Source of the DNA: a virus
DNA length: 20,667 bases
Virus record (IMG/VR): IMGVR_UViG_3300029428_000026
Span: 3,834 to 24,500 of that record
Direction: 5' to 3' (one strand)
This document shows, one piece after another, positions 1 through 20,667 of this stretch. Position 1 is the first letter of the stretch. Every line of letters starts with the position of its first letter. Under the pieces are notes generated by a model. That model was given only the letters and a program-made list of their open reading frames with translations, was not told where the DNA came from and ran no database searches. Both the position numbers and the translations under genes were made by a program.

Positions 1-34
1 GCAATCGTACAGAGAGATCAACTACAACCTCCAG

Positions 35-85
35 GAATAGCCCTGGAATCTCGTATACCCCCTGGAATCTCGTATAGGGCTATTC
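35..85. repeat. A 9-bp inverted repeat, GAATAGCCC (35-43) / GGGCTATTC (77-85), encloses two 16-bp direct repeats CCTGGAATCTCGTATA (42-57 and 61-76).
   Basis: Read directly. The right arm overlaps the stop codon (80-82) of the minus-strand gene 80..1015. Confidence 0.8.
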
Positions 86-1015
86 ATCGGGAAGTCCATG
101 TCGCATAATCATCTCCATAAGCAAAAGCATGGAAGCGGTGGTGTCTGATTTTCCACCGAGCCATTTCCAAACAAGGATATCCGAGACGCGAAGAATCTGG
201 GATGCCTTTTTGACGGCGGATGTTTTGTTAACGAGATGATAGCGGGATTGAACCCATCCAATGAATGCTTGTGCAGAGGTGTCGAGAGTTTTTTTCAGAT
301 TGTCATTGGGCCCTTTACTGCCCATGAGACTTTCCATGCGCTCTACTGTTGAGCTTTTCAGCATACTGTTTTCCCTGATCCATCTGGCAACCGTAGCGGG
401 AGAGACTCCGAGCAAATCCGATGCTTGATTGTATATGTCTCTTGGGCGAGTCTTTTCGTATTTTTGGGCTACCCATTGCAAAAAGTTTTCCAATATGCTT
501 TTCCGTGATGGTTGATTTGTGGGGAGGCCGAGAAGAATTTCCTCTGCCCGATCAATGATTTCTTGAGAAGGAGTGGATAAGCCCTTTGCCCAGTAATAGA
601 CGGTATTAAAATTTTCTTCCAAGAGCGAAGCGCTTATTCTAGCGGCCTCCTTCATGGATTTGCACCCATGAGCGTTTTTTACCGTTTCAAAAAAGGCCAT
701 GATGGAATCATGCCTCCTGCATCTTTCCTTACTGCTTTTTTTCTTATATTCCTCATATCGTTCAGATTTTACAGGGATATACGTGGAAGTCACATATTCG
801 GCAGAGCCGGAGTAGACGTAATGGGCAGGGGGAGGATTTTTCACGATGCGAGCCATGGCCTGAACAACATTTTCGCTAATCGTGTGTTTTTTCATCCGGG
901 CCTTGATCGTATGCTCCGAAACTCCGAGGAAGTCGGCAGCTTTTATCATGGCAGCTTTTAAGGTTTTTGTCCCGTAGGTGATTTTAATCCACTCCACAAA
1001 TTCTTTCGTAGTCAT
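80..1015 (-). CDS. DNA-binding protein built from four tandem helix-turn-helix-like repeats (311 aa); putative phage regulator
   Basis: The module xFxxWVxxxY...AS.LLGVS..TV..W...ME..M recurs four times, beginning near aa 6, 108, 178 and 251. ATG start. Low GC relative to the late operon. Confidence 0.75.
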   Translation of the reverse strand: MTTKEFVEWIKITYGTKTLKAAMIKAADFLGVSEHTIKARMKKHTISENVVQAMARIVKNPPPAHYVYSGSAEYVTSTYIPVKSERYEEYKKKSSKERCRRHDSIMAFFETVKNAHGCKSMKEAARISASLLEENFNTVYYWAKGLSTPSQEIIDRAEEILLGLPTNQPSRKSILENFLQWVAQKYEKTRPRDIYNQASDLLGVSPATVARWIRENSMLKSSTVERMESLMGSKGPNDNLKKTLDTSAQAFIGWVQSRYHLVNKTSAVKKASQILRVSDILVWKWLGGKSDTTASMLLLMEMIMRHGLPDE

Positions 1016-1057
1016 AGCGGGGAAGGAGGGGCGACGAAAACCGCCCCTAGAGGTTAT

Positions 1058-1381
1058 TTAGCGAGCTTCAACGCGGGAAGCGTCCTGCGTCCAGTTGAGG
1101 TTTTCTCCTTCAATTTCTTCGCCCGTCATTTGTTCAAAGACCATGAAGATTTCAACCTTGTTCCCTTCTGCATCATAGCCGGGAGCAGACCATTCTTCCA
1201 TATAGCTGCCGTCTTCGTATTTGTCCGCATAGGAGCCAGGGAAAACCCTGTTGGTGTATTCCATCTGGCGCGCTGCATAGTAGGTCTTGCCTTCAAACTT
1301 GTAGCTGCCAAATTCACGTTCAAGAGCGGTCAGGTTGATTTCTTCTCCGTCTTCCGTGGTGATGATTTTGTTATCGTTCAT
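1058..1381 (-). CDS. Small, strongly acidic hypothetical protein (107 aa; 24 D/E vs 10 K/R)
   Basis: Clean ATG ORF just upstream of, and co-oriented with, 80..1015. Composition counted by hand. No family recognised. Confidence 0.65.
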   Translation of the reverse strand: MNDNKIITTEDGEEINLTALEREFGSYKFEGKTYYAARQMEYTNRVFPGSYADKYEDGSYMEEWSAPGYDAEGNKVEIFMVFEQMTGEEIEGENLNWTQDASRVEAR

Positions 1382-1455
1382 TGTCTTGTTCTTTCTAGTT
1401 TTGTTATTTGGATTATGTCTTCGTTCGGTCCCTTACCTCCCGTCAACAAAATTAA

Positions 1456-1478
1456 GTTACTATAAAATTTATAGTAAC
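1456..1478. promoter_or_regulatory. Perfect palindrome GTTACTATAAA-A-TTTATAGTAAC (11-bp arms); operator-like site in the leftward promoter region
   Basis: Read directly. It lies in the ~300-bp AT-rich noncoding stretch upstream of the minus-strand genes 1058..1381 and 80..1015. Confidence 0.55.
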
Positions 1479-1648
1479 GCAAGAGAAAAAATGAAAAAAG
1501 GTGAAAAAAGTTGTCATTCCGTTTTTGCTTGCGGCCTGGCGCAGAATATGAGAGAAGTAATTTGTTCTTTCTAGGAACACGTCAGCCCTCCGGGGCTGTG
1601 GATTAAAACGATCACAAGATCAGCACGAGCGGAAACGCTCATTCCCTT

Positions 1649-1676
1649 AAAAAGGGCGGTTCTTCGGGGCTGCCCT
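1649..1676 (-). terminator. Candidate intrinsic terminator after the minus-strand gene 1680..2198
   Basis: Stem AGGGCGG (1653-1659) / CTGCCCT (1670-1676), flanked by an A-run (1649-1653) and a T-run (1676-1681). On the minus-strand RNA one stem position is an A:C mismatch, so the hairpin is only moderate. Confidence 0.45.
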
Positions 1677-1679
1677 TTT

Positions 1680-2198
1680 TTATTCCTTCGGGACGGCAGG
1701 GGCGGCAAGTACCCGCCATCCGGCGCCGCTGCCATGTCCGCATTTGCGGAAGCGTTGTGCAGCACAAACCAGGAGCTTATAGACCTTTTTCCCCTTTTCT
1801 TCGCCGTACCGGTCTATCATGTAGAGTTTGAGATTCCGAGCCGTGACTTTCTCTCCATCCGGGGATTCCAGCAGCCATATCTTTGCATGGCAATTTGTCT
1901 CAAATTTCCCTGTTCTGGGGTGCTTCCTGGGGCCGGGAACTCCCCGATGCTTGCAAGCCTCCTGAAAGGCTTCTGACGTGATTTTCCGCCCCTTCTGGGC
2001 TGCATTCGCGCAAGGATAAGAGCAATGTTTCCGCCGAAAGAGTTTTTTAGCGCGGAATTCCTTTCCGCACACGGGGCAGGTGATAGTTTCCCAGGCGGCG
2101 TCATAGTGTGCCTTGAGGCAAGCGCGGGAGCAGTATACGCTTTCCCGCGCTCCGTAGCGCGGCGGAACATCCTTGCCGCATATAGGACACTTTTTCAC
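1680..2198 (-). CDS. Double zinc-ribbon protein (2x CPxCGK...CSxxC) with a NUMOD-like, homing-endonuclease-type DNA-binding C-terminus (172 aa). No nuclease motif seen.
   Basis: GTG start (reverse complement of 2196-2198). Motifs: CPICGK..YCSRAC, CPVCGK..HCSYPC, then GRKITSEAF..HPRTGKF and KIWLLESPDGEKVTARNLKLYM. Confidence 0.7.
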   Translation of the reverse strand: MKKCPICGKDVPPRYGARESVYCSRACLKAHYDAAWETITCPVCGKEFRAKKLFRRKHCSYPCANAAQKGRKITSEAFQEACKHRGVPGPRKHPRTGKFETNCHAKIWLLESPDGEKVTARNLKLYMIDRYGEEKGKKVYKLLVCAAQRFRKCGHGSGAGWRVLAAPAVPKE

Positions 2199-2303
2199 AA
2201 AATCTGTATATGTGAGAGGGTCAGATTTGTCAATGGGCCCAGAAAGGAATGAACAAACAGAGTGCTTGATTTGCTAGCTACTTGTCCTCTAGAGTAGACC
2301 TGC

Positions 2304-2819
2304 AGGAAAAAGAAGCAATCACCTACCGCCAACAAGAAAATAGGACGGCCCAGCCTCTATACGGAGGCATTAGCCGACGAGATAGCCTCCCGTTTAGCCA
2401 ACGGGGAAACGATGAAGTCCATTTGCTCGGACGATCACATGCCGGAGGTTTTAACTGTCTGGAGATGGAGGCACGAACGGGAAGAGTTTTGTAAACTCAT
2501 TCAACGCGCGCGGGAAGCGCAGTCAGAAGCCATGCTCGACGAGTGTCAGTCTTTGTCAGATGCCGCTGCCCAGGTTGCCCTCGACCCCGAATGCGGATCC
2601 GCCTCCGTCGCTGCCAAGAAGCTCGCCATTGAAACGCGGCTGAAAGTTGCCGCCCGTTTTGCCCCCGAGAAATTCGGCGACCGAGTCCGGCAGGATGTAG
2701 CGGGCGTTCCCGGCGCTCCATTGGAACGCAAAATCACCCTGGACCCCGAGCAGCTTGCCCAGCTCCGGGAAGACGAGAAAACCGCGCTGGAAACCATTGC
2801 CGGCAAACTCCACCCTTAA
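2304..2819 (+). CDS. terS: Terminase small subunit. Proposed AGG start at 2304; the first canonical start is ATG 2412.
   Basis: The frame is open from 2298. GRPSLYTEALADEIASRLANGETMKSICSDDHMPEV..W, the typical TerS HTH N-terminus, is encoded at 2343-2411, upstream of ATG 2412. There is no in-frame ATG/GTG/TTG in 2298-2411. C-terminal ...RFAPEKFGDR is typical of the family. Confidence 0.85.
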   Translation, partial: RKKKQSPTANKKIGRPSLYTEALADEIASRLANGETMKSICSDDHMPEVLTVWRWRHEREEFCKLIQRAREAQSEAMLDECQSLSDAAAQVALDPECGSASVAAKKLAIETRLKVAARFAPEKFGDRVRQDVAGVPGAPLERKITLDPEQLAQLREDEKTALETIAGKLHP

Positions 2820-2825
2820 TCGAGC

Positions 2826-4199
2826 AGGAACCATCTCCCCGTCAGCTTCTTCCTCCGTCACATTCTCGGACTCGATCCTTATCCCTGGCAAATCGAGGCC
2901 ATCAAGGCATTGCTTCTTGGAAAGGTGAGGCTGGGAGGTCGAAGCGTGGCCATGGTTGCTCCGAACGGATCGGGAAAGACGAGCCTATCCATTGCGCCCG
3001 CAATCCTGTGTTTCCTTACCTATTTTCCTCGGGGTCAGGTGCCAGTCACGTCATCATCATGGATGCAGGTAGAAAAACAGCTCTTTCCCGCGCTTCGCCG
3101 CTATATGGATAACCCTTTCTTTGACGGCTGGACATTCAACAAAACCGAAATCCGCACGCCGGAAGGAGGATTTGCCGTGGGATTCTCAACCGACAACGCG
3201 GGACGCGCAGAAGGGTGGCATCCGAAAATCTCGCCCGACGTGGATCCCGTCTTTTACGTCCTGGACGAAGCCAAGACCATTCCCGACTCCATCTTCACCG
3301 CTGTTTCCCGCTGCACGCTCTTCAACGCGTTCATCACCTCGTCGCCGGGTGCCGATTCCGGAACCTTTTACGACTGCTTCCACAAAAATTCATCCCTCTA
3401 CTACAAAATCCGCGTTAAATACGAGGATTGCCCGCACATCGAAATCAACGATCCAGGCAAGGCCGAACGCCTGAAAAAAGAATACGGCGAACAGTCCTCC
3501 TTCTACCGCTCGGCCATCCTCGGCGAATTCACGGACCTTGACGGGCAATCCGTCATTTCCCGCCGCGCCATCATGGAGCTGCTCAACAACCCGCCTCCCT
3601 TTTTGGACACCGGGGAGACCTGCGGCGGCTTTGACTTCGCCGCCGGGGGTGATGAGAATGTCTTCGCGGCCGGACAGGGCAACCGTTTTTTCATCGCCGA
3701 CCACTGGGCCGACCCAGACACTGTAGGAGCGCGCGGACGTTTCCGCCGAAAGGCCGCCGAACTCGGCATCTCTGCCGACCGCATCTTTGCCGACGGCGAC
3801 GGACTGGGGCTTCCCATCATTGACGACTTCCGGGCTGAGGGTTTCCCCGTGCACTCCTACCGGGGAGGCTTCCCGGCAGATGACACACAAGCCTTTGTCA
3901 ACCTCCGCGCCCAAGCATGGAGGGCACTAGCCCGAGCCATCGAAGAAAAAGAGCTCATTCTCGACATCGACGAGGATACCGTTGAGCAACTGGTCGCCCC
4001 CCGCCTCCAGACGGACGCGATTGGGCGCGTCAAAATCGAGAGCAAGGAGGACATGGCAAAGCGGGGCGTCCGCTCTCCAGACCGTGCTGACGCGCTCGTC
4101 ATGGCCTGGCACGCGCGCCGGCACAGCGGACTTGTCCGGGAGCTTGGGACTTGGTATGCCAGACATCCGGCACAAAAACGCGCCATTGGCAGATATTAG
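2826..4199 (+). CDS. terL: Terminase large subunit. Proposed AGG start at 2826; the ORF track starts at TTG 2910.
   Basis: Walker A is VAPNGSGKTS. The conserved N-terminal LGLDPYPWQIEAIKAL is encoded at 2865-2909, upstream of TTG 2910. There is no in-frame ATG/GTG/TTG between the TerS stop (2817-2819) and 2910, and none in any frame across roughly 2806-2880. Confidence 0.9.
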   Translation, partial: RNHLPVSFFLRHILGLDPYPWQIEAIKALLLGKVRLGGRSVAMVAPNGSGKTSLSIAPAILCFLTYFPRGQVPVTSSSWMQVEKQLFPALRRYMDNPFFDGWTFNKTEIRTPEGGFAVGFSTDNAGRAEGWHPKISPDVDPVFYVLDEAKTIPDSIFTAVSRCTLFNAFITSSPGADSGTFYDCFHKNSSLYYKIRVKYEDCPHIEINDPGKAERLKKEYGEQSSFYRSAILGEFTDLDGQSVISRRAIMELLNNPPPFLDTGETCGGFDFAAGGDENVFAAGQGNRFFIADHWADPDTVGARGRFRRKAAELGISADRIFADGDGLGLPIIDDFRAEGFPVHSYRGGFPADDTQAFVNLRAQAWRALARAIEEKELILDIDEDTVEQLVAPRLQTDAIGRVKIESKEDMAKRGVRSPDRADALVMAWHARRHSGLVRELGTWYARHPAQKRAIGRY

Positions 4200-4201
4200 G
4201 G

Positions 4202-4242
4202 TTGACAATATATCAACATATCTATATGTGTTGATTTATATT
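4202..4242 (+). promoter_or_regulatory. Promoter-like AT-rich block with an operator-like inverted repeat, immediately upstream of the tRNA
   Basis: One candidate is TTGACA (4202-4207) + 17 nt + TATGTG (4225-4230). An alternative is TCAACA (4213-4218) + 18 nt + TATATT (4237-4242). Inverted repeat ATCAACATAT (4212-4221) / ATGTGTTGAT (4226-4235) matches 9/10. Confidence 0.45.
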
Positions 4243-4246
4243 CAAT

Positions 4247-4320
4247 CGCAGGGTAGTGAAACGGTATCATATGAGGTTCCTGTCCTCATGTCGGAGGTCC
4301 AACTCCTCCCCCTGCAACCA
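4247..4320 (+). tRNA. tRNA with anticodon CCT (decodes AGG), an initiator-type acceptor stem (C1xA72) and an encoded CCA
   Basis: Hand-folded cloverleaf. Acceptor CGCAGGG/CCCTGCA; U8 A9; D stem GTGA/TCAT; D loop AACGGTA. Anticodon stem TGAGG/CCTCA; loop TT-CCT-GT; variable loop TGTC. T stem GGAGG/CCTCC; T loop TCCAACT; discriminator A; CCA. Atypical points are C at position 55 and the 1:72 mismatch. Confidence 0.8.
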
Positions 4321-4343
4321 ACCTTTTCTTTTCCTCCCGCCGC

Positions 4344-5708
4344 AGGTTTAACGCCGTCCGAAATATCCTCAACGCCCCGAAGCTGGTCGCCCAACAGGAG
4401 ACCAGAATCAAGGAGCTGGAAACAGACCTCGCCCGGCAAGCCTTGACGGACCGGAGCCGCACTCCTGGCCGCCCTCAATGGTTTGAATACTGGGACCCTC
4501 TTCAGGGCGCCGGCTTGCAAACACTTATCGATGCACGCAACGAAGCCAGACGCGGCGCCTTTGCGCGGCAAATGCTCATCTGGGACGAGGTTATCTACTC
4601 GGACGGACTTCTGGGCATGCTCTACTCCCGGTTGATTGAAAGCGTTTCCATGCAGGGCTGGAAGATTGACGCCGCGGACGACAGCCCGGAAGCCCAGCAG
4701 CAGAAAAACGCCCTGGAAGAATTCTACAACTCCGTCAACGGACTTCAGCAGTCCTTCGGGCATCTGGCCTCCGCTCTGTTCTACGGCTACGCCCACCTCC
4801 AATATATTGAGGACGCCTGGGGCCGGAGGTTTGAATTCATTCCCCAGCGTTACTGGGTGCGGCCCGGGGAACTTAATGAGTGGCAATTTAACCCCCACTG
4901 TTATATCGGCGTCGATACCGGGGAAAGTGTGGAAGACGAAACTCTCGTCGTGATGGAGCACCGTTACCCCATCCTGTTCCCTGCTTCCCGCGCATCCTTT
5001 GAGCGCAACCACGCCAAGATGATCTGGGACAACCACATGGACCGTTACGGCTCCGCCCCGGCTATTATCACAGCCCCCAAGGAGGCAAGCGCCGCTGTTA
5101 TGGACGCACTTGAGCGCGCCTGCGAAGAGCTCAAGTCTGGCGCATCCGTCGTCCTGCCTCCCGGCTGTACAGCAGAACCTCTCAAGGCATCCTCCATCAA
5201 CGAAAACTACTTCCTATCCCGCATCAACATGGCCGACAAGGATCAGGTGCGGTTTGTGATGGCAGGAACCTTGACTGTTCTGAATGAATCGGGCTCCGGC
5301 ACGCTGGCCGGGTCTGCCCATACGGACAGCTGGAACTCGGTGGTCTCCGCCGTGTGCTCCAAGGTAGCGGAAGCTTTTAACGCCTCCATCAGCCCGCTGG
5401 TGCTGAGAGACGGCGAACCGCTGGCCCGCCTCCAAATCACCTTTGACACCGTTCAGACGCCGCTGCAGAAGGCCGAGGAAATTGCCACTCTTGCGGATGG
5501 AGGCGTCCGTCCCGAGAAAACCGAAATCGAAGAAAAGATCGGCATGTCCATCGAAGACGCGAAGGCAGCCGATCCCGCAGCGGCTGCCGTCAACCGGGAA
5601 CCGGAAGGCACATACATCCCCGCCGACGCTTACGAGCAGCTGCAGCAGCTCATTTATACCGGGCTCATGAAAGGATTTAGCGATGATCAGTACCAAACAA
5701 ATCAATGA
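4344..5708 (+). CDS. Portal protein, Mu gp29/DUF935-like. Proposed AGG start at 4344; the canonical alternative is TTG 4443.
   Basis: Resembles the Mu gp29 N-terminal region (..LQTLIDARNEARRGAF..DEVIYSDGLLG..). The frame is open upstream and encodes the plausible coiled coil MFNAVRNILNAPKLVAQQETRIKELETDLARQA. Confidence 0.85.
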   Translation, partial: RFNAVRNILNAPKLVAQQETRIKELETDLARQALTDRSRTPGRPQWFEYWDPLQGAGLQTLIDARNEARRGAFARQMLIWDEVIYSDGLLGMLYSRLIESVSMQGWKIDAADDSPEAQQQKNALEEFYNSVNGLQQSFGHLASALFYGYAHLQYIEDAWGRRFEFIPQRYWVRPGELNEWQFNPHCYIGVDTGESVEDETLVVMEHRYPILFPASRASFERNHAKMIWDNHMDRYGSAPAIITAPKEASAAVMDALERACEELKSGASVVLPPGCTAEPLKASSINENYFLSRINMADKDQVRFVMAGTLTVLNESGSGTLAGSAHTDSWNSVVSAVCSKVAEAFNASISPLVLRDGEPLARLQITFDTVQTPLQKAEEIATLADGGVRPEKTEIEEKIGMSIEDAKAADPAAAAVNREPEGTYIPADAYEQLQQLIYTGLMKGFSDDQYQTNQ

Positions 5709-6804
5709 CCTGTCCAATCCCGCCAACGGCTGGTTCCACGTCGAGAAAAGCGGAGATCATGAGGTCGACTACGGCGAGGGGCCTGCGGTGCTCCGCATAG
5801 ACGAGCAGGCGATCAAGTCCATGGTGGATGAATTCAACTCCCGCACCTTTGACGGGCCCGGCATGCTCATTGACGGCGACCACTTGAGCCATGACCTTTC
5901 ACGCGACACTCGCGCTCTCGGATGGCTCAAGCGGCTGGACACCTACCGCGATCCTTCCGGCGCGTTGGAGTTGTACGGCTTCATCGAATGGACGCCACGC
6001 GGGCAGCAAATGCTGGCCGACAAAGAATATACGCAATCCTCCACTGAATACGGAGAGGGCATGACGTTCGAGGGCGGCATTTACCGTCCCGCCAAGCTGA
6101 CAGGCTTCGCCCTGACCAACCGTCCCCGAATTAAGGGGAAGCGCCCTCTGGTCAACCGACAGACTTCCCCCGCCTCCACGGAGACCGGGGGCGAACAACA
6201 AAGCCCCGAACAGGGGGAAAACAACCCAGAAACCAATATGGAAAACGACGATAGAGAATATCCGTCCAAGGAAATGGACAAGGCCCAGCGGGCCCTGTTT
6301 GATTCCCTGCTTGACAAGCTGGATGTCGAATTTGACGGCACCGACGACATGAGCAGGGACATCCTCGGACGCCTCGATGAACTGCTCTCGCTGGAAAAGC
6401 GGGAGAAAGACCACGTGAACGCCGAAGTGGACGACGCCGTCAGCACGTATGAAAACGAGCTGGACGAGGAAGAGCGCAAGGAATTCACGGAAGAACGCCG
6501 GGAAGAGCTGAAAAACTCTCTCCGGGAAAGTCCGGCCGCACTGGGCGCCTTTGTCAAGGCTCTCAATCGGTCCGCGAAGTCAAAGCCGCCGCATGACGTT
6601 GTTGACGAAAGCCGCCGAAATCCAGCTGGAAGAACGTCCTTGAACCGCCGCGCTACCCAGGCGCCGCCCAATCCGTTCCGCAAGAAGGAATCCATCGACG
6701 GATTCCAGAACCGCGTCGACGAATTAATGAAGGGCGGCATGAAGCGGTACGACGCCTTCCAGAAAGCCACCGAAGAAGGCTACATTGTAACCTCCGAACG
6801 ATAA
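5683..6804 (+). CDS. Head maturation protease fused to a scaffold region (Mu gpI/gpZ-like)
   Basis: The N-terminal ~160 aa resemble Mu-like prophage protein I (..GWFHV..DHE..ID..A..SMV..FN). The C-terminal half is acidic coiled coil. ATG with AAGGA upstream; the gene overlaps the portal 3' end. Confidence 0.8.
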   Translation: MISTKQINDLSNPANGWFHVEKSGDHEVDYGEGPAVLRIDEQAIKSMVDEFNSRTFDGPGMLIDGDHLSHDLSRDTRALGWLKRLDTYRDPSGALELYGFIEWTPRGQQMLADKEYTQSSTEYGEGMTFEGGIYRPAKLTGFALTNRPRIKGKRPLVNRQTSPASTETGGEQQSPEQGENNPETNMENDDREYPSKEMDKAQRALFDSLLDKLDVEFDGTDDMSRDILGRLDELLSLEKREKDHVNAEVDDAVSTYENELDEEERKEFTEERREELKNSLRESPAALGAFVKALNRSAKSKPPHDVVDESRRNPAGRTSLNRRATQAPPNPFRKKESIDGFQNRVDELMKGGMKRYDAFQKATEEGYIVTSER

Positions 6805-6824
6805 CCCCAACCTGATACAAACCA

Positions 6825-7256
6825 ATGCCATCACTCAATGTAACCCAGAAAAGCGCCATCGTCTATTTCAACACCCCGGAGGGTGTTGACCTGTGCGGAC
6901 AGGAAGGAACCGTCGTGGCGCTGACCGCCAACCCGGACATCCCCGAGTTTATCGGGACGCCGTTGTCCGCCATCCCTACGCAGACACAGCTGCTCGGCGT
7001 AGTCCTGCAAGGGCAGCCCAACCAGGGAACCTGCGTCGCCGCCCTCGTCGGCATGTACGCCGGCCTGATCAAGGCGGCTCTTTCCGACACGCCGGGCACG
7101 ATCAACGCCGGAACGCCCCTCACCATCACGGCCAACGGAGCATGGAAGGCCGCCGCCAGCGGTGAAACCGTCTATGCCCGCGTGATTCACGCCCAGTGGG
7201 AACAGGGCATGGTGGAAATCGGCTTCGTCCCCTCCTACCAGGTCGCGGCTGCGTAA
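6825..7256 (+). CDS. Small head protein, decoration/DUF2190-like (tentative)
   Basis: A 143-aa Gly/Ala/Val-rich beta-type sequence placed between scaffold and capsid. ATG start directly after an in-frame stop. Confidence 0.6.
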   Translation: MPSLNVTQKSAIVYFNTPEGVDLCGQEGTVVALTANPDIPEFIGTPLSAIPTQTQLLGVVLQGQPNQGTCVAALVGMYAGLIKAALSDTPGTINAGTPLTITANGAWKAAASGETVYARVIHAQWEQGMVEIGFVPSYQVAAA

Positions 7257-7290
7257 CATCAACCCCAACCAATAGAAAGACCAAAAAACA

Positions 7291-8214
7291 AGGGCTACTC
7301 CATTTTGCTCAGCCGTCCAGTTCACCGATGTCCTGACCGCCTACTCAGCCGGCTCCGGGAACACCGAAGAGAACTCCATTATCAGCCGCATCGCGCCGAT
7401 CGTCCCGGTTTACGACCTCAATTTCCAGTACAAGGTCTGGGACACGGAATCTGCCTTTACGGTCCAGCCGATCCAGGTGGGACCGGGCGAACCTCCCCGC
7501 CAGACCGTCCTGCGCGGCAGGAACGAAACCGACACCCTTCAGGGGTACGGCTTAACCTTGCCGATTCCGGACGCCTTGCTGGGCGTCAACCGCGAAAAGG
7601 CGCAGGCTATCACCCTGGCGGAATACAAGCTCATCGAATCACAGTTTGTGACCTCGTATGAATATGAACGCGCCAAGCTCATCACCAGCCAGTTGCCTGC
7701 CGCAGCCGGTTACGGGGACTGGGCCAACGAACAGAAGAATCCGCTGACGGATCTGGATAATGCCATCCTGTCCATCAATGCGGCGACTGGACACATGCCT
7801 AACACCATCGTCTTTGGCATCAACGCCTGGCAGCTCCTGCGAGCCAACCCCATTGCCAGACAGGTGGTGTCATTCAACAGTGTCGGCCTCTTCAACGAAG
7901 ACCTGCTCCGCAATGCGCTGATTCGGCCTATCAGGGATATTTACATCGCAGCCATGCCCTACCGCGACGCTTCCGGCGACGCCAAGACCATCATGGAGAA
8001 CGAAGTCTATGTCCTGTACAAGGAAGACTCCCCGACGCAGTTCGACGCCTCTGCCATCAAGACGTTTGGTTTGTCCGGCAAGCTCCGCCGCGAAGTCATC
8101 ACGGAATACAAGCCGACGCCCGCTTTGACGCTGGTAACCAACCGCGTCTACTCGCTGACCAAGCTGACCAACCCGTCCGCCATCGTCCGCATCGACGCGA
8201 CGGCCACGGCTTAA
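7291..8214 (+). CDS. Major capsid protein. Proposed AGG start at 7291; the ORF track starts at GTG 7477.
   Basis: A 307-aa product at the capsid position. The frame is open from 7276 and encodes protein-like MATPFCSAVQFTDVLTAYSAGSGNTEENSIISRIAPIVPVYDLNFQYKVWD.. upstream of GTG 7477. There is no in-frame ATG/GTG/TTG in that stretch. Confidence 0.85.
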   Translation, partial: RATPFCSAVQFTDVLTAYSAGSGNTEENSIISRIAPIVPVYDLNFQYKVWDTESAFTVQPIQVGPGEPPRQTVLRGRNETDTLQGYGLTLPIPDALLGVNREKAQAITLAEYKLIESQFVTSYEYERAKLITSQLPAAAGYGDWANEQKNPLTDLDNAILSINAATGHMPNTIVFGINAWQLLRANPIARQVVSFNSVGLFNEDLLRNALIRPIRDIYIAAMPYRDASGDAKTIMENEVYVLYKEDSPTQFDASAIKTFGLSGKLRREVITEYKPTPALTLVTNRVYSLTKLTNPSAIVRIDATATA

Positions 8215-8235
8215 CCCACCCAACCCGCCTCCATC

Positions 8236-8712
8236 ATGTCCGCCTTTCCCGCCTGGTCCACCATCACTACGGATGAAGCCGACCGACTCCTCGGCCTCAA
8301 CACTGCGGAGCGCGACGCCCTGGTGAAAGCCGGGGAGCTGCGCAGCCTGGACTACCGGGACGTCATGATGGAGGCGGTCAACGATGTCTGCATGGCCATC
8401 CGCGGGGCGCTGGCCAACAACCTCGCCCTGCGGCAATCGCTCCAGAATAGCGGCATGTACGACATCCCGCAGAGCATGCGCTCCCTGGCGTGGCCGCTGA
8501 TCATCCGGCAGCTTTACCTGCGCTACCAGATCAACCTGACCGAAACGCGCCAGAAAGCCGCTGAATCGGCCGATGAGATGCTGGCCCGCTATGCACGAGG
8601 CGAAATGCTGCCGGAAAGCGTAGACGGCGCCGCCCCGGCGGACCCCGCCTACATGATGCCGCGCTTCACTCAGCGCCCCTGGTTCAACCCCATGAGAAGC
8701 ACCTACCGATGA
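8236..8712 (+). CDS. Head-tail connector-type protein (Mu gp36/DUF1320-like, tentative)
   Basis: A 158-aa ORF directly after the capsid gene. ATG start. The assignment rests on position and size. Confidence 0.6.
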   Translation: MSAFPAWSTITTDEADRLLGLNTAERDALVKAGELRSLDYRDVMMEAVNDVCMAIRGALANNLALRQSLQNSGMYDIPQSMRSLAWPLIIRQLYLRYQINLTETRQKAAESADEMLARYARGEMLPESVDGAAPADPAYMMPRFTQRPWFNPMRSTYR

Positions 8713-9845
8713 TGACCGCCGCCCAGATGGAGATGATCGCCAACGACTACGCCGAACGCGCCTTTTTCGTGTCCGGCGTGGAGCCCGGCGTTATCCTGTC
8801 CGACTTTGAGGAAAAGGCGGGGAAGGTCGCCTCCGGCGCCCTGAGCTATGAAGAGGCGCAGCAGTCCATCCGCGAAACCCTGCGCCAGCAGGGCTACCGA
8901 CCGCCGGCAACGGGGCAGGGCGGCATTCAGGATTTGTCATCCTGGCTCCGCATCCAGGTCGTCATGGAAACCAATGCGGCCATGGCGCACGGCTACCGGA
9001 ACTGGTACAACTGGACACAGGACGACAGTACGGCCGCCTTCAAATTTTACCGCTCCCAGGGCCGGGAAGATCCCCGCTACTGGGCCGAACGCTGGAACCG
9101 GGCCAGAGCCGGATTGGAAGAAGAAGCCACGGAGGCAGTTTCTTCTGGTTTCATCCGCGGCGAAACCGTCGGCTACGCCCTGGCGGCCTCCGACATCTGG
9201 ATTCGCCTCTCGCGCTTCGGAACGCCTTATCCTCCCTTCGATTACCTTTCCGGCATGAACATTGCCCCCGTGGGAGCCGAAGAAGCCCGCGCGGCCGGAC
9301 TGGAGGTTTCCCGCGTCCGTCTCGCTCCCGCCAGCTTCAACGCCACTCTGGAAAGCAATACTATAAGTATCACGAACGCCAATAAAAAGAAGATCCGCCG
9401 CATCCTGAAAGACGCCGTGCGTGTTAAAACCGAGAACGACCGCAATACCACCTTTACCTACACCGACCCGAACGGGACGCGCCCTTACACGGACGCGGAA
9501 CTGGCGGAAGTCCTGTCCGGGGATTTCCCAGAAGAGATCCCCTTGCGCCAGGCCCAGGCGTTCCGTCTGGCGGCAGCCGGGGGAGCCGTGGCCGGAACGC
9601 TGGCATCACTTTACCTCGACCGCCTGCTGGACCGTCTGGCTTCCGAGCCGGAAGGTGATTGGTACGCCCGGCCCGCAGACGTGGCCGCCGCGTCCTCCCG
9701 CCAGTATATCCCCGTTTCCCCAAAGGAAGAGGGGGAATTCACCTATCCCATTACCTCCGGGCACGTCAGGAAAGTGGAAGACGTCGCCGGAGCCCTCAAT
9801 GTGGAACTGTCAACCCCTTACGTTTTACCCGTCAAATGGCTGTAA
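8709..9845 (+). CDS. Mu gpF / SPP1 gp7-like head morphogenesis protein
   Basis: Motifs match the family: YAERAFFVSG..(L)SDF.., ..METNAAMAHGY.., ..PYPPFDY... ATGATG start overlaps the upstream stop. Confidence 0.65.
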   Translation: MMTAAQMEMIANDYAERAFFVSGVEPGVILSDFEEKAGKVASGALSYEEAQQSIRETLRQQGYRPPATGQGGIQDLSSWLRIQVVMETNAAMAHGYRNWYNWTQDDSTAAFKFYRSQGREDPRYWAERWNRARAGLEEEATEAVSSGFIRGETVGYALAASDIWIRLSRFGTPYPPFDYLSGMNIAPVGAEEARAAGLEVSRVRLAPASFNATLESNTISITNANKKKIRRILKDAVRVKTENDRNTTFTYTDPNGTRPYTDAELAEVLSGDFPEEIPLRQAQAFRLAAAGGAVAGTLASLYLDRLLDRLASEPEGDWYARPADVAAASSRQYIPVSPKEEGEFTYPITSGHVRKVEDVAGALNVELSTPYVLPVKWL

Positions 9846-10501
9846 CCGTCCACATCGACCAATCCGCGATTAACCGCGCGTTTGCCGACATGGCGCCGTC
9901 CGCCGCCCTGCACAAGACCGCCATCCGCAAGGCGGGCGTTGCCCTCAGTCTGATGATTCAGCAAACCTTGCGCCAGCAGGGCAAGGACTACTACGACGCC
10001 GCGGCGGACGCCACCAGCATGGAAGAAACCGCCGAAGGCGTCAGCGTCTCCATTGCCTGGCGCGGCATCGGCCTGCACTGGATAGGCACGCAGGGCTACC
10101 TGGGCGGCCCGCTGCGGCCCACCGGACGCACTTCGGAAGTCACCGGCAAGCCGATTCAGAACCTCGCCATCCCCACCATCAACGCGCCACGAGGGCATGG
10201 AGGGACCCGAAGCATTTACAGCGCAGGCTTCCGCAAAGAGGACTTGCAATTCATCCCCTCCAAAAATGGAGGACGGAATGGAAATGTAACCGGTGTCCTG
10301 ATTCTCAAGACAGCCCAGTCCTCCACCGGGAAGAAAGCGGCCCGCAAGCTTTTCAGCAAAGGAACGAAAACAGGAGACGTCCTCTATATCCTGTGCCGGG
10401 AAGTAACGATTGCTCCTACTCCTGGCATCCTGCCGACGATGGACCAAATGGCGCAGCGCGCCGCGGAAACATACCTCACCCAAATCGGAAACGAATCATG
10501 A
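9836..10501 (+). CDS. Virion morphogenesis/tail-completion-type protein (Mu gpG-like, tentative)
   Basis: ATG at 9836 overlaps the upstream stop (9843-9845). The ORF-track start at 9659 gives an Arg-rich, non-protein-like extension, so I rejected it. Confidence 0.55.
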   Translation: MAVTVHIDQSAINRAFADMAPSAALHKTAIRKAGVALSLMIQQTLRQQGKDYYDAAADATSMEETAEGVSVSIAWRGIGLHWIGTQGYLGGPLRPTGRTSEVTGKPIQNLAIPTINAPRGHGGTRSIYSAGFRKEDLQFIPSKNGGRNGNVTGVLILKTAQSSTGKKAARKLFSKGTKTGDVLYILCREVTIAPTPGILPTMDQMAQRAAETYLTQIGNES

Positions 10502-11028
10502 TCCCCTCCATTGACCAGACCATGAGCTGCCGCATCATTGAGCGGCTCAAAAGCAGCAAGGAATTGAGCTGCCACATCTTTGACGCGCCCTTTGATCCGG
10601 AGTATGCCGCCAATGACATCATCATGTCTGCAATGGGGAATAACGGCGTGGTGCTGGTGTGTCCCGGGGATGCGGATGAATACCAGGACGGACACGGGCA
10701 GACGGCGGAACCTACCATGTGGAGGCAGTATTTCATTATTGTAGCCATCTATCACAACGCTGCCCTGTTCCCGGAGGAATGCCTGACGCCGGCCTACTAT
10801 TTGCGCGCCGTGGGCGACGTGATTGAGCATGCCCTGTGGAACTGGAATCCACTTCCGTTTCCCGCGCCCGCCATGATGAAGCCCAAGATCAAGGGGCGCT
10901 TTGCCTCTTCCGGGATTATCGACGGAGAGAAGAGGCAAATGAACGTCTTGACCGTGGACTACCGCGTCCCGATCAATATCAACATACGAACCAAAACGGA
11001 ATTCCATGAGCAGAACGCCAAAAAATAA
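10498..11028 (+). CDS. Neck/tail-terminator-type protein (Mu gp37-like, tentative)
   Basis: ATGA overlap with the upstream stop at 10499-10501. The product is 176 aa. Confidence 0.55.
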   Translation: MIPSIDQTMSCRIIERLKSSKELSCHIFDAPFDPEYAANDIIMSAMGNNGVVLVCPGDADEYQDGHGQTAEPTMWRQYFIIVAIYHNAALFPEECLTPAYYLRAVGDVIEHALWNWNPLPFPAPAMMKPKIKGRFASSGIIDGEKRQMNVLTVDYRVPININIRTKTEFHEQNAKK

Positions 11029-11203
11029 ACAGCAAAAAGACCAGGGGGATCACCAGGACAAGGTGACCGTCCGCGTCGTCAGCACGAAAACAGAACTGGA
11101 TGGAGGGCTGGTCATCAGCCTCTTCATGAAAACCGATACCCTGGAACTTCCCTCGCCCGTCGCGGAAGCTCTGAAAACCCTCAACCTGGTTGAACTCAAA
11201 TGA
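11006..11203 (+). CDS. Small hypothetical virion-module protein (65 aa)
   Basis: ATG ORF that overlaps neighbours at both ends, consistent with translational coupling. Confidence 0.5.
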   Translation: MSRTPKNKQQKDQGDHQDKVTVRVVSTKTELDGGLVISLFMKTDTLELPSPVAEALKTLNLVELK

Positions 11204-11394
11204 GCAAAGCAAATACCTCCAACACAGAACCGGACAAGAAGACGGAGCAGGCCGCCGTCATCGACACCAACGTCATTATCCTGAAAAAAACCAGGGTAGG
11301 AAACTCCATATTCTTGCCAAAAGCCAGAATATCTGTTACGAAGGCTTTAGCTGAAAAGCTGGAGGCCGACGGCAAGGCAACCATCGTTTATTAA
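11200..11394 (+). CDS. Small hypothetical virion-module protein (64 aa)
   Basis: ATGA overlap with the previous ORF. Its layout resembles 11006..11203: a basic N-terminus, then a beta segment, then an AE.L motif. Confidence 0.5.
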   Translation: MSKANTSNTEPDKKTEQAAVIDTNVIILKKTRVGNSIFLPKARISVTKALAEKLEADGKATIVY

Positions 11395-11409
11395 ACCCAT
11401 TCAAGCATC

Positions 11410-12057
11410 AGGCCTAATACTTACGACCCTACTTACAGCAATCGCAATGTGACTCCGCAGATTACGGGCGTCCTGGCGATTTTTCTCCCTGACGGCATCA
11501 AGGTGACCGAGGAAGGCGGCGCCTCCTACGTTACCGGACCTTATCAGTTCCCGGAGCCTCCTACTGCGCCTCCCGTCGATCCGACGGCAGGCCCCGCATT
11601 CCCCTGGGTGAGCTTTGGCTTGCTGGGTGCGTTCCAATCCGTAGCTACGCAGGTGGAAGGAGAAGTCACCCGCTTCTATGGCGGTCCTCTTGGTTACCGC
11701 GTCCAGCGCAAGAATACCACCACTGGGAAGCGCATGACTTTCACGACGCCGGACATGTCCCCGGAATACTTCCAGCTCTCTTTTGCGCTGGGCGGGGCCC
11801 CGGCAAACGGAAAGGAAGCCGTTGCTATCGGGCATGGCGGCGACAACAAAATCGAAGGTTACCTGCAGCTGTGGTATCAGAACGATATTGGCGAGATATT
11901 TCTTACCTACATCGGGCATGGCGCCTTGCGTCTCTTGCAGGACCCGGAACACACAACCGCGGTGGCGTCCGCGCAGTTTGAATTTGAGATGGATTACAAG
12001 GGTCAGTACCAGGCCACGCCGTCCAATATTCAGGATGTGACGACGCCCGCTTCCTGA
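11410..12057 (+). CDS. Putative major tail (tube) protein. Proposed AGG start at 11410; the canonical alternative is GTG 11449.
   Basis: A ~215-aa beta-rich protein at the tube position, followed by a strong terminator. In-frame AGG lies 5 codons after the upstream stop, in the context ATTCAAGCATCAGG. Confidence 0.6.
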
Positions 12058-12070
12058 CATACCAACCCAA

Positions 12071-12100
12071 GGGGCGCAAAAGCGCCCCGCAACCCTTTTT
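12071..12100 (+). terminator. Rho-independent terminator after the tube-like gene
   Basis: GGGGCGC (12071-12077), loop AAAA, GCGCCCC (12082-12088), then a T-run TTTTT at 12096-12100. Confidence 0.75.
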
Positions 12101-12110
12101 CTTCCGCTTC

Positions 12111-14231
12111 AGGCAACAGGCAGGCAAATATGATATACGGACCGTCACGGGACTCAACCAGTCACTGGTCGTGCGCGTGGTGGATTTCCAGGGAGATCCC
12201 GTCGATATGGGCGGCGTCACCCTGCGCGGAGCCGTTCGCCTCAAGACGGGTATTGCCGAGTTCGGCTTTTCCCGTGACGACGAGGGCAACGGCGTGATTT
12301 CGTGGGCCTCGGTACCCGCGGGCATGTGGTCCTACGATGTCTTCATGGATGACGGCAACGAGGAAAGCCCGCTTCTCTATGGATGCTTTGTTTCCTCAGG
12401 CCGGGTGACGCCGGACTTGCCGGACGAGCAGCAGGCGGTAGCGGGCGCGGTCGTCGTGCAGCTGCCGGAAGGAAGCGGATGCGTGCAGGTGGTGCTTGAT
12501 AATGCGTCAAGCGCCGCCTGGTACGCGGAGCAGGCCAAGAAGTACGCCGAGAATTTCAATCTTTCGGTGGACCGGGTCACTACCGGCGAGCCTGGCACTC
12601 CTGCCGCAGCGGAAGCCGTGAAAGGCTCGGAAGCGGGCTCTTATCTGTTGTCGTTTACCATCCCCAAAGGAGACGCCGGTCCCGAAGGCCCACCAGGCCC
12701 GCAGGGGGAACCGGGCGAAACCGGCCCCGAAGGCCCTCAGGGTCCCAGGGGCGACGCAGGACCTCAAGGTCCTCAGGGAGCGACCGGAGAACAGGGACCA
12801 AGAGGCGACATTGGAGAAACCGGACCGCAGGGTCCTGCCGGCCCGCAAGGCCCCGAGGGGCCGGAGGGTCCCCAAGGACCCCGTGGCGAGAAAGGAGATA
12901 CCGGGGATGTTAATCCGGACGGGTCTTATAACTGGACGCAGCCGCAGACCTACGACGCCACGATCACCGCAATCGAAGGAGTCCGTGTGCCGCTGCCCGC
13001 CACAGGGCAGAATGCCATTTCCTATGAGGGAATGATAACCATGACGGCTGCCGGCCAATGGAGCCGCACCAACTATTTTCTGGAATCCGTCATTCCGTCA
13101 TGGGTGACCGCCTTGGTGGAAGCCCAGTCGTTGAACACAAGCTACGCAATTGCTACCGCTAACGCCTCCCTGAAGAAGGGAGTATTTAATAACGACTTGT
13201 GCGATATGGTATTAACCATGACGGCGGCCGGGGGTGTTTCTGTTATCGGCAAATCCACGGGATCATGGAAATTTGCCAATTACATGGGCAACAATAGAAA
13301 TAACGAATATGCTGCCGCTTGCGCCTGGCGGATACTTGGCTCCGACAAGGTGTCGGTTCTCTTGGGCAGCACTGCCCAGGGGTACGCTACGACTGCCGAT
13401 CCGCTGGCGTCCTGCTATTCACATCCTGTGCACTGGGTGGATTATGCCTGGGATAATGCAAATTACAGGTATCCGCAAAACAATACAGTCAATGGAGCGA
13501 GAGGGGGCGACAATGTGCCGGCGTATCAGATCACTACCTACCCTATGGGGTATCTGGGGAGCAATAAGTCGGCCTTGATAAGGGGGACGTTTTACGGACC
13601 CCTCAAGGTAGATTCCCATTATGTTTGGGCATTGGCTCCGGCTTTTACCTACGTCTCCGCGGCCATGACGCCACCCAACCCCGATGACCAGGAGATTTAC
13701 AATCGCTGGGCTTTGTTTGTGGACAAGCAATATGTAATGGATATGGCTTCCTCCTTTTGGGGCGCCGGCAACACAGCATGCCTTACAACCAAATTCAAGG
13801 CGCACGAAGTCAGCGGGACTTATCAGGCGGGCCTCCGGATGGGAGGAATGAGGATAGACAATGCACCCTCACTGGGCATAACCAACTCCTGGGTCCTCAT
13901 GAAGGACACGGTAATGGAGGGCGTGACACCTAAACCAGTTCCAGAAGTAACGGCTTCTGCTCAGGAAGTTCCGGCCTCTGGCGGCGAGGTGACATTGACG
14001 GCGTCTTCCACCCTCTCCGAGGCTATCTATGTGCTGAACGATACCATGTGCGGACATGACCCCGCCGCTGTGTGGTGCACGCAATCCTCTGAAGAAATAG
14101 GGTCCGGCGGCGGCCAGGTTGTCCTGACGCTGGCGGCAAACACGACTGGACAACCGCGGCAGGTGTGGGCGTTTGTCGGCCACCATTACGCCGAGGCCGC
14201 CGTTGTAGAAATCAACCAATTAGCGCAATAA
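12111..14231 (+). CDS. Collagen-repeat tail fibre with a BACON/Ig-like C-terminal domain. Proposed AGG start at 12111; the canonical alternative is GTG 12171.
   Basis: Contains 27 uninterrupted G-X-Y triplets. A fibre-type motif, [10 protein letters not shown], precedes them. The C-terminus (13947-14228) fits the BACON-like pattern ..[35 protein letters not shown]. Confidence 0.85.
12669..12911 (+). repeat. Collagen-like G-X-Y triplet repeat (27 triplets) inside the fibre gene
   Basis: [81 protein letters not shown]. Confidence 0.95.
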
Positions 14232-14235
14232 CACC

Positions 14236-14646
14236 ATGCAAGAGATACATTTACAGTTCCCTAAGCCCGGACAGTGGAACGAATTTGTTATGACCGCCAG
14301 ATTTCCAGACAATAACGGCTTTGTACTCTCCCTCTGCTATACACAAGCGGATATACCCGCCGACCAAGCCCCGGCCTTGAAAGCAGCGGTGGCCGCGATC
14401 GCCGGCATGGACGAGGACTGGCAAGCGGTGCAGGTTTGGGTGCGGTGCAACTGGGTATTCCAGGCGCCGACTGGAGATGCAGACAATTACCAGTCCACAG
14501 AGGCGGTGATCCTTACGGTTGAGGCCGTCAATGCGGATGGTGGGCGCCGGACATTCACGTCTGCGGACTACCCGGAATTCATCATCACGGACCCCGCCGC
14601 CGTGGCATTTTTCAAATACTTCACCAATAACAACATAATCATATGA
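14236..14646 (+). CDS. Hypothetical protein downstream of the fibre (possible fibre assembly factor)
   Basis: A 136-aa ATG ORF, 4 nt after the fibre stop, overlapping the next gene (ATGA). Confidence 0.6.
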   Translation: MQEIHLQFPKPGQWNEFVMTARFPDNNGFVLSLCYTQADIPADQAPALKAAVAAIAGMDEDWQAVQVWVRCNWVFQAPTGDADNYQSTEAVILTVEAVNADGGRRTFTSADYPEFIITDPAAVAFFKYFTNNNIII

Positions 14647-15098
14647 CTACTAATAATCAATGCAATCATGCCGAGGCGATAGCCAAGGAAATGTACAACA
14701 TGTACCAATCCGCCATATCCCACGCCCCGAAAGAAACGGGCTGGGAAGATGAACCGGCCTATGTCAGGCAAGCGTGGTATCACGTCGCAGACCAGGCCCT
14801 CACCATCATCGGCAAGCACGCCGTTGAGGACATCAAAGACTATCTCGGCATCAAGGCTTCCGGGGCTTCCACCTGGTGGAAAAAAGCTCTCCTGGCTTTG
14901 GCTTCCGCCGCTGTGGGGATGCTCGGCTTATCTCTCTTCCAGGGCTGCGGGCACTCCGTAGACGTGACGCCAGGACGCACCGAGGTCTGCAAGGACGGTT
15001 CCTGCCTCGTCATTGAGCAGGGGCATATCTCCTATTCCCAGGCCCAGCCCAAGACGGAAGTTGAGCCCGTGGTGCAGGTAATCCCCAGCAAAAAATAA
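14643..15098 (+). CDS. Membrane protein of the lysis cassette (holin/spanin-class candidate)
   Basis: A ~75-aa soluble N-terminus, then a single TM WWKKALLALASAAVGMLGLSLF followed by QGC, then a Cys-containing C-terminus. Confidence 0.6.
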   Translation: MTTNNQCNHAEAIAKEMYNMYQSAISHAPKETGWEDEPAYVRQAWYHVADQALTIIGKHAVEDIKDYLGIKASGASTWWKKALLALASAAVGMLGLSLFQGCGHSVDVTPGRTEVCKDGSCLVIEQGHISYSQAQPKTEVEPVVQVIPSKK

Positions 15099-15100
15099 CC

Positions 15101-15352
15101 ATGTGCAAACTCTCCGAAGTACCGGCGCGTTTCCTGGATTTTGCCAAGGCTTCACCCATGCTTGCCTGCGTCATGCTGTCGTTGGTCATTTGCGGCGGGG
15201 CGTGCTGGTACATCGGAGATGTCATGGGACATCACAACGACCGACTTTGCGATCTGATGACGATGCAGACGCAGGCCCAGGTAGAGACGGCAAAGGCTAT
15301 TCAGCTTCTTGCCGTCAGAATAGAGAATATCGAGCGGAAGCTTGAAAAATAG
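15101..15352 (+). CDS. Small membrane protein with one TM plus a coiled coil (holin or i-spanin-like)
   Basis: TM segment SPMLACVMLSLVICGGACWYIG, then helical ..QTQAQVETAKAIQLLAVRIENIERKLEK. It lies immediately upstream of the amidase. Confidence 0.6.
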   Translation: MCKLSEVPARFLDFAKASPMLACVMLSLVICGGACWYIGDVMGHHNDRLCDLMTMQTQAQVETAKAIQLLAVRIENIERKLEK

Positions 15353-15418
15353 TCAACTGTAAAGTTTTTCTTACAAGTTCATACATATTAATAACCAATC
15401 AATTAAAGGAGAATATCC

Positions 15419-15949
15419 AGGAAAATAGCCATTGATATAGGCCATGCCAACAACACCGGAGCCCGTGGAAACAGGCTTGAAGAACACGCCGTAGCAGCGA
15501 CGATTGCGGAACGCCTCGCGCCTATGCTCAGAAAGCTGGGCGCCCAGGTGGACGTAATTGACTTTCCGGCCCAGAGCAACACGGACGACCTGAACGCCAC
15601 CATCAAGGCCGCCAACGAAGGCGGCTACGACTTCGGGATTTCCCTGCATTGTGACTCATCGGATAATGTGCAAGCTCACGGCGCCCATGTGTGCTTCTAT
15701 CCCGGGAGCGTTAAGGGAAGCCGGCTTGCCATGTGCATCGCGGAACCTCTTGCCCGGCTGCTCCCAGGACGGGACTGCACGGTGTTGGCCCGTCCGGGGC
15801 TGGCCGTCCTGAAAAGGACGCGCTGCCCGTGGGTGCTGTGCGAATGCGGCTTTATCACCAATCCTGAAAATGCCGCCCTTATGAAGGACCATCCCGAAGC
15901 CATTGCGGAAGCCATTGCGGAAGGAGTGAAGGCCTATTCCAAGCTGTAG
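15419..15949 (+). CDS. N-acetylmuramoyl-L-alanine amidase (Amidase_3) endolysin. Proposed AGG start at 15419; the ORF track starts at ATG 15524.
   Basis: KIAIDIGHANNTGARGNRLEEH.., which includes the first zinc ligands, is encoded at 15422-15523, upstream of ATG 15524. There is no in-frame ATG/GTG/TTG after the stop at 15404-15406. AAGGAG (15406-15411) sits 7 nt before AGG 15419. Confidence 0.88.
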   Translation, partial: RKIAIDIGHANNTGARGNRLEEHAVAATIAERLAPMLRKLGAQVDVIDFPAQSNTDDLNATIKAANEGGYDFGISLHCDSSDNVQAHGAHVCFYPGSVKGSRLAMCIAEPLARLLPGRDCTVLARPGLAVLKRTRCPWVLCECGFITNPENAALMKDHPEAIAEAIAEGVKAYSKL

Positions 15950-15955
15950 ACGATC

Positions 15956-17179
15956 ATGATCTACGAGGCCCCATACTCCGCATGGTACGTTTCCGGAGCC
16001 GGAAACACGCTCCAACTCCTCAACCTCTGGGATGCCACGCCGGAGCCTCCCCGGTTCGGCGGAGACATAGAAGTCTTTGAAACGTCCCTGGTGGACGGCA
16101 CGAGGGCTTTTGCGGAAGGATTGGGGTCTGCCGTAGAACACCGCACCTTTGCCTTTTACCGCTGGTTTAAGGACTACGAAGAAATGGCCAGGTATCAGGA
16201 AAACCTGGCTGTCTGGATGGCAACCAACCAGAACGGCACTCTGTACATGCAGTTTGCCGACCAGCCTCAATGGAGATTCACGTCCGTCCTTGCCGGCTAC
16301 CAATTTGAAACGGAGAACTTCATTCCTCCTCCGTCGCCGGAAGACGGTTATTTGTGTCTGCTGGTATCCATCAACATGACGCTCACGGACCGGGTTCCCG
16401 ACAATTCAGCCTGGGTGTTCTCCGTGACTCCTTCCTCGGTTTCCGTCCCGGCTGCCGGCGGACAATATGCGTTCTCCGTCGTCTCCTACTTCAACCCGGG
16501 CGAAATCGGGCAGGGCTGGAAAGCCTTTGAGAACGACGGCATCTCCATCTCCAACATCATCAACGGCAACAATGGCTCCTTCCGGGTTACAGTGCCTCCC
16601 AACGAAACTACGGAAGAAAAAAGCATTTATCTGACAGTTTCCCAGGACGGAACCGGAATCGCTCCTCTCATTGAGATCACCCAGGCGGCATCCACGCCCC
16701 AGGAGAAAACGGTGGGCTCTCCCGTCTTCCTGGAAGGGGATCCTGCCAAGATTGCCGCCTTGGGAACGTTTAACTGGCGGCAATACCGGATGAAGTGGGG
16801 AGAACAGGTAGACGGTGATCCGCCGCCGGCAGCCTCCATCAAATCCGTCACCGTGGCCCGCGGGAGCACCAACAACATCAGCACTGCCCTTTCGCTGTAC
16901 GTCCTCAATGAGGATGGGTCCACCACAACGCTGCTGGCTACCAGCAACGCCGCGGTTAATGACGCCGCCAGCCAGCAGGCGACATTCACCTTTCCGACGC
17001 CGCCCAAAGTGGAAGCCGGGATGCAGCTCATCTTCCAGCCCGGCGCCGTCGTATACACCAAAATTGAGAATATCGCGGCCTACGATTGGGGCGGCCTTGC
17101 CTATCGGCCTTATCCGGCCGCAATCACCACGCCTGCCGTGATGCCGGCCATGTCGCTGGACGTCGAATACATCGGATAA
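15956..17179 (+). CDS. Virion structural protein with a central BACON/Ig-like domain and a C-terminal putative binding domain
   Basis: The 16412-16693 region encodes WVFSVTPSSVSVPAAGGQYAFSVVS...SFRVTVPPNETTEEKSIYLTVSQDG..IEITQAA. ATG start. Confidence 0.7.
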   Translation: MIYEAPYSAWYVSGAGNTLQLLNLWDATPEPPRFGGDIEVFETSLVDGTRAFAEGLGSAVEHRTFAFYRWFKDYEEMARYQENLAVWMATNQNGTLYMQFADQPQWRFTSVLAGYQFETENFIPPPSPEDGYLCLLVSINMTLTDRVPDNSAWVFSVTPSSVSVPAAGGQYAFSVVSYFNPGEIGQGWKAFENDGISISNIINGNNGSFRVTVPPNETTEEKSIYLTVSQDGTGIAPLIEITQAASTPQEKTVGSPVFLEGDPAKIAALGTFNWRQYRMKWGEQVDGDPPPAASIKSVTVARGSTNNISTALSLYVLNEDGSTTTLLATSNAAVNDAASQQATFTFPTPPKVEAGMQLIFQPGAVVYTKIENIAAYDWGGLAYRPYPAAITTPAVMPAMSLDVEYIG

Positions 17180-17206
17180 CAACACCTTTTCAACATACCA
17201 CCAATC

Positions 17207-17497
17207 ATGACTGACCAATCCACTCAACCTGAAAACGGCATGGAACGGCTTTTCGGAGAATTTGCCGAAGCCTGCCTCAAGAACCCCTCCCTGGACCAGG
17301 CGACGCGAGCCTTGCGGGAAAGCGTCTTTGCCGCTGCCGGACAAGCCGGCGTCAACCCCTCCGAAGCCTTCGGCATCATCTTCCGGGATATGATGATGCT
17401 TGAATACTTCCAAAAACGCGTGGACGACGCCCGCGCCAGCCTCGCGGACGGGAAACTTCCTGCTTTCGCCATCGAAGAAGTCAACACTCAACGATAA
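17207..17497 (+). CDS. Tail assembly chaperone-like protein (assigned by position)
   Basis: A 96-aa helical protein immediately upstream of the tape measure. I found no slippery heptamer. Confidence 0.5.
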   Translation: MTDQSTQPENGMERLFGEFAEACLKNPSLDQATRALRESVFAAAGQAGVNPSEAFGIIFRDMMMLEYFQKRVDDARASLADGKLPAFAIEEVNTQR

Positions 17498-17515
17498 CCC
17501 CTTATCAATTCCACC

Positions 17516-19402
17516 ATGGCTACCAAGAAAGAAATCGAAATCAAGCTCAAGTCCACGCTGGACGGAAAAGGCGTGGAAGAAGCAAAGCAGAAGATTGACT
17601 CCCTGAATAAATCCACAGACCAGCTCGACAAAGGCAGTCAAAAGGCAACCAAGAGCATCAAGAACATGGGGCAGGGGATGCTGCAGGTTGCCTACTTCAT
17701 GGATGACGTCCAATATGGCATCAAGGGCATCCTGAACAATATTCCGGGCCTTGTAATAGGCTTCGGCGGCGGGGCGGGCCTGGCCGGCGCTCTCTCCCTT
17801 GCCACGCTTGCAGGCGCGAAGCTCTACGAGTGGCTTTCCGATAGTGCGGACAAGACAGACGATCTTGCCAAAAAAATGAAGGAGCAGAGCAAAGAGGTTG
17901 CCGAAGCCTATCGTCAGTCAATCCGGGAAAGCTATCAGGCCTTGCAGGAATTCAACAAGGAAGAACGCACCAAGACCGTCAATGAAGAGTATCAAAACTA
18001 TGTAAAGGGCATTACCCGGGAATTTGAATATCAGACGGAAGAGCTTGAAAAGCAAATTCGCCTGAGACGAGAGGAAGCGGCCCGTCAGAAGGGAATTGAT
18101 ACACGTCAGGCAGAGCTTGACCGCGTCAATTTGGAAGTGGACTACCAAGAAGGAAGAATCTCCAAGAGGCAACGCGATTACGGCCTGATGATGGTTGATC
18201 AGAATCTGGACCAGAAAATCCGCCAGAGTGATTTAGGCGTGGAGCAGGCTAATTATATGGATATTGGAAAACAGCTTGCGGAGGCAGTCAAAGCCCGAGA
18301 TGCTGCGGAAGCTCATGCTTTTGATATGCAGTTTAAACAAGGGAACCTTCTTTCTCCTCAAAATATTCTTGGACTTTTACAGCAGCAAGAACGTGCTCAA
18401 CGGAGGATCGACACTGCAGAAAGTCAACTTCCAGATTTACGCGGGGAAATATGGGAGAAAAATAAAGAGTATAACGCGGCTTTGAGACAAACTGGTGGTT
18501 ATGAAAATTCAAACTCCATACAGGCGAAAAAAGAAATTGATGATTTAATTGCGAAGCAGGAGAGGCTTGTTGAATTAATCAAAACAGCGAGGGAAGAGGC
18601 TAATCAGGCAAACGATCAATTGGGATCCCTTCAGGCTGTGCTGAGAGAAGGCGGCGTAAATATTGAACTAGACTATGGACAAGGATCAGATGTGAATAGT
18701 CGTTTCAAGCAAGCCTCAACTGCGGTAGAAGAGTTTAAAAAAAATACGGATGCTGCGAAAAAACAATTTGATGTTTTAAGGGAGAAAGCTGGTTCATTGG
18801 GTGATGCGATGGCTTCCGCTGAGGCGTCCATCAAAAATATGGAGCAAACCGATGCTCTTCAAAATCAAATAGACGCCGGCAAGGTTAAATCATTTAACTT
18901 GCAAAGAGACAGGGAAGAAGCAGAGGAAGCCCGAAGAAATGAAGAAAAAATAAAGAAGGCTCGTGAGCAGGCCGAAAAGGAGGCTCAAAAGCAGACTGCC
19001 GAGAGGCAGCAGGCAATGTTCCGCGGCATTACTCTTGAAGGAGTTCCCGAGCATCCTACCGCCCAGCAACGCCCCCGGATCGCAGCTGCCCGCGAAGCTT
19101 TGAATGCAGGGAAGAAACGCATTGCAGAAAGCATTTCGGCAACAGATACGGAAATCGACCCCAGCGAGCTTCAAGGCGCGTTTGACGTTATGGAAAACGC
19201 ATTGAGAGAAAGTGGACAATACACAAAAAAATTAATGGATTATTTGAAAACCATAGCAACAGCACAGGCCGCGAATGTCAATGCTGTGCAAGTGGATACA
19301 AAAAAATATGTAGATGCTAAATTCGAGGAAATCTTGAAAATAGCGCAGAAGAGCAACGGAAGATTGCAAACAGGGATAAACAGGCTTGCCGGAGGCCATT
19401 AA
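17516..19402 (+). CDS. Tail tape measure protein
   Basis: A 628-aa protein, mostly Lys/Glu/Gln-rich coiled coil, with a Gly-rich hydrophobic segment GLVIGFGGGAGLAGALSLATLAGA. It sits at the tape-measure position. Confidence 0.8.
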   Translation: MATKKEIEIKLKSTLDGKGVEEAKQKIDSLNKSTDQLDKGSQKATKSIKNMGQGMLQVAYFMDDVQYGIKGILNNIPGLVIGFGGGAGLAGALSLATLAGAKLYEWLSDSADKTDDLAKKMKEQSKEVAEAYRQSIRESYQALQEFNKEERTKTVNEEYQNYVKGITREFEYQTEELEKQIRLRREEAARQKGIDTRQAELDRVNLEVDYQEGRISKRQRDYGLMMVDQNLDQKIRQSDLGVEQANYMDIGKQLAEAVKARDAAEAHAFDMQFKQGNLLSPQNILGLLQQQERAQRRIDTAESQLPDLRGEIWEKNKEYNAALRQTGGYENSNSIQAKKEIDDLIAKQERLVELIKTAREEANQANDQLGSLQAVLREGGVNIELDYGQGSDVNSRFKQASTAVEEFKKNTDAAKKQFDVLREKAGSLGDAMASAEASIKNMEQTDALQNQIDAGKVKSFNLQRDREEAEEARRNEEKIKKAREQAEKEAQKQTAERQQAMFRGITLEGVPEHPTAQQRPRIAAAREALNAGKKRIAESISATDTEIDPSELQGAFDVMENALRESGQYTKKLMDYLKTIATAQAANVNAVQVDTKKYVDAKFEEILKIAQKSNGRLQTGINRLAGGH

Positions 19403-19448
19403 CAGCTTTTAGACTTGCACCCACGCCAGTTTATAGCACCATACCACT

Positions 19449-20030
19449 ATGGCTAATTATTACGTTGCTTCCAACTCAAACAATGCCGAGGGCCCCTACT
19501 CTTTTGAAGAACTTGAGGCCTTATACAAGGAAGGGGAAATCTTATCAGAAACACTTGTTTTCCCTGAAGGCGGTCAAGAGTGGATGCCATTTGGAAGGGT
19601 TTATCATCTGACCAAAAACACTAATAGAAAAGCAGAAAAAAAAGAAACGGAGCGCAAACCAAAGAAGAGCTTTATTGAAGTTCTCTTAGATGAGTCAGAA
19701 AAAAGAAAAGCAGAAAAAAAAGAAACGGAGCGCAAACCAAAGAAGAGTTTTATTGAATGCTCTCTTAGAGATTCCAGAAAAAATCCTTCTTGGAAAGAAA
19801 TCCAAGAACTGAACGATCAAGAGCCTCTAAAAATCACAATAGAGGGGATATTCCGTGTTGTTGGCGTAATAGCTTTACTTGCTGGGATTGTGCTGTTTTA
19901 CTCTACCGCAGATGATGGGCAACAGGCCTTATGTTTCATTTACCTGATTTCTGGGGCTTTCTCTTGCCTCCTGTGTTTTTGGTTTGCGAAAGTGCTGACG
20001 TTGCTTCAGCAGATTGCCGACAAAAAATAA
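19449..20030 (+). CDS. GYF_2 (DUF4339)-like domain membrane protein with an internal 26-aa tandem duplication; moron candidate
   Basis: N-terminal YYVASNSNNAEGPYSFEELEALYKEGEILSETLVFPEGGQEWMPFGRVYHL. Duplicated RKAEKKETERKPKKSFIE. C-terminal hydrophobic region. About 35% GC. Confidence 0.75.
   Translation: MANYYVASNSNNAEGPYSFEELEALYKEGEILSETLVFPEGGQEWMPFGRVYHLTKNTNRKAEKKETERKPKKSFIEVLLDESEKRKAEKKETERKPKKSFIECSLRDSRKNPSWKEIQELNDQEPLKITIEGIFRVVGVIALLAGIVLFYSTADDGQQALCFIYLISGAFSCLLCFWFAKVLTLLQQIADKK
19626..19781 (+). repeat. 78-bp tandem duplication (2 copies) inside the GYF-domain gene
   Basis: The 54-nt cores at 19626-19679 and 19704-19757 differ at one position (19670 C vs 19748 T). The 3' parts of the units have diverged. 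Confidence 0.9.
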
Positions 20031-20057
20031 ATATCAACCTAACCATATTCAAGCAGC

Positions 20058-20667
20058 AGGAACCATAACATTACCATAGATGACTTGCTGGCTCTCAAGC
20101 CATCAAGCCTTACGCACGATCAACAGAGCTTCTCCACGTCCACCATTACGGCAGTTTACCCCGTCAGGACGCTTGGAGAAACTTTACCGTACAAGCAATT
20201 CGACACCGTCACCATCTCCCAAAACGGGCAAGTCATCCTAGTGGGGCTGGTGTCCAATATTGAAAAAGTATACAGCGGCAGCCAGCGGTCCTGGAGGATT
20301 GTTTTTTCCGACCCCTGGTATTACCTCGCTAATTGCTATGCTTTGGAAAATGGATGGCAGCCGACGTTTGGGCTTTTCCCCCGTAAAGGCGTAGAGGGTA
20401 TTATTCCCAAGGTCAACCTGAGCGGCGCTTTGTCCAGCGTGCTTGACATGGCAAAGCACCACCCAGCCAGCTATGAGCTACGCATCAGAGACGACAAGCA
20501 GCTGATACCGTGGAATGCATCCTGCGATACTCTTCAAAGTCTGCTGCAGTCCATCCGGCGCTGGTCTCCGCGTATGGTCAGTTATTATGACTACACGGGA
20601 GAACGGCCCAAGCTCATCATCACGGACTATGACTCCCTTGAACCTATTTCCCTGCCGCTGCAACCCT
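20058..20667 (+). CDS. Distal tail/baseplate-type structural protein, 3'-truncated by the window edge. Proposed AGG start at 20058; the canonical alternative is TTG 20085.
   Basis: The frame is open from 20043 to the window end, so it is absent from the ORF track for lack of a stop. The sequence is protein-like (..VILVGLVSNIEKVYSGSQRSWRIVFSDPWYYL..). The two minus-strand ORFs listed here are shadows. Confidence 0.7.

Follow-up and report, generated by a model that had tools for sequence, protein, structure and literature searches.

Where does translation of the terminase genes begin in this phage? In the window, by which we mean the whole stretch of 20,667 nucleotides of viral DNA analysed here, neither the gene for the small terminase subunit (TerS) nor that for the large subunit (TerL) has a usable canonical start codon, and an in-frame AGG stands two codons past the stop that precedes each of them. 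Both observations had been made in an initial annotation, whose coordinates all proved correct. Comparison with related sequences indicates that the phage very probably encodes a dedicated initiator tRNA with the anticodon CCU, tRNA(CCU), and that seven late genes initiate at AGG, with a likely dependence of late genes on this tRNA.

Start sites of the terminase genes

The two terminase genes are arranged as follows.

2304–2819, plus strand: small terminase subunit TerS (Sf6-type), predicted start AGG 2304; PF20901, E = 5e-29
2826–4199, plus strand: large terminase subunit TerL, predicted start AGG 2826; phrog_2, E = 8.6e-25

The open frame of TerS begins past the TAG at 2295–2297 and encodes GRPSLYTEALADEIASRLANGE at 2343–2408. 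Its earliest ATG, GTG or TTG is ATG 2412, which is codon 38 of the open frame and residue 37 counted from the AGG. Positions 1–105 of the 106 in the PF20901 (Sf6_terminase) profile align to residues 19–130 from the AGG, and this match is full-length, with the N-terminal HTH included, only if translation begins upstream of ATG 2412. In the match to phrog_1482, residue 7 is aligned to profile position 3. The AGG is kept in all 37 relatives, while the sequence upstream of it is unalignable. An in-frame indel of two codons occurs among the relatives between the AGG and the internal ATG, and the region between these two codons is therefore coding.

The open frame of TerL begins past the TAA at 2817–2819, with LGLDPYPWQ encoded at 2865–2891 and the earliest canonical start, TTG 2910, at codon 30 of the frame (residue 29 from the AGG). 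Distant TerL homologues all begin at or upstream of residue 4. Of 41 relatives, 40 retain the AGG; L031, which does not, has a canonical ATG 1–2 codons from the AGG slot (MRLPVSFFLRH). Judged from these alignments, initiation at ATG 2412 or TTG 2910 would cut conserved domains, and the conserved regions of the homologues begin well upstream of both codons. The earlier proposal that the AGG is itself the start of each terminase gene is thus supported by the invariance of the AGGs, by the coding-type conservation that begins there and, for TerL, by the ATG that L031 carries 1–2 codons from the slot.

The AGG codons of seven late genes

The initial annotation had placed AGG starts in these two genes only. 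The idea held, but its extent was understated, as seven genes of the window lack a usable canonical start: TerS, TerL and the five listed here.

4344–5708, plus strand: portal protein (Mu-type), predicted start AGG 4344; PF06074, E = 2.4e-32
7291–8214, plus strand: major head protein, predicted start AGG 7291; phrog_1005
11410–12057, plus strand: unnamed gene just upstream of the fibre gene, predicted start AGG 11410; substitution periodicity
12111–14231, plus strand: tail fibre (collagen-like repeats), predicted start AGG 12111; collagen repeats and tail-fibre PHROGs
15406–15949, plus strand: endolysin (N-acetylmuramoyl-L-alanine amidase), with the SD sequence AAGGAG at 15406–15411, a 7-nt spacer and the predicted start AGG 15419

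The profile matches reach within a few residues of the AGGs. In the portal protein, whose AGG lies 24 nt past a tRNA gene, residue 32 is aligned to position 31 of phrog_113, and the earliest canonical start is TTG 4443 (residue 34). In the major head protein, the reading frame of which is confirmed by substitution periodicity, residue 13 is aligned to position 14 of phrog_1005, and no canonical start precedes GTG 7477 (residue 63). Position 1 of the Amidase_3 profile is aligned to residue 3 from the amidase AGG, and a start at ATG 15524 would remove 35 residues of the domain.

The gene at 11410–12057 probably encodes a tail component, and its product gave no family match in Pfam and PHROG profile searches. 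Its plus-strand frame is coding according to substitution periodicity. Among the relatives its AGG is invariant, one-nucleotide indels occur between the upstream TAA and the AGG, and GTG 11449 decays to GTC, GTA or GTT. Substitution periodicity also led us to reject a 384-codon open frame at 9874–11028, which contains several AGGs, as an AGG gene; the region holds two ATG genes, starting at 9836 and 10498.

No codon other than AGG occurs in each of the seven start intervals; the runner-up occurs in five. Since only 0.013 codons would be expected by chance to be common to all seven intervals, the presence of AGG at the seven starts is not a chance effect. Among about 40 related contigs used for the conservation counts, the AGG is kept in 38 of 38 for the portal protein, 37 of 37 for the major head protein and 31 of 31 for the tail fibre, where the conservation boundary falls at the AGG. 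The mean column identity rises at the AGG, from 0.44–0.77 upstream to 0.72–0.88 downstream, with third-position variation downstream, whereas the near-cognate rival start codons are not conserved. All seven AGG starts belong to packaging, virion or lysis genes, and AGG is a minor codon inside the genes of this phage (5.2 per 1000). The early genes of the complete phage L077 all begin at ATG. A 723-aa ORF with an early AGG (L077:28905) gave no family match.

The amidase start slot was compared across 51 loci. It holds AGG in 19 and ATG in 32, behind the same AAAGGAG and 7-nt spacer, and phage DTMo-2021a has ATG in exactly the slot of AGG 15419, with the same SD sequence. At the level of these alignments, the AGGs are shown to hold start-codon slots. 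The pattern recurs in at least three unrelated phage lineages (L192, L257/L263 and L261), and the co-occurrence of tRNA(CCU) with putative AGG starts in several unrelated lineages is likewise shown. L192 combines the tRNA with AAGGAG-8nt-AGG in a portal-type gene and AAGGAG-7nt-AGG in the head protein gene, whereas its eight tRNA-less relatives have ATG in exactly those two slots. In L257, AGGAGG precedes the AGG by 8 or 9 nt in the portal, head and major tail genes, whose PHROG matches run end to end, and L263 and L261 similarly show an SD sequence, a spacer and AGG together with the tRNA.

The tRNA with anticodon CCU

The region between the TerL and portal genes contains two features.

4202–4246, plus strand: spacer from the TerL stop to the tRNA, conserved; TTGACA at 4202–4207, together with its flanks, is unchanged throughout the family
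4247–4320, plus strand: initiator-type tRNA by architecture, anticodon CCU (reads AGG); ARAGORN, Rfam tRNA model 51.2 bits

The initial annotation had hinted that this tRNA is involved, and its initiator hallmarks lend support to that suggestion. It has a C1·A72 mismatch, G2:C71, C3:G70, A73 and a templated CCA, all of which are shared with bacterial tRNA(fMet), and the Rfam tRNA model flags the 1:72 pair as non-standard. Elongator tRNAs have a paired 1:72 as substrates of EF-Tu. The elongators surveyed in the same loci do pair here, other phage Arg tRNAs (ACG, UCU) among them, whereas C·A is found in all 23 distinct CCU tRNAs. The G:C-rich anticodon stem of the window's tRNA (UGAGG/CCUCA) has A29:U41, G30:C40 and G31:C39 and thus only two of the three G:C pairs, while most variants of the family (CGGGG/CCCCG) have all three at 29–31:39–41. 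Natural initiator tRNAs with fewer than three G:C pairs occur in some bacteria.

When 16 distinct variants were aligned, the helices were 100% paired, with compensatory double changes in eight pairs, a number reached by none of 500 shuffles. Position 1:72 is C·A in all 16 and never a standard pair, and the CCU anticodon is invariant across the family. The tRNA is present in all 38 relatives whose sequence extends past TerL. As far as an alignment can reveal it, selection for a cloverleaf with a mismatched 1:72 and a CCU anticodon is shown. A73-CCA is encoded in all tRNA(CCU) lineages, and templated CCA is enriched in initiator tRNA genes (PMC5143459).

On the other hand, tRNA(CCU) differs from bacterial tRNA(fMet) in several respects. 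It is phage-encoded, and it has CCU in place of CAU, thus reading AGG and lacking the MetRS anticodon identity. At position 37 of the anticodon loop, its variants have G, A or U where tRNA(fMet) has A. The D stem has U11:A24 in all variants instead of A11:U24, which is a feature of E. coli-type initiator tRNAs, and the T loop UCCAACU (C55) is unusual. The E. coli Arg identity elements are A20 plus C35. The D loop AACGGUA places U at position 20, and of the Arg identity elements only C35 and U36 fit. As the MetRS identity (CAU) is missing and the E. coli ArgRS identity is incomplete (no A20), the efficient charging of tRNA(CCU) is an assumption. In its predicted architecture, tRNA(CCU) is initiator-type, neither an ordinary Arg tRNA nor a tRNA(fMet).

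The same D-arm/3'-end scaffold carries CAU and a mismatched 1:72 in the tRNA sets of other phages, and a scan with the scaffold gave 8 matches, all of them initiator-type tRNAs with anticodon CAU that lie in tRNA arrays of phages. Compared for a common origin, the CCU tRNAs of the Akkermansia phage and of L192 are 60% identical outside the pattern-fixed columns, a level that some CAU scaffolds also reach. In the spacer, an inverted repeat ATCAACA...TGTTGAT spans 4213–4235, and the spacer may serve as promoter of the tRNA or as a leader for its processing. We make no firm claim for a promoter-like match at 4213–4242 as the tRNA promoter, as its -10 hexamer is not conserved and only TTGACA 4202–4207 is invariant.

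From what is established for bacterial initiation, the C1·A72 mismatch would keep tRNA(CCU) off EF-Tu and make it a substrate for formylation, and the G:C-rich anticodon stem would steer it to the ribosomal P site. IF3 would accept it on AGG by virtue of full codon-anticodon complementarity, as with engineered anticodon mutants of the initiator tRNA, while the host initiator tRNA(CAU) would be unable to use AGG efficiently. In E. coli, an engineered initiator tRNA-CCU with an AGG start ranked first among 12 pairs in each strain tested, and induction was 35- to 402-fold (bioRxiv 10.64898/2026.04.16.719103), and IF3 rejects AGG in the absence of a matching initiator tRNA (PMC6868393). The tRNA would be charged with Arg (via C35/U36) or Met; the initial annotation had written the terminase products with an N-terminal M. 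The phage's own tRNA would then likely be required for translating the packaging, capsid, tail and lysis genes, and this dependence could act as a translational lock or sharpen the switch to late genes. Such a lock on late genes is probably the purpose of the system. As a counterpoint, the tRNA sits in the same gene cluster as the genes supposedly gated, and many late genes retain ATG.

Alternative explanations and related systems

The alternative that survives best, although improbable, leaves initiation to the host initiator tRNA(CAU), acting at near-cognate codons (ATA 2340, ATT 2862) or at a mismatched AGG, and regards tRNA(CCU) as an elongator for a rare Arg codon. ATA and ATT do stand just before the conserved terminase motifs, the position of ATA 2340 is occupied by ATG in a TerS-like paralogue, and the NCBI pipeline picked the equivalent ATA in L252; ATA 2340 is a weak residual alternative start, for the window's TerS alone. 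However, ATA 2340 corresponds to CCG and ATT 2862 to ATC or GTC in most relatives, whereas the AGG is invariant. Because AUA, AUU and AUC reach only 0.1–1% of the efficiency of AUG (PMC11744186) and IF3 rejects AGG, initiation by either route is implausible for the major head protein. As for the elongator role, codon supply is the usual explanation for phage tRNAs (PMC10264068), but the mismatched 1:72 sets tRNA(CCU) apart from every other elongator surveyed, AGG is scarce inside the phage genes, and the tRNA-less relatives of L192 have ATG in the AGG slots.

It is still less probable that the genes have no start codon of their own, that ribosomes enter them from the upstream gene through coupling or re-initiation, or in some other non-standard way, and that the AGGs are incidental. 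The position of the TerL AGG just past the TerS stop and the tight packing of several genes would suit this reading, but TerS, the portal gene (after the tRNA), the amidase and the L192 and L257 genes have their own SD sequence or follow non-coding gaps. Moreover, re-initiation also requires a start codon, and both the invariance of AGG and its exchange with ATG would be left unexplained.

We consider it very unlikely that the tRNA-like gene serves chiefly as a target for the integration of mobile elements, or survives as an att remnant, instead of being a working tRNA. In L254–L256, an integrase-bearing element does adjoin the tRNA and is followed by a second copy, but both copies are full length, and the complete pairing with compensatory changes and the invariant anticodon argue for a functional tRNA; an att role is in any case compatible with function, as tRNA genes commonly serve both. 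Finally, start-codon loss is a common first step in gene decay, but the notion of decaying pseudogenes in a defective prophage, or of an ATG lost through sequencing or assembly error, has next to no likelihood and is already refuted by the comparative data, in which the same AGGs recur in more than 80 independent contigs, including the isolated phage genome CP084202.1, and the ORFs are intact, as the initial annotation had argued, with no in-frame stops and with third-position variation 3- to 19-fold above that of the other positions, indicating strong purifying selection.

The reading that we favour is thus initiation at AGG by the phage's own tRNA(CCU). To our knowledge, the accepted view is that the initiator tRNA bears the CAU anticodon in all translation, cellular and viral alike, and that non-AUG starts are read by this same tRNA through mismatch. 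In the literature searched, we found no natural pair of initiator tRNA(CCU) and AGG start, only engineered systems. The engineered anticodon mutants of initiator tRNA (amber tRNA-CUA; i-tRNA-CCU/AGG in E. coli) follow the same principle, in that a changed anticodon directs initiation to the complementary codon, but they are laboratory constructs, whereas the phage pair is natural, conserved, present in several lineages and tied to one gene class. In phage phiX174 engineered for biocontainment, TAG starts depend on an amber initiator tRNA (bioRxiv 10.1101/2024.07.29.605542). The capsid genes are untranslatable there without the special initiator tRNA, as would be the case here, but that tRNA is supplied by the host strain and contains the phage, whereas the AGG phage carries its own. 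Ordinary phage tRNAs, whose role is seen in codon compensation or in escape from anticodon nucleases (PMC10264068), resemble tRNA(CCU) in lying inside a gene cluster, but tRNA(CCU) has the architecture of an initiator, and the codon that it reads is enriched at the starts of genes, not inside them.

A further parallel is stop-codon recoding, in which a phage tRNA alters the meaning of a codon that is concentrated in late genes, suggesting a timer or lock. Borges et al. in 2022 and Peters et al. in 2022 reportedly described it in gut crAss-like and Lak phages, with phage suppressor tRNAs and with late structural and lysis genes affected. In those phages stops are reassigned in elongation, whereas the AGG system would use a sense codon as a start in initiation.

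AGG in the Akkermansia phage is apparently a natural private start codon. We consider it likely, though with less confidence than for the window itself, that the start-codon repertoire has been expanded naturally in diverse phages, which infect gut and other bacteria, through a private initiator tRNA(CCU) and a change from ATG to AGG in genes for packaging, capsid and tail and sometimes for lysis. Virion production would then be gated at translation by the phage's own tRNA, and the first residue may be other than Met, for example formyl-arginine. For these phages, gene callers systematically shorten the major head, portal and terminase proteins or give them a wrong start, which corrupts protein databases and phage annotation. 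Synthetic biology and phage biocontainment would also gain an orthogonal initiation pair that is ready-made and evolution-tested, and it would become testable with which amino acid a natural protein can start and how IF3, IF2 and the formyltransferase cope with it. If true, the existence in nature of an initiator tRNA dedicated to an unrelated sense codon would open a new category of genetic-code variation and add a new layer of phage gene regulation, the mirror of stop-codon recoding.

AGG codons at the start of late genes

The window holds the late-gene region of an Akkermansia phage, with 81.6% identity to Akkermansia phage DTMo-2021a (CP084202.1, an unannotated record). Re-reading of the sequence bore out the terminase and tRNA coordinates of the initial annotation, which described both terminase genes as lacking a canonical start and carrying an in-frame AGG two codons after the upstream stop. 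The TerS frame is open after TAG 2295-2297, with AGG at 2304 and ATG 2412 as the earliest ATG/GTG/TTG. The TerL frame is open after TAA 2817-2819, with AGG at 2826 and TTG 2910 as the earliest canonical start, and a tRNA gene with the anticodon CCT lies at 4247-4320. Both canonical starts fall inside conserved domains. Numbered from the AGG, position 1 of Pfam Sf6_terminase aligns with TerS residue 19, ATG 2412 is residue 37, and the PHROG terminase profiles extend to residue 7 in TerS and residues 12-17 in TerL. The N-termini of homologues support the claim that these canonical starts come too late: distant TerS homologues open with MGRPS, MSRPS or MTGRPT far upstream of ATG 2412, and distant TerL homologues start at residue 4 or upstream.

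The AGG starts proposed for the two terminase genes are both supported, but their extent was underestimated. All long open frames in the window were audited, and substitution periodicity among relatives served to confirm which frames are coding; this revealed five further + strand genes with an early AGG and no early canonical start.

Further genes with an early AGG and their earliest canonical starts
AGG 4344, + strand, portal; TTG 4443
AGG 7291, + strand, major head protein; GTG 7477
AGG 11410, + strand, unnamed gene; GTG 11449
AGG 12111, + strand, tail fibre; GTG 12171
AGG 15419, + strand, amidase; ATG 15524

Counted from the AGG, residue 32 of the portal aligns with position 31 of phrog_113, residue 13 of the head protein with position 14 of phrog_1005 and residue 3 of the amidase with position 1 of Amidase_3, locating these family N-termini at the AGGs. 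A perfect AAGGAG stands 7 nt ahead of the amidase AGG. AGG is the sole codon common to all seven start intervals (chance expectation for any shared codon, 0.013). About 15 other late genes of the window have an ordinary ATG start.

Public annotation of this phage family contains systematic errors in its gene calls, and the AGG starts are missed. Databases hold TerS as 135-aa truncations (proteins P0004 and P0006 among the public entries cited). In an Akkermansia genome (L252:5977-11879; NCBI GCA_046885165.1), the TerS call begins at a rare ATA and the TerL call at a TTG further downstream, and the calls for the portal and the major head protein are too short by 57 and 87 codons, respectively.

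Collagen triple-helix repeats occur in the tail fibre (12111-14231) at residues 186-239 (Pfam Collagen). Near the right end of the complete phage DTMo-2021a, a 730-codon ORF (L077:28905-31073), for which a family match was sought and none found, has AGG as codon 7, ahead of its earliest canonical start (codon 16, TTG), and may be a further gene with an AGG start. Upstream of TerS and divergently oriented, the window encodes a multi-HTH protein (80-1015, - strand; weak HTH_17, HTH_23 and HTH_3 matches), whose version in relatives has 535 aa and faint sigma-70 region 4 matches, and a 172-aa Cys-rich, zinc-finger-like protein (1680-2198, - strand). Both products are candidate late-gene regulators.

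Conservation and exchange of the start codon

Among 41 close relatives retrieved by TerL, the codon aligned to the AGG of the window is AGG in TerS (37/37), TerL (40/41), portal (38/38), head (37/37) and fibre (31/31), and the ATG-start genes of the window keep ATG. The sole TerL exception, L031, reads ATG-AGA-CTC-CCG-GTC (MRLPVSFFLRH), 1-2 codons off the AGG slot. Sequences 5' of each AGG diverge or are unalignable, and those 3' of it show coding-type conservation; column identities before, at and after the start codon are 0.44/1.00/0.72 for TerS, 0.52/1.00/0.86 for the portal and 0.57/1.00/0.88 for the fibre. A 2-codon in-frame indel among relatives shows that the stretch from the TerS AGG to the internal ATG is coding. 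These comparisons show the AGGs to be the start slots.

For the TerS of the window alone, a start at ATA 2340 is a weak alternative: a TerS-like paralogue has ATG at that position, and the codon is CCG in most relatives. Two other candidates were rejected, as ATT 2862 of TerL is ATC or GTC in relatives and GTG 11449 of the unnamed gene decays.

Exchange with ATG supports the AGG slots directly at the amidase. The start region reads AAAGGAGAATATCC-AGG-AAAATAGCC in the window and AAAGGAGAATACTC-ATG-AAAATAGCC in DTMo-2021a; of 51 loci, 19 have AGG in the slot and 32 have ATG, and every homologue at 55-68% identity has ATG. This polymorphism shows that one T/G change suffices for a gene to join or leave the AGG set.

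A tRNA(CCU) with initiator features

The tRNA(CCU), CGCAGGG-UA-GUGA-AACGGUA-UCAU-A-UGAGG-UUCCUGU-CCUCA-UGUC-GGAGG-UCCAACU-CCUCC-CCCUGCA-A-CCA, scores 51 bits with the Rfam tRNA model, which flags 1:72 as a non-standard pair. Its acceptor end (C1·A72, G2:C71, C3:G70, A73, CCA) has the bacterial initiator pattern of E. coli tRNAfMet. The gene lies at the same place in all 38 relatives whose contigs reach past TerL, and none of the distant TerL relatives examined carries it there. In 16 distinct variants from relatives the four helices are 100% paired, with compensatory double changes at eight pairs (reached by 0/500 shuffles), and both C·A at 1:72 and the anticodon are invariant. Most variants have the anticodon stem CGGGG/CCCCG and with it three G:C pairs in a row, as is typical of initiators; the tRNA of the window has two of the three, and also U11:A24. 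CCA is templated in the gene, as it is at high frequency in initiator tRNA genes (PMC5143459).

Among 128 distinct tRNAs from all fetched loci, 1:72 is mismatched only in tRNA(CCU) (23/23), tRNA(CAU) (16/27) and one Gln tRNA; in Arg tRNAs whose anticodon is ACG or UCU it is paired. A scan for the D-arm/3'-end pattern with the anticodon left free found the same scaffold in many unrelated phage contigs, with the anticodon CAU and C·A, A·A or G·A at 1:72; such a CAU-bearing scaffold marks a phage-encoded initiator-type tRNA-Met. The tRNA(CCU) is conserved, structurally constrained and AGG-complementary, with an initiator architecture. Regarding charging, C35 and U36 favour ArgRS, A20 is absent, and so is the CAU needed by MetRS.

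Several further features were observed. Many unrelated phage tRNA arrays (L128-L135, L146, L150, L175 and others) carry a tRNA(CAU) that shares the short D arm and A73-CCA, its mismatched 1:72 pair often being A·A or G·A, not C·A. The T loop (4298-4304) is UCCAACU in most Akkermansia-phage variants, C replacing the near-universal U55; G19 in the D loop (4260-4266) is changed in a few single variants; and the L192 tRNA(CCU) has C33. Anticodon-loop position 37 varies between lineages (G, A or U), A being usual for A-starting codons. Between the TerL stop and the tRNA, the conserved spacer carries the inverted repeat ATCAACA(9 nt)TGTTGAT (4213-4235) just 3' of an invariant TTGACA (4202-4207); the repeat may serve as operator, processing site or terminator-like hairpin.

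Unrelated phages and the proposed role

The tRNA(CCU) and AGG starts co-occur. The contig L192 (41% GC), from the MAG of an uncultured gut 'Azospirillum sp.', carries a distinct tRNA(CCU) (C1·A72, A73-CCA) between TerS and TerL, a portal-type gene with AAGGAG-8nt-AGG and a head gene with AAGGAG-7nt-AGG. Eight viral contigs with head proteins 79-83% identical to that of L192 lack the tRNA and have ATG in exactly its AGG slots (ATG-TCA-GCA-AAT, opening MSANAETLERQ, versus AGG-TCT-ACT-AAC; ATG-TTT-GAA-TTT versus AGG-TTT-GAA-TTT). A relaxed scan yielded four further initiator-type tRNA(CCU) genes, in contigs L257, L262 and L263 (~32-33% GC) and L261 (58% GC), with A·A, G·A or C·A at 1:72. The portal, head and major tail genes of L257 each have AGGAGG-8/9nt-AGG, and their proteins, numbered from the AGG, match PHROGs end to end (head: phrog_422, residues 5-297 to profile 2-294 of 297, E=7e-102). 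The L263 portal ORF opens at its own AGG, and the 743-codon portal ORF of L261 has GAGG-6nt-AGG and no canonical start within 131 codons. In every replicate lineage the AGG-start genes belong to one functional class, packaging and virion.

A separate arrangement was seen in L254:6406-9167 (also L255 and L256), where TerS-TerL-tRNA(CCU) is followed by an integrase in place of the portal gene. Beyond it lie another TerS-like gene, 64% identical (ATG start 'MGRPSLYS', also with an AGG 13 codons ahead of the G in GRPS), a pRha gene, a further tRNA(CCU) that is full-length and diverged (90.5% identical; G2·U71) and, 3' of this, primase-like and ERCC4 genes. The arrangement has the appearance of a satellite, or of a second phage, integrated at the initiator tRNA with a copy of its own.

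The phage tRNA would resemble bacterial tRNA(fMet) in working as an initiator, but differs in its anticodon and so is not tRNA(fMet); nor is it an ordinary tRNA-Arg, since its 1:72 is unpaired. In other gut phages, late genes are recoded at stop codons; the logic is alike, whereas tRNA(CCU) would act on the start codon. The closest analogues are laboratory constructs, namely anticodon-mutant initiators and a phiX174 made amber-initiator-dependent (bioRxiv 10.1101/2024.07.29.605542). No natural case of such an initiator tRNA/start codon pair was found in the full-text literature searched.

From established initiation biology, the 1:72 mismatch would exclude EF-Tu and permit formylation, the G:C-rich anticodon stem would favour the P site, and the fully complementary codon-anticodon pair would be accepted by IF3. 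Feasibility has been demonstrated in other work, where, of 12 pairs, an engineered E. coli initiator tRNA-CCU combined with AGG starts came out strongest in each strain tested, with 35- to 402-fold induction, and exceeded AUG in Nissle 1917 (bioRxiv 10.64898/2026.04.16.719103). Without such a tRNA, IF3 rejects AGG (PMC6868393); AUA, AUU and AUC give only 0.1-1% of AUG (PMC11744186). All early genes of the complete phage DTMo-2021a have ATG starts. Translation of the AGG genes would require the phage tRNA, and essential virion and lysis functions would then need two inputs, mRNA and tRNA. We hypothesize that the purpose may be a lock, or a sharpened switch, on the virion and lysis genes.

Follow-up and report, generated by a model that had tools for sequence, protein, structure and literature searches.

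In crAss-like and Lak phages, suppressor tRNAs recode stop codons in late genes. Such recoding acts in elongation and termination, relies on suppressor determinants and reassigns the stop codon everywhere. Near-cognate bacterial starts, among them GUG, UUG, the AUU of infC and the GTC of sigR, are read by the normal initiator through a tolerated mismatch, and weak starts such as the AUU of infC serve regulation. Streptomyces sigR provides the example of GTC as a natural start codon (PMC5472188). Phages also carry tRNA-Met(CAU) genes, as in Komagataeibacter phage phiKX1, Streptomyces phage Wakanda and Caulobacter phage CcrSC, which keep the CAU anticodon and serve AUG starts. In engineered orthogonal E. 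coli initiators, which are man-made metY derivatives, an initiator body with a changed anticodon is combined with complementary starts on the target genes while the internal meaning of the codon is kept. The first-pass annotation of the locus described here had pointed out that anticodon-mutant initiators work at complementary codons in E. coli; this holds for the very combination at issue, as the engineered i-tRNA(CCU)/AGG pair functions and ranked first among 12 orthogonal initiator pairs in almost all strains examined (bioRxiv 10.64898/2026.04.16.719103).

We analysed a window of 20,667 nt from an Akkermansia prophage (IMGVR_UViG_3300029428_000026, positions 3,834-24,500), where AGG together with an initiator-type tRNA(CCU) looks like a natural private start codon in a phage. 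No earlier description of a natural private-start-codon system of this AGG/initiator-tRNA(CCU) kind was found in the literature. AGG stands as the apparent start of eight packaging, virion and lysis genes (terS, terL, portal, major capsid, two tail-region genes, fibre and Amidase_3 endolysin), and a 74-nt tRNA gene sits between terL and portal. The features are as follows.

2304..2819, + strand: terS, AGG start with C at -1; matches Sf6_terminase and phrog_1482
2826..4199, + strand: terL, AGG start with C at -1; matches phrog_2
4202..4230, + strand: promoter-like site read from sequence, TTGACA (4202-4207), 17 nt, TATGTG (4225-4230)
4247..4320, + strand: tRNA with CCU anticodon and initiator-type acceptor end; ARAGORN, and Rfam tRNA at 51.2 bits
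4344..5708, + strand: portal, AGG start with C at -1, 23 nt past the tRNA 3' end; matches Portal_Mu
7291..8214, + strand: major capsid, AGG start with A at -1; matches phrog_1005
11410..12057, + strand: gene without a family match (tail tube by position only), AGG start with C at -1
12111..14231, + strand: collagen-repeat tail fibre, AGG start with C at -1; matches Collagen and a tail fibre PHROG
15419..15949, + strand: Amidase_3 endolysin, AGG start with C at -1, Shine-Dalgarno AAGGAG 7 nt upstream
20058..20667, + strand: gene without a family match, running past the window end, AGG start with C at -1, frame opening 5 codons upstream

Like the engineered pairs, the prophage appears to join an initiator body with a changed anticodon to complementary starts and to keep the codon's internal meaning; unlike them it is natural, phage-encoded, placed in a structural operon and serves defined late genes, and its tRNA body is divergent (U11:A24, UCC T loop, G37). 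As in suppressor recoding, a phage tRNA would alter codon reading, the genes that need it are chiefly late ones for structure and lysis, and late synthesis would need a phage translation component, but the AGG system would act in initiation only, leave the meaning of internal AGG intact and need initiator determinants. Stop recoding itself does not fit, as the anticodon CCU matches no stop codon and the late ORFs have no in-frame stops. With near-cognate starts the AGGs share a non-AUG triplet, sometimes a regulatory one, but AGG differs from AUG in the middle base and has a dedicated tRNA. The phage tRNA-Met(CAU) genes have the same acceptor end (C1xA72, G2:C71, C3:G70, A73, CCA); in the AGG system position 35, and elsewhere other anticodon positions, has changed along with the target starts. 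AGG is very probably read as a start by the phage initiator-type tRNA(CCU), with AGG elsewhere not recoded; this core of the original proposal came through each of the computational checks suggested with it.

The eight AGG codons are present at 2304, 2826, 4344, 7291, 11410, 12111, 15419 and 20058, as the first-pass annotation had listed them, and N-termini at these positions are backed by homology. For two of its labels, 'tube' for the gene at 11410 and 'distal tail' for that at 20058, no family model gives support, and gene position is their sole basis; family-model searches with the 11410 gene gave no match. The reading frame opens 2-5 codons 5' of the AGG, except for 4344, where the 23 codons ahead of it overlap the tRNA gene, and for 12111, with 41 codons, and the nearest downstream ATG, GTG or TTG lies 9-62 codons past the AGG across the eight genes. 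In terS, for example, the AGG comes 2 codons after the frame opens and 36 codons ahead of the first ATG, and the fibre frame has no canonical start codon from its opening (11988) to 12171. All late ORFs run unbroken from AGG to stop codon.

These genes could in principle start at the downstream ATG, GTG or TTG as publicly annotated, with the tRNA an ordinary elongator tRNA-Arg(CCU) for a rare codon. ARAGORN does label it tRNA-Arg, its D stem is of elongator type, and gene callers give a shortened capsid (245/278 aa), portal (352-421 aa) and terS (135 aa); across public gene calls the portal ranges over 352-493 aa. Truncation would, however, cut into conserved domains, taking away among others the first 35 residues of Amidase_3. 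The domain models begin at the AGG: position 1 of the Amidase_3 profile is residue 3 of the endolysin, and the capsid phrog_1005, terS Sf6_terminase and Portal_Mu models start within the segment that is lost with a canonical start. In addition, the stretches left untranslated on this reading show coding-type evolution in the AGG frame. Between the AGG and the first canonical codon, substitutions among relatives are concentrated at third codon positions, the variable sites at first, second and third positions numbering 8, 8 and 24 of 35 in terS (to the first ATG), 10, 3 and 24 of 27 in terL, 12, 6 and 27 of 32 in portal, and 14, 14 and 46 of 61 in capsid (to the first canonical start). By this pattern of substitution, the stretches from AGG to canonical start are evolving as coding sequence and the ORFs are under purifying selection. 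The elongator reading also leaves unexplained that the Met of homologues falls exactly at the AGG position, that C1xA72 is fixed though adjoining pairs co-vary, and that the start AGGs are never replaced by synonymous Arg codons; we consider it extremely unlikely.

The last of these points follows from the relatives' alignments, in which the start AGGs are matched by AGG 208 times, by ATG 9 times and by another Arg codon 0 times, leaving ATG as the sole alternative. By comparison, 18 internal AGGs align to AGG 135, CGG 104, CGC 52, AGA 42 and CGT 34 times. Internal AGG thus behaves as Arg, swapping freely with other Arg codons, which bears out the earlier statement that the codon is not recoded. 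The crude chance check suggested there, for an AGG within 6 codons after a stop, has a high background (0.149) and gives only P=2e-4 for 6/8 genes. AGG is nevertheless the sole codon common to all eight start windows, and in 5/6 genes its position coincides exactly with that of the start codon in tRNA-less relatives. It is from position (shared codon, exact alignment, invariance), and not from the post-stop chance test, that the strong evidence comes.

Conservation of the individual starts was followed in about 50 related Akkermansia prophage loci, from separate assemblies of several projects including a complete genome and a phage-deposited record, which keep the AGGs while the flanking DNA varies. 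AGG is kept in 19/19 relatives for terS (ATG or GTG in tRNA-less relatives), in 38/39 for terL, in 40/40 for portal, where it aligns exactly with the TTG start of the tRNA-less lineage C, and in 40/40 for capsid, whose homologues P0001, P0005 and P0047 have a Met start at the same position. The 11410 gene and the fibre each have AGG in 32/32 relatives, in both cases aligned with the lineage C ATG, exactly so for the former. In terL, an ATG lies within 2 codons of the aligned position in L035, L046, L042/L086, L087 and L096. The endolysin starts with AGG in 10 and ATG in 9 close relatives, and with ATG in lineage C and L087. For the 20058 gene, which has the weakest support among the eight, AGG is kept in L001 (ORF of 730 codons), the sole relative covering it.

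Start-codon loss is typical of pseudogenes, and the AGGs might be seen as decay mutations in a defective prophage or as a sequencing or assembly artefact. This reading has next to no probability and is refuted by the conservation: identical AGGs recur across about 50 independent assemblies, purifying selection acts on the ORFs, which are intact, and one same substitution confined to eight start codons is unlike decay. The phage itself looks functional, being deposited as a phage (CP084202.1), present inside the complete A. muciniphila genome CP048438.1 and abundant in gut metagenomes.

Presence of the tRNA follows the start codons. Each relative with AGG starts has tRNA(CCU) between terL and portal, and the tRNA is found in all 40 IMG/VR and phage relatives that span this spacer, although these are close relatives and not independent observations, with few independent gain or loss events in the family. 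Lineage A (the window, L001-L040, L045 and L298-L306) always has the tRNA, with 4-8 AGG starts; in L046 a divergent tRNA(CCU) goes with AGG at the portal and ATG at terL; the tRNA-less syntenic relatives L042-44, L086, L087 and L096 have ATG, GTG or TTG at the aligned positions. In L088 the tRNA combines the three initiator hallmarks with an 8-nt loop, AUCCCUUA (CCCU), and the terL, portal and capsid starts are GGG/GGU, neither AGG nor ATG. The co-variation check suggested with the original proposal accordingly came out in its favour: AGG starts go with the tRNA, ATG/GTG/TTG with its absence and variant starts with a variant anticodon. The set of AGG genes varies, as seen in the endolysin AGG/ATG split, in L035 (terL and capsid ATG) and in L046 (terL ATG). 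The AGGs are start positions, under start-codon-like constraint, and from lineage to lineage they vary together with the tRNA and its anticodon.

In elongators a Watson-Crick 1:72 pair goes with EF-Tu binding, and a 1:72 mismatch, G2:C71, C3:G70 and A73 are determinants for formylation and against EF-Tu. The window tRNA has the acceptor CGCAGGG...CCCUGCA-A-CCA, with a C1xA72 mismatch, G2:C71, C3:G70, A73 and an encoded CCA. Among 13 distinct lineage A and B sequences (99.6% of cells paired, 9 pairs with compensatory changes), C1 and A72 are invariant, so that the elongator 1:72 pair is absent throughout; 3:70 is always C:G, 2:71 is G:C in 12/13 and G:U in one, and A73 and CCA are constant, while the neighbouring pairs 4:69, 6:67 and 7:66 co-vary in compensatory fashion. 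The anticodon stem is CGGGG/CCCCG in most relatives, giving three consecutive G:C pairs; the window tRNA and four others have UGAGG/CCUCA, with A29:U41 and two consecutive G:C pairs by the loop, and two variants have U31.G39. Judged by sequence, the acceptor end bears the hallmarks of an initiator, not of an elongator, and the G:C-rich anticodon stem (three G:C in most relatives, two in the window) may be a further one.

Other parts of the tRNA depart from this type. All lineage A and B tRNAs have U11:A24 (D stem GUGA/UCAY; GUGA/UCAU in the window), which is of elongator type and not the bacterial-initiator A11:U24 found in the L088, L247, L307 and L324 tRNAs (GAGC/GCUC). The T loop (UCCAACU) is unusual in having UCC where UUC is expected. 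The anticodon loop UUCCUGU reads C34 C35 U36 G37, as the first-pass annotation had claimed; it has CCU in place of the CAU of tRNA-fMet and includes the C35 and U36 of tRNA-Arg(CCU). In E. coli-type systems ArgRS uses A20 as an identity element, and A37 (t6A) goes with ANN codons; here the D loop AACGGUA gives U20, and at position 37 the window has G, one subclade A and L046 U. No similarity could be detected between the window tRNA and annotated tRNA-Met genes of phages; the tRNAs of L088, L307 and L324 are about 80-86% identical to such genes.

These data allow us to propose a mechanism. The gene at 4247-4320 would encode a reprogrammed initiator tRNA in which CCU replaces CAU, with an acceptor end and anticodon stem that keep the features by which a bacterial tRNA is channelled into formylation, towards IF2 and the ribosomal P site, and away from EF-Tu. 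Its transcription probably starts from the promoter-like site after terL and makes it the leading element of a portal-head-tail transcript, from which the normal tRNA processing enzymes presumably excise it. Because ArgRS reads C35/U36, Arg is the likeliest amino acid on the tRNA. Once charged, it would pair with AGG in the 30S P site and initiate, in this strain, terS, terL, portal, capsid, two tail-region genes, fibre and endolysin, while at intragenic AGG the host elongator tRNA would go on inserting Arg. The host initiator would be inefficient at AGG, so that the AGG-start proteins would be made only with the phage tRNA present. Charging, formylation, P-site use and biological purpose are inferred.

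The pairing might extend to a fourth base. A C precedes the AGG in 7/8 genes (7291 has A), as first counted, and a 4-bp CAGG:CCUG interaction had been suggested on this basis. The count stands as such, but it does not differ significantly from that for the operon's ATG genes (7/8 vs 8/15, Fisher p=0.18), and the subclade with an A37 tRNA keeps C(-1). Other lineages do show complementarity between -1 and 37, and the pair C(-1):G37 is only suggestive.

The promoter-like site reaches from 3 nt past the end of terL to 16 nt short of the tRNA, and is overlapped by an inverted repeat ATCAACA/TGTTGAT (4212-4218 / 4229-4235). TTGACA with TATATG/TATGTG at equal spacing recurs in nearly all lineage A relatives (TTTACA in L035), and a similar site lies in the terL-portal spacer of the tRNA-less lineage C. 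A generic promoter scan, itself overall at chance level, did not list the site at 4202. We infer from its sequence that 4202..4230 may act as a promoter. Placed within the late operon and after a promoter-like site that tRNA-less relatives have as well, the tRNA is not obviously under independent control.

As to purpose, the first-pass annotation had raised both a gating of late genes that keeps them silent in the lysogen and a role when the host initiator is attacked. We tentatively prefer a translational AND-gate, in which output would be late mRNA x tRNA level; this would hold down leaky or read-through synthesis of packaging, virion and lysis proteins in the lysogen and give late expression a sharper timing. 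The position of the tRNA within the late operon, downstream of terS and terL, which in this model depend on it, counts against independent gating. The same private AGG initiator might, somewhat less probably, serve protection: late translation would persist if the host initiator were depleted or cleaved by a defence system or toxin, or would be shielded from competition, and phages with their own tRNA-fMet would later have changed its anticodon loop. Toxins of the VapC type cut initiator tRNA, and an altered anticodon loop can let a phage tRNA escape anticodon nucleases. Phage initiator-type tRNA(CAU) genes are common, and the distant terL relative L247 has one near terL with the same acceptor features (loop UUCAUGC, from which UUCCUGU of the window differs at position 35, A to C, and at position 38), which suggests that a private initiator preceded the anticodon change. 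That the tRNA is not obviously controlled apart from the late genes weakens pure gating and is likewise consistent with protection. No defence or toxin gene is linked to the AGG system in the window or its relatives, however, and protection would be partial, as AGG is used by only part of the late genes, and the early genes and many late ones still need the host initiator.

Beyond this family, the acceptor CGCAGGG/CCCUGCA occurred in 62 newly fetched IMG/VR matches, where 47 of about 56 phage tRNAs have CAU, and for CGCGGGG/CCCCGCA the figure is 78/80. Initiator-type tRNAs with other anticodons are present in unrelated low-GC phages, with CCU in L307, L329, L357 and L331 and CUU in L324, L328 and L347, and in these phages portal and major head genes begin with AGG or AAG 5-9 nt after AAGGAG-type sites. 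The anticodon/start pairs observed are thus CCU/AGG, CCC(U)/GGG-GGU and CUU/AAG, with ATG where there is no tRNA, on at least four unrelated tRNA backbones (Akkermansia lineages A and B; L088; the L307 group with L331; the L324 group). An initiator body, a non-CAU anticodon and complementary co-varying starts would place the prophage system in the class of orthogonal initiator tRNA/start-codon pairs.

This recurrence also bears on whether AGG is a deliberately very weak start, of the regulatory sort that infC has in its AUU, read by host tRNA-fMet through a second-position mismatch, the neighbouring tRNA being unrelated to initiation. Slight promiscuous initiation by the native E. coli initiator at many codons, including AGG, is cited in bioRxiv 10.64898/2026.04.16.719103. 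We regard a weak start of this kind as very unlikely, given that major capsid and portal would hang on extremely weak initiation, and that neither the matching of AGG with CCU, GGG/GGU with CCCU-loop and AAG with CUU tRNAs in unrelated phages nor the initiator-type acceptor end of these tRNAs would be explained. Start-codon reprogramming is, on present comparisons, likely to be a recurrent and unrecognised phage strategy, in which the anticodon of the phage's own initiator tRNA is changed to CCU, CUU, CCC(U), possibly ACU or UAA, and key late starts to the matching AGG, AAG or GGG, opening a private channel closed to the host initiator. If so, standard gene callers would mis-annotate such starts. 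Within the low-GC group, L307 and L357 show an ATG/AGG polymorphism at a start.

The window carries the late operon (packaging, head, tail and lysis genes) of an Akkermansia prophage, with 23 tightly packed genes on its + strand. Akkermansia phage DTMo-2021a (CP084202.1, locus L001) is 82% identical across 61% of the window by megablast. Close relatives include a locus in an A. muciniphila metagenome-assembled genome (L045), which was the only locus from a scan of genome contigs with a portal alignment, and one in the complete genome CP048438.1 (L298). The first-pass annotation placed candidate AGG start codons at eight coordinates in this operon, possibly served by a tRNA reading AGG. We found AGG at all eight, and the bases preceding them, C in seven cases and A at 7291, were also as counted there.

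Features of the late operon (coordinate of the AGG start unless a range is given, strand, description)
2304, +, terS, Sf6_terminase match
2826, +, terL, phrog_2 match
4247-4320, +, tRNA(CCU)
4344, +, portal, Portal_Mu match
7291, +, major capsid, phrog_1005 match
11410, +, product without a match in Pfam, PHROGs or NCBIfam
12111, +, fibre, collagen repeats
15419, +, endolysin, Amidase_3
20058, +, product without a match in Pfam, PHROGs or NCBIfam
Other late-operon genes, +, among them a Mu-like protease/scaffold gene

The fibre has 27 collagen-like G-X-Y triplets in one run (12669-12911), and a GYF-domain membrane protein (gene 19449-20030) contains the 17-residue peptide KAEKKETERKPKKSFIE twice (19629-19679, 19707-19757). 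A strong 14-bp hairpin between A and T runs (1649-1680), with the shape of a bidirectional terminator, separates the leftward genes (80-2198) from the rightward late operon; the left arm had no homology to phage DTMo-2021a by megablast.

In six of the eight genes the reading frame opens 2-5 codons 5' of AGG. The portal frame opens within the tRNA gene, and the fibre frame 41 codons upstream with no canonical codon between. The nearest downstream ATG, GTG or TTG lies 9-62 codons past AGG, and a canonical downstream start would cost conserved N-terminal sequence. With residues numbered from AGG, the endolysin matches the Amidase_3 profile from residue 3 onwards; its next ATG is 35 codons in, and AAGGAG stands 7 nt upstream of AGG; a Shine-Dalgarno site is missing from most genes of the operon, ATG and AGG alike. 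The endolysin reads CATGAAAATAGCC in phage DTMo-2021a, compared with CAGGAAAATAGCC in the window, and its start codon among close relatives is AGG in ten and ATG in nine. Capsid homologues have Met exactly at the AGG position (P0001, MPNNFCTAVQF; P0005, MANLFYSAVQF; P0047, MPNFCTATQF), where the window reads (AGG)ATPFCSAVQF. The chance test proposed there, on AGG placement shortly after stop codons, is weak: in the window 15% of all stop codons are followed by an AGG within six codons, giving P=2e-4 for six of the eight genes. Far stronger evidence comes from position and from comparison with relatives.

Across 40 IMG/VR relatives with portals 83-97% identical, AGG was invariant at terS (19/19), portal (40/40), capsid (40/40), 11410 (32/32) and fibre (32/32), and was kept at terL in 38 of 39, while 25-68% of the 60 positions upstream were variable. 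Counts of variable sites at codon positions one, two and three, taken from AGG to the first canonical codon, were 14, 14 and 46 of 61 in capsid, 12, 6 and 27 of 32 in portal, and 10, 3 and 24 of 27 in terL. This third-position excess indicates that the stretches after AGG are translated in the AGG frame. As the first-pass annotation held, AGG is not recoded inside genes: 18 internal AGG codons drift among Arg synonyms, aligning in relatives with AGG (135), CGG (104), CGC (52), AGA (42) and CGT (34), whereas start AGGs align solely with AGG (208) or ATG (9). AGG is thus an Arg codon within genes and a fixed nucleotide signal at the eight starts.

Public gene calls for these proteins are inconsistent or truncated (portal 352-493 aa; capsid 245, 278 or 307 aa; terS 135 aa), as is expected if the true start lies outside the callers' codon set. 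In L298 (68.6-89.5 kb of CP048438.1), and in many protein database entries, terS, terL, portal, capsid, the 11410 orthologue and fibre are truncated or mis-extended because AGG is a disallowed start. A sequencing artefact and a decaying prophage were each considered as the source of the AGGs and rejected, as were terS-terL read-through or frameshift fusions and termination-reinitiation. Quadruplet reading of CAG|G in another frame was also rejected, since the AGG frame is the ORF frame and the capsid reads AAGG.

Two tail-region genes carry TTCAAGCA[T/G]C immediately 5' of AGG (11400-11412, 20048-20060), and ATTCAAGCAC precedes AGGG of the portal of L088, a single-contig relative (about 2116-2130). 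The tail-region motif is missing before the ATG of the orthologue in the tRNA-less lineage C (described below); with two mismatches it has 6 matches in the window versus 2.2 expected. The motif TTCAAGCANCAGG, upstream of two AGG starts, was not clearly above chance with two mismatches allowed.

The only tRNA gene in the window lies in the terL-portal spacer and was called tRNA-Arg(CCT) by ARAGORN (Rfam tRNA, 51.2 bits). It reads CGCAGGG UA GUGA AACGGUA UCAU A UGAGG UUCCUGU CCUCA UGUC GGAGG UCCAACU CCUCC CCCUGCA A CCA. Its acceptor end, a C1xA72 mismatch followed by G2:C71 and C3:G70, with A73 and an encoded CCA, is nearly that of E. coli tRNA-fMet. Among 13 distinct tRNA sequences of relatives, pairing of the cloverleaf is 99.6% complete, with compensatory double changes in nine pairs, three of them acceptor pairs, while C1 and A72 are invariant. 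Given that a single A72-to-G change would close the 1:72 pair, the mismatch is under selection. Three G:C pairs in a row, as is typical of initiators, are present in the anticodon stem of most relatives, CGGGG/CCCCG; that of the window has A29:U41. Non-initiator features are U11:A24 in the D stem, UCC for UUC in the T loop, and G37. The T loop (4298-4304) reads U54-C55-C56 (UCCAACU) rather than the near-universal UUC, and L088 is similar (UCCGAGU); a normal UUC T loop occurs in another relative, L046, and in a few relatives of lineage A. Among 62 newly fetched IMG/VR matches listed for the acceptor CGCAGGG/CCCUGCA, about 56 were tRNAs, 47 of these with CAU, and for CGCGGGG/CCCCGCA 78 of 80 tRNAs had a CAU anticodon. 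This predominance of CAU in both sets identifies the acceptor end as an initiator signature.

Co-variation of the tRNA with the start codon across relatives had been proposed as a test, and it is seen: CCU accompanies AGG, CCC(U) accompanies GGG/GGU, and relatives lacking the tRNA have ATG/TTG. Independent events are few in this family, and one 6.8-kb contig represents lineage D. In lineage A (the window, L001-L040, L045 and L298-L306), every locus spanning the terL-portal spacer has the tRNA(CCU) and 4-8 AGG starts. In L035, the member that diverges most, terS, portal, 11410 and fibre start with AGG, and terL and capsid with ATG. Lineage B (L046; terL 73%, portal 64% identical) carries a diverged tRNA(CCU), in which the C1xA72 mismatch is combined with the anticodon stem CCGGG/CCCUG and the loop UUCCUUU; its portal starts at A|AGG and its terL at ATG. 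Lineage C (L042-L044, L086; terL 67%, portal 62%, capsid 84% identical, in full synteny) is without the tRNA, has a terL-portal spacer of 94 nt, and starts with ATG at terS, terL, capsid, 11410, fibre and endolysin and with TTG at portal. Its starts align exactly with the AGG of the window in five of six cases, with terL at most 2 codons off. No lineage C contigs were found in IMG/VR with its portal as query. Two other relatives, L087 and L096 (terL 62-64% identical), likewise have no tRNA and canonical starts.

Lineage D (L088; terL 64% identical) has a tRNA in the same place, CGCAGGG UA GAGC AGGGGUA GCUC G CCGGG AUCCCUUA CCCGG ... CCCUGCA ACCA, which shows each of the three initiator hallmarks; in its loop of 8 nt ARAGORN reads the anticodon 'ccct'. 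This tRNA scores 46.7 bits against Rfam tRNA, and annotated phage tRNA-Met genes match it at about 80% identity. The terL, portal and capsid genes of this contig are without canonical starts, and the aligned codons are A|GGU, A|GGG and U|GGG, respectively; the terL N-terminus aligns as GNFIPPVV against MNYVPPVY in L087. An IMG/VR scan with the 16-nt anticodon arm of L088 gave chance matches only, none of them tRNAs, and a metagenome scan for GCTCGCCGGG-8 nt-CCCGGAGG gave no further tRNA of this type, nearly all matches being coding sequence of GC-rich genomes. A 206-kb metagenome contig (L174, BNJU01005484.1, about 3814-3890) encodes an initiator-like tRNA with an 8-nt loop, CUCUAUAA versus CUCAUAA, a D stem GAGC/GCUC and an anticodon stem CCGGG/CCCGG.

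One of 72 distant relatives scanned (L247; terL of this set 37-46% identical) encodes a CAU initiator tRNA, at 7906-7980, about 600 nt past terL and immediately ahead of a gene starting with ATG. This tRNA shows C1xA72 and A11:U24, and its loop is UUCAUGC, from which the window loop UUCCUGU differs at 35 (A to C) and 38, with the unusual G37 common to both. A35C is one anticodon base change, matching one per start codon (ATG to AGG).

Among the matches listed in the acceptor-based IMG/VR scan, initiator-type non-CAU tRNAs also occur in low-GC (28-33%) phages. The loop CUCCUAA (CCU) is found in L307, L329 and L357, a CCU anticodon on a different backbone in L331, and the loop CUCUUUA (CUU) in L324, L328 and L347. 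The closest annotated relatives of these CCU and CUU tRNAs are phage tRNA-Met genes. Most genes of these phages have an AGGAG-type site and then ATG; the following have other starts.

Start regions in low-GC phages with CCU or CUU tRNAs
Portal of L307 and L357: AAGGAG, 9 nt, AGG
Major head of L307: AAGGA, 7 nt, AGG; phrog_283 positions 3-380 match residues 2-362
Regulator gene: AGG in L357, ATG in L307
ORF of L331: GGGGA, 8 nt, AGG
Portals of L324, L328 and L347: AGGTGA or AAGGAG, 5-8 nt, AAG
Major head of L347: AGGAGA, 9 nt, AAG; first canonical codon 126 codons in

Two further loci have a candidate initiator-type acceptor stem. L426 (IMGVR_UViG_3300031565_000474, 5102-5178) has anticodon ACU, and the ORF just 3' of it has no canonical start and AGT at codon 1. 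L315 (5064-5140) has anticodon UAA, with no clear cognate starts in that locus.

A fourth base pair between C(-1) and G37 (CAGG:CCUG) had also been proposed, and here co-variation gave a mixed answer. G37 accompanies C(-1) in seven of the eight window genes, but C(-1) is equally common before ATG genes (8 of 15; difference from AGG genes p=0.18). U37 occurs with A(-1) at the L046 portal, at two of three L088 starts and in the CUU group, and A37 with U(-1) at three of four starts in L307 and L331; agreement between -1 and 37 is about 50% by chance in AT-rich phages. The capsid always has A(-1), and a lineage A subclade with an A37 tRNA keeps C(-1). The additional pair is therefore possible.

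These data allow us to propose a mechanism in which tRNA(CCU) would be excised from the late transcript, charged, most likely with Arg via C35/U36 (position 20 is U, versus the A20 preferred by E. coli ArgRS), perhaps formylated, given that the acceptor determinants are intact, and used at AGG in the 30S P site. Of 12 engineered pairs in E. coli, i-tRNA(CCU)/AGG gave the largest induction in almost all strains tested, and in Nissle 1917 it surpassed AUG (bioRxiv 10.64898/2026.04.16.719103). That the engineered pair works makes the proposed mechanism feasible.

Natural bacterial initiation, to our knowledge, has been described as using a single initiator tRNA with CAU, non-AUG starts being near-cognate readings by that same tRNA. 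The literature we searched describes engineered systems and near-cognate starts; neither a natural initiator tRNA with an anticodon other than CAU nor phage genes starting at AGG or AAG came up, and most subscription journals lay outside the search, so an earlier report is possible. The portions available of papers on inducible Akkermansia prophages do not mention an AGG-start/tRNA system. If correct, the existence in nature of an initiator devoted to AGG, with apparent counterparts for AAG and GGG in other phages, would add a new level of flexibility to the genetic code, at initiation and not elongation. Phages would gain a private switch over genes for packaging, capsid and lysis. Such a system would account for systematic mis-annotation of structural genes of A. 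muciniphila prophages (A. muciniphila being a candidate therapeutic bacterium), whose capsid, portal and terminase are truncated publicly, and would offer synthetic biology evolution-optimised orthogonal initiator/start-codon pairs. It would also open to direct test the identity of the first amino acid of the proteins, its formylation, and the treatment of the pairs by IF3.

Only the late module contains AGG genes; in phage DTMo-2021a, early genes start with ATG. A positive intergenic gap precedes every AGG gene, whereas 7 of 15 ATG genes overlap the preceding gene, which suggests that AGG starts may control whole translationally coupled blocks. Late output could be the product of mRNA and tRNA levels, filtering leaky expression in the lysogen; a fully independent switch is ruled out by the co-location of the tRNA with the late genes it would serve. 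An alternative role would be to safeguard the phage when the host initiator is lost or attacked, and the wide occurrence of phage-encoded CAU initiators agrees with such protection.

A conserved promoter-like site, TTGACA-17-TATGTG, starts 3 nt past the terL stop, with the tRNA 16 nt downstream and, in relatives, 13-26 nt from the tRNA 3' end to the portal AGG. The TTGACA site was not among the hits of a generic promoter and terminator scan, whose output was no better than chance. As a similar site lies in the terL-portal spacer of the tRNA-less lineage C, it is probably the promoter of the portal operon, behind which the tRNA was inserted as the element transcribed first. An inverted repeat, ATCAACA/TGTTGAT (4212-4235), overlaps the promoter-like site 5' of the tRNA; in other relatives its place is taken by a different one, CATATC/GATATG. 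The repeat may serve as an operator or fold as an RNA hairpin within the leader of the tRNA.

Follow-up and report, generated by a model that had tools for sequence, protein, structure and literature searches.

A phage tRNA with initiator features and anticodon CCU that appears to start translation of late genes at AGG in Akkermansia phages and in an unrelated phage family

A tRNA gene carried by a phage of the gut bacterium Akkermansia very probably encodes an initiator tRNA that reads AGG, and the starts of a subset of the phage's late genes would have been converted from AUG to AGG. The gene occupies positions 4247-4320 of a 20,667-nucleotide stretch of viral DNA (IMG/VR record IMGVR_UViG_3300029428_000026, positions 3,834 to 24,500), hereafter called the window, from an Akkermansia phage or prophage; it is 82% identical to the Akkermansia phage DTMo-2021a (CP084202.1; host NBRC 114322). 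A preliminary description, made from the letters of the window, had proposed that an initiator tRNA was here retargeted from AUG to AGG; the proposal gains support from seven conserved AGG starts in the window and from the way in which tRNA and AGG starts track one another in a second, unrelated phage family.

The tRNA gene is sited between the stop codon of the large terminase gene TerL (4199) and the portal open reading frame, in the following setting:

4202..4242, plus strand: promoter-like region 5′ of the tRNA, of putative function (TTGACA invariant in six aligned loci)
4247..4320, plus strand: initiator-type tRNA with anticodon CCU (ARAGORN, Rfam, and conservation and covariation among 16 variants)
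4321..4343, plus strand: pyrimidine-rich non-coding spacer from the tRNA 3′ end to the portal AGG

The tRNA is real. ARAGORN makes a single call in the window, a tRNA-Arg(CCT) at 4247-4320 on the plus strand, and Rfam RF00005 scores it at 51.2 bits, above the gathering score of 29 (E = 1.5e-08), marking pair 1:72 as its sole non-standard pair; RNA folding gives z = −2.8 against shuffles. Both programs accept the 74-nt cloverleaf with anticodon CCU that had been described in the TerL-portal gap, and the details of that description hold when read against the sequence. The acceptor end, CGCAGGG...CCCTGCA-A-CCA, has C1xA72, G2:C71, C3:G70, A4:U69, A73 and an encoded CCA. The anticodon stem, UGAGG/CCUCA, carries G:C pairs at 30:40 and 31:39 and an A:U pair at 29:41 (au/GC/GC) and encloses the loop UUCCUGU, with G37. 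Pair 11:24 is an elongator-like U:A, the D-loop AACGGUA has U at position 20 and the T-loop UCCAACU has an atypical C55. Upstream of the gene, TTGACA (4202-4207) is followed by the −10-like hexamers TATGTG (4225-4230) and TATATT (4237-4242), and an inverted repeat, ATCAACA/TGTTGAT (4212-4218 / 4229-4235), lies within the promoter-like region; the promoters of the tRNA and of terS, the small terminase gene, are ambiguous, as the hexamer pairs picked by a consensus scan differ from those kept in relatives.

The same gene stands at the same site in about 40 IMG/VR contigs, in DTMo-2021a and in one A. muciniphila MAG. From about 40 related Akkermansia-phage contigs we obtained 16 distinct tRNA sequence variants, in which every stem pair except 1:72 is paired in 100% of variants and compensatory double changes occur at eight stem pairs—values reached in none of 500 shuffles. 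All variants carry C3:G70 and G30:C40, 15 have G2:C71 (the remaining one G:U) and 12 have G:C at all three of 29:41, 30:40 and 31:39; the window copy, with au/GC/GC, shows the strict initiator set of three G:C pairs only in part. Every variant has the anticodon CCU and not the CAU of methionine initiators. Initiators typically have A11:U24 and elongators Y11:R24; all 16 variants have U11:A24 (alignment columns 11:23). The mismatch at 1:72, noted at the outset, persists in every homologue checked, as C.A in 16 of 16 variants here and as C.A, A.A or G.A in the second family. Judged by this pattern of variation, the tRNA is under selection both for the cloverleaf and for an unpaired 1:72 with G2:C71, C3:G70 and G30:C40. 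In bacterial initiators, the 1:72 mismatch with 2:71 and 3:70 is the major determinant for the formylase, G30:C40 is the essential one of the three G:C pairs and au/GC/GC is a natural variant (PMC5389676).

The phage tRNA thus resembles bacterial tRNAfMet (E. coli metZWV/metY) in its unpaired 1:72, G2:C71, C3:G70, A73 and encoded CCA, in keeping G30:C40, in having G:C at 29:41 and 31:39 in most variants and, as it appears, in its use at first codons. It differs from tRNAfMet in having CCU and not CAU, U:A and not A:U at 11:24, G37, C55 and a small D-loop, and in being encoded by a phage for a subset of phage genes only; because its anticodon is CCU and not CAU, it would not be a substrate of MetRS by E. 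coli rules. It therefore falls outside tRNAfMet in the strict sense, yet appears to work like an initiator.

An AGG start was recognised first at the portal gene and then, by a scan of all long open frames in the window and alignments of relatives, at six more genes, seven in all:

2304..2819, plus strand: terS, small terminase subunit (AGG start 2304-2306)
2826..4199, plus strand: TerL, large terminase subunit (AGG start 2826-2828, 6 nt past the terS stop)
4344..5708, plus strand: portal protein, Portal_Mu family (AGG start 4344-4346, 23 nt past the tRNA)
7291..8214, plus strand: major head protein (AGG start 7291-7293)
11410..12057, plus strand: ORF 11410, a late gene of no assigned function (AGG start 11410-11412)
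12111..14231, plus strand: collagen-repeat tail fibre (AGG start 12111-12113)
15419..15949, plus strand: endolysin, amidase-type (AGG start 15419-15421)

Of roughly 22 late genes in the window, these seven start with AGG, and two thirds keep ATG. The phase of third-position mismatches confirms the reading frame of every AGG-start gene. Comparison of relatives demonstrates that the seven open at an invariant AGG and have no usable canonical start, as set out gene by gene below.

For terS, AGG is present in 38 of 38 aligned loci, the sequence 5′ of it is unalignable and similarity to DTMo-2021a begins at 2302; read from AGG, the product matches positions 3-124 of the PHROG terS profile (E = 7e-33), as against 34-124 only (E = 3e-21) when read from the first ATG, at 2412. 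Among 43 loci, 42 have a TerL C-AGG that follows the terS stop by 5-6 nt; L039, which diverges most, carries at the corresponding position an ATG preceded by a stretch rich in purines. The first canonical start of TerL is a TTG 28 codons past AGG.

In the portal frame the last stop codon upstream lies within the tRNA, and the first canonical start, TTG 4443, is CTG in DTMo-2021a. Coding-type conservation, in which differences fall at third positions, sets in sharply at AGG 4344-4346, while the preceding spacer differs throughout; AGG is invariant in about 40 loci and codons 2-8 change synonymously or conservatively. The spacer between tRNA and portal AGG measures 20-24 nt among relatives, in lengths that differ by other than multiples of 3, and varies in sequence; loci of the L009 type have an in-frame TAG 9 nt 5′ of the AGG. 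All 45 loci aligned at the major head protein gene share its AGG; an in-frame TAG stands 15 nt 5′ of it in the window, and other loci have a 1-nt indel upstream. The first canonical start is a GTG 62 codons past AGG, and in the major head protein profile PHROG 1005 position 14 is already matched by residue 13.

ORF 11410 has AGG in 13 of 13 loci, preceded by a spacer that carries an indel, and its GTG at 11449 is GTA, GTT or GTC in relatives. The fibre gene has AGG in 11 of 11 loci, and its GTG at 12171 is GTC in relatives; before it stand a terminator-like hairpin (12071-12088), which shows compensatory changes, and a T-tract whose length varies among loci. The endolysin start follows a Shine-Dalgarno sequence, AAGGAG; the window reads AAGGAG-N7-AGG where DTMo-2021a reads AAGGAG-N7-ATG at the same codon, and the product matches PHROG 435 from residue 2 (E = 5e-42). 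Together with TerL of L039, this endolysin start establishes by alignment that AGG and ATG replace one another at one start position among relatives.

It is scarcely credible, in the light of these alignments, that the AGG starts are annotation artefacts and that translation begins instead at a downstream canonical start, or that the upstream gene supplies the N-termini by readthrough, frameshifting or reinitiation. Such an account draws some strength from terS and TerL, which share a frame in the window and are separated by TAA and 6 nt, so that translational coupling is possible there. It is opposed by spacer lengths that differ by non-multiples of 3, by coding-type conservation that begins at AGG while the downstream TTG and GTG codons are not conserved, by profile alignments that require the N-terminal residues, and by terS, portal, major head and fibre genes that have no upstream open reading frame for coupling; in the second family, moreover, the AGG codons stand at canonical distance from strong Shine-Dalgarno (SD) sites. 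Readthrough or fusion of TerL with terS, considered separately on account of their common frame in the window, was ruled out because the spacer between them is 5 nt in many relatives.

The second family came to light in a pattern scan of IMG/VR for C1xA72, G2:C71, C3:G70, a CCU anticodon and an encoded CCA, which returned the Akkermansia family and three unrelated low-GC contigs, L081 among them. L081 has 33% GC, uses SD sites and carries its tRNA(CCU) just 5′ of TerL; an SD-AGG opens three of its genes (portal, major head protein and a virion protein), none of which has an ATG in the 38 to about 118 codons that follow the AGG. Residues 5-278 of its major head protein align with positions 5-294 of the 297 in PHROG 422 (E = 1e-57).

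We compared 71 relatives of this head protein. All 12 loci with tRNA(CCU) have AGG at portal and head genes, and at the virion protein gene too where the sequence covers it. In the four loci whose sequence covers the site upstream of TerL and contains no tRNA(CCU) there (L161, L163, L165 and L173), all three genes start with ATG. About 45 more distant relatives likewise have ATG and lack the tRNA. The major head protein of L173 is 99% identical to that of L081 and yet has an ATG start, and both L173 and L165 retain the upstream hairpin without the tRNA. Presence or absence of a 1:72-mismatched tRNA(CCU) in this family, as read from the genomes compared, matches AGG or ATG in the three virion genes; the counts are not phylogenetically independent, although close relatives show the two forms, ATG and AGG, intermingled.

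The tRNA of the second family varies at nucleotide 1 (C, A or G) while nucleotide 72 is always A, so that the two are never paired and the mismatch itself is conserved. One variant has C2:G71, and G30:C40 is present in this family as well as in the tRNAs of two further phage contigs, L075 and L082. At the same site, the ATG-start locus L163 carries a tRNA with anticodon CAU (anticodon loop CUCAUAA) that is identical to a CCU tRNA at 58 of 77 positions, with an identical D-arm, and the best matches of the family's CCU tRNA in 50,697 phage genomes are mostly annotated tRNA-Met, none of them tRNA-Arg. The simplest history for this family would be a phage-borne initiator tRNA in which one anticodon base changed (A35 to C); each change of start from AUG to AGG is likewise of a single base.

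Such tRNAs are rare. A looser scan that left nucleotide 1 free returned just the two families and two high-GC phage tRNA-Arg(CCU) genes, L230 and L231; in these two, which serve as controls, A72 is paired with U1 as in ordinary elongators. When the first pattern was run on 185,579 genomes, one per species, a single match proved to be a tRNA, and it lies in a prophage of A. muciniphila. The other 70 of its 71 pattern matches were chance matches, many of them in GC-rich genomes, and a match in L051 was also due to chance, as there is no tRNA there. L075 and L082, which have a C1.A72 tRNA(CCU), showed no clear AGG starts in the early genes and tRNA cluster that were examined, where only SD-ATG starts occur. 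These two cases count against an initiator reading, as do, in the window tRNA, the presence of two of the three G:C pairs, U11:A24, U20 and C55.

An ordinary phage tRNA-Arg that supplies a rare codon, which the preliminary description had kept as its alternative, fits these observations poorly. The tRNA would then be an elongator tRNA-Arg(CCU), the AGG starts would be read weakly by near-cognate host fMet-tRNA, AGG being one position away from AUG, and the co-occurrence of the two would be coincidental; we hold this to be very improbable. Phages commonly carry tRNAs that read rare Arg codons, and the window tRNA has the anticodon and the ARAGORN label (tRNA-Arg) of phage elongator tRNA-Arg(CCU/UCU) genes that serve codon supplementation. 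Unlike those, it has an unpaired 1:72, co-varies with AGG starts and belongs to a phage that is not rich in AGG: its late genes have AGG at 28 of their 5609 internal codons (5.0 per 1000, 0.5%), and 9% of Arg codons are AGG. Where an ordinary tRNA-Arg(CCU) has A72, it has U1, as in the controls, whereas here the mismatch is selected; the tRNA body of the second family resembles tRNA-Met; and tRNA and AGG starts come and go jointly among close relatives. An elongator would also leave the most abundant virion protein, the major head protein, dependent in two families on an AGG start, despite the weakness of AGG initiation in E. coli.

Dual use—initiation at AGG together with EF-Tu-dependent decoding of internal AGG as arginine—is possible, although we think it unlikely. 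It would give a role to the tRNA at the 28 internal AGG codons and would suit the elongator-like U11:A24 and the T-loop and D-loop, which are unlike those of an initiator. The 1:72 mismatch disfavours EF-Tu in E. coli, and it is kept in all variants of two families, even where nucleotide 1 changes; internal AGG is rare, moreover, and presumably served by host tRNAs.

Use of the tRNA at the first codon of genes is a reading on purely comparative grounds, from the seven AGG genes and the second family. If it is an initiator for AGG, the tRNA would be charged, most likely with arginine, since it has the ArgRS determinants C35, U36 and A73 and lacks the CAU on which MetRS depends. In E. coli, ArgRS identity lies in C35, U36 or G36, A or G at 73, and A20. 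By those rules the phage tRNA has C35, U36 and A73, with U at 20, though the rules of the Akkermansia ArgRS may differ; U at position 20, in place of the A20 used by E. coli ArgRS, makes both the charging efficiency and the amino acid uncertain. Formylation would be permitted, and EF-Tu disfavoured, by the 1:72 mismatch with 2:71 and 3:70; against this reading, the E. coli formylase handles basic aminoacyl groups poorly. Delivery to the P site would fall to IF2, and the tRNA would pass the check by IF3 at AGG because the pairing of CCU with AGG is fully complementary, G30:C40 being present as well. IF3 checks codon-anticodon pairing at initiation (PMC11744186, PMC6868393). AGG is the weakest start codon tested in wild-type E. 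coli, and IF3 specifically represses initiation there; host fMet-tRNA(CAU) is very poor on AGG, and AGG-start genes should therefore need the phage tRNA.

Position 37 of the tRNA invites a further idea, a weak one, namely that it might pair with the mRNA base at −1 and so lengthen the codon-anticodon helix to 4 bp. G37 faces C(−1) at six of the seven AGG starts in the Akkermansia family, and U37 faces A(−1) in 27 of 30 cases in the second; C(−1) is also found at 7 of 13 ATG-start genes in the window. The G37 variant L160 has G, C and A at −1, and variants with A37 in the Akkermansia family keep C(−1).

AGG may, on this hypothesis, be a private start codon that gates the translation of packaging, head, fibre and lysis genes. 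The tRNA gene lies 3′ of terS and TerL, both of which would need the tRNA, and its position counts against the initiator reading. We lean towards the view that a private start codon of this kind has evolved repeatedly, in at least one lineage likely by way of CAU to CCU and AUG to AGG, that it acts on terminase, portal, capsid, fibre and lysis genes as a translational lock to which the phage tRNA alone is the key, and that the proteins concerned start with a residue other than methionine, probably arginine or formyl-arginine.

Evasion of host defence, and not temporal gating, could be the reason for the system, with an altered anticodon loop that lets late initiation survive nucleases, of the host or of competitors, that cut initiator tRNA; we find this improbable. 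Phage tRNAs with altered anticodon loops have reportedly been proposed to evade tRNA-targeting defences, a VapC toxin is said to act on initiator tRNA, and the AGG-start set consists of virion and lysis genes, as such an account would have it. The late genes that start with ATG, two thirds of the total, would nevertheless stay vulnerable.

The nearest parallels to an AGG-reading initiator come from the laboratory, where engineered initiators with swapped anticodons start translation at matching non-AUG codons (bioRxiv 10.1101/2021.05.25.445580; PMC11744186). They include the amber tRNAfMet-CUA, i-tRNA(AAC) (bioRxiv 10.1101/2021.05.25.445580) and the non-AUG initiators of mRNA display (PMC11744186); IF3 tolerates them through codon-anticodon pairing, and the altered anticodon determines which amino acid initiates. 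These are constructs on E. coli tRNAfMet, whereas the phage system is natural, appears to be fixed in at least two lineages and, unlike them, comes with matching start-codon changes in essential virion genes. The full-text literature searched, which lies mostly outside subscription journals, held no natural non-AUG initiator tRNA, only engineered ones.

Among natural systems, crAss-like and other gut phages combine suppressor tRNAs with stop-codon recoding, for which a role as a timing lock has been proposed. Like them, the phages described here would tie late or lytic genes to the phage's own decoding by means of a phage tRNA with an altered anticodon; stop-codon recoding acts on elongation and termination at internal stops, whereas the AGG system, with its initiator determinants, would act on initiation.

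One consequence concerns annotation. Because the first ATG, GTG or TTG lies from 28 to more than 100 codons downstream, standard gene finders miscall AGG-start genes, so that virome annotations of such phages miss their terminase, portal and capsid genes or give them in truncated form.

If true, the reading proposed here would be the first natural start-codon reassignment and the first routine non-Met initiation in a bacterial system: the start codon, thought fixed to AUG and the near-cognates of one initiator tRNA, would prove to have been reassigned in nature. It raises the question of whether abundant virion proteins begin with formyl-arginine. If confirmed, the system would also provide synthetic biology with a naturally optimised orthogonal pair of initiator and start codon. 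The gut bacterium Akkermansia muciniphila is of medical importance, and for one phage that has the system, DTMo-2021a, both the genome sequence and the host strain (NBRC 114322) are recorded. For the phages themselves, confirmation would mean that initiation joins suppressor tRNAs and stop-codon recoding among the ways in which phages rewire decoding, and that they have a simple means to hold dangerous late genes silent until a moment of the phage's choice.

Two features of the CCU tRNAs stand out, the base at position 37 and the T-loop. In the unrelated low-GC phage family (family 2; loci L154–L179), 11 of the 12 tRNAs carry U37, a base that is very unusual at this position in tRNAs of any kind, while the tRNA of the window and its Akkermansia-phage relatives (family 1) has G37 (window 4283). 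Immediately 5′ of the AGG start, A predominates in family 2 and C in family 1; pairing of this base with position 37 would lengthen the codon–anticodon helix to four base pairs. The A37 and G37 variants break this pairing rule, and leader composition is a confounder of the correlation. Although U55 is near-universal among tRNAs, the family-1 tRNA in the window has C55; a few relatives have the T-loop UUCAACU and one has UCUAACU. Given this variation, the T-loop is relaxed in the family-1 lineage.

The T-loop and the further tRNA features are as follows:

Window 4298-4304: T-loop UCCAACU, with C55, of the family-1 tRNA
L075 8950-9024, minus strand: tRNA(CCU) with C1.A72, G2:C71, C3:G70 and G30:C40, in a low-GC phage contig
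L082 2657-2730, plus strand: tRNA(CCU) with the same four features, in a low-GC phage contig
L163 2152-2228: CAU-anticodon tRNA, loop CUCAUAA, at the site occupied by the CCU tRNA in family-2 relatives
L154 ~2270-2325, also in L166, L167, L171, L173 and L165: conserved hairpin (e.g. GAGGC-TGAAGAG-GCCTC) followed by TTATATAT, directly 5′ of the family-2 tRNA

The L082 tRNA(CCU) sits within a five-gene tRNA cluster. In the parts of L075 and L082 covered, which hold early genes and a tRNA cluster, the only starts are ATG codons behind Shine-Dalgarno sequences. [quoted passage not shown] This tRNA may be the ancestral form, or a copy in decay. The family-2 hairpin is still present in relatives that have no tRNA, and is a candidate terminator, promoter element or packaging site.

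Three upstream regions in the window carry possible signals:

Window 2267-2306: TTGATT-N18-TAGAGT, its 3′ end 8 nt 5′ of the terS AGG
Window 4202-4242: TTGACA with -10-like hexamers, plus an inverted repeat (ATCAACA/TGTTGAT), directly 5′ of the tRNA, within the late operon
Window 12071-12110: terminator-like hairpin GGGGCGC-AAAA-GCGCCCC, then a T-tract, immediately 5′ of the fibre AGG

A consensus scan did not call the hexamer pair upstream of terS. In most relatives a hexamer of the form TAnnnT (TATAAT, TATGAT, TATGGT) stands as far from the AGG as TAGAGT does in the window. Transcription of terS may therefore begin at the AGG or right beside it, giving a leaderless or almost leaderless mRNA. 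Upstream of the tRNA, TTGACA is invariant among aligned relatives, and the region could be a dedicated, perhaps regulated, promoter of the tRNA; the consensus scan picks hexamer pairs other than those indicated by the conservation pattern. The fibre-leader hairpin shows compensatory changes among relatives, and the T-tract that follows varies in length. The portal AGG is also preceded by a U-rich tract, 3′ of the tRNA.

Standard ORF calling places the starts of the AGG-start genes (window 2826-4199, 4344-5708, 7291-8214 and others) at the first ATG, GTG or TTG, 28 to 62 codons too late, so that stretches such as the ‘TerL-portal gap’ look non-coding. The GenBank record of DTMo-2021a, a sequenced Akkermansia phage, carries no annotation at all. 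G+C content is 44–49% at window 1-2300 and 18000-20667, against 54–64% in the structural module. Genes at window 80-2198 lie on the opposite strand, one matching an HNH-endonuclease, and have no counterpart in DTMo-2021a. Together, the lower G+C, the strand switch and this missing counterpart mark the modules on either side of the AGG-start block as mosaic.

Follow-up and report, generated by a model that had tools for sequence, protein, structure and literature searches.

To our knowledge, the initiator tRNA of every natural translation system carries the anticodon CAU, and starts other than AUG are read by this same tRNA through mismatches. The AUU of infC is a regulatory, non-canonical start. 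An amber initiator tRNA(CUA) in E. coli was reportedly described by Varshney and RajBhandary in 1990, and phages that recode stop codons by means of suppressor tRNAs of their own are said to have been described by Ivanova et al. in 2014 and Borges et al. in 2022. The GTC of Streptomyces sigR is also a non-canonical start (PMC5472188). Orthogonal initiator tRNAs have been engineered in E. coli, among them i-tRNA-AAC and, with AGG, i-tRNA-CCU (bioRxiv 10.64898/2026.04.16.719103; bioRxiv 10.1101/2024.07.29.605542). In the former, i-tRNA-CCU with AGG gave the largest fold-change in 5 of 6 reported strains (35- to 402-fold), UAA was slightly above AGG in strain Nissle 1917, and the authors state, with 12 pairs tested, that expression from i-tRNA-CCU/AGG was the highest in all strains (bioRxiv 10.64898/2026.04.16.719103). 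The phage phiX174 has been engineered by altering three capsid-gene start codons, so that it depends on a special initiator tRNA. A natural AGG or CCU initiator system is not described in the freely accessible full-text literature that we searched.

We examine a stretch of 20,667 nucleotides from an IMG/VR virus record (the window). It belongs to a temperate Akkermansia phage whose head module is Mu-like, and it constitutes the late region. Our main reading, to which we give a probability of about 0.85 from sequence comparison, is that, by means of an initiator-type tRNA(CCU) of its own, the phage uses AGG to start a fixed group of late genes, the capsid gene among them.

The capsid gene and its AGG codon

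The features at the start of the capsid gene are as follows:

7273..7290, + strand: capsid leader, non-coding, with an in-frame TAG at 7273-7275 and the conserved purine-rich AGAAAGAC at 7274-7281
7291..8214, + strand: major capsid protein gene, 307 codons plus stop, start AGG 7291-7293; phrog_1005; ATG-start homologues P0001 and P0005

In the translation of the window, the capsid frame reads *KDQKT-R(AGG 7291)-ATPFCSAVQFTDVLTAYSAGSGNTEENSIISRIAPIVPVYDLNFQYKVWDTESAFTVQPIQ-V(GTG 7477). The first-pass annotation had pointed to 62 protein-like codons ahead of the first canonical start, and the window sequence agrees, with no ATG, GTG or TTG in this frame from the TAG at 7273-7275 to GTG 7477. The mechanical list of open reading frames enters the capsid as 7477..8214, a GTG-started product of 245 aa, while the frame from AGG 7291 to the TAA ending at 8214 encodes 307 aa. 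The TTG at 7305 had been dismissed as out of frame and Arg-rich, rightly, for it opens a 118-aa Arg-rich frame (7305..7661) that is different from that of the capsid; a CTG at 7333 is in the capsid frame, downstream of AGG 7291. By our own estimate the chance of 67 codons without a canonical start is about 5% at the composition of the window, which is only mildly unusual, so the significance of this stretch lies in the homology of its codons and not in its length.

This homology is extensive. The translation begun at 7276 matches phrog_1005 (major head protein) with an E-value of 4.2e-19, residues 17-269 covering profile positions 13-274 of 315. The homologues P0001 and P0005 (307 aa), which start with ATG, align with the capsid residue for residue beginning at the codon AGG 7291; the N-termini of such relatives (MPNNFCTAVQF.., MANLFYSAVQF..) have their first codon at this position, and the DNA of the loci L006-L008, L046 and L049 has ATG exactly where the window has AGG. 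The proposal that AGG 7291 starts a 307-aa capsid is borne out by these homologues, whose starts are equivalent to 7291 and not to 7477. Over 95 loci, the capsid start codon is AGG in 92 and ATG in 3. Among 20 sequence variants, the 61 codons from AGG to GTG 7477 differ 78, 66 and 340 times at codon positions 1, 2 and 3; of the codon changes, 271 are synonymous and 129 non-synonymous, a pattern of mostly synonymous divergence that upholds the view of the upstream segment as conserved protein. On this comparative evidence, the 62 codons upstream of GTG 7477 encode the N-terminal part of the major capsid protein, which is conserved and under purifying selection.

The DNA 5' of the AGG behaves differently, since a 1-nt indel and stretches of unrelated sequence set the lineages apart there; constraint downstream together with variability upstream argues that capsid coding begins at, or directly beside, the AGG. 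The first canonical start falls at 19, 29, 42, 62 or 95 codons depending on the locus, and such a shifting position means that there is no conserved alternative start. Within the AGG lineages, the 13 codons preceding CTG 7333 (ATPFCSAVQFTDV) are conserved and vary for the most part synonymously (TCA/TCC, GCC/GCT/GCA, GTC/GTT); they match the N-termini of the ATG-start homologues, and CTG 7333 is an unlikely start. By these comparisons the capsid is the 307-residue product of 7291-8214, rather than the 245-aa GTG product of the gene callers. The product had been written MATPF... in the first-pass annotation; the length stands, whereas a first Met need not hold with a CCU anticodon.

In the leader, 9 nt separate the end of AGAAAGAC from the start codon, and the pattern TAGAAAGAC-N9-AGG of the window recurs as TAGAAAGAC-N9-ATG in L008 and L046, with the 1-nt indel between lineages sitting inside the N9 spacer. 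The leader RNA has no significant structure (z -0.67).

The protein itself is ordinary, and only its start codon is unusual when compared with the HK97-fold major capsid proteins of Mu-like head modules, with which it shares the family phrog_1005. The gene order is also that of Mu-like modules: portal (PF06074), gpI-type protease (PF10123), a small open reading frame and capsid. The assignment to the HK97 type comes from the profile and the portal-protease-capsid neighbourhood, not from a fold: the match to PF03864 (Phage_cap_E) is weak, an AlphaFold2 model from a 13-sequence alignment has a mean pLDDT of 44 and is unusable, and a PDB profile search gave only a marginal match (3bjq, E 0.03).

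Six further late genes with AGG starts

AGG is also the start of the small and large terminases, the portal, a 215-aa protein, the tail fibre and the endolysin:

2304..2819, + strand: small terminase (Sf6-like), AGG start; PF20901, phrog_1482
2826..4199, + strand: large terminase, AGG start 6 nt past the small terminase stop; phrog_2
4344..5708, + strand: Mu-like portal protein, AGG start 23 nt past the tRNA; PF06074, phrog_113
11410..12057, + strand: 215-aa structural protein, family unassigned, candidate tail protein, AGG start, AGG in 71 loci
12111..14231, + strand: collagen-repeat tail fibre protein, AGG start; PF01391, tail-fibre phrogs
15407..15949, + strand: endolysin (Amidase_3), Shine-Dalgarno AGGAGA at 15407-15412, start AGG 15419; PF01520, phrog_435

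We surveyed start codons in about 95 loci from IMG/VR, ENA/JGI metagenomes, one GTDB MAG and the GenBank phage CP084202.1. AGG is the start in 82/82 small terminases, 84/86 large terminases, 90/92 portals, 92/95 capsids, 71/73 of the 215-aa proteins, 68/70 fibres and 33/50 endolysins, and the remaining 14 genes have ATG starts only. The scan of GTDB genomes contributed a single locus, L051 (an A. muciniphila MAG), which brought information on the identity of the host and no new lineages. Identity between AGG lineages is as low as 70% in the capsid protein. For the capsid and all six other genes, the AGG codon is homologous to the starts of orthologues, with non-coding DNA on its 5' side and constrained codons on its 3' side. 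The distance from the AGG to the first canonical start varies by locus (19-95 codons in the capsid, 9-28 in the large terminase, 33-76 in the portal), and third codon positions dominate the divergence within this stretch.

The exceptions are few. In the large terminase, whose codon-position differences before the first canonical start are 68/28/230, the two ATG starts are those of L046 and L049, and the portal has TTG in L049 and L050, which lack the tRNA. L049 has ATG both in its homologue of the 215-aa protein (MATTLSPDYANRNVSPQITG) and in its tail fibre (MSTPALYNIKTLTGL), a gene in which 99 synonymous and 4 non-synonymous codon differences precede the first canonical start. In 33 loci the endolysin starts with AGG, which in the window lies 6 nt 3' of a textbook AGGAGA Shine-Dalgarno; in 17 it starts with ATG, and sister loci read ATG AAA ATA GCC ATT GAT from the equivalent codon.

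The small terminase begins AGG AAA AAG AAR in all 82 loci, and a -10-like hexamer ends 6-9 nt 5' of the AGG in at least 8 unrelated types of upstream sequence, a layout suggesting that its mRNA is probably leaderless or near-leaderless. On leaderless mRNAs, codon-anticodon pairing is the main start signal.

An initiator-type tRNA with the anticodon CCU

The first-pass annotation had been confined to the capsid and had left out the tRNA, and here it fell short: besides the seven AGG-start genes, the window encodes a tRNA that reads AGG, on the same strand and 3 kb 5' of the capsid gene:

4202..4246, + strand: putative promoter-like and operator-like region directly 5' of the tRNA, TTGACA at 4202-4207, ATATCAA-type repeats
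4247..4320, + strand: initiator-type tRNA, anticodon CCU (reads AGG), CCA encoded; ARAGORN; Rfam tRNA 51.2 bits

ARAGORN labels 4247-4320 as tRNA-Arg (cct), and cmscan with the Rfam tRNA model flags its first pair as non-canonical. This C1xA72 mismatch is found in 15/15 tRNA variants. The six remaining pairs of the acceptor stem keep their pairing and covary, as in the compensatory change from CGCAGGG/CCCUGCA to CGCGGGA/UCCCGCA with C1xA72 kept. The anticodon CCT is invariant in the 15 variants, whose cloverleaf is 95% paired with 8 covarying stem pairs. C3:G70, A73 and the encoded CCA occur in 15/15, and G2:C71 in 14/15 (one G.U). The three G:C pairs of the anticodon stem (29:41, 30:40, 31:39) are all present in at least 11/15 variants, including the commonest one (31 loci); the variant of the window has A29:U41 and two of the three, and two other variants have U31.G39. 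Initiators with an AU/GC/GC anticodon stem are tolerated in some bacteria. Departures from canonical initiators are U11:A24 in place of A11:U24 in 15/15 variants, G37 in place of A37, a T loop that has C55 in most variants, and variation at G19. With CCU instead of CAU in every copy, this is an initiator-like tRNA and not a tRNA-fMet. As an elongator tRNA-Arg(CCU) it would have the right anticodon, but it has neither a Watson-Crick 1:72 pair nor A20, its D loop being AACGGUA with U at position 20. In E. coli, A20 is an identity element for ArgRS, and a Watson-Crick 1:72 pair is needed for use by EF-Tu.

Against initiator tRNAs the best identity is 57/74 and the mean 52/74, compared with a mean of 40/74 against 27 phage Arg tRNAs, in a comparison set partly chosen by acceptor-stem pattern. 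In IMG/VR, with CGCGGG../..CCCGCAA acceptor stems only, initiator-type tRNAs with an N[GT]N anticodon gave 4 matches, all reverse strands of ordinary Met tRNAs, and NCN gave 0; the CAU control pattern (one pattern) gave at least 120 tRNAs. Taken together, these comparisons show a tRNA with initiator hallmarks, under structural selection. A role as codon supplement was considered and rejected: internal AGG makes up 29/5735 codons (0.5%) and 9% of Arg codons, and such rarity makes supplementation a poor reason for the tRNA. We likewise rejected the idea that G37 adds a fourth pair by binding a C at -1, since C precedes 6/7 AGG starts and also 8/14 ATG starts and is not specific to AGG. The region 4202..4246 is conserved in nearly all loci, with a consensus-scan match TCAACA-N18-TATATT at 4213-4242, and the gap between large terminase and portal in the tRNA-less L049 has TTGACA-N17-TATGTT; we infer from this a possible promoter and operator role.

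Does the tRNA accompany the AGG starts? All loci with an intact gap between large terminase and portal carry it, except the related lineage of L049 and L050, which has ATG or TTG at every homologous start found (the small terminase was not found there). L046, which carries the tRNA, has AGG at four starts and ATG at two, one of the latter being that of the capsid. L207, a candidate AGG locus without the tRNA, was discarded as a truncated or rearranged prophage that retains the last 12 nt of the tRNA. Across these relatives, tRNA presence and AGG starts co-vary, with one tRNA-less lineage and few independent contrasts.

We now weigh other explanations of the AGG codons. AGG 7291 could be the start and yet be read inefficiently by the host fMet-tRNA (CAU), the phage tRNA having another role such as that of an elongator tRNA-Arg for rare AGG codons. 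The tRNA-Arg label from ARAGORN fits this, and by the account of one preprint the native E. coli initiator tRNA is weakly promiscuous on many codons including AGG (bioRxiv 10.64898/2026.04.16.719103). However, a mismatch at the second position gives very poor initiation, unfit for a capsid made in hundreds of copies or for seven late genes, and a leaderless AGG small terminase would be essentially untranslatable with a CAU anticodon. The invariant C1xA72, the initiator-like acceptor and anticodon stems, the missing A20, the closer likeness to initiators than to Arg tRNAs, the low internal use of AGG and a tRNA-less lineage that has no AGG starts all weigh on the same side, and we regard this explanation as improbable. 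It is hardly credible that the gene callers are correct and the capsid starts at GTG 7477 or CTG 7333 with the upstream codons untranslated, although public annotations do give products of 245, 246 and 278 aa and the CTG is in frame; the homology of the upstream codons to phrog_1005 and to the N-termini of ATG relatives, the 78/66/340 pattern, the first canonical start that moves with the locus and the conserved codons before the CTG all contradict it.

AGG is one base from ATG, and L207 is clearly a truncated or rearranged prophage, so one might suspect an inactivating mutation or a sequencing error in decaying prophages. Yet AGG stands in about 90 independent assemblies of divergent lineages and in six other genes, and all AGG-start genes are still under purifying selection. 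One relative, CP084202.1 (31.9 kb, with a tyrosine integrase), was deposited as a complete phage molecule in its own right and comes from a cultured strain, A. muciniphila NBRC 114322. These comparative data effectively refute decay. Other kinds of recoding are very doubtful: frameshifting, a bypass out of the preceding 143-aa gene, RNA editing that turns AGG into AUG, or an IRES-like element. The slippery-looking A_AAA_AAC at 7283-7289 and the TTG 7305 in another frame invite the idea of a frameshift, but neither is conserved, other lineages having CCAAGAACA or CCAACCACA and GGC TAA in the frame of the TTG, and the frames of the heptamer do not enter the capsid frame. Fusion to the 143-aa gene was rejected, for its frame ends at 7256 and that of the capsid opens only later, and the ATG relatives need no such event; the unstructured leader offers nothing IRES-like. 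None of these would account for AGG at six other starts and a matching tRNA.

A proposed initiation channel and its known counterparts

In the main reading, the CCU tRNA would pair perfectly with AGG in the ribosomal P site, and this perfect pairing would let AGG serve as the start of the small and large terminases, portal, capsid, 215-aa protein and fibre, and of the endolysin in two thirds of loci. The tRNA would be formylated, as C1xA72, G2:C71 and C3:G70 are known formylase determinants, and IF2 and the 30S subunit would make use of it. Under the identity rules of E. coli, a tRNA with CCU is no substrate of MetRS, so the first residue need not be Met and may be (formyl-)Arg or another. Charging would most likely be with Arg, favoured because C35 and U36 dominate ArgRS identity in E. 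coli, though the missing A20 makes the initiating amino acid uncertain; arginine is our guess. We think it likely that this is a natural start-codon reassignment, in which a private tRNA(CCU) provides an orthogonal initiation channel that licenses the synthesis of late proteins. As a speculation, the packaging, virion and lysis genes would be untranslatable until the tRNA is made, an idea into which the tRNA's own conserved promoter-like and operator-like region would fit. The channel may also shield late genes against the host, competitors or defences aimed at tRNA-fMet.

If true, this would be the first natural initiator tRNA with an anticodon other than CAU, possibly with the first proteins naturally begun with (formyl-)arginine, and initiation would join sense and stop codons as a field in which the genetic code is naturally flexible. 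Synthetic designs for orthogonal initiation and phage biocontainment would then have a counterpart in nature. In human-gut Akkermansia this prophage family is very common, and gene callers systematically truncate or mis-start its genes for capsid (for example WP_155844665.1, 278 aa, and GKI07910.1, 245 aa), terminase, portal, fibre and lysin; tRNA scanners, for their part, take the key tRNA for an ordinary tRNA-Arg. For the engineering of Akkermansia, a next-generation probiotic, the tRNA/AGG pair may provide an orthogonal start signal that already exists. It also becomes possible to test whether lysis and virion genes are under translational licensing and which amino acid initiates.

With canonical tRNA-fMet of phage or host the tRNA shares C1xA72, G2:C71, C3:G70, A73-CCA and, in most variants, a G:C-rich lower anticodon stem, and differs from it in the anticodon. 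The starts of infC and sigR are, like the AGG starts, conserved and functional outside AUG, GUG and UUG; they have no dedicated tRNA, however, and are decoded with a mismatch by fMet-tRNA(CAU), IF3 discrimination keeping expression low, and each concerns a single gene, whereas AGG begins a set of highly expressed virion genes. Phages that recode stop codons also use a phage tRNA to alter the meaning of one codon, which is concentrated in late, structural and lysis genes, and a timing or licensing role has been proposed there too; they act on elongation and termination, with TAG or TGA read as sense, while the AGG system acts on initiation, with a sense codon as start. The engineered initiator tRNAs too have an initiator body, a changed anticodon and a start at the complementary non-AUG codon, and the phiX174 design is a striking parallel to the AGG-start phage. 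The phage tRNA does without some E. coli initiator features (A11:U24, A37), and where the engineered tRNAs are laboratory constructs supplied by the host, that of the Akkermansia phage, whose host is a gut Verrucomicrobium, is natural, phage-encoded and evolutionarily maintained.

Start of the capsid gene

We consider the major capsid gene as a part of its Mu-like head module, in which the following are found:

Portal, 4443-5708 as called, PF06074
gpI-type protease, 5683-6804, PF10123
143-aa ORF, between protease and capsid
Capsid, phrog_1005 major head protein (E 4e-19)

The codons that follow TAG 7273 in the capsid frame give KDQKT-R(AGG 7291)-ATPFCSAVQFTDVL..., and the first-pass annotation had proposed AGG 7291 as the start of a 307-aa protein beginning MATPF. 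Its account of the frame is borne out by the translation of 7273-8214 and the ORF list: no ATG, GTG or TTG is present in the capsid frame between TAG 7273 and GTG 7477 (where a mechanical 245-aa ORF starts), TTG 7305 lies out of frame, and CTG 7333 lies in frame. The proposed start is supported too, because ATG homologues start at that codon and the codon-position pattern downstream is that of coding DNA.

In the phrog_1005 profile alignment, residue 17 of the translation from 7276 falls on profile position 13, which places the family N-terminus at about 7288-7294. The protein search returns full-length 307-aa relatives with ordinary starts, P0001 (MPNNFCTAVQFTDV...) and P0005 (MANLFYSAVQFTDV...), whose Met aligns with the R of AGG 7291, and many other relatives, from Akkermansia muciniphila genomes and gut metagenomes, that are called at 245, 246 or 278 aa. 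These calls are short because AGG stands at the start codon in their DNA, as in an A. muciniphila lineage with a 71% identical capsid protein (...CCAACCACA AGG GCT AAT CTA TTT TAT...) and in a 93% lineage (...CCAAGAACA AGG GCT ACT CCA TTT TGC...). The DNA of an ATG lineage (L008) reads TAGAAAGAC-AATCAATCA-ATG GCT AAT CTA, and the spacing from TAGAAAGAC to the start is 9 nt both there and in the window. A 1-nt indel separates the lineages 5' of the AGG, so the DNA there is non-coding; between the AGG and GTG 7477 (61 codons, 20 variants), the differences at codon positions 1/2/3 are 78/66/340.

That the capsid starts instead at a downstream canonical codon is very improbable, being contradicted by homology and by these codon-position statistics; the first such codon in frame also lies 19, 29, 42, 62 or 95 codons beyond the AGG, depending on the locus. 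An error or a pseudogene is hardly credible, given some 90 independent assemblies and a 31.9-kb relative, CP084202.1, deposited as a separate complete phage molecule of a cultured strain (host A. muciniphila NBRC 114322). Frameshifting, bypass, editing or an IRES at the capsid start fails on conservation, frame geometry and structure, and deserves very little weight. With AGG at the start position in 92 of about 95 loci and ATG in 3, together with the homologue starts, the codon-position pattern and the varying downstream canonical starts, the comparisons indicate that the capsid AGG is real, neither an error nor a pseudogene. The heptamer A_AAA_AAC, a classic -1 slippery sequence, is present at 7283-7289 just 5' of this AGG; this is probably a coincidence, since only the window's lineage has it and none of its frames runs on into the capsid frame.

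AGG-start genes across the window

The window was scanned for frames in which no canonical start occurs until a good way in, and each candidate was compared with the other loci. Seven genes with an AGG start are found, while the remaining 14 start with ATG in all loci.

AGG-start genes and the codon at the start position in related loci
terS, AGG 2304: AGG in 82 of 82
terL, AGG 2826: AGG 84, ATG 2
Portal, AGG 4344: AGG 90, TTG 2
Capsid, AGG 7291: AGG 92, ATG 3
215-aa protein, AGG 11410: AGG 71, ATG 2
Collagen-repeat tail fibre, AGG 12111: AGG 68, ATG 2
Endolysin, AGG 15419: AGG 33, ATG 17

The DNA 5' of every AGG start is variable and non-coding, and the codons 3' of it diverge mainly at third positions (differences at positions 1/2/3: terL 68/28/230; portal 37/36/106; fibre 7/2/96). 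The endolysin is the clearest case: the Shine-Dalgarno sequence AGGAGA (15407-15412) is followed after 6 nt by AGG AAA ATA GCC ATT GAT, and sister phages have ATG AAA ATA GCC ATT GAT, giving MKIAIDIGH, a normal Amidase_3 N-terminus. Upstream of terS, at least eight sequence types with no relation to one another (window 2255-2306; L009-L216 among the related loci) share a -35/-10-like pair, in which 6-9 nt separate the end of the -10 hexamer from the AGG. The layout suggests a leaderless or near-leaderless late mRNA with its 5' end at the non-AUG start. Such an mRNA offers hardly any start signal apart from base pairing to the initiator anticodon.

A terminator-like hairpin, GGGGCGC-AAAA-GCGCCCC with a U-tract after it (12071-12100, z -2.5), follows the 215-aa gene's stop and precedes the AGG of the fibre gene, which lies just behind. 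Collagen triple-helix repeats (PF01391) are present in the fibre (12111-14231). Behind the endolysin, a 407-aa protein (15956-17179) matches the BACON domain with 19.7 bits, where the cut-off is 25 bits; this sub-threshold match hints that it could bind glycans or mucin, which would matter for a mucin-degrading host.

Public records cut these AGG-start genes short. Portals are called at 378-421 aa, not 454, and capsid records (clusters of the homologues P0032 and P0002), with hosts including A. muciniphila and A. massiliensis, are N-terminally truncated and often named "hypothetical protein". Examples are:

WP_155844665.1, "major capsid protein", 278 aa
GKI07910.1, 245 aa
QWP21056.1, A. massiliensis, 188 aa

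Human gut data contain this phage family very often: in the assembly collection, 353 blocks index a single one of its capsid variants.

The CCU tRNA and its relation to the start codons

A single tRNA is found in the window by ARAGORN:

4247-4320, same strand as the capsid gene, tRNA with anticodon CCU, between large terminase and portal

Its anticodon is the exact complement of AGG. The sequence, CGCAGGG-UA-GUGA-AACGGUA-UCAU-A-UGAGG-UUCCUGU-CCUCA-UGUC-GGAGG-UCCAACU-CCUCC-CCCUGCA-A-CCA, scores 51 bits with the Rfam tRNA model, which flags the first acceptor pair as non-canonical. C1 faces A72, followed by G2:C71 and C3:G70, with A73 and an encoded CCA; the E. coli tRNA-fMet acceptor stem, CGCGGGG/CCCCGCA-A-CCA, differs by one base pair. 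Among 15 variants the cloverleaf is 95% paired, with compensatory changes at 8 pairs and an invariant anticodon, and 1:72 is CxA in all 15, even in a variant with two of the remaining acceptor pairs replaced (CGCGGGA/UCCCGCA). G:C pairs occupy 29:41, 30:40 and 31:39 in most variants, among them the commonest (31 loci); in the window's variant the first of these is A29:U41. What routes a bacterial tRNA to IF2, the P site and formylation, rather than to EF-Tu, is an unpaired 1:72 together with the 2:71 and 3:70 pairs and the three G:C pairs.

U11:A24, G37 and an unusual elbow are at odds with the initiator type. The T loop is UCCAACU in most variants (alignment A2), with C at the near-universal U55; at position 19 of the D loop, G, U, A and C all occur, and one variant has A37 where most have G37. 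When compared crudely with 548 further phage-borne tRNAs, a set partly chosen by acceptor pattern, the tRNA has only initiator tRNAs as its closest matches (identical at up to 57 of 74 positions, 52 on average), and the 27 Arg tRNAs average 40. The software label is tRNA-Arg, yet the molecule is not built as an elongator: 1:72 is left unpaired, and there is no A20, one of the ArgRS identity elements. By sequence, then, the molecule is initiator-like but not a tRNA-fMet, since its anticodon is other than CAU and A11:U24 is lacking.

TTGACA and repeated ATATCAA/TTGATAT-like motifs are conserved at 4202-4246, directly 5' of the tRNA, and may form a regulated promoter for the tRNA and head genes. 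Two mechanical ORFs that cross the tRNA gene, 3982-4446 (+, 154 aa) and 4242-5036 (-, 264 aa), are almost certainly spurious.

The same tRNA is present in every related locus with sufficient upstream DNA. The sole related lineage without it in the terL-portal gap, L049/L050 (Logan assemblies; capsid 84% identical), has a canonical start at each homologous position found there:

terL, ATG
Portal, TTG
Capsid, ATG
215-aa homologue, ATG, N-terminus MATTLSPDYANRNVSPQITG beside the window's
Fibre, ATG, N-terminus MSTPALYNIKTLTGL beside the window's
Amidase, ATG, N-terminus MRIAIDIGHAN

The same gap of L049 holds a TTGACA-N17-TATGTT element. In L046 the tRNA is present, with AGG at terS, portal, the 215-aa gene and fibre and ATG at terL and capsid, so the converted gene set differs between lineages. 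All tRNA-bearing loci have AGG at those four genes, but the lysin start varies, which argues that AGG may be selected at some genes, beyond mere tolerance. The metagenome contig L207 was rejected as an AGG locus without tRNA: the prophage in it is truncated or rearranged, and only the last 12 nt of the tRNA (7031-7042) survive, adjoining unrelated DNA. Further upstream (3613), its tape-measure homologue starts with AGG, where the window's (17516) has ATG; the AGG-start set thus varies among relatives.

CP084202.1 ("Akkermansia phage DTMo-2021a", an unannotated record) carries one tRNA (CCU), and no translation enzymes are seen among the early-region proteins scanned. Its tyrosine integrase, weak RecT-family match and PD-(D/E)XK nuclease (116-1312, 5316-7442) indicate an integrating temperate phage, not a transposable one, despite the Mu-like portal and protease.

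Proposed initiation at AGG and its precedents

We propose, with a probability of roughly 0.85, that AGG initiation depends on this initiator-type tRNA, which would serve the seven late genes through three Watson-Crick pairs between CCU and AGG in the P site. For IF3, what counts is a cognate pair and not AUG as such, as is known from anticodon-mutant initiator tRNAs. That host fMet-tRNA reads AGG as a near-cognate, without the phage tRNA, is unlikely: it leaves unexplained the initiator features of the tRNA, its co-variation with AGG, the abundance required of the capsid and a probably leaderless AGG.

With the phage tRNA as initiator, the CCU anticodon should abolish recognition by MetRS and favour ArgRS, because C35 is a major Arg identity element, as Schulman and Pelka are said to have reported in 1989. 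A20 is missing, however. Our best guess for the initiating amino acid is Arg, possibly formylated, in which case the capsid may have (f)R-ATPF in place of MATPF at its N-terminus. The rationale we prefer is translational licensing, whereby terminase, portal, capsid, tail, fibre and lysin would not be made from leaky transcripts before the tRNA is transcribed; the conserved TTGACA and ATATCAA-type repeats just 5' of the tRNA would be promoter-like sequence of its own. Alternatively, the system could resist host defences attacking tRNA-fMet, or insulate the structural module from competitors.

In IMG/VR the initiator-type pattern picks out 120 or more tRNAs with CAU, and no true initiator-type tRNA with an N[GT]N or NCN anticodon, for a pattern covering CGCGGG../..CCCGCAA acceptor stems only; by a D-arm pattern search, the C1/A72 type with CCU occurs in this phage family only. 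A search of open-access full texts gave engineered analogues and no natural AGG/CCU initiator system. Within that literature, a natural dedicated non-CAU initiator tRNA with matched reassigned start codons appears to be undescribed.

AGG initiation by a CCU initiator tRNA is experimentally feasible: the E. coli initiator tRNA-CCU with AGG ranks first by fold-change among 12 non-canonical pairs in 5 of 6 strains considered (35- to 402-fold); in Nissle 1917, UAA is slightly above AGG and both are above AUG (bioRxiv 10.64898/2026.04.16.719103). Licensing by the phage tRNA would be analogous to the role proposed for the suppressor tRNAs of stop-codon-recoded phages. With TAG at three capsid-gene starts, phiX174 depends for its replication on a supply of amber initiator tRNA (bioRxiv 10.1101/2024.07.29.605542); the logic is the same as that proposed for the Akkermansia phage, but hand-built. 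The proposed mechanism has, in these, engineered precedents.

What the first reader, a model, noticed from the sequence alone, without database searches (positions are those of the whole stretch)
15404..15526. Endolysin: a perfect Shine-Dalgarno sits 7 nt before an AGG where Amidase_3 homologues have Met1
The sequence reads TAA-AGG-AGA-ATA-TCC-AGG-AAA-ATA-GCC-ATT-GAT-ATA-GGC-CAT. AAGGAG (15406-15411) is followed by a 7-nt spacer and then AGG 15419. That gives (M)KIAIDIGHANNTGARG.., the textbook Amidase_3 N-terminus, which includes the first zinc-binding His. No in-frame ATG/GTG/TTG exists between the stop at 15404-15406 and ATG 15524. No ATG, GTG or TTG occurs in any frame in the 15353-15443 leader either. 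Starting at 15524 would delete the first metal ligands. This is the cleanest single case for AGG initiation.
Basis: partly seen in the sequence, partly recalled or inferred. Interest (0 to 1): 0.88.

Follow-up and report, generated by a model that had tools for sequence, protein, structure and literature searches.

The report
Phage initiator-like tRNA reads AGG starts
An Akkermansia gut phage appears to start its cell-wall-lysing enzyme and at least seven other late genes at the codon AGG instead of ATG, read by the phage's own initiator-like tRNA; no natural case of this was found in the literature searched.

Summary
The next in-frame ATG/GTG/TTG is ATG 15524. The Pfam Amidase_3 profile (positions 1-173 of 174) begins at residue 3 of the AGG-started protein.

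The decisive evidence is comparative. In 50 related viral contigs plus the isolate Akkermansia phage DTMo-2021a, the codon homologous to 15419 is AGG in 19 loci and ATG in 32; 11 of the ATG loci share the window's leader.

Seven more late genes in the window start at a conserved AGG: small and large terminase, portal, major capsid, tail fibre and two unknowns. In the most divergent relative, the capsid and large-terminase starts are ATG instead.

The window's only tRNA (4247-4320, anticodon CCU) is not an ordinary tRNA-Arg. All 16 distinct family sequences keep a C1·A72 mismatch. Most keep three G:C pairs in the anticodon stem. Its closest annotated relatives are phage tRNA-Met(CAU) genes that also have 1:72 mismatches.

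Engineered E. coli initiator tRNA-CCU with AGG is the best-performing orthogonal start pair reported. I found no natural precedent.

The Shine-Dalgarno motif is secondary: only 1 of 23 genes has one, and the host uses few. The amino acid inserted is unknown. No experiment has been done.

The parts
15419..15949 (+). Endolysin CDS (N-acetylmuramoyl-L-alanine amidase, Amidase_3), 176 codons plus stop, starting at AGG 15419.
   Evidence: Pfam PF01520 at 101 bits, profile 1-173/174 on residues 3-171. PDB matches 3qay and 4rn7 from residue 2-3. Predicted zinc ligands His9, Glu22 and His77, catalytic Glu142.
15419..15421 (+). AGG start codon of the endolysin, preceded by C 15418.
   Evidence: The homologous codon is AGG in 19 related loci and ATG in 32, of which 11 have the same leader. 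The initiation region is G-poor and unstructured like the ATG starts.
15406..15411 (+). AAGGAG, a Shine-Dalgarno-like motif 7 nt upstream of the AGG. It may help but is not general.
   Evidence: It is the only SD-like motif among 23 gene starts. It is weakened to AAAGAG in L039, L051 and L055. The host is SD-scarce.
15404..15406 (+). In-frame TAA that closes the reading frame upstream of the start.
   Evidence: It is conserved in relatives.
15524..15526 (+). Internal Met36 codon, which automatic gene callers take as the start (141-aa truncated product).
   Evidence: The exact 141-aa product is on record as a called gene in 1905 blocks of public assemblies. This start would delete His9 and Glu22.
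4247..4320 (+). Phage tRNA with anticodon CCU and an initiator-type body: C1·A72 mismatch, G2:C71, C3:G70, A73, encoded CCA, and anticodon stem UGAGG/CCUCA.
   Evidence: ARAGORN. Rfam tRNA at 51 bits. Among 16 distinct family sequences, 8 pairs show compensatory changes and 1:72 is unpaired in 16/16. The nearest annotated relatives are tRNA-Met(CAT) genes with 1:72 mismatches.
4202..4245 (.). 20-nt-arm inverted repeat containing TTGACA, directly upstream of the tRNA. It is a candidate promoter or operator for the tRNA.
   Evidence: A similar palindromic TTGACA/TTTACA element is present in relatives. Function is inferred, not shown.
2304..2819 (+). Terminase small subunit, AGG start at 2304 (C at -1).
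   Evidence: phrog_1482 profile 3-124 on residues 7-135. The first NTG (ATG 2412) would cut the conserved N-terminus. AGG is conserved in relatives.
2826..4199 (+). Terminase large subunit, AGG start at 2826 (C at -1).
   Evidence: phrog_2. AGG in 21 of 22 distinct contexts. The most divergent relative has ATG one codon downstream.
4344..5708 (+). Portal protein (Mu-like), AGG start at 4344, 23 nt after the tRNA's CCA end.
   Evidence: phrog_113 profile 31-428 on residues 32-418. AGG in 23/23 distinct contexts. The spacer from tRNA to AGG is 15, 16, 20, 22 or 23 nt, so it is non-coding.
7291..8214 (+). Major head protein, AGG start at 7291 (A at -1).
   Evidence: phrog_1005 profile 14-274 on residues 13-264. 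AGG in 16 of 17 distinct contexts. ATG sits at the same codon in L097/L165.
11410..12057 (+). Protein of unknown function, AGG start at 11410 (C at -1).
   Evidence: AGG in 13/13 distinct contexts. No family match.
12111..14231 (+). Collagen-like tail fibre protein, AGG start at 12111 (C at -1).
   Evidence: Tail-fibre PHROGs. AGG in 10/10 distinct contexts. It lies after the hairpin at 12071-12088 plus a T tract.
20058..20667 (+). Protein of unknown function, running off the window end, AGG start at 20058 (C at -1). It shares the 12-mer AGCAGGAACCAT with the terL start.
   Evidence: Only 2 distinct relatives were available.

Best explanation
The window is the late (packaging, head, tail, lysis) region of a temperate Akkermansia muciniphila phage. 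The phage carries a second, phage-encoded initiator-type tRNA whose anticodon is CCU instead of CAU.

This tRNA would pair with AGG in the ribosomal P site. That makes AGG, usually CAGG, a start codon for a subset of late genes. In this window they are the endolysin (AGG 15419), both terminase subunits, portal, major capsid, tail fibre and two unknowns. The remaining 15 + strand genes start at ATG.

Start-site choice otherwise looks like that of the ATG genes in this SD-poor host: a G-poor, unstructured leader. The endolysin's AAGGAG is at most an auxiliary signal.

Shown here: the position of the start, the interchangeability of AGG and ATG at homologous starts, the conservation of the AGG starts, and the initiator-type features and ancestry of the tRNA.

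Inferred: that this tRNA is what decodes the AGG starts; that it is charged (most likely with arginine, because the anticodon dominates ArgRS recognition, although position 20 is U rather than A); and that dependence on the tRNA gates late-protein synthesis.
For: 1. The N-terminus is needed. The Amidase_3 profile starts at residue 3 of the AGG-started protein. PDB homologues align from residue 2-3. Met36 would remove His9 and Glu22.
2. AGG and ATG swap at the same codon. 19 AGG and 11 ATG loci share the same leader. L045 has TAA directly before its ATG.
3. Seven other genes have an invariant AGG at the exact boundary where conservation begins. Upstream sequence varies and has indels that are not multiples of 3. 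PHROG profile registers agree with the AGG starts.
4. The most divergent relative has ATG at the capsid start and ATG one codon from the terL AGG. It still keeps the tRNA and the portal CAGG.
5. AGG starts share the ATG-start signature. G is 11% in -20..-1 against 27-29% at internal AGG/CAGG. MFE is -4.9 against -16 kcal/mol, p about 4e-6.
6. The tRNA is a real cloverleaf with 8 compensated pairs. C1·A72 is unpaired in 16/16 distinct sequences, including one variant that changed two other acceptor pairs by double substitutions. G29-31:C39-41 is present in 12 of 16 (the window copy has A29:U41).
7. In an unbiased search of 50,697 phage records, the annotated features most similar to it are tRNA-Met(CAT) genes, and no tRNA-Arg was listed. 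The three fetched and read all have 1:72 mismatches. A Streptomyces-phage tRNA-Met shares 21 identical bases of D arm and anticodon stem but has the loop CTCATAA instead of TTCCTGT.
8. The tRNA sits upstream of the portal AGG in all 38 portal loci checked.
9. Proof of principle exists. Engineered E. coli initiator tRNA-CCU with an AGG start was the strongest of the orthogonal pairs tested in six strains (bioRxiv 10.64898/2026.04.16.719103). The native initiator gives at most about 1% of AUG from non-near-cognate codons (10.1101/063800).
Against: There is no experimental evidence: no N-terminal peptides, ribosome footprints, or charging or formylation data.

The tRNA lacks the A11:U24 pair of canonical bacterial initiators (it has U11:A24). 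The window copy has only two of the three G:C pairs. Most copies have C rather than U at T-loop position 55.

Position 20 is U, whereas E. coli ArgRS uses A20, so charging is uncertain. Formylation of a basic aminoacyl group is expected to be poor by analogy with Lys (own knowledge of E. coli work).

AGG is also an ordinary internal Arg codon here (31 of 317 Arg codons). The phage therefore also depends on a host elongator for AGG.

For the endolysin specifically, in-frame ATA 15413 and ATA 15425 are conserved and cannot be ruled out by sequence alone.
Confidence: 0.8

Rival explanations
1. The endolysin starts at a near-cognate codon (ATA 15413, ATA 15425 or ATT 15431) read by the host fMet-tRNA. 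The CCU tRNA is only an elongator supplement for AGG codons.
For: These codons are in frame and conserved. AUA and AUU initiate at 0.02-3% of AUG in E. coli. AGG is used internally, 31 codons.
Against: ATA 15413 lies 1 nt after the SD. In L045 it is separated from the ATG start by an in-frame TAA. The other seven AGG-start genes have no conserved near-cognate codon upstream. AGG and ATG swap at the identical codon in three genes. An elongator would not keep a C1·A72 mismatch in 16/16 variants. Elongator tRNA-Arg(CCU) normally has A37 and A20, which are absent here (own knowledge). The nearest annotated relatives are tRNA-Met, not tRNA-Arg.
Confidence: 0.07
2. AGG is the start codon, but the host's normal fMet-tRNA(CAU) reads it with a central mismatch. 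The phage tRNA is irrelevant to initiation.
For: Low-level initiation from AGG by the native initiator is measurable in E. coli.
Against: Such initiation is at most about 1% of AUG, and IF3 suppresses it. That is implausible for the major capsid protein and seven other essential late proteins. It does not explain why an initiator-type tRNA with exactly the complementary anticodon co-occurs with AGG starts in every contig checked.
Confidence: 0.05
3. The gene is a 5'-damaged pseudogene or sequencing artefact, and only the 141-aa product from ATG 15524 (or nothing) is made.
For: Automatic gene callers report the 141-aa ORF everywhere.
Against: The 105 nt upstream of ATG 15524 are conserved in frame and encode the start of the Amidase_3 fold, including two zinc ligands. 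AGG recurs in 19 independently assembled loci, and the same truncated call is present in 1905 blocks of assemblies. The truncated protein lacks His9 and Glu22.
Confidence: 0.02

Closest known systems
Engineered orthogonal translation initiation in E. coli: initiator tRNA anticodon mutants, in particular i-tRNA-CCU with an AGG start codon (bioRxiv 10.64898/2026.04.16.719103 and 10.64898/2025.12.21.695813).
   Same: An initiator-type tRNA body with a non-CAU anticodon starts proteins at the complementary non-AUG codon. The CCU/AGG pair is the very pair that works best in the engineered sets. In those systems the amino acid is dictated mainly by the anticodon.
   Different: This one is natural, phage-encoded and found in Akkermansia. 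It is used by at least 8 genes per genome alongside ATG genes. The scaffold is not E. coli tRNAfMet: it has U11:A24, usually G37 and often C55. Function has not been tested.
Canonical bacterial initiator tRNAfMet (E. coli metZWV/metY).
   Same: C1·A72 mismatch, G2:C71, C3:G70, A73 and CCA. The acceptor stem is CGCAGGG against CGCGGGG. Most family members have G:C pairs at 29-31/39-41.
   Different: The anticodon is CCU, not CAU, so MetRS recognition is not expected. The A11:U24 pair is absent. The anticodon loop is UUCCUGU against CUCAUAA.
Phage-encoded initiator-type tRNA-Met(CAU): Streptomyces phage CeilingFan and relatives, Mesorhizobium phage vB_MseS-P1, Pectobacterium phage Wc4.
   Same: These are the nearest annotated sequences, and all three that were read have 1:72 mismatches. 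CeilingFan tRNA-Met shares GTGAAACGGTATCACGCGGGG and CCCGAAT with the commonest Akkermansia-phage variant.
   Different: They keep the CAU anticodon and so read ordinary AUG.
Stop-codon recoding by phage suppressor tRNAs in gut phages, such as crAss-like and Lak phages (own knowledge; not checked in the library).
   Same: A phage tRNA changes the meaning of a codon, and the affected genes are mainly late structural and lysis genes. This suggests translational gating of the lytic programme.
   Different: That system acts on termination and elongation (TAG/TGA read as sense). This one acts on initiation.
Near-cognate starts read by tRNAfMet (GUG, UUG, AUU of infC, AUA, CUG).
   Same: A non-AUG start codon.
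   Different: Those codons differ from AUG at one wobble-tolerant position and use the normal initiator. AGG differs at the central base and appears to have its own tRNA.
Amidase_3 endolysins (for example CD27L catalytic domain 3qay, 4rn7, AmiP).
   Same: A single-domain amidase of about 175 aa with a His-Glu-His zinc site and a catalytic Glu. The domain begins 2-3 residues after the start.
   Different: Only the start codon differs.

Membership tests
Amidase_3 (PF01520) N-acetylmuramoyl-L-alanine amidase | Profile match above the curated cut-off over the whole domain. | tested here: met
   101.1 bits against a cut-off of 27. Profile 1-173/174 aligns to residues 3-171 of the AGG-started protein.
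Amidase_3 (PF01520) N-acetylmuramoyl-L-alanine amidase | Zinc site of two His and one Glu, plus a catalytic Glu. | tested here: met
   His9 and Glu22 align with the His and Glu of 3qay. His77 (SLH) and Glu142 (CECG) are present. Ligand pattern is per PMC9929850. This rests on alignment only.
Amidase_3 (PF01520) N-acetylmuramoyl-L-alanine amidase | Peptidoglycan amidase activity. | not testable with these tools
   Needs an enzyme assay.
Bacterial initiator tRNA | Mismatch at 1:72 (C1·A72). In E. coli this is a determinant for formylation and against EF-Tu and peptidyl-tRNA hydrolase. | tested here: met
   C·A in 16/16 distinct sequences. Every other acceptor pair stays paired, and two pairs change by compensatory double substitutions.
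Bacterial initiator tRNA | Three consecutive G:C pairs at 29-31/39-41 of the anticodon stem. | tested here: inconclusive
   Met in 12 of 16 distinct family sequences. Two have U31:G39. The window copy and one other have A29:U41 plus two G:C pairs.
Bacterial initiator tRNA | A11:U24 pair. | tested here: not met
   U11:A24 in 16/16. The CAU-bearing phage relatives also lack A11:U24.
Bacterial initiator tRNA | CAU anticodon and methionine identity. | tested here: not met
   The anticodon is CCU in all 16 variants. It is therefore not a tRNAfMet. The claim is that it works like an initiator.
Bacterial initiator tRNA | Formylation, IF2 binding and direct P-site entry. | not testable with these tools
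   Needs biochemistry.
Elongator tRNA-Arg(CCU) | Anticodon CCU. | tested here: met
Elongator tRNA-Arg(CCU) | Watson-Crick 1:72 pair, as required for EF-Tu use. | tested here: not met
   C·A in 16/16.
Elongator tRNA-Arg(CCU) | A20 (ArgRS determinant in E. coli) and A37, which is t6A in ANN-reading tRNAs. | tested here: not met
   The D loop AACGGUA gives U20. Position 37 is G in 15 of 16 variants and A in one. The expectations come from own knowledge of E. coli tRNAs.
Shine-Dalgarno-led initiation | An anti-SD-complementary motif 5-10 nt upstream of the start. | tested here: met
   AAGGAG lies 7 nt upstream of AGG 15419.
Shine-Dalgarno-led initiation | SD is the general start-selection signal of this genome and host. 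| tested here: not met
   1 of 23 gene starts has an SD. A. muciniphila is listed among SD-scarce organisms. Three relatives have AAAGAG.

The most novel reading that the evidence does not exclude
A natural 'private start codon'. A temperate gut phage carries a second initiator tRNA with anticodon CCU. Its packaging, capsid, tail-fibre and (in many strains) lysis proteins begin at AGG with a non-methionine residue, probably arginine. Their synthesis would then be gated by expression of the tRNA from its own palindrome-flanked promoter. This would be an initiation-level counterpart of stop-codon recoding in phages.
Probability: 0.6. Interest if true: 0.95.

Novelty: categorically new. Interest (0 to 1): 0.9.

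Why it matters
To my knowledge, and in the library searched, every known natural start codon is read by a CAU-anticodon initiator tRNA. A natural second initiator tRNA for AGG would be a new kind of genetic-code variation, acting at initiation.

It would show that evolution arrived at the same CCU/AGG pair that synthetic biologists find most effective.

It would explain why gene callers systematically truncate essential genes of a very common Akkermansia prophage. The endolysin is called at 141 aa instead of 176, the portal at 378 instead of 454, the capsid at 245 instead of 307, and the fibre at 686 instead of 706.

It would also provide a ready-made orthogonal initiation part for a therapeutically relevant gut bacterium, and a testable model of translational gating of lysis and virion assembly.

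Tried and rejected
1. Four-base pairing between G37 of the tRNA and C at -1 (CAGG with CCUG), by analogy with A37:U(-1) in E. coli (PMC10018350). C at -1 is invariant at 7 of the 8 AGG starts while -2 and -3 vary. However, one tRNA variant has A37 (loop UUCCUAG), and its phages keep C at -1. The capsid start has A at -1. C is also common before ATG starts (8 of 15). There is no co-variation, so I do not claim it.

2. SD as the determinant of the start. Rejected as a general signal.

3. Consensus promoter and terminator scan of the window. No enrichment over shuffles.

4. Local RNA structure around the endolysin start. None, z = 0.05.

5. Scan of IMG/VR for the anticodon stem-loop 15-mer. It gave 40 extra loci, of which only two had a tRNA, both from the same phage family.

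6. Scan for the same tRNA scaffold with any anticodon loop. Only CCU (this family) and CAU (two Streptomyces-phage-like contigs) turned up, so no further anticodon variants were found.

7. Search for more distant phage relatives through the portal protein. Only relatives at 83% identity or more came back, apart from one 75%-identical C-terminal fragment.

8. Literature searches for a natural non-CAU initiator tRNA or AGG starts in phages or Akkermansia. None found. The library is open-access only, so absence is not proof.

9. The host's own tRNAfMet and tRNA-Arg could not be retrieved.
Full report
**The observation**

The sequence reads TAA(15404) AGG AGA ATA TCC AGG(15419) AAA ATA GCC ATT GAT ATA GGC CAT. 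AAGGAG occupies 15406-15411, and a 7-nt spacer separates it from AGG 15419. The first in-frame ATG/GTG/TTG after the stop is ATG 15524.

Translation from 15419 gives a 176-residue protein. Residues 3-171 match positions 1-173 of the 174-position Pfam Amidase_3 profile, at 101 bits against a cut-off of 27. The protein aligns from residue 2-3 with solved Amidase_3 endolysins such as 3qay and 4rn7.

Amidase_3 enzymes bind zinc through two His and a Glu; in AmiP these are His17, Glu32 and His85, with catalytic Glu145 (PMC9929850). The aligned residues here are His9, Glu22 and His77, with Glu142 as the catalytic residue. Met36, encoded by ATG 15524, lies after the first two ligands.

TTG 15432 lies in frame +1 inside 15353-15443, where it opens a 2-codon ORF. 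AAGGAG alone is not remarkable either: there are 21 copies in the window against 11.8 expected.

**What the window is**

The window is 82% identical over 2298-17833 to Akkermansia phage DTMo-2021a (CP084202.1, unannotated). The same element is integrated in a 283-kb contig of an A. muciniphila MAG and in other large metagenome scaffolds next to an integrase.

PHROG and Pfam hits identify these genes:
- small terminase (2304)
- large terminase (2826)
- Mu-like portal (4344)
- head protease (5683)
- major head protein (7291)
- collagen-like tail fibre (12111)
- a tape-measure-like protein (17516)

I resolved 23 + strand genes. Fifteen begin with ATG. Eight have no usable ATG/GTG/TTG and instead have an AGG a few codons after the preceding stop: 2304, 2826, 4344, 7291, 11410, 12111, 15419 and 20058.

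**Comparative test of the endolysin start**

I collected 50 IMG/VR loci encoding relatives of the endolysin, plus DTMo-2021a. The codon homologous to 15419 falls into three groups:
- AGG in 19 loci.
- ATG in 11 loci that share the same leader (..TTAAAGGAGAATAnnC..), DTMo-2021a among them.
- ATG in 21 more distant loci (79%, 67% and 56% identity) with other leaders.

In L045 an in-frame TAA lies directly before the ATG, so nothing upstream of this codon is coding there. Three relatives have AAAGAG in place of AAGGAG, and two of these are AGG-type. AGG and ATG are therefore interchangeable at this exact codon among near-identical phages. That is the behaviour expected of a start codon, not of an internal Arg codon.

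**The other AGG starts**

Across all fetched loci, AGG is kept at the homologous boundary in the following distinct sequence contexts:

| Gene | Distinct contexts with AGG |
|---|---|
| terS | 12 of 12 in register; 4 more are mis-registered by two codons, and the three of those whose sequence was printed contain the same CGCAGGAAAAAG |
| terL | 21 of 22 |
| portal | 23 of 23 |
| capsid | 16 of 17 |
| g11410 | 13 of 13 |
| fibre | 10 of 10 |
| g20058 | 2 of 2 |

Twelve of the 15 ATG genes stay ATG in every context found. At three (g11006, g14236, g17207) the relatives carry a short N-terminal extension or shifted alignment with an ATG nearby, and one (g19449) had no relatives.

Sequence upstream of the AGGs varies. 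The spacer between the tRNA's CCA end and the portal AGG is 15, 16, 20, 22 or 23 nt, so it is non-coding. Profile registers fit the AGG starts: terS residue 7 aligns to profile position 3, portal 32 to 31, and capsid 13 to 14.

The two exceptions are informative. The most divergent relative (L097/L165, 83% portal identity) has ATG at the very codon of the capsid AGG, and ATG one codon downstream of the terL AGG. It still keeps the tRNA and the portal CAGG.

**Initiation-region signature**

The eight AGG starts look like the fifteen ATG starts and unlike other AGGs:

| Site class | G in -20..-1 | MFE of -30..+29 (kcal/mol) |
|---|---|---|
| AGG starts (8) | 11.3% | -4.9 |
| ATG starts (15) | 10.7% | -4.8 |
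| Internal in-frame AGG (30) | 28.7% | -14.6 |
| Other CAGG on the + strand (116) | 27.0% | -16.0 |

Mann-Whitney p is 5e-5 for G content and 4e-6 for MFE. The endolysin start region has no special fold (z = 0.05).

Only the endolysin has an SD-like motif. A. muciniphila is listed among SD-scarce organisms (PMC10783764). The 'perfect SD' is therefore at best an auxiliary feature.

**The tRNA**

The window's only tRNA (4247-4320, ARAGORN tRNA-Arg CCU; Rfam 51 bits) lies between terL and the portal gene. The same tRNA precedes the portal AGG in all 38 portal loci examined.

There are sixteen distinct sequences. On the cloverleaf, 8 pairs show compensatory double changes, no shuffle in 500 reached the observed values, and all pairs other than 1:72 are 100% paired.

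Position 1:72 is C·A in 16 of 16. One of these variants changed A4:U69 to G4:C69 and G7:C66 to A7:U66, so the mismatch itself appears to be under selection. The acceptor end (CGCAGGG...CCCUGCA-A-CCA) is one pair away from E. coli tRNAfMet (CGCGGGG...CCCCGCA-A-CCA; sequence verified). Twelve of 16 variants have G29-31:C39-41. The window copy has A29:U41 plus two G:C pairs.

The C1xA72 mismatch, the 3 G:C pairs and A11:U24 are the recognised initiator features (bioRxiv 10.64898/2025.12.21.695813). The first is met, the second mostly met, and the third is not met (U11:A24).

In a search of 50,697 phage records, the annotated features most similar to this tRNA are tRNA-Met(CAT) genes, and no tRNA-Arg appeared among the listed hits. 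E-values are weak, from 2 to 7. The three I fetched and read each have a 1:72 mismatch: a Mesorhizobium phage tRNA (A·A), a Pectobacterium phage tRNA (A·C) and a Streptomyces phage tRNA (U·C). The Streptomyces tRNA shares 21 consecutive bases of D arm and anticodon stem with the commonest Akkermansia-phage variant, but carries the loop CUCAUAA instead of UUCCUGU.

The tRNA is best described as an initiator-type tRNA whose anticodon loop has been rewritten.

**Plausibility of the mechanism**

With the native initiator, non-near-cognate codons give about 0.01-1% of AUG in E. coli (10.1101/063800), and IF3 suppresses AGG starts (PMC6868393). That is not credible for a major capsid protein.

By contrast, an engineered E. 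coli initiator tRNA with a CCU anticodon paired with an AGG start gave the largest fold-change in five of six E. coli strains (the second-largest in Nissle 1917) and, in the authors' summary, the highest expression across all of them; in Nissle 1917 it exceeded AUG (bioRxiv 10.64898/2026.04.16.719103). The proposed mechanism is therefore experimentally established in principle.

What is not established is that it operates here, and which amino acid is used. In engineered systems the anticodon largely dictates charging, which points to arginine. However, this tRNA has U20 rather than the A20 that E. coli ArgRS uses (own knowledge).

**What I could not support**

C at -1 is invariant at seven of the eight AGG starts while -2 and -3 vary. 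This suggested four-base pairing with G37, as reported for A37:U(-1) in E. coli (PMC10018350). But the one tRNA variant with A37 still goes with C at -1, the capsid start has A at -1, and C is frequent before ATG starts too. I leave this open.

A regulatory role is an inference, namely that late proteins are gated by tRNA expression. It rests on the gene set and on a 20-nt-arm inverted repeat with TTGACA just upstream of the tRNA.

**Rivals**

- Near-cognate ATA or ATT initiation with the tRNA acting as a mere elongator: about 0.07.
- AGG read by the host initiator: about 0.05.
- Pseudogene or truncated product: about 0.02.

The evidence against each is given in the rival explanations section.

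**Novelty**

Seven literature searches found engineered but no natural non-CAU initiator tRNAs, and nothing on AGG starts in phages or in Akkermansia. The library is open-access only.

Public gene calls truncate the affected genes. The 141-aa endolysin call is listed in 1905 blocks of the assembly collection; the portal is called at 378 aa, the capsid at 245 aa and the fibre at 686 aa.

**Verdict**

The finding is real. The endolysin is one instance of a genome-wide system that I rate as highly interesting and, in nature, without known precedent. Confirmation needs N-terminal proteomics, initiation profiling and tRNA biochemistry.

Noticed in passing
window 4202-4245: A 20-nt-arm inverted repeat (80% complementary, 4-nt gap) containing TTGACA ends 1 nt before the tRNA. 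Relatives have an equivalent palindromic TTGACA/TTTACA element. It could be a promoter or operator controlling the tRNA.
   Followed up: partly
window 12071-12088 (plus T tract to 12107): The hairpin GGGGCGC-AAAA-GCGCCCC is followed by a T-rich tract, between the stop of g11410 (12057) and the tail-fibre AGG 12111. It looks like a terminator, yet it sits inside the late gene block.
   Followed up: no
window 4321-4343 and 12089-12110: Pyrimidine-rich tracts (for example CCTTTTCTTTTCCTCCCGCCGC) run directly into the CAGG starts of the portal and fibre genes. They may be ribosome (S1-type) landing sites in an SD-poor host.
   Followed up: no
window 2823-2834 and 20055-20066: The identical 12-mer AGCAGGAACCAT spans the AGG starts of terL and of the unknown gene at 20058.
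   Followed up: no
window 4300-4306 (tRNA T loop); L097, L112, L144: Most copies have the T loop UCCAACU, with C where nearly all tRNAs have U55. A few have UUCAACU. Three variants change G19 in the D loop (GGTA to GCTA, GATA or GTTA). These are unusual tertiary-interaction positions.
   Followed up: partly
L135, L148, L149, L167 (tRNA upstream of portal): This tRNA variant has the acceptor stem CGCGGGA/UCCCGCA and the anticodon loop UUCCUAG (A37, G38; U31:G39). It keeps C1·A72 and anticodon CCU.
   Followed up: yes
L097/L165 (IMGVR_UViG_3300010163_000397): The most divergent relative uses ATG for the capsid and terL, but keeps the tRNA and the CAGG portal start. The set of AGG-start genes therefore differs between strains.
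   Followed up: yes
L128-L131 (public metagenome scaffolds): Automatic gene calls truncate every AGG-start gene: endolysin 141 aa, portal 378 aa, capsid 245 aa, fibre 686 aa. The exact 141-aa product is listed in 1905 blocks of assemblies, so the prophage is very common in the sampled metagenomes.
   Followed up: partly
window 1649-1680: A strong 14-bp hairpin with T runs on both sides looks like a bidirectional terminator. It lies just 3' of the stop of the - strand ORF 1680-2198; the rightward late block begins about 600 nt further on at 2304.
   Followed up: no
window 80-1015 (- strand): A 311-aa protein with several weak helix-turn-helix matches (HTH_17, HTH_23, HTH_3) and an ATG start. 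It is probably a regulator. The leftward genes in the window use canonical starts.
   Followed up: no
window 15101-15352: An 83-aa protein with a hydrophobic central segment lies directly upstream of the endolysin. It has an ATG start and no family match, and is a holin candidate.
   Followed up: no
L125 3000-3074 (Mesorhizobium phage vB_MseS-P1, PP232116.1 6210-6284): An unannotated initiator-type tRNA-Met(CAU) with an A1·A72 mismatch lies inside a CDS annotated as 'transcriptional repressor'.
   Followed up: partly

Follow-up and report, generated by a model that had tools for sequence, protein, structure and literature searches.

The 20 667 nt stretch of DNA analysed here, referred to below as the window, corresponds to the late-gene module of an Akkermansia phage or prophage from the gut; it has 82% DNA identity to Akkermansia phage DTMo-2021a (CP084202.1), the sole GenBank relative, which carries no annotation. 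It was compared with approximately 190 related loci drawn from genomes, IMG/VR and metagenomes, the relatives being 75–100% identical. Fourteen plus-strand genes of the window have an ATG a few codons into the open frame, and their leaders are A/C-rich and carry no Shine–Dalgarno sequence. In a further eight late genes (TerS, TerL, portal, major capsid, 'tube', fibre, amidase and the last gene) neither ATG nor GTG nor TTG is available at the point from which the protein has to start, and in all eight an in-frame AGG lies at the expected beginning of the protein (positions 2304, 2826, 4344, 7291, 11410, 12111, 15419 and 20058). The 'tube' gene has no Pfam or PHROG match and is named from its position only; the product of the last gene is a tail protein whose length in relatives is about 720 aa. 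Between the TerL and portal genes, likewise in the relatives, lies a tRNA gene with the anticodon CCU, and a scan of the window against Rfam gave nothing else above threshold. The features with which we are concerned are as follows.

2304–2306, + strand: proposed AGG start of TerS; constant in 45 distinct orthologues having at least eight unrelated upstream sequences
2826–2828, + strand: proposed AGG start of TerL, within a repeated 12-mer; AGG in 41 of 42 distinct orthologues
4202–4246, + strand: TTGACA box and AT-rich imperfect palindrome; TTGACA in 37 of 39 distinct upstream variants
4247–4320, + strand: initiator-like tRNA with anticodon CCU; labelled Arg by ARAGORN; 51.2 bits with the Rfam tRNA model, pair 1:72 flagged as non-canonical
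4344–4346, + strand: proposed AGG start of the portal gene, 24 nt 3' of the tRNA end; AGG and C at −1 constant over 22 different leaders
7291–7293, + strand: proposed AGG start of the major capsid gene, with A at −1; constant in 34 distinct orthologues
11402–11409, + strand: leader box CAAGCATC, adjoining the tube AGG; CAAGCA at −8 to −3 in 28 of 35 distinct orthologues
11410–11412, + strand: proposed AGG start of the 'tube' gene; constant in 35 distinct orthologues
12111–12113, + strand: proposed AGG start of the collagen-repeat tail fibre gene; constant in 34 distinct orthologues, first NTG 20 codons downstream
15419–15421, + strand: proposed AGG start of the Amidase_3 endolysin gene; Shine–Dalgarno sequence AAGGAG upstream at 15406–15411
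20050–20057, + strand: leader box CAAGCAGC, adjoining the last-gene AGG; in 17 of 19 distinct orthologous contexts
20058–20060, + strand: proposed AGG start of the last gene; AGG and C at −1 constant in 19 distinct contexts with four different upstream genes

AGG accounts for 0.52% of internal in-frame codons, and the chance of meeting it within the first few codons of all eight start-less genes is about 1e-12. The codon is constant across about 20–51 distinct orthologous sequences per gene, the exceptions being start-codon swaps. In TerS, TerL, portal, capsid, tube and fibre it is kept in 34–45 distinct orthologues each (with one exception, in TerL), and the leaders of these same six genes show indels and unrelated sequences from one orthologue to another. 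In seven of the eight genes the AGG itself shows a per-site diversity of no more than 0.03, compared with 0.23–0.30 at third codon positions and 0.34–0.52 in the TerS, TerL and portal leaders; it reaches 0.17 at the amidase, where the codon is exchanged for ATG. At the amidase, 12 loci read AGG and 13 read ATG in one and the same place, with the same AAGGAG upstream in both groups, the ATG group including one carrier of the tRNA (L001). The reverse case is a tape-measure-like gene which begins with ATG in the window and in all other distinct variants (15) and with AGG in locus L147. Exchange of AGG and ATG at an identical position is thus directly seen for these two genes, and none was seen for the tube gene or the last gene. 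The single exception in TerL (L041) reads AAG-ATT-ATG-AGA-CTC, its ATG lying one codon 3' of where the AGG would stand.

The AGGs at 2826, 11410 and 20058 each stand in frame with a long open frame downstream, as the initial annotation had stated, and each marks the 5' edge of coding-type conservation, upstream of which the leader evolves freely. In the tube gene, coding-type substitutions and an in-frame 3 nt insertion (in L124) set in immediately downstream of the AGG, and the GTG at 11449 falls within the conserved coding pattern. In the last gene, the stretch from the AGG to the TTG at 20085 varies mainly at third positions (CAT/CAC, ATT/ATC, ATA/ATC, GAC/GAT), and the alignment collapses, with indels, upstream of the leader box. 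The first NTG of TerL (TTG, 2910) lies beyond the conserved DPYPWQ. Profile registers fit residue counts from the AGG in four genes: positions 1–105 of Pfam Sf6_terminase correspond to residues 19–130 of TerS, in which the first ATG (2412) is residue 37, downstream of the GRPSLYT helix-turn-helix; positions 31–428 of phrog_113 correspond to residues 32–418 of the portal protein; positions 14–274 of phrog_1005 correspond to residues 13–264 of the capsid protein, whose first NTG (GTG, 7477) is codon 67 of the open frame, a start there costing 62 residues; and positions 1–173 of Pfam Amidase_3 correspond to residues 3–171 of the endolysin, the first ATG of which comes after IAIDIGH. Because the AGG is conserved where leaders vary, is exchanged for ATG, and is the point after which coding-type changes begin, AGG is very probably the start codon of all eight late genes. 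For TerL, tube and the last gene this had already been proposed, and conservation, swaps, coding pattern and profile register now make it very probable.

Other ways of reading the same junctions were considered. The tube gene and the last gene each show an in-frame TAA, then five codons, then the AGG, as had been described, and in TerL the gap between the in-frame TAA and the AGG is two codons. Read-through of the TAA, fusing neighbouring proteins, was rejected since the stretch between TAA and AGG is unconserved and contains indels. Near-cognate starts were likewise rejected: the ATT at 2862 reads GTC in L001, and the ATC at 11407 reads ACC in several relatives. A role as a Shine–Dalgarno sequence for the AGGA within the motif was discarded, there being no properly spaced in-frame start at TerL or tube, and the local ATG leaders being without such sequences.

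The window contains 31 ordinary internal AGG codons, about 9% of its Arg codons, so that some other mark must distinguish the starts. No common signal marking the AGG starts was found among the eight in the window: they share no position other than the AGG itself, and beyond it a C at −1 in seven of the eight. RNA folding around these starts was without significance (Z from −0.9 to +2.4), the sites tending toward the unstructured. At TerS, 28 of 31 variants, falling into at least eight unrelated sequence classes, have a sigma70-like −35/−10 pair 6–8 nt 5' of the AGG, and the TerS mRNA would be leaderless or nearly so. (RNA-labelled runs containing window sequence are wastewater metagenome contigs only, from which transcript ends are not readable.) Ahead of the fibre AGG stand a terminator-like hairpin, which is conserved, and a run of T of varying length, the portal and fibre leaders are T/C-rich, and the capsid leader has an invariant AGAAAGA at 7274–7280. 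Comparison of the leaders thus shows the proposed AGG starts to sit in very different surroundings: near-leaderless, behind a Shine–Dalgarno sequence, behind a CAAGCA box, or in T/C-rich sequence.

The starting point of this work was a sequence likeness between three of these junctions. The 12-mer AGCAGGAACCAT occurs twice as reported, at 2823–2834 and 20055–20066, both on the plus strand, and has no further copies; ATTCAAGCATCAGG (11399–11412) and ATTCAAGCAGCAGG (20047–20060) are, as claimed, identical at 13 of 14 positions, the common form at 11399 and 20047 being ATTCAAGCA(T/G)CAGG. That a 12 nt repeat is in itself unremarkable was also correctly anticipated, since the window holds 35 direct repeats of at least 12 nt, compared with 14.3 ± 3.8 in first-order Markov simulations. 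The cores are not start-specific: AGCAGG occurs 15 times on the plus and six times on the minus strand, and CAAGCA eight and ten times. Such repeats and short cores being common, significance must rest on position and conservation. The longer element ATTCAAGCA has three occurrences where about 0.16 would be expected: two coincide with AGG starts and the third, at 17405, is antisense. The contention that landing on candidate starts in the same phase is rare by chance is borne out for the AGG itself, which at eight genes goes far beyond chance.

Conservation separates the two halves of the likeness. The 12-mer shared by TerL and the last gene had been put forward as part of a conserved leader motif, a view that the orthologues contradict: AGC-AGG-AACCAT is found in one of 42 distinct TerL variants and AGC-AGG-AATCAT in seven of 42, the rest reading GTC-AGG-ACACGA, ACC-AGG-ACACGC, ATC-AGG-CCATAC and the like, and the TerL leader is more diverse (0.34) than third codon positions (0.23). 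As the 12-mer is unconserved in TerL orthologues, sharing beyond C-AGG amounts to coincidence; the likeness of AGC...AACCAT is, judging from these alignments, a chance product of a variable TerL leader and variable codons 2–3, confined to this genome. The box at the last gene has two exceptions, CAAACACC in L171 and GACAACTC in L169. Diversity there is 0.12 at −12 to −2, against 0.36 at −30 to −13 and 0.30 at third codon positions. The tube box varies to CCAGCA, CAAGTA and TAAGCA, and its leader has a diversity of 0.13 against 0.25 at third codon positions. In most relatives the likeness of the tube and last-gene leaders reaches further, as TAACCATTT(TA)CAAGCA(T/G)C-AGG, and the AGG-start tape-measure-like gene of L147 is preceded by a third instance, CAAGCACC-AGG. 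Over all loci CAAGCAnC occurs 419 times, followed by AGG in 85 cases and by ATG in eight. Of the conserved leader originally proposed as common to these starts, what stands is CAAGCAnC at the tube gene, the last gene and this third gene of L147; the TerL 12-mer and the extension to the six other starts of the window do not.

It remains conceivable, and we regard it as unlikely, that the whole motif including the CAAGCA box is functionless and reflects chance, A/C-rich gene junctions and the close kinship of the phages sampled. Repeats of this length are abundant in the window, junctions of the TAACC... type also precede ATG genes (for example AACGATAACCCC at 6797 and 17490), and short conserved stretches are to be expected among relatives of such similarity. 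Against this, CAAGCA stands at exactly −8 to −3 of three AGG-start genes, for which we estimate a probability of about 1e-8 if the sites are independent, and third codon positions are about twice as diverse as the tube and last-gene leaders. Furthermore, the two leaders differ from one another consistently (T/C in place of G at −2; TTTC in place of TTTTAC), which makes recent copying between the two sites unlikely. Since the box is kept in the orthologues of both genes, shows low diversity and recurs in L147, it appears to be more than chance.

The opposite proposal, that one conserved leader (ATTCAAGCA...AGCAGGAACCAT) is a shared cis-acting signal which defines or drives all AGG starts, fares less well and seems to us improbable. 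It draws on the exact 12-mer, in identical phase at two AGG starts, on the match at 13 of 14 positions which also falls on AGG starts, and on the conservation and recurrence of CAAGCAnC described above. However, the box occurs at two of the eight AGG starts of the window and is missing from the other six; TerS is apparently almost without a leader, TerL orthologues are free to vary at −12 to −2 and in codons 2–3, and the amidase has an ordinary Shine–Dalgarno sequence in place of the box. The last gene of L169 is instructive in this respect, a different leader there preceding an unchanged AGG. Judged by this pattern of retention and absence, the CAAGCAnC box appears to be a real, gene-specific leader element that is not required for AGG initiation.

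The proposed reader of the AGG starts is the tRNA. Its 95 copies, in 22 variants, all have C1×A72, A73 and an encoded CCA, and the Watson–Crick 1:72 pair of elongators is absent in every copy. The anticodon is CCT in 97 of 97 scaffold copies, the CAU of the initiator being absent, and no CAU version of the scaffold was found in IMG/VR. Across 18 phage variants and E. coli, pair 1:72 is never formed, 2:71 is G:C in 17 and G:U in two, and 3:70 is C:G in 19 of 19. The acceptor stem (CGCAGGG/CCCTGCA) is one pair away from the stem (CGCGGGG/CCCCGCA) of the tRNA-Met gene that E. coli carries in four copies per genome, a gene which we take to be the initiator. The anticodon stem is CGGGG/CCCCG in 18 of 22 variants, giving G:C at 29:41, 30:40 and 31:39; the window copy and that of L002 have A29:U41 (the au/GC/GC form, with two of the three G:C pairs), and two variants have U31:G39. 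All four stems show covariation, with 11 pairs changed on both sides, a number exceeded in none of 500 shuffles. The T loop of the window copy, TCCAACT, is unusual. A mismatch at 1:72 together with 2:71 and 3:70 is what the formylase recognises, and the P-site signature consists of the three G:C pairs; C1×A72, a mismatch peculiar to bacterial initiators, prevents binding to EF-Tu, and the au/GC/GC form is natural in alpha-proteobacterial and some mycoplasmal initiators (PMC5389676). The phage tRNA thus resembles bacterial tRNAfMet in C1×A72, G2:C71, C3:G70, A73 and, in most relatives, the G:C pairs at 29–31/39–41, and differs from it in its anticodon, CCU rather than CAU, and in U11:A24, present in 18 of 18 phage variants, rather than A11:U24.

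The first amino acid may also differ. MetRS requires a CAU anticodon; the identity elements of ArgRS are C35 and U36, and the E. coli enzyme also uses A20. With its anticodon CCU the phage tRNA presents both C35 and U36, while position 20 is apparently U and not A20 in our own numbering of a 7 nt D loop. By these rules the CCU tRNA is not a MetRS substrate, and the first residue is therefore probably not Met. It had been proposed that the TerL and last-gene products would both begin M-N-H; the AGG is indeed in the same register in the two genes, and the M is doubtful, leaving that N-terminus unproven.

We consider it likely that the motif marks AGG translation starts that are read by the phage initiator-like tRNA(CCU), a tRNA which at least eight late genes would need; this rests on the sequence comparisons above. 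Our working hypothesis is that the 1:72 mismatch would keep the tRNA off EF-Tu and make it a substrate for the formylase, that the G:C pairs of the anticodon stem would license P-site binding so that the tRNA enters the P site directly, and that the CCU anticodon would pair with AGG and thereby select it as the start. The genes for packaging, capsid, tail and lysis would then go untranslated unless the phage tRNA is present, while the 14 neighbouring genes stay with ATG. A promoter scan found TCAACA-N18-TATATT at 4213–4242, upstream of the tRNA, and the region 4202–4246 is possibly the tRNA's own promoter and operator. Lying inside the late operon behind the TTGACA box and palindrome, the tRNA would make late translation dependent on its own expression. 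With somewhat less assurance, we favour a fuller form of this hypothesis, in which AGG is a private and switchable start codon, the late genes depend on tRNA(CCU) instead of the host tRNAfMet, the first residue is perhaps other than Met (possibly Arg), and CAAGCAnC acts as an enhancer for the AGG channel.

The view that the AGGs are Arg codons or untranslated leader, with starts downstream (TTG 20085, GTG 11449, TTG 2910) or at near-cognate codons that the host initiator reads and with the tRNA serving as an elongator tRNA-Arg for a rare codon, can appeal to the Arg label given by ARAGORN, to AGG being a minor Arg codon and to the TTG at 20085 and GTG at 11449 having A/C-rich upstream sequence like that of the ATG leaders, but is highly improbable, as downstream starts would delete DPYPWQ from TerL, the helix-turn-helix from TerS, the N-terminus of Amidase_3 and 62 capsid residues, coding-type conservation extends to the AGG and ends there, relatives have ATG at exactly the AGG codon in the amidase and tape-measure-like genes, and the C1×A72 mismatch is an initiator-specific block to EF-Tu (PMC5389676).

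Initiation at AGG by a tRNA(CCU) has its closest counterpart in engineered systems. In E. coli, the initiator tRNA(CCU)/AGG start was the strongest of 12 pairs tested (bioRxiv 10.64898/2026.04.16.719103). Such engineered initiators and the phage tRNA have in common an initiator body, an altered anticodon and a start at the complementary codon. The former are laboratory constructs on the metY scaffold, whereas the phage pair is natural and found in at least 90 independent phage or prophage assemblies; the phage tRNA has a scaffold of its own (U11:A24, G37 and the T loop TCCAACT) and would have at least eight dependent genes. Engineering of this kind reportedly goes back to Varshney and RajBhandary in 1990, who are said to have made an anticodon-mutant amber initiator in E. 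coli.

A second parallel, the nearest among natural systems, is with phage suppressor tRNAs, through which stop codons in late genes of crAss-like and other gut phages are said to be recoded (reportedly described by Ivanova in 2014 and by Borges and Peters in 2022). There too, late structural and lysis genes are unreadable without a phage tRNA; however, those tRNAs act on stop codons, in elongation, whereas the AGG system would act on the start codon, in initiation. Non-AUG initiation is otherwise familiar in bacteria: GUG, UUG and AUU (the last in infC) are read by tRNAfMet(CAU) via a mismatch, often with a regulatory role. The range of near-cognate starts extends to GTC in Streptomyces sigR (PMC5472188). 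The phage differs from these in having a dedicated, fully complementary tRNA.

To our knowledge, every natural start reported to date relies on a single initiator tRNA whose anticodon is CAU, non-AUG codons being read through a mismatch, and in the literature searched we found no report of a natural initiator tRNA with a non-CAU anticodon or of AGG starts in phages. If our hypothesis is correct, a natural second initiator with another anticodon would represent a new layer of genetic-code variation, situated at the start codon and not at sense or stop codons, and a natural counterpart to engineered orthogonal initiation, in which CCU/AGG independently proved the best pair. It is interesting to speculate on what the phage might gain. 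One possible explanation is that late genes are kept locked in the lysogen, for which the locus would offer a model of prophage gating of late-gene translation; alternatively, late translation might continue after a shutdown of host initiation. There is also a consequence for annotation, in that gene callers would miss where the main structural genes of common human-gut Akkermansia prophages really start. In all of this the leader motif matters less than the AGG starts themselves.

One further feature concerns the nucleotide preceding the start. Position 37 of the E. coli initiator tRNA pairs with position −1 of the mRNA as a fourth base pair (PMC10018350). Most phage tRNA copies have G37 which, with C at −1, would allow a pairing with CAGG. 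Unlike that case, there is no covariation here, eight loci with A37 rather than G37 retaining the C at −1 and the capsid gene having A at −1; a pairing between −1 and position 37 is hence unsupported. The preference for C at −1 within the window is itself weakly significant, seven of the eight AGG starts (the capsid gene being the exception) comparing with 13 of the 31 internal AGGs (p = 0.026) and with seven of the 14 ATG starts (p = 0.095).

The promoter-like sequence upstream of TerS lies at a nearly constant distance from the proposed AGG start codon of that gene. This and two further upstream elements are listed with their positions in the window.

2266-2306: TerS promoter geometry, TTGATT-N18-TAGAGT, then 8 nt, then AGG
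4202-4246: conserved TTGACA box and AT-rich imperfect palindrome, ATCAACATAT-CTAT-ATGTGTTGAT, immediately 5' of the tRNA(CCU) gene
12071-12103: terminator-like hairpin, GGGGCGC-AAAA-GCGCCCC, followed by a T run, between the tube gene (named by position only) and the AGG of the collagen-repeat tail fibre gene

Among relatives, the arrangement TTGnnn-N16-18-TAnnnT-N6-8-AGG is kept in 28 of the 31 distinct TerS upstream variants, which fall into at least eight unrelated sequence classes. Because this promoter-to-AGG spacing is kept, the TerS mRNA would be expected, judging from sequence, to be leaderless or to carry a leader of 1-2 nt, with the AGG at its 5' start.

The box and palindrome preceding the tRNA(CCU) gene, whose product is the proposed reader of the AGG starts, may constitute its own promoter and operator, and the distance from the tRNA 3' end to the portal AGG is 16-27 nt in relatives. 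The related locus L147 (ULRR01030325.1) carries two copies of tRNA(CCU), at 565 and 3253, as well as a second TerS-like gene that also has an AGG start (tccagc-AGG-aaa at 2124); this contig may represent two related prophages or an assembly chimera.

The sequence AGAAAGA is found at 7274-7280, 11-17 nt 5' of the capsid AGG, where it shows no variation in 38 distinct orthologues, and it may act as a purine-rich ribosome-binding element. The stem of the hairpin between the tube and fibre genes is preserved among relatives, while the letters of the loop and stem vary in a compensatory way. For the amidase, the start is placed at 15419 because in some relatives the AGG at this position is replaced by ATG; an in-frame AGG four codons further 5' (15407-15409) belongs instead to the Shine-Dalgarno sequence AAGGAG.

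A TAACC... sequence past the stop codon is a general trait of gene junctions in the window. The sequence AACGATAACCCC occurs at two stop-codon junctions (6797-6808 and 17490-17501), each 5' of an ATG-start gene (6825 and 17516, respectively). Within the gene at 19449-20030, an exact 44-nt direct repeat (19626-19669 and 19704-19747) results in the peptide KAEKKETERKPKKSFIE being present in duplicate. A tandem-like 17-nt direct repeat, CCCTGGAATCTCGTATA (41-57 and 60-76), marks the window's left edge and adjoins a minus-strand regulator-like gene.
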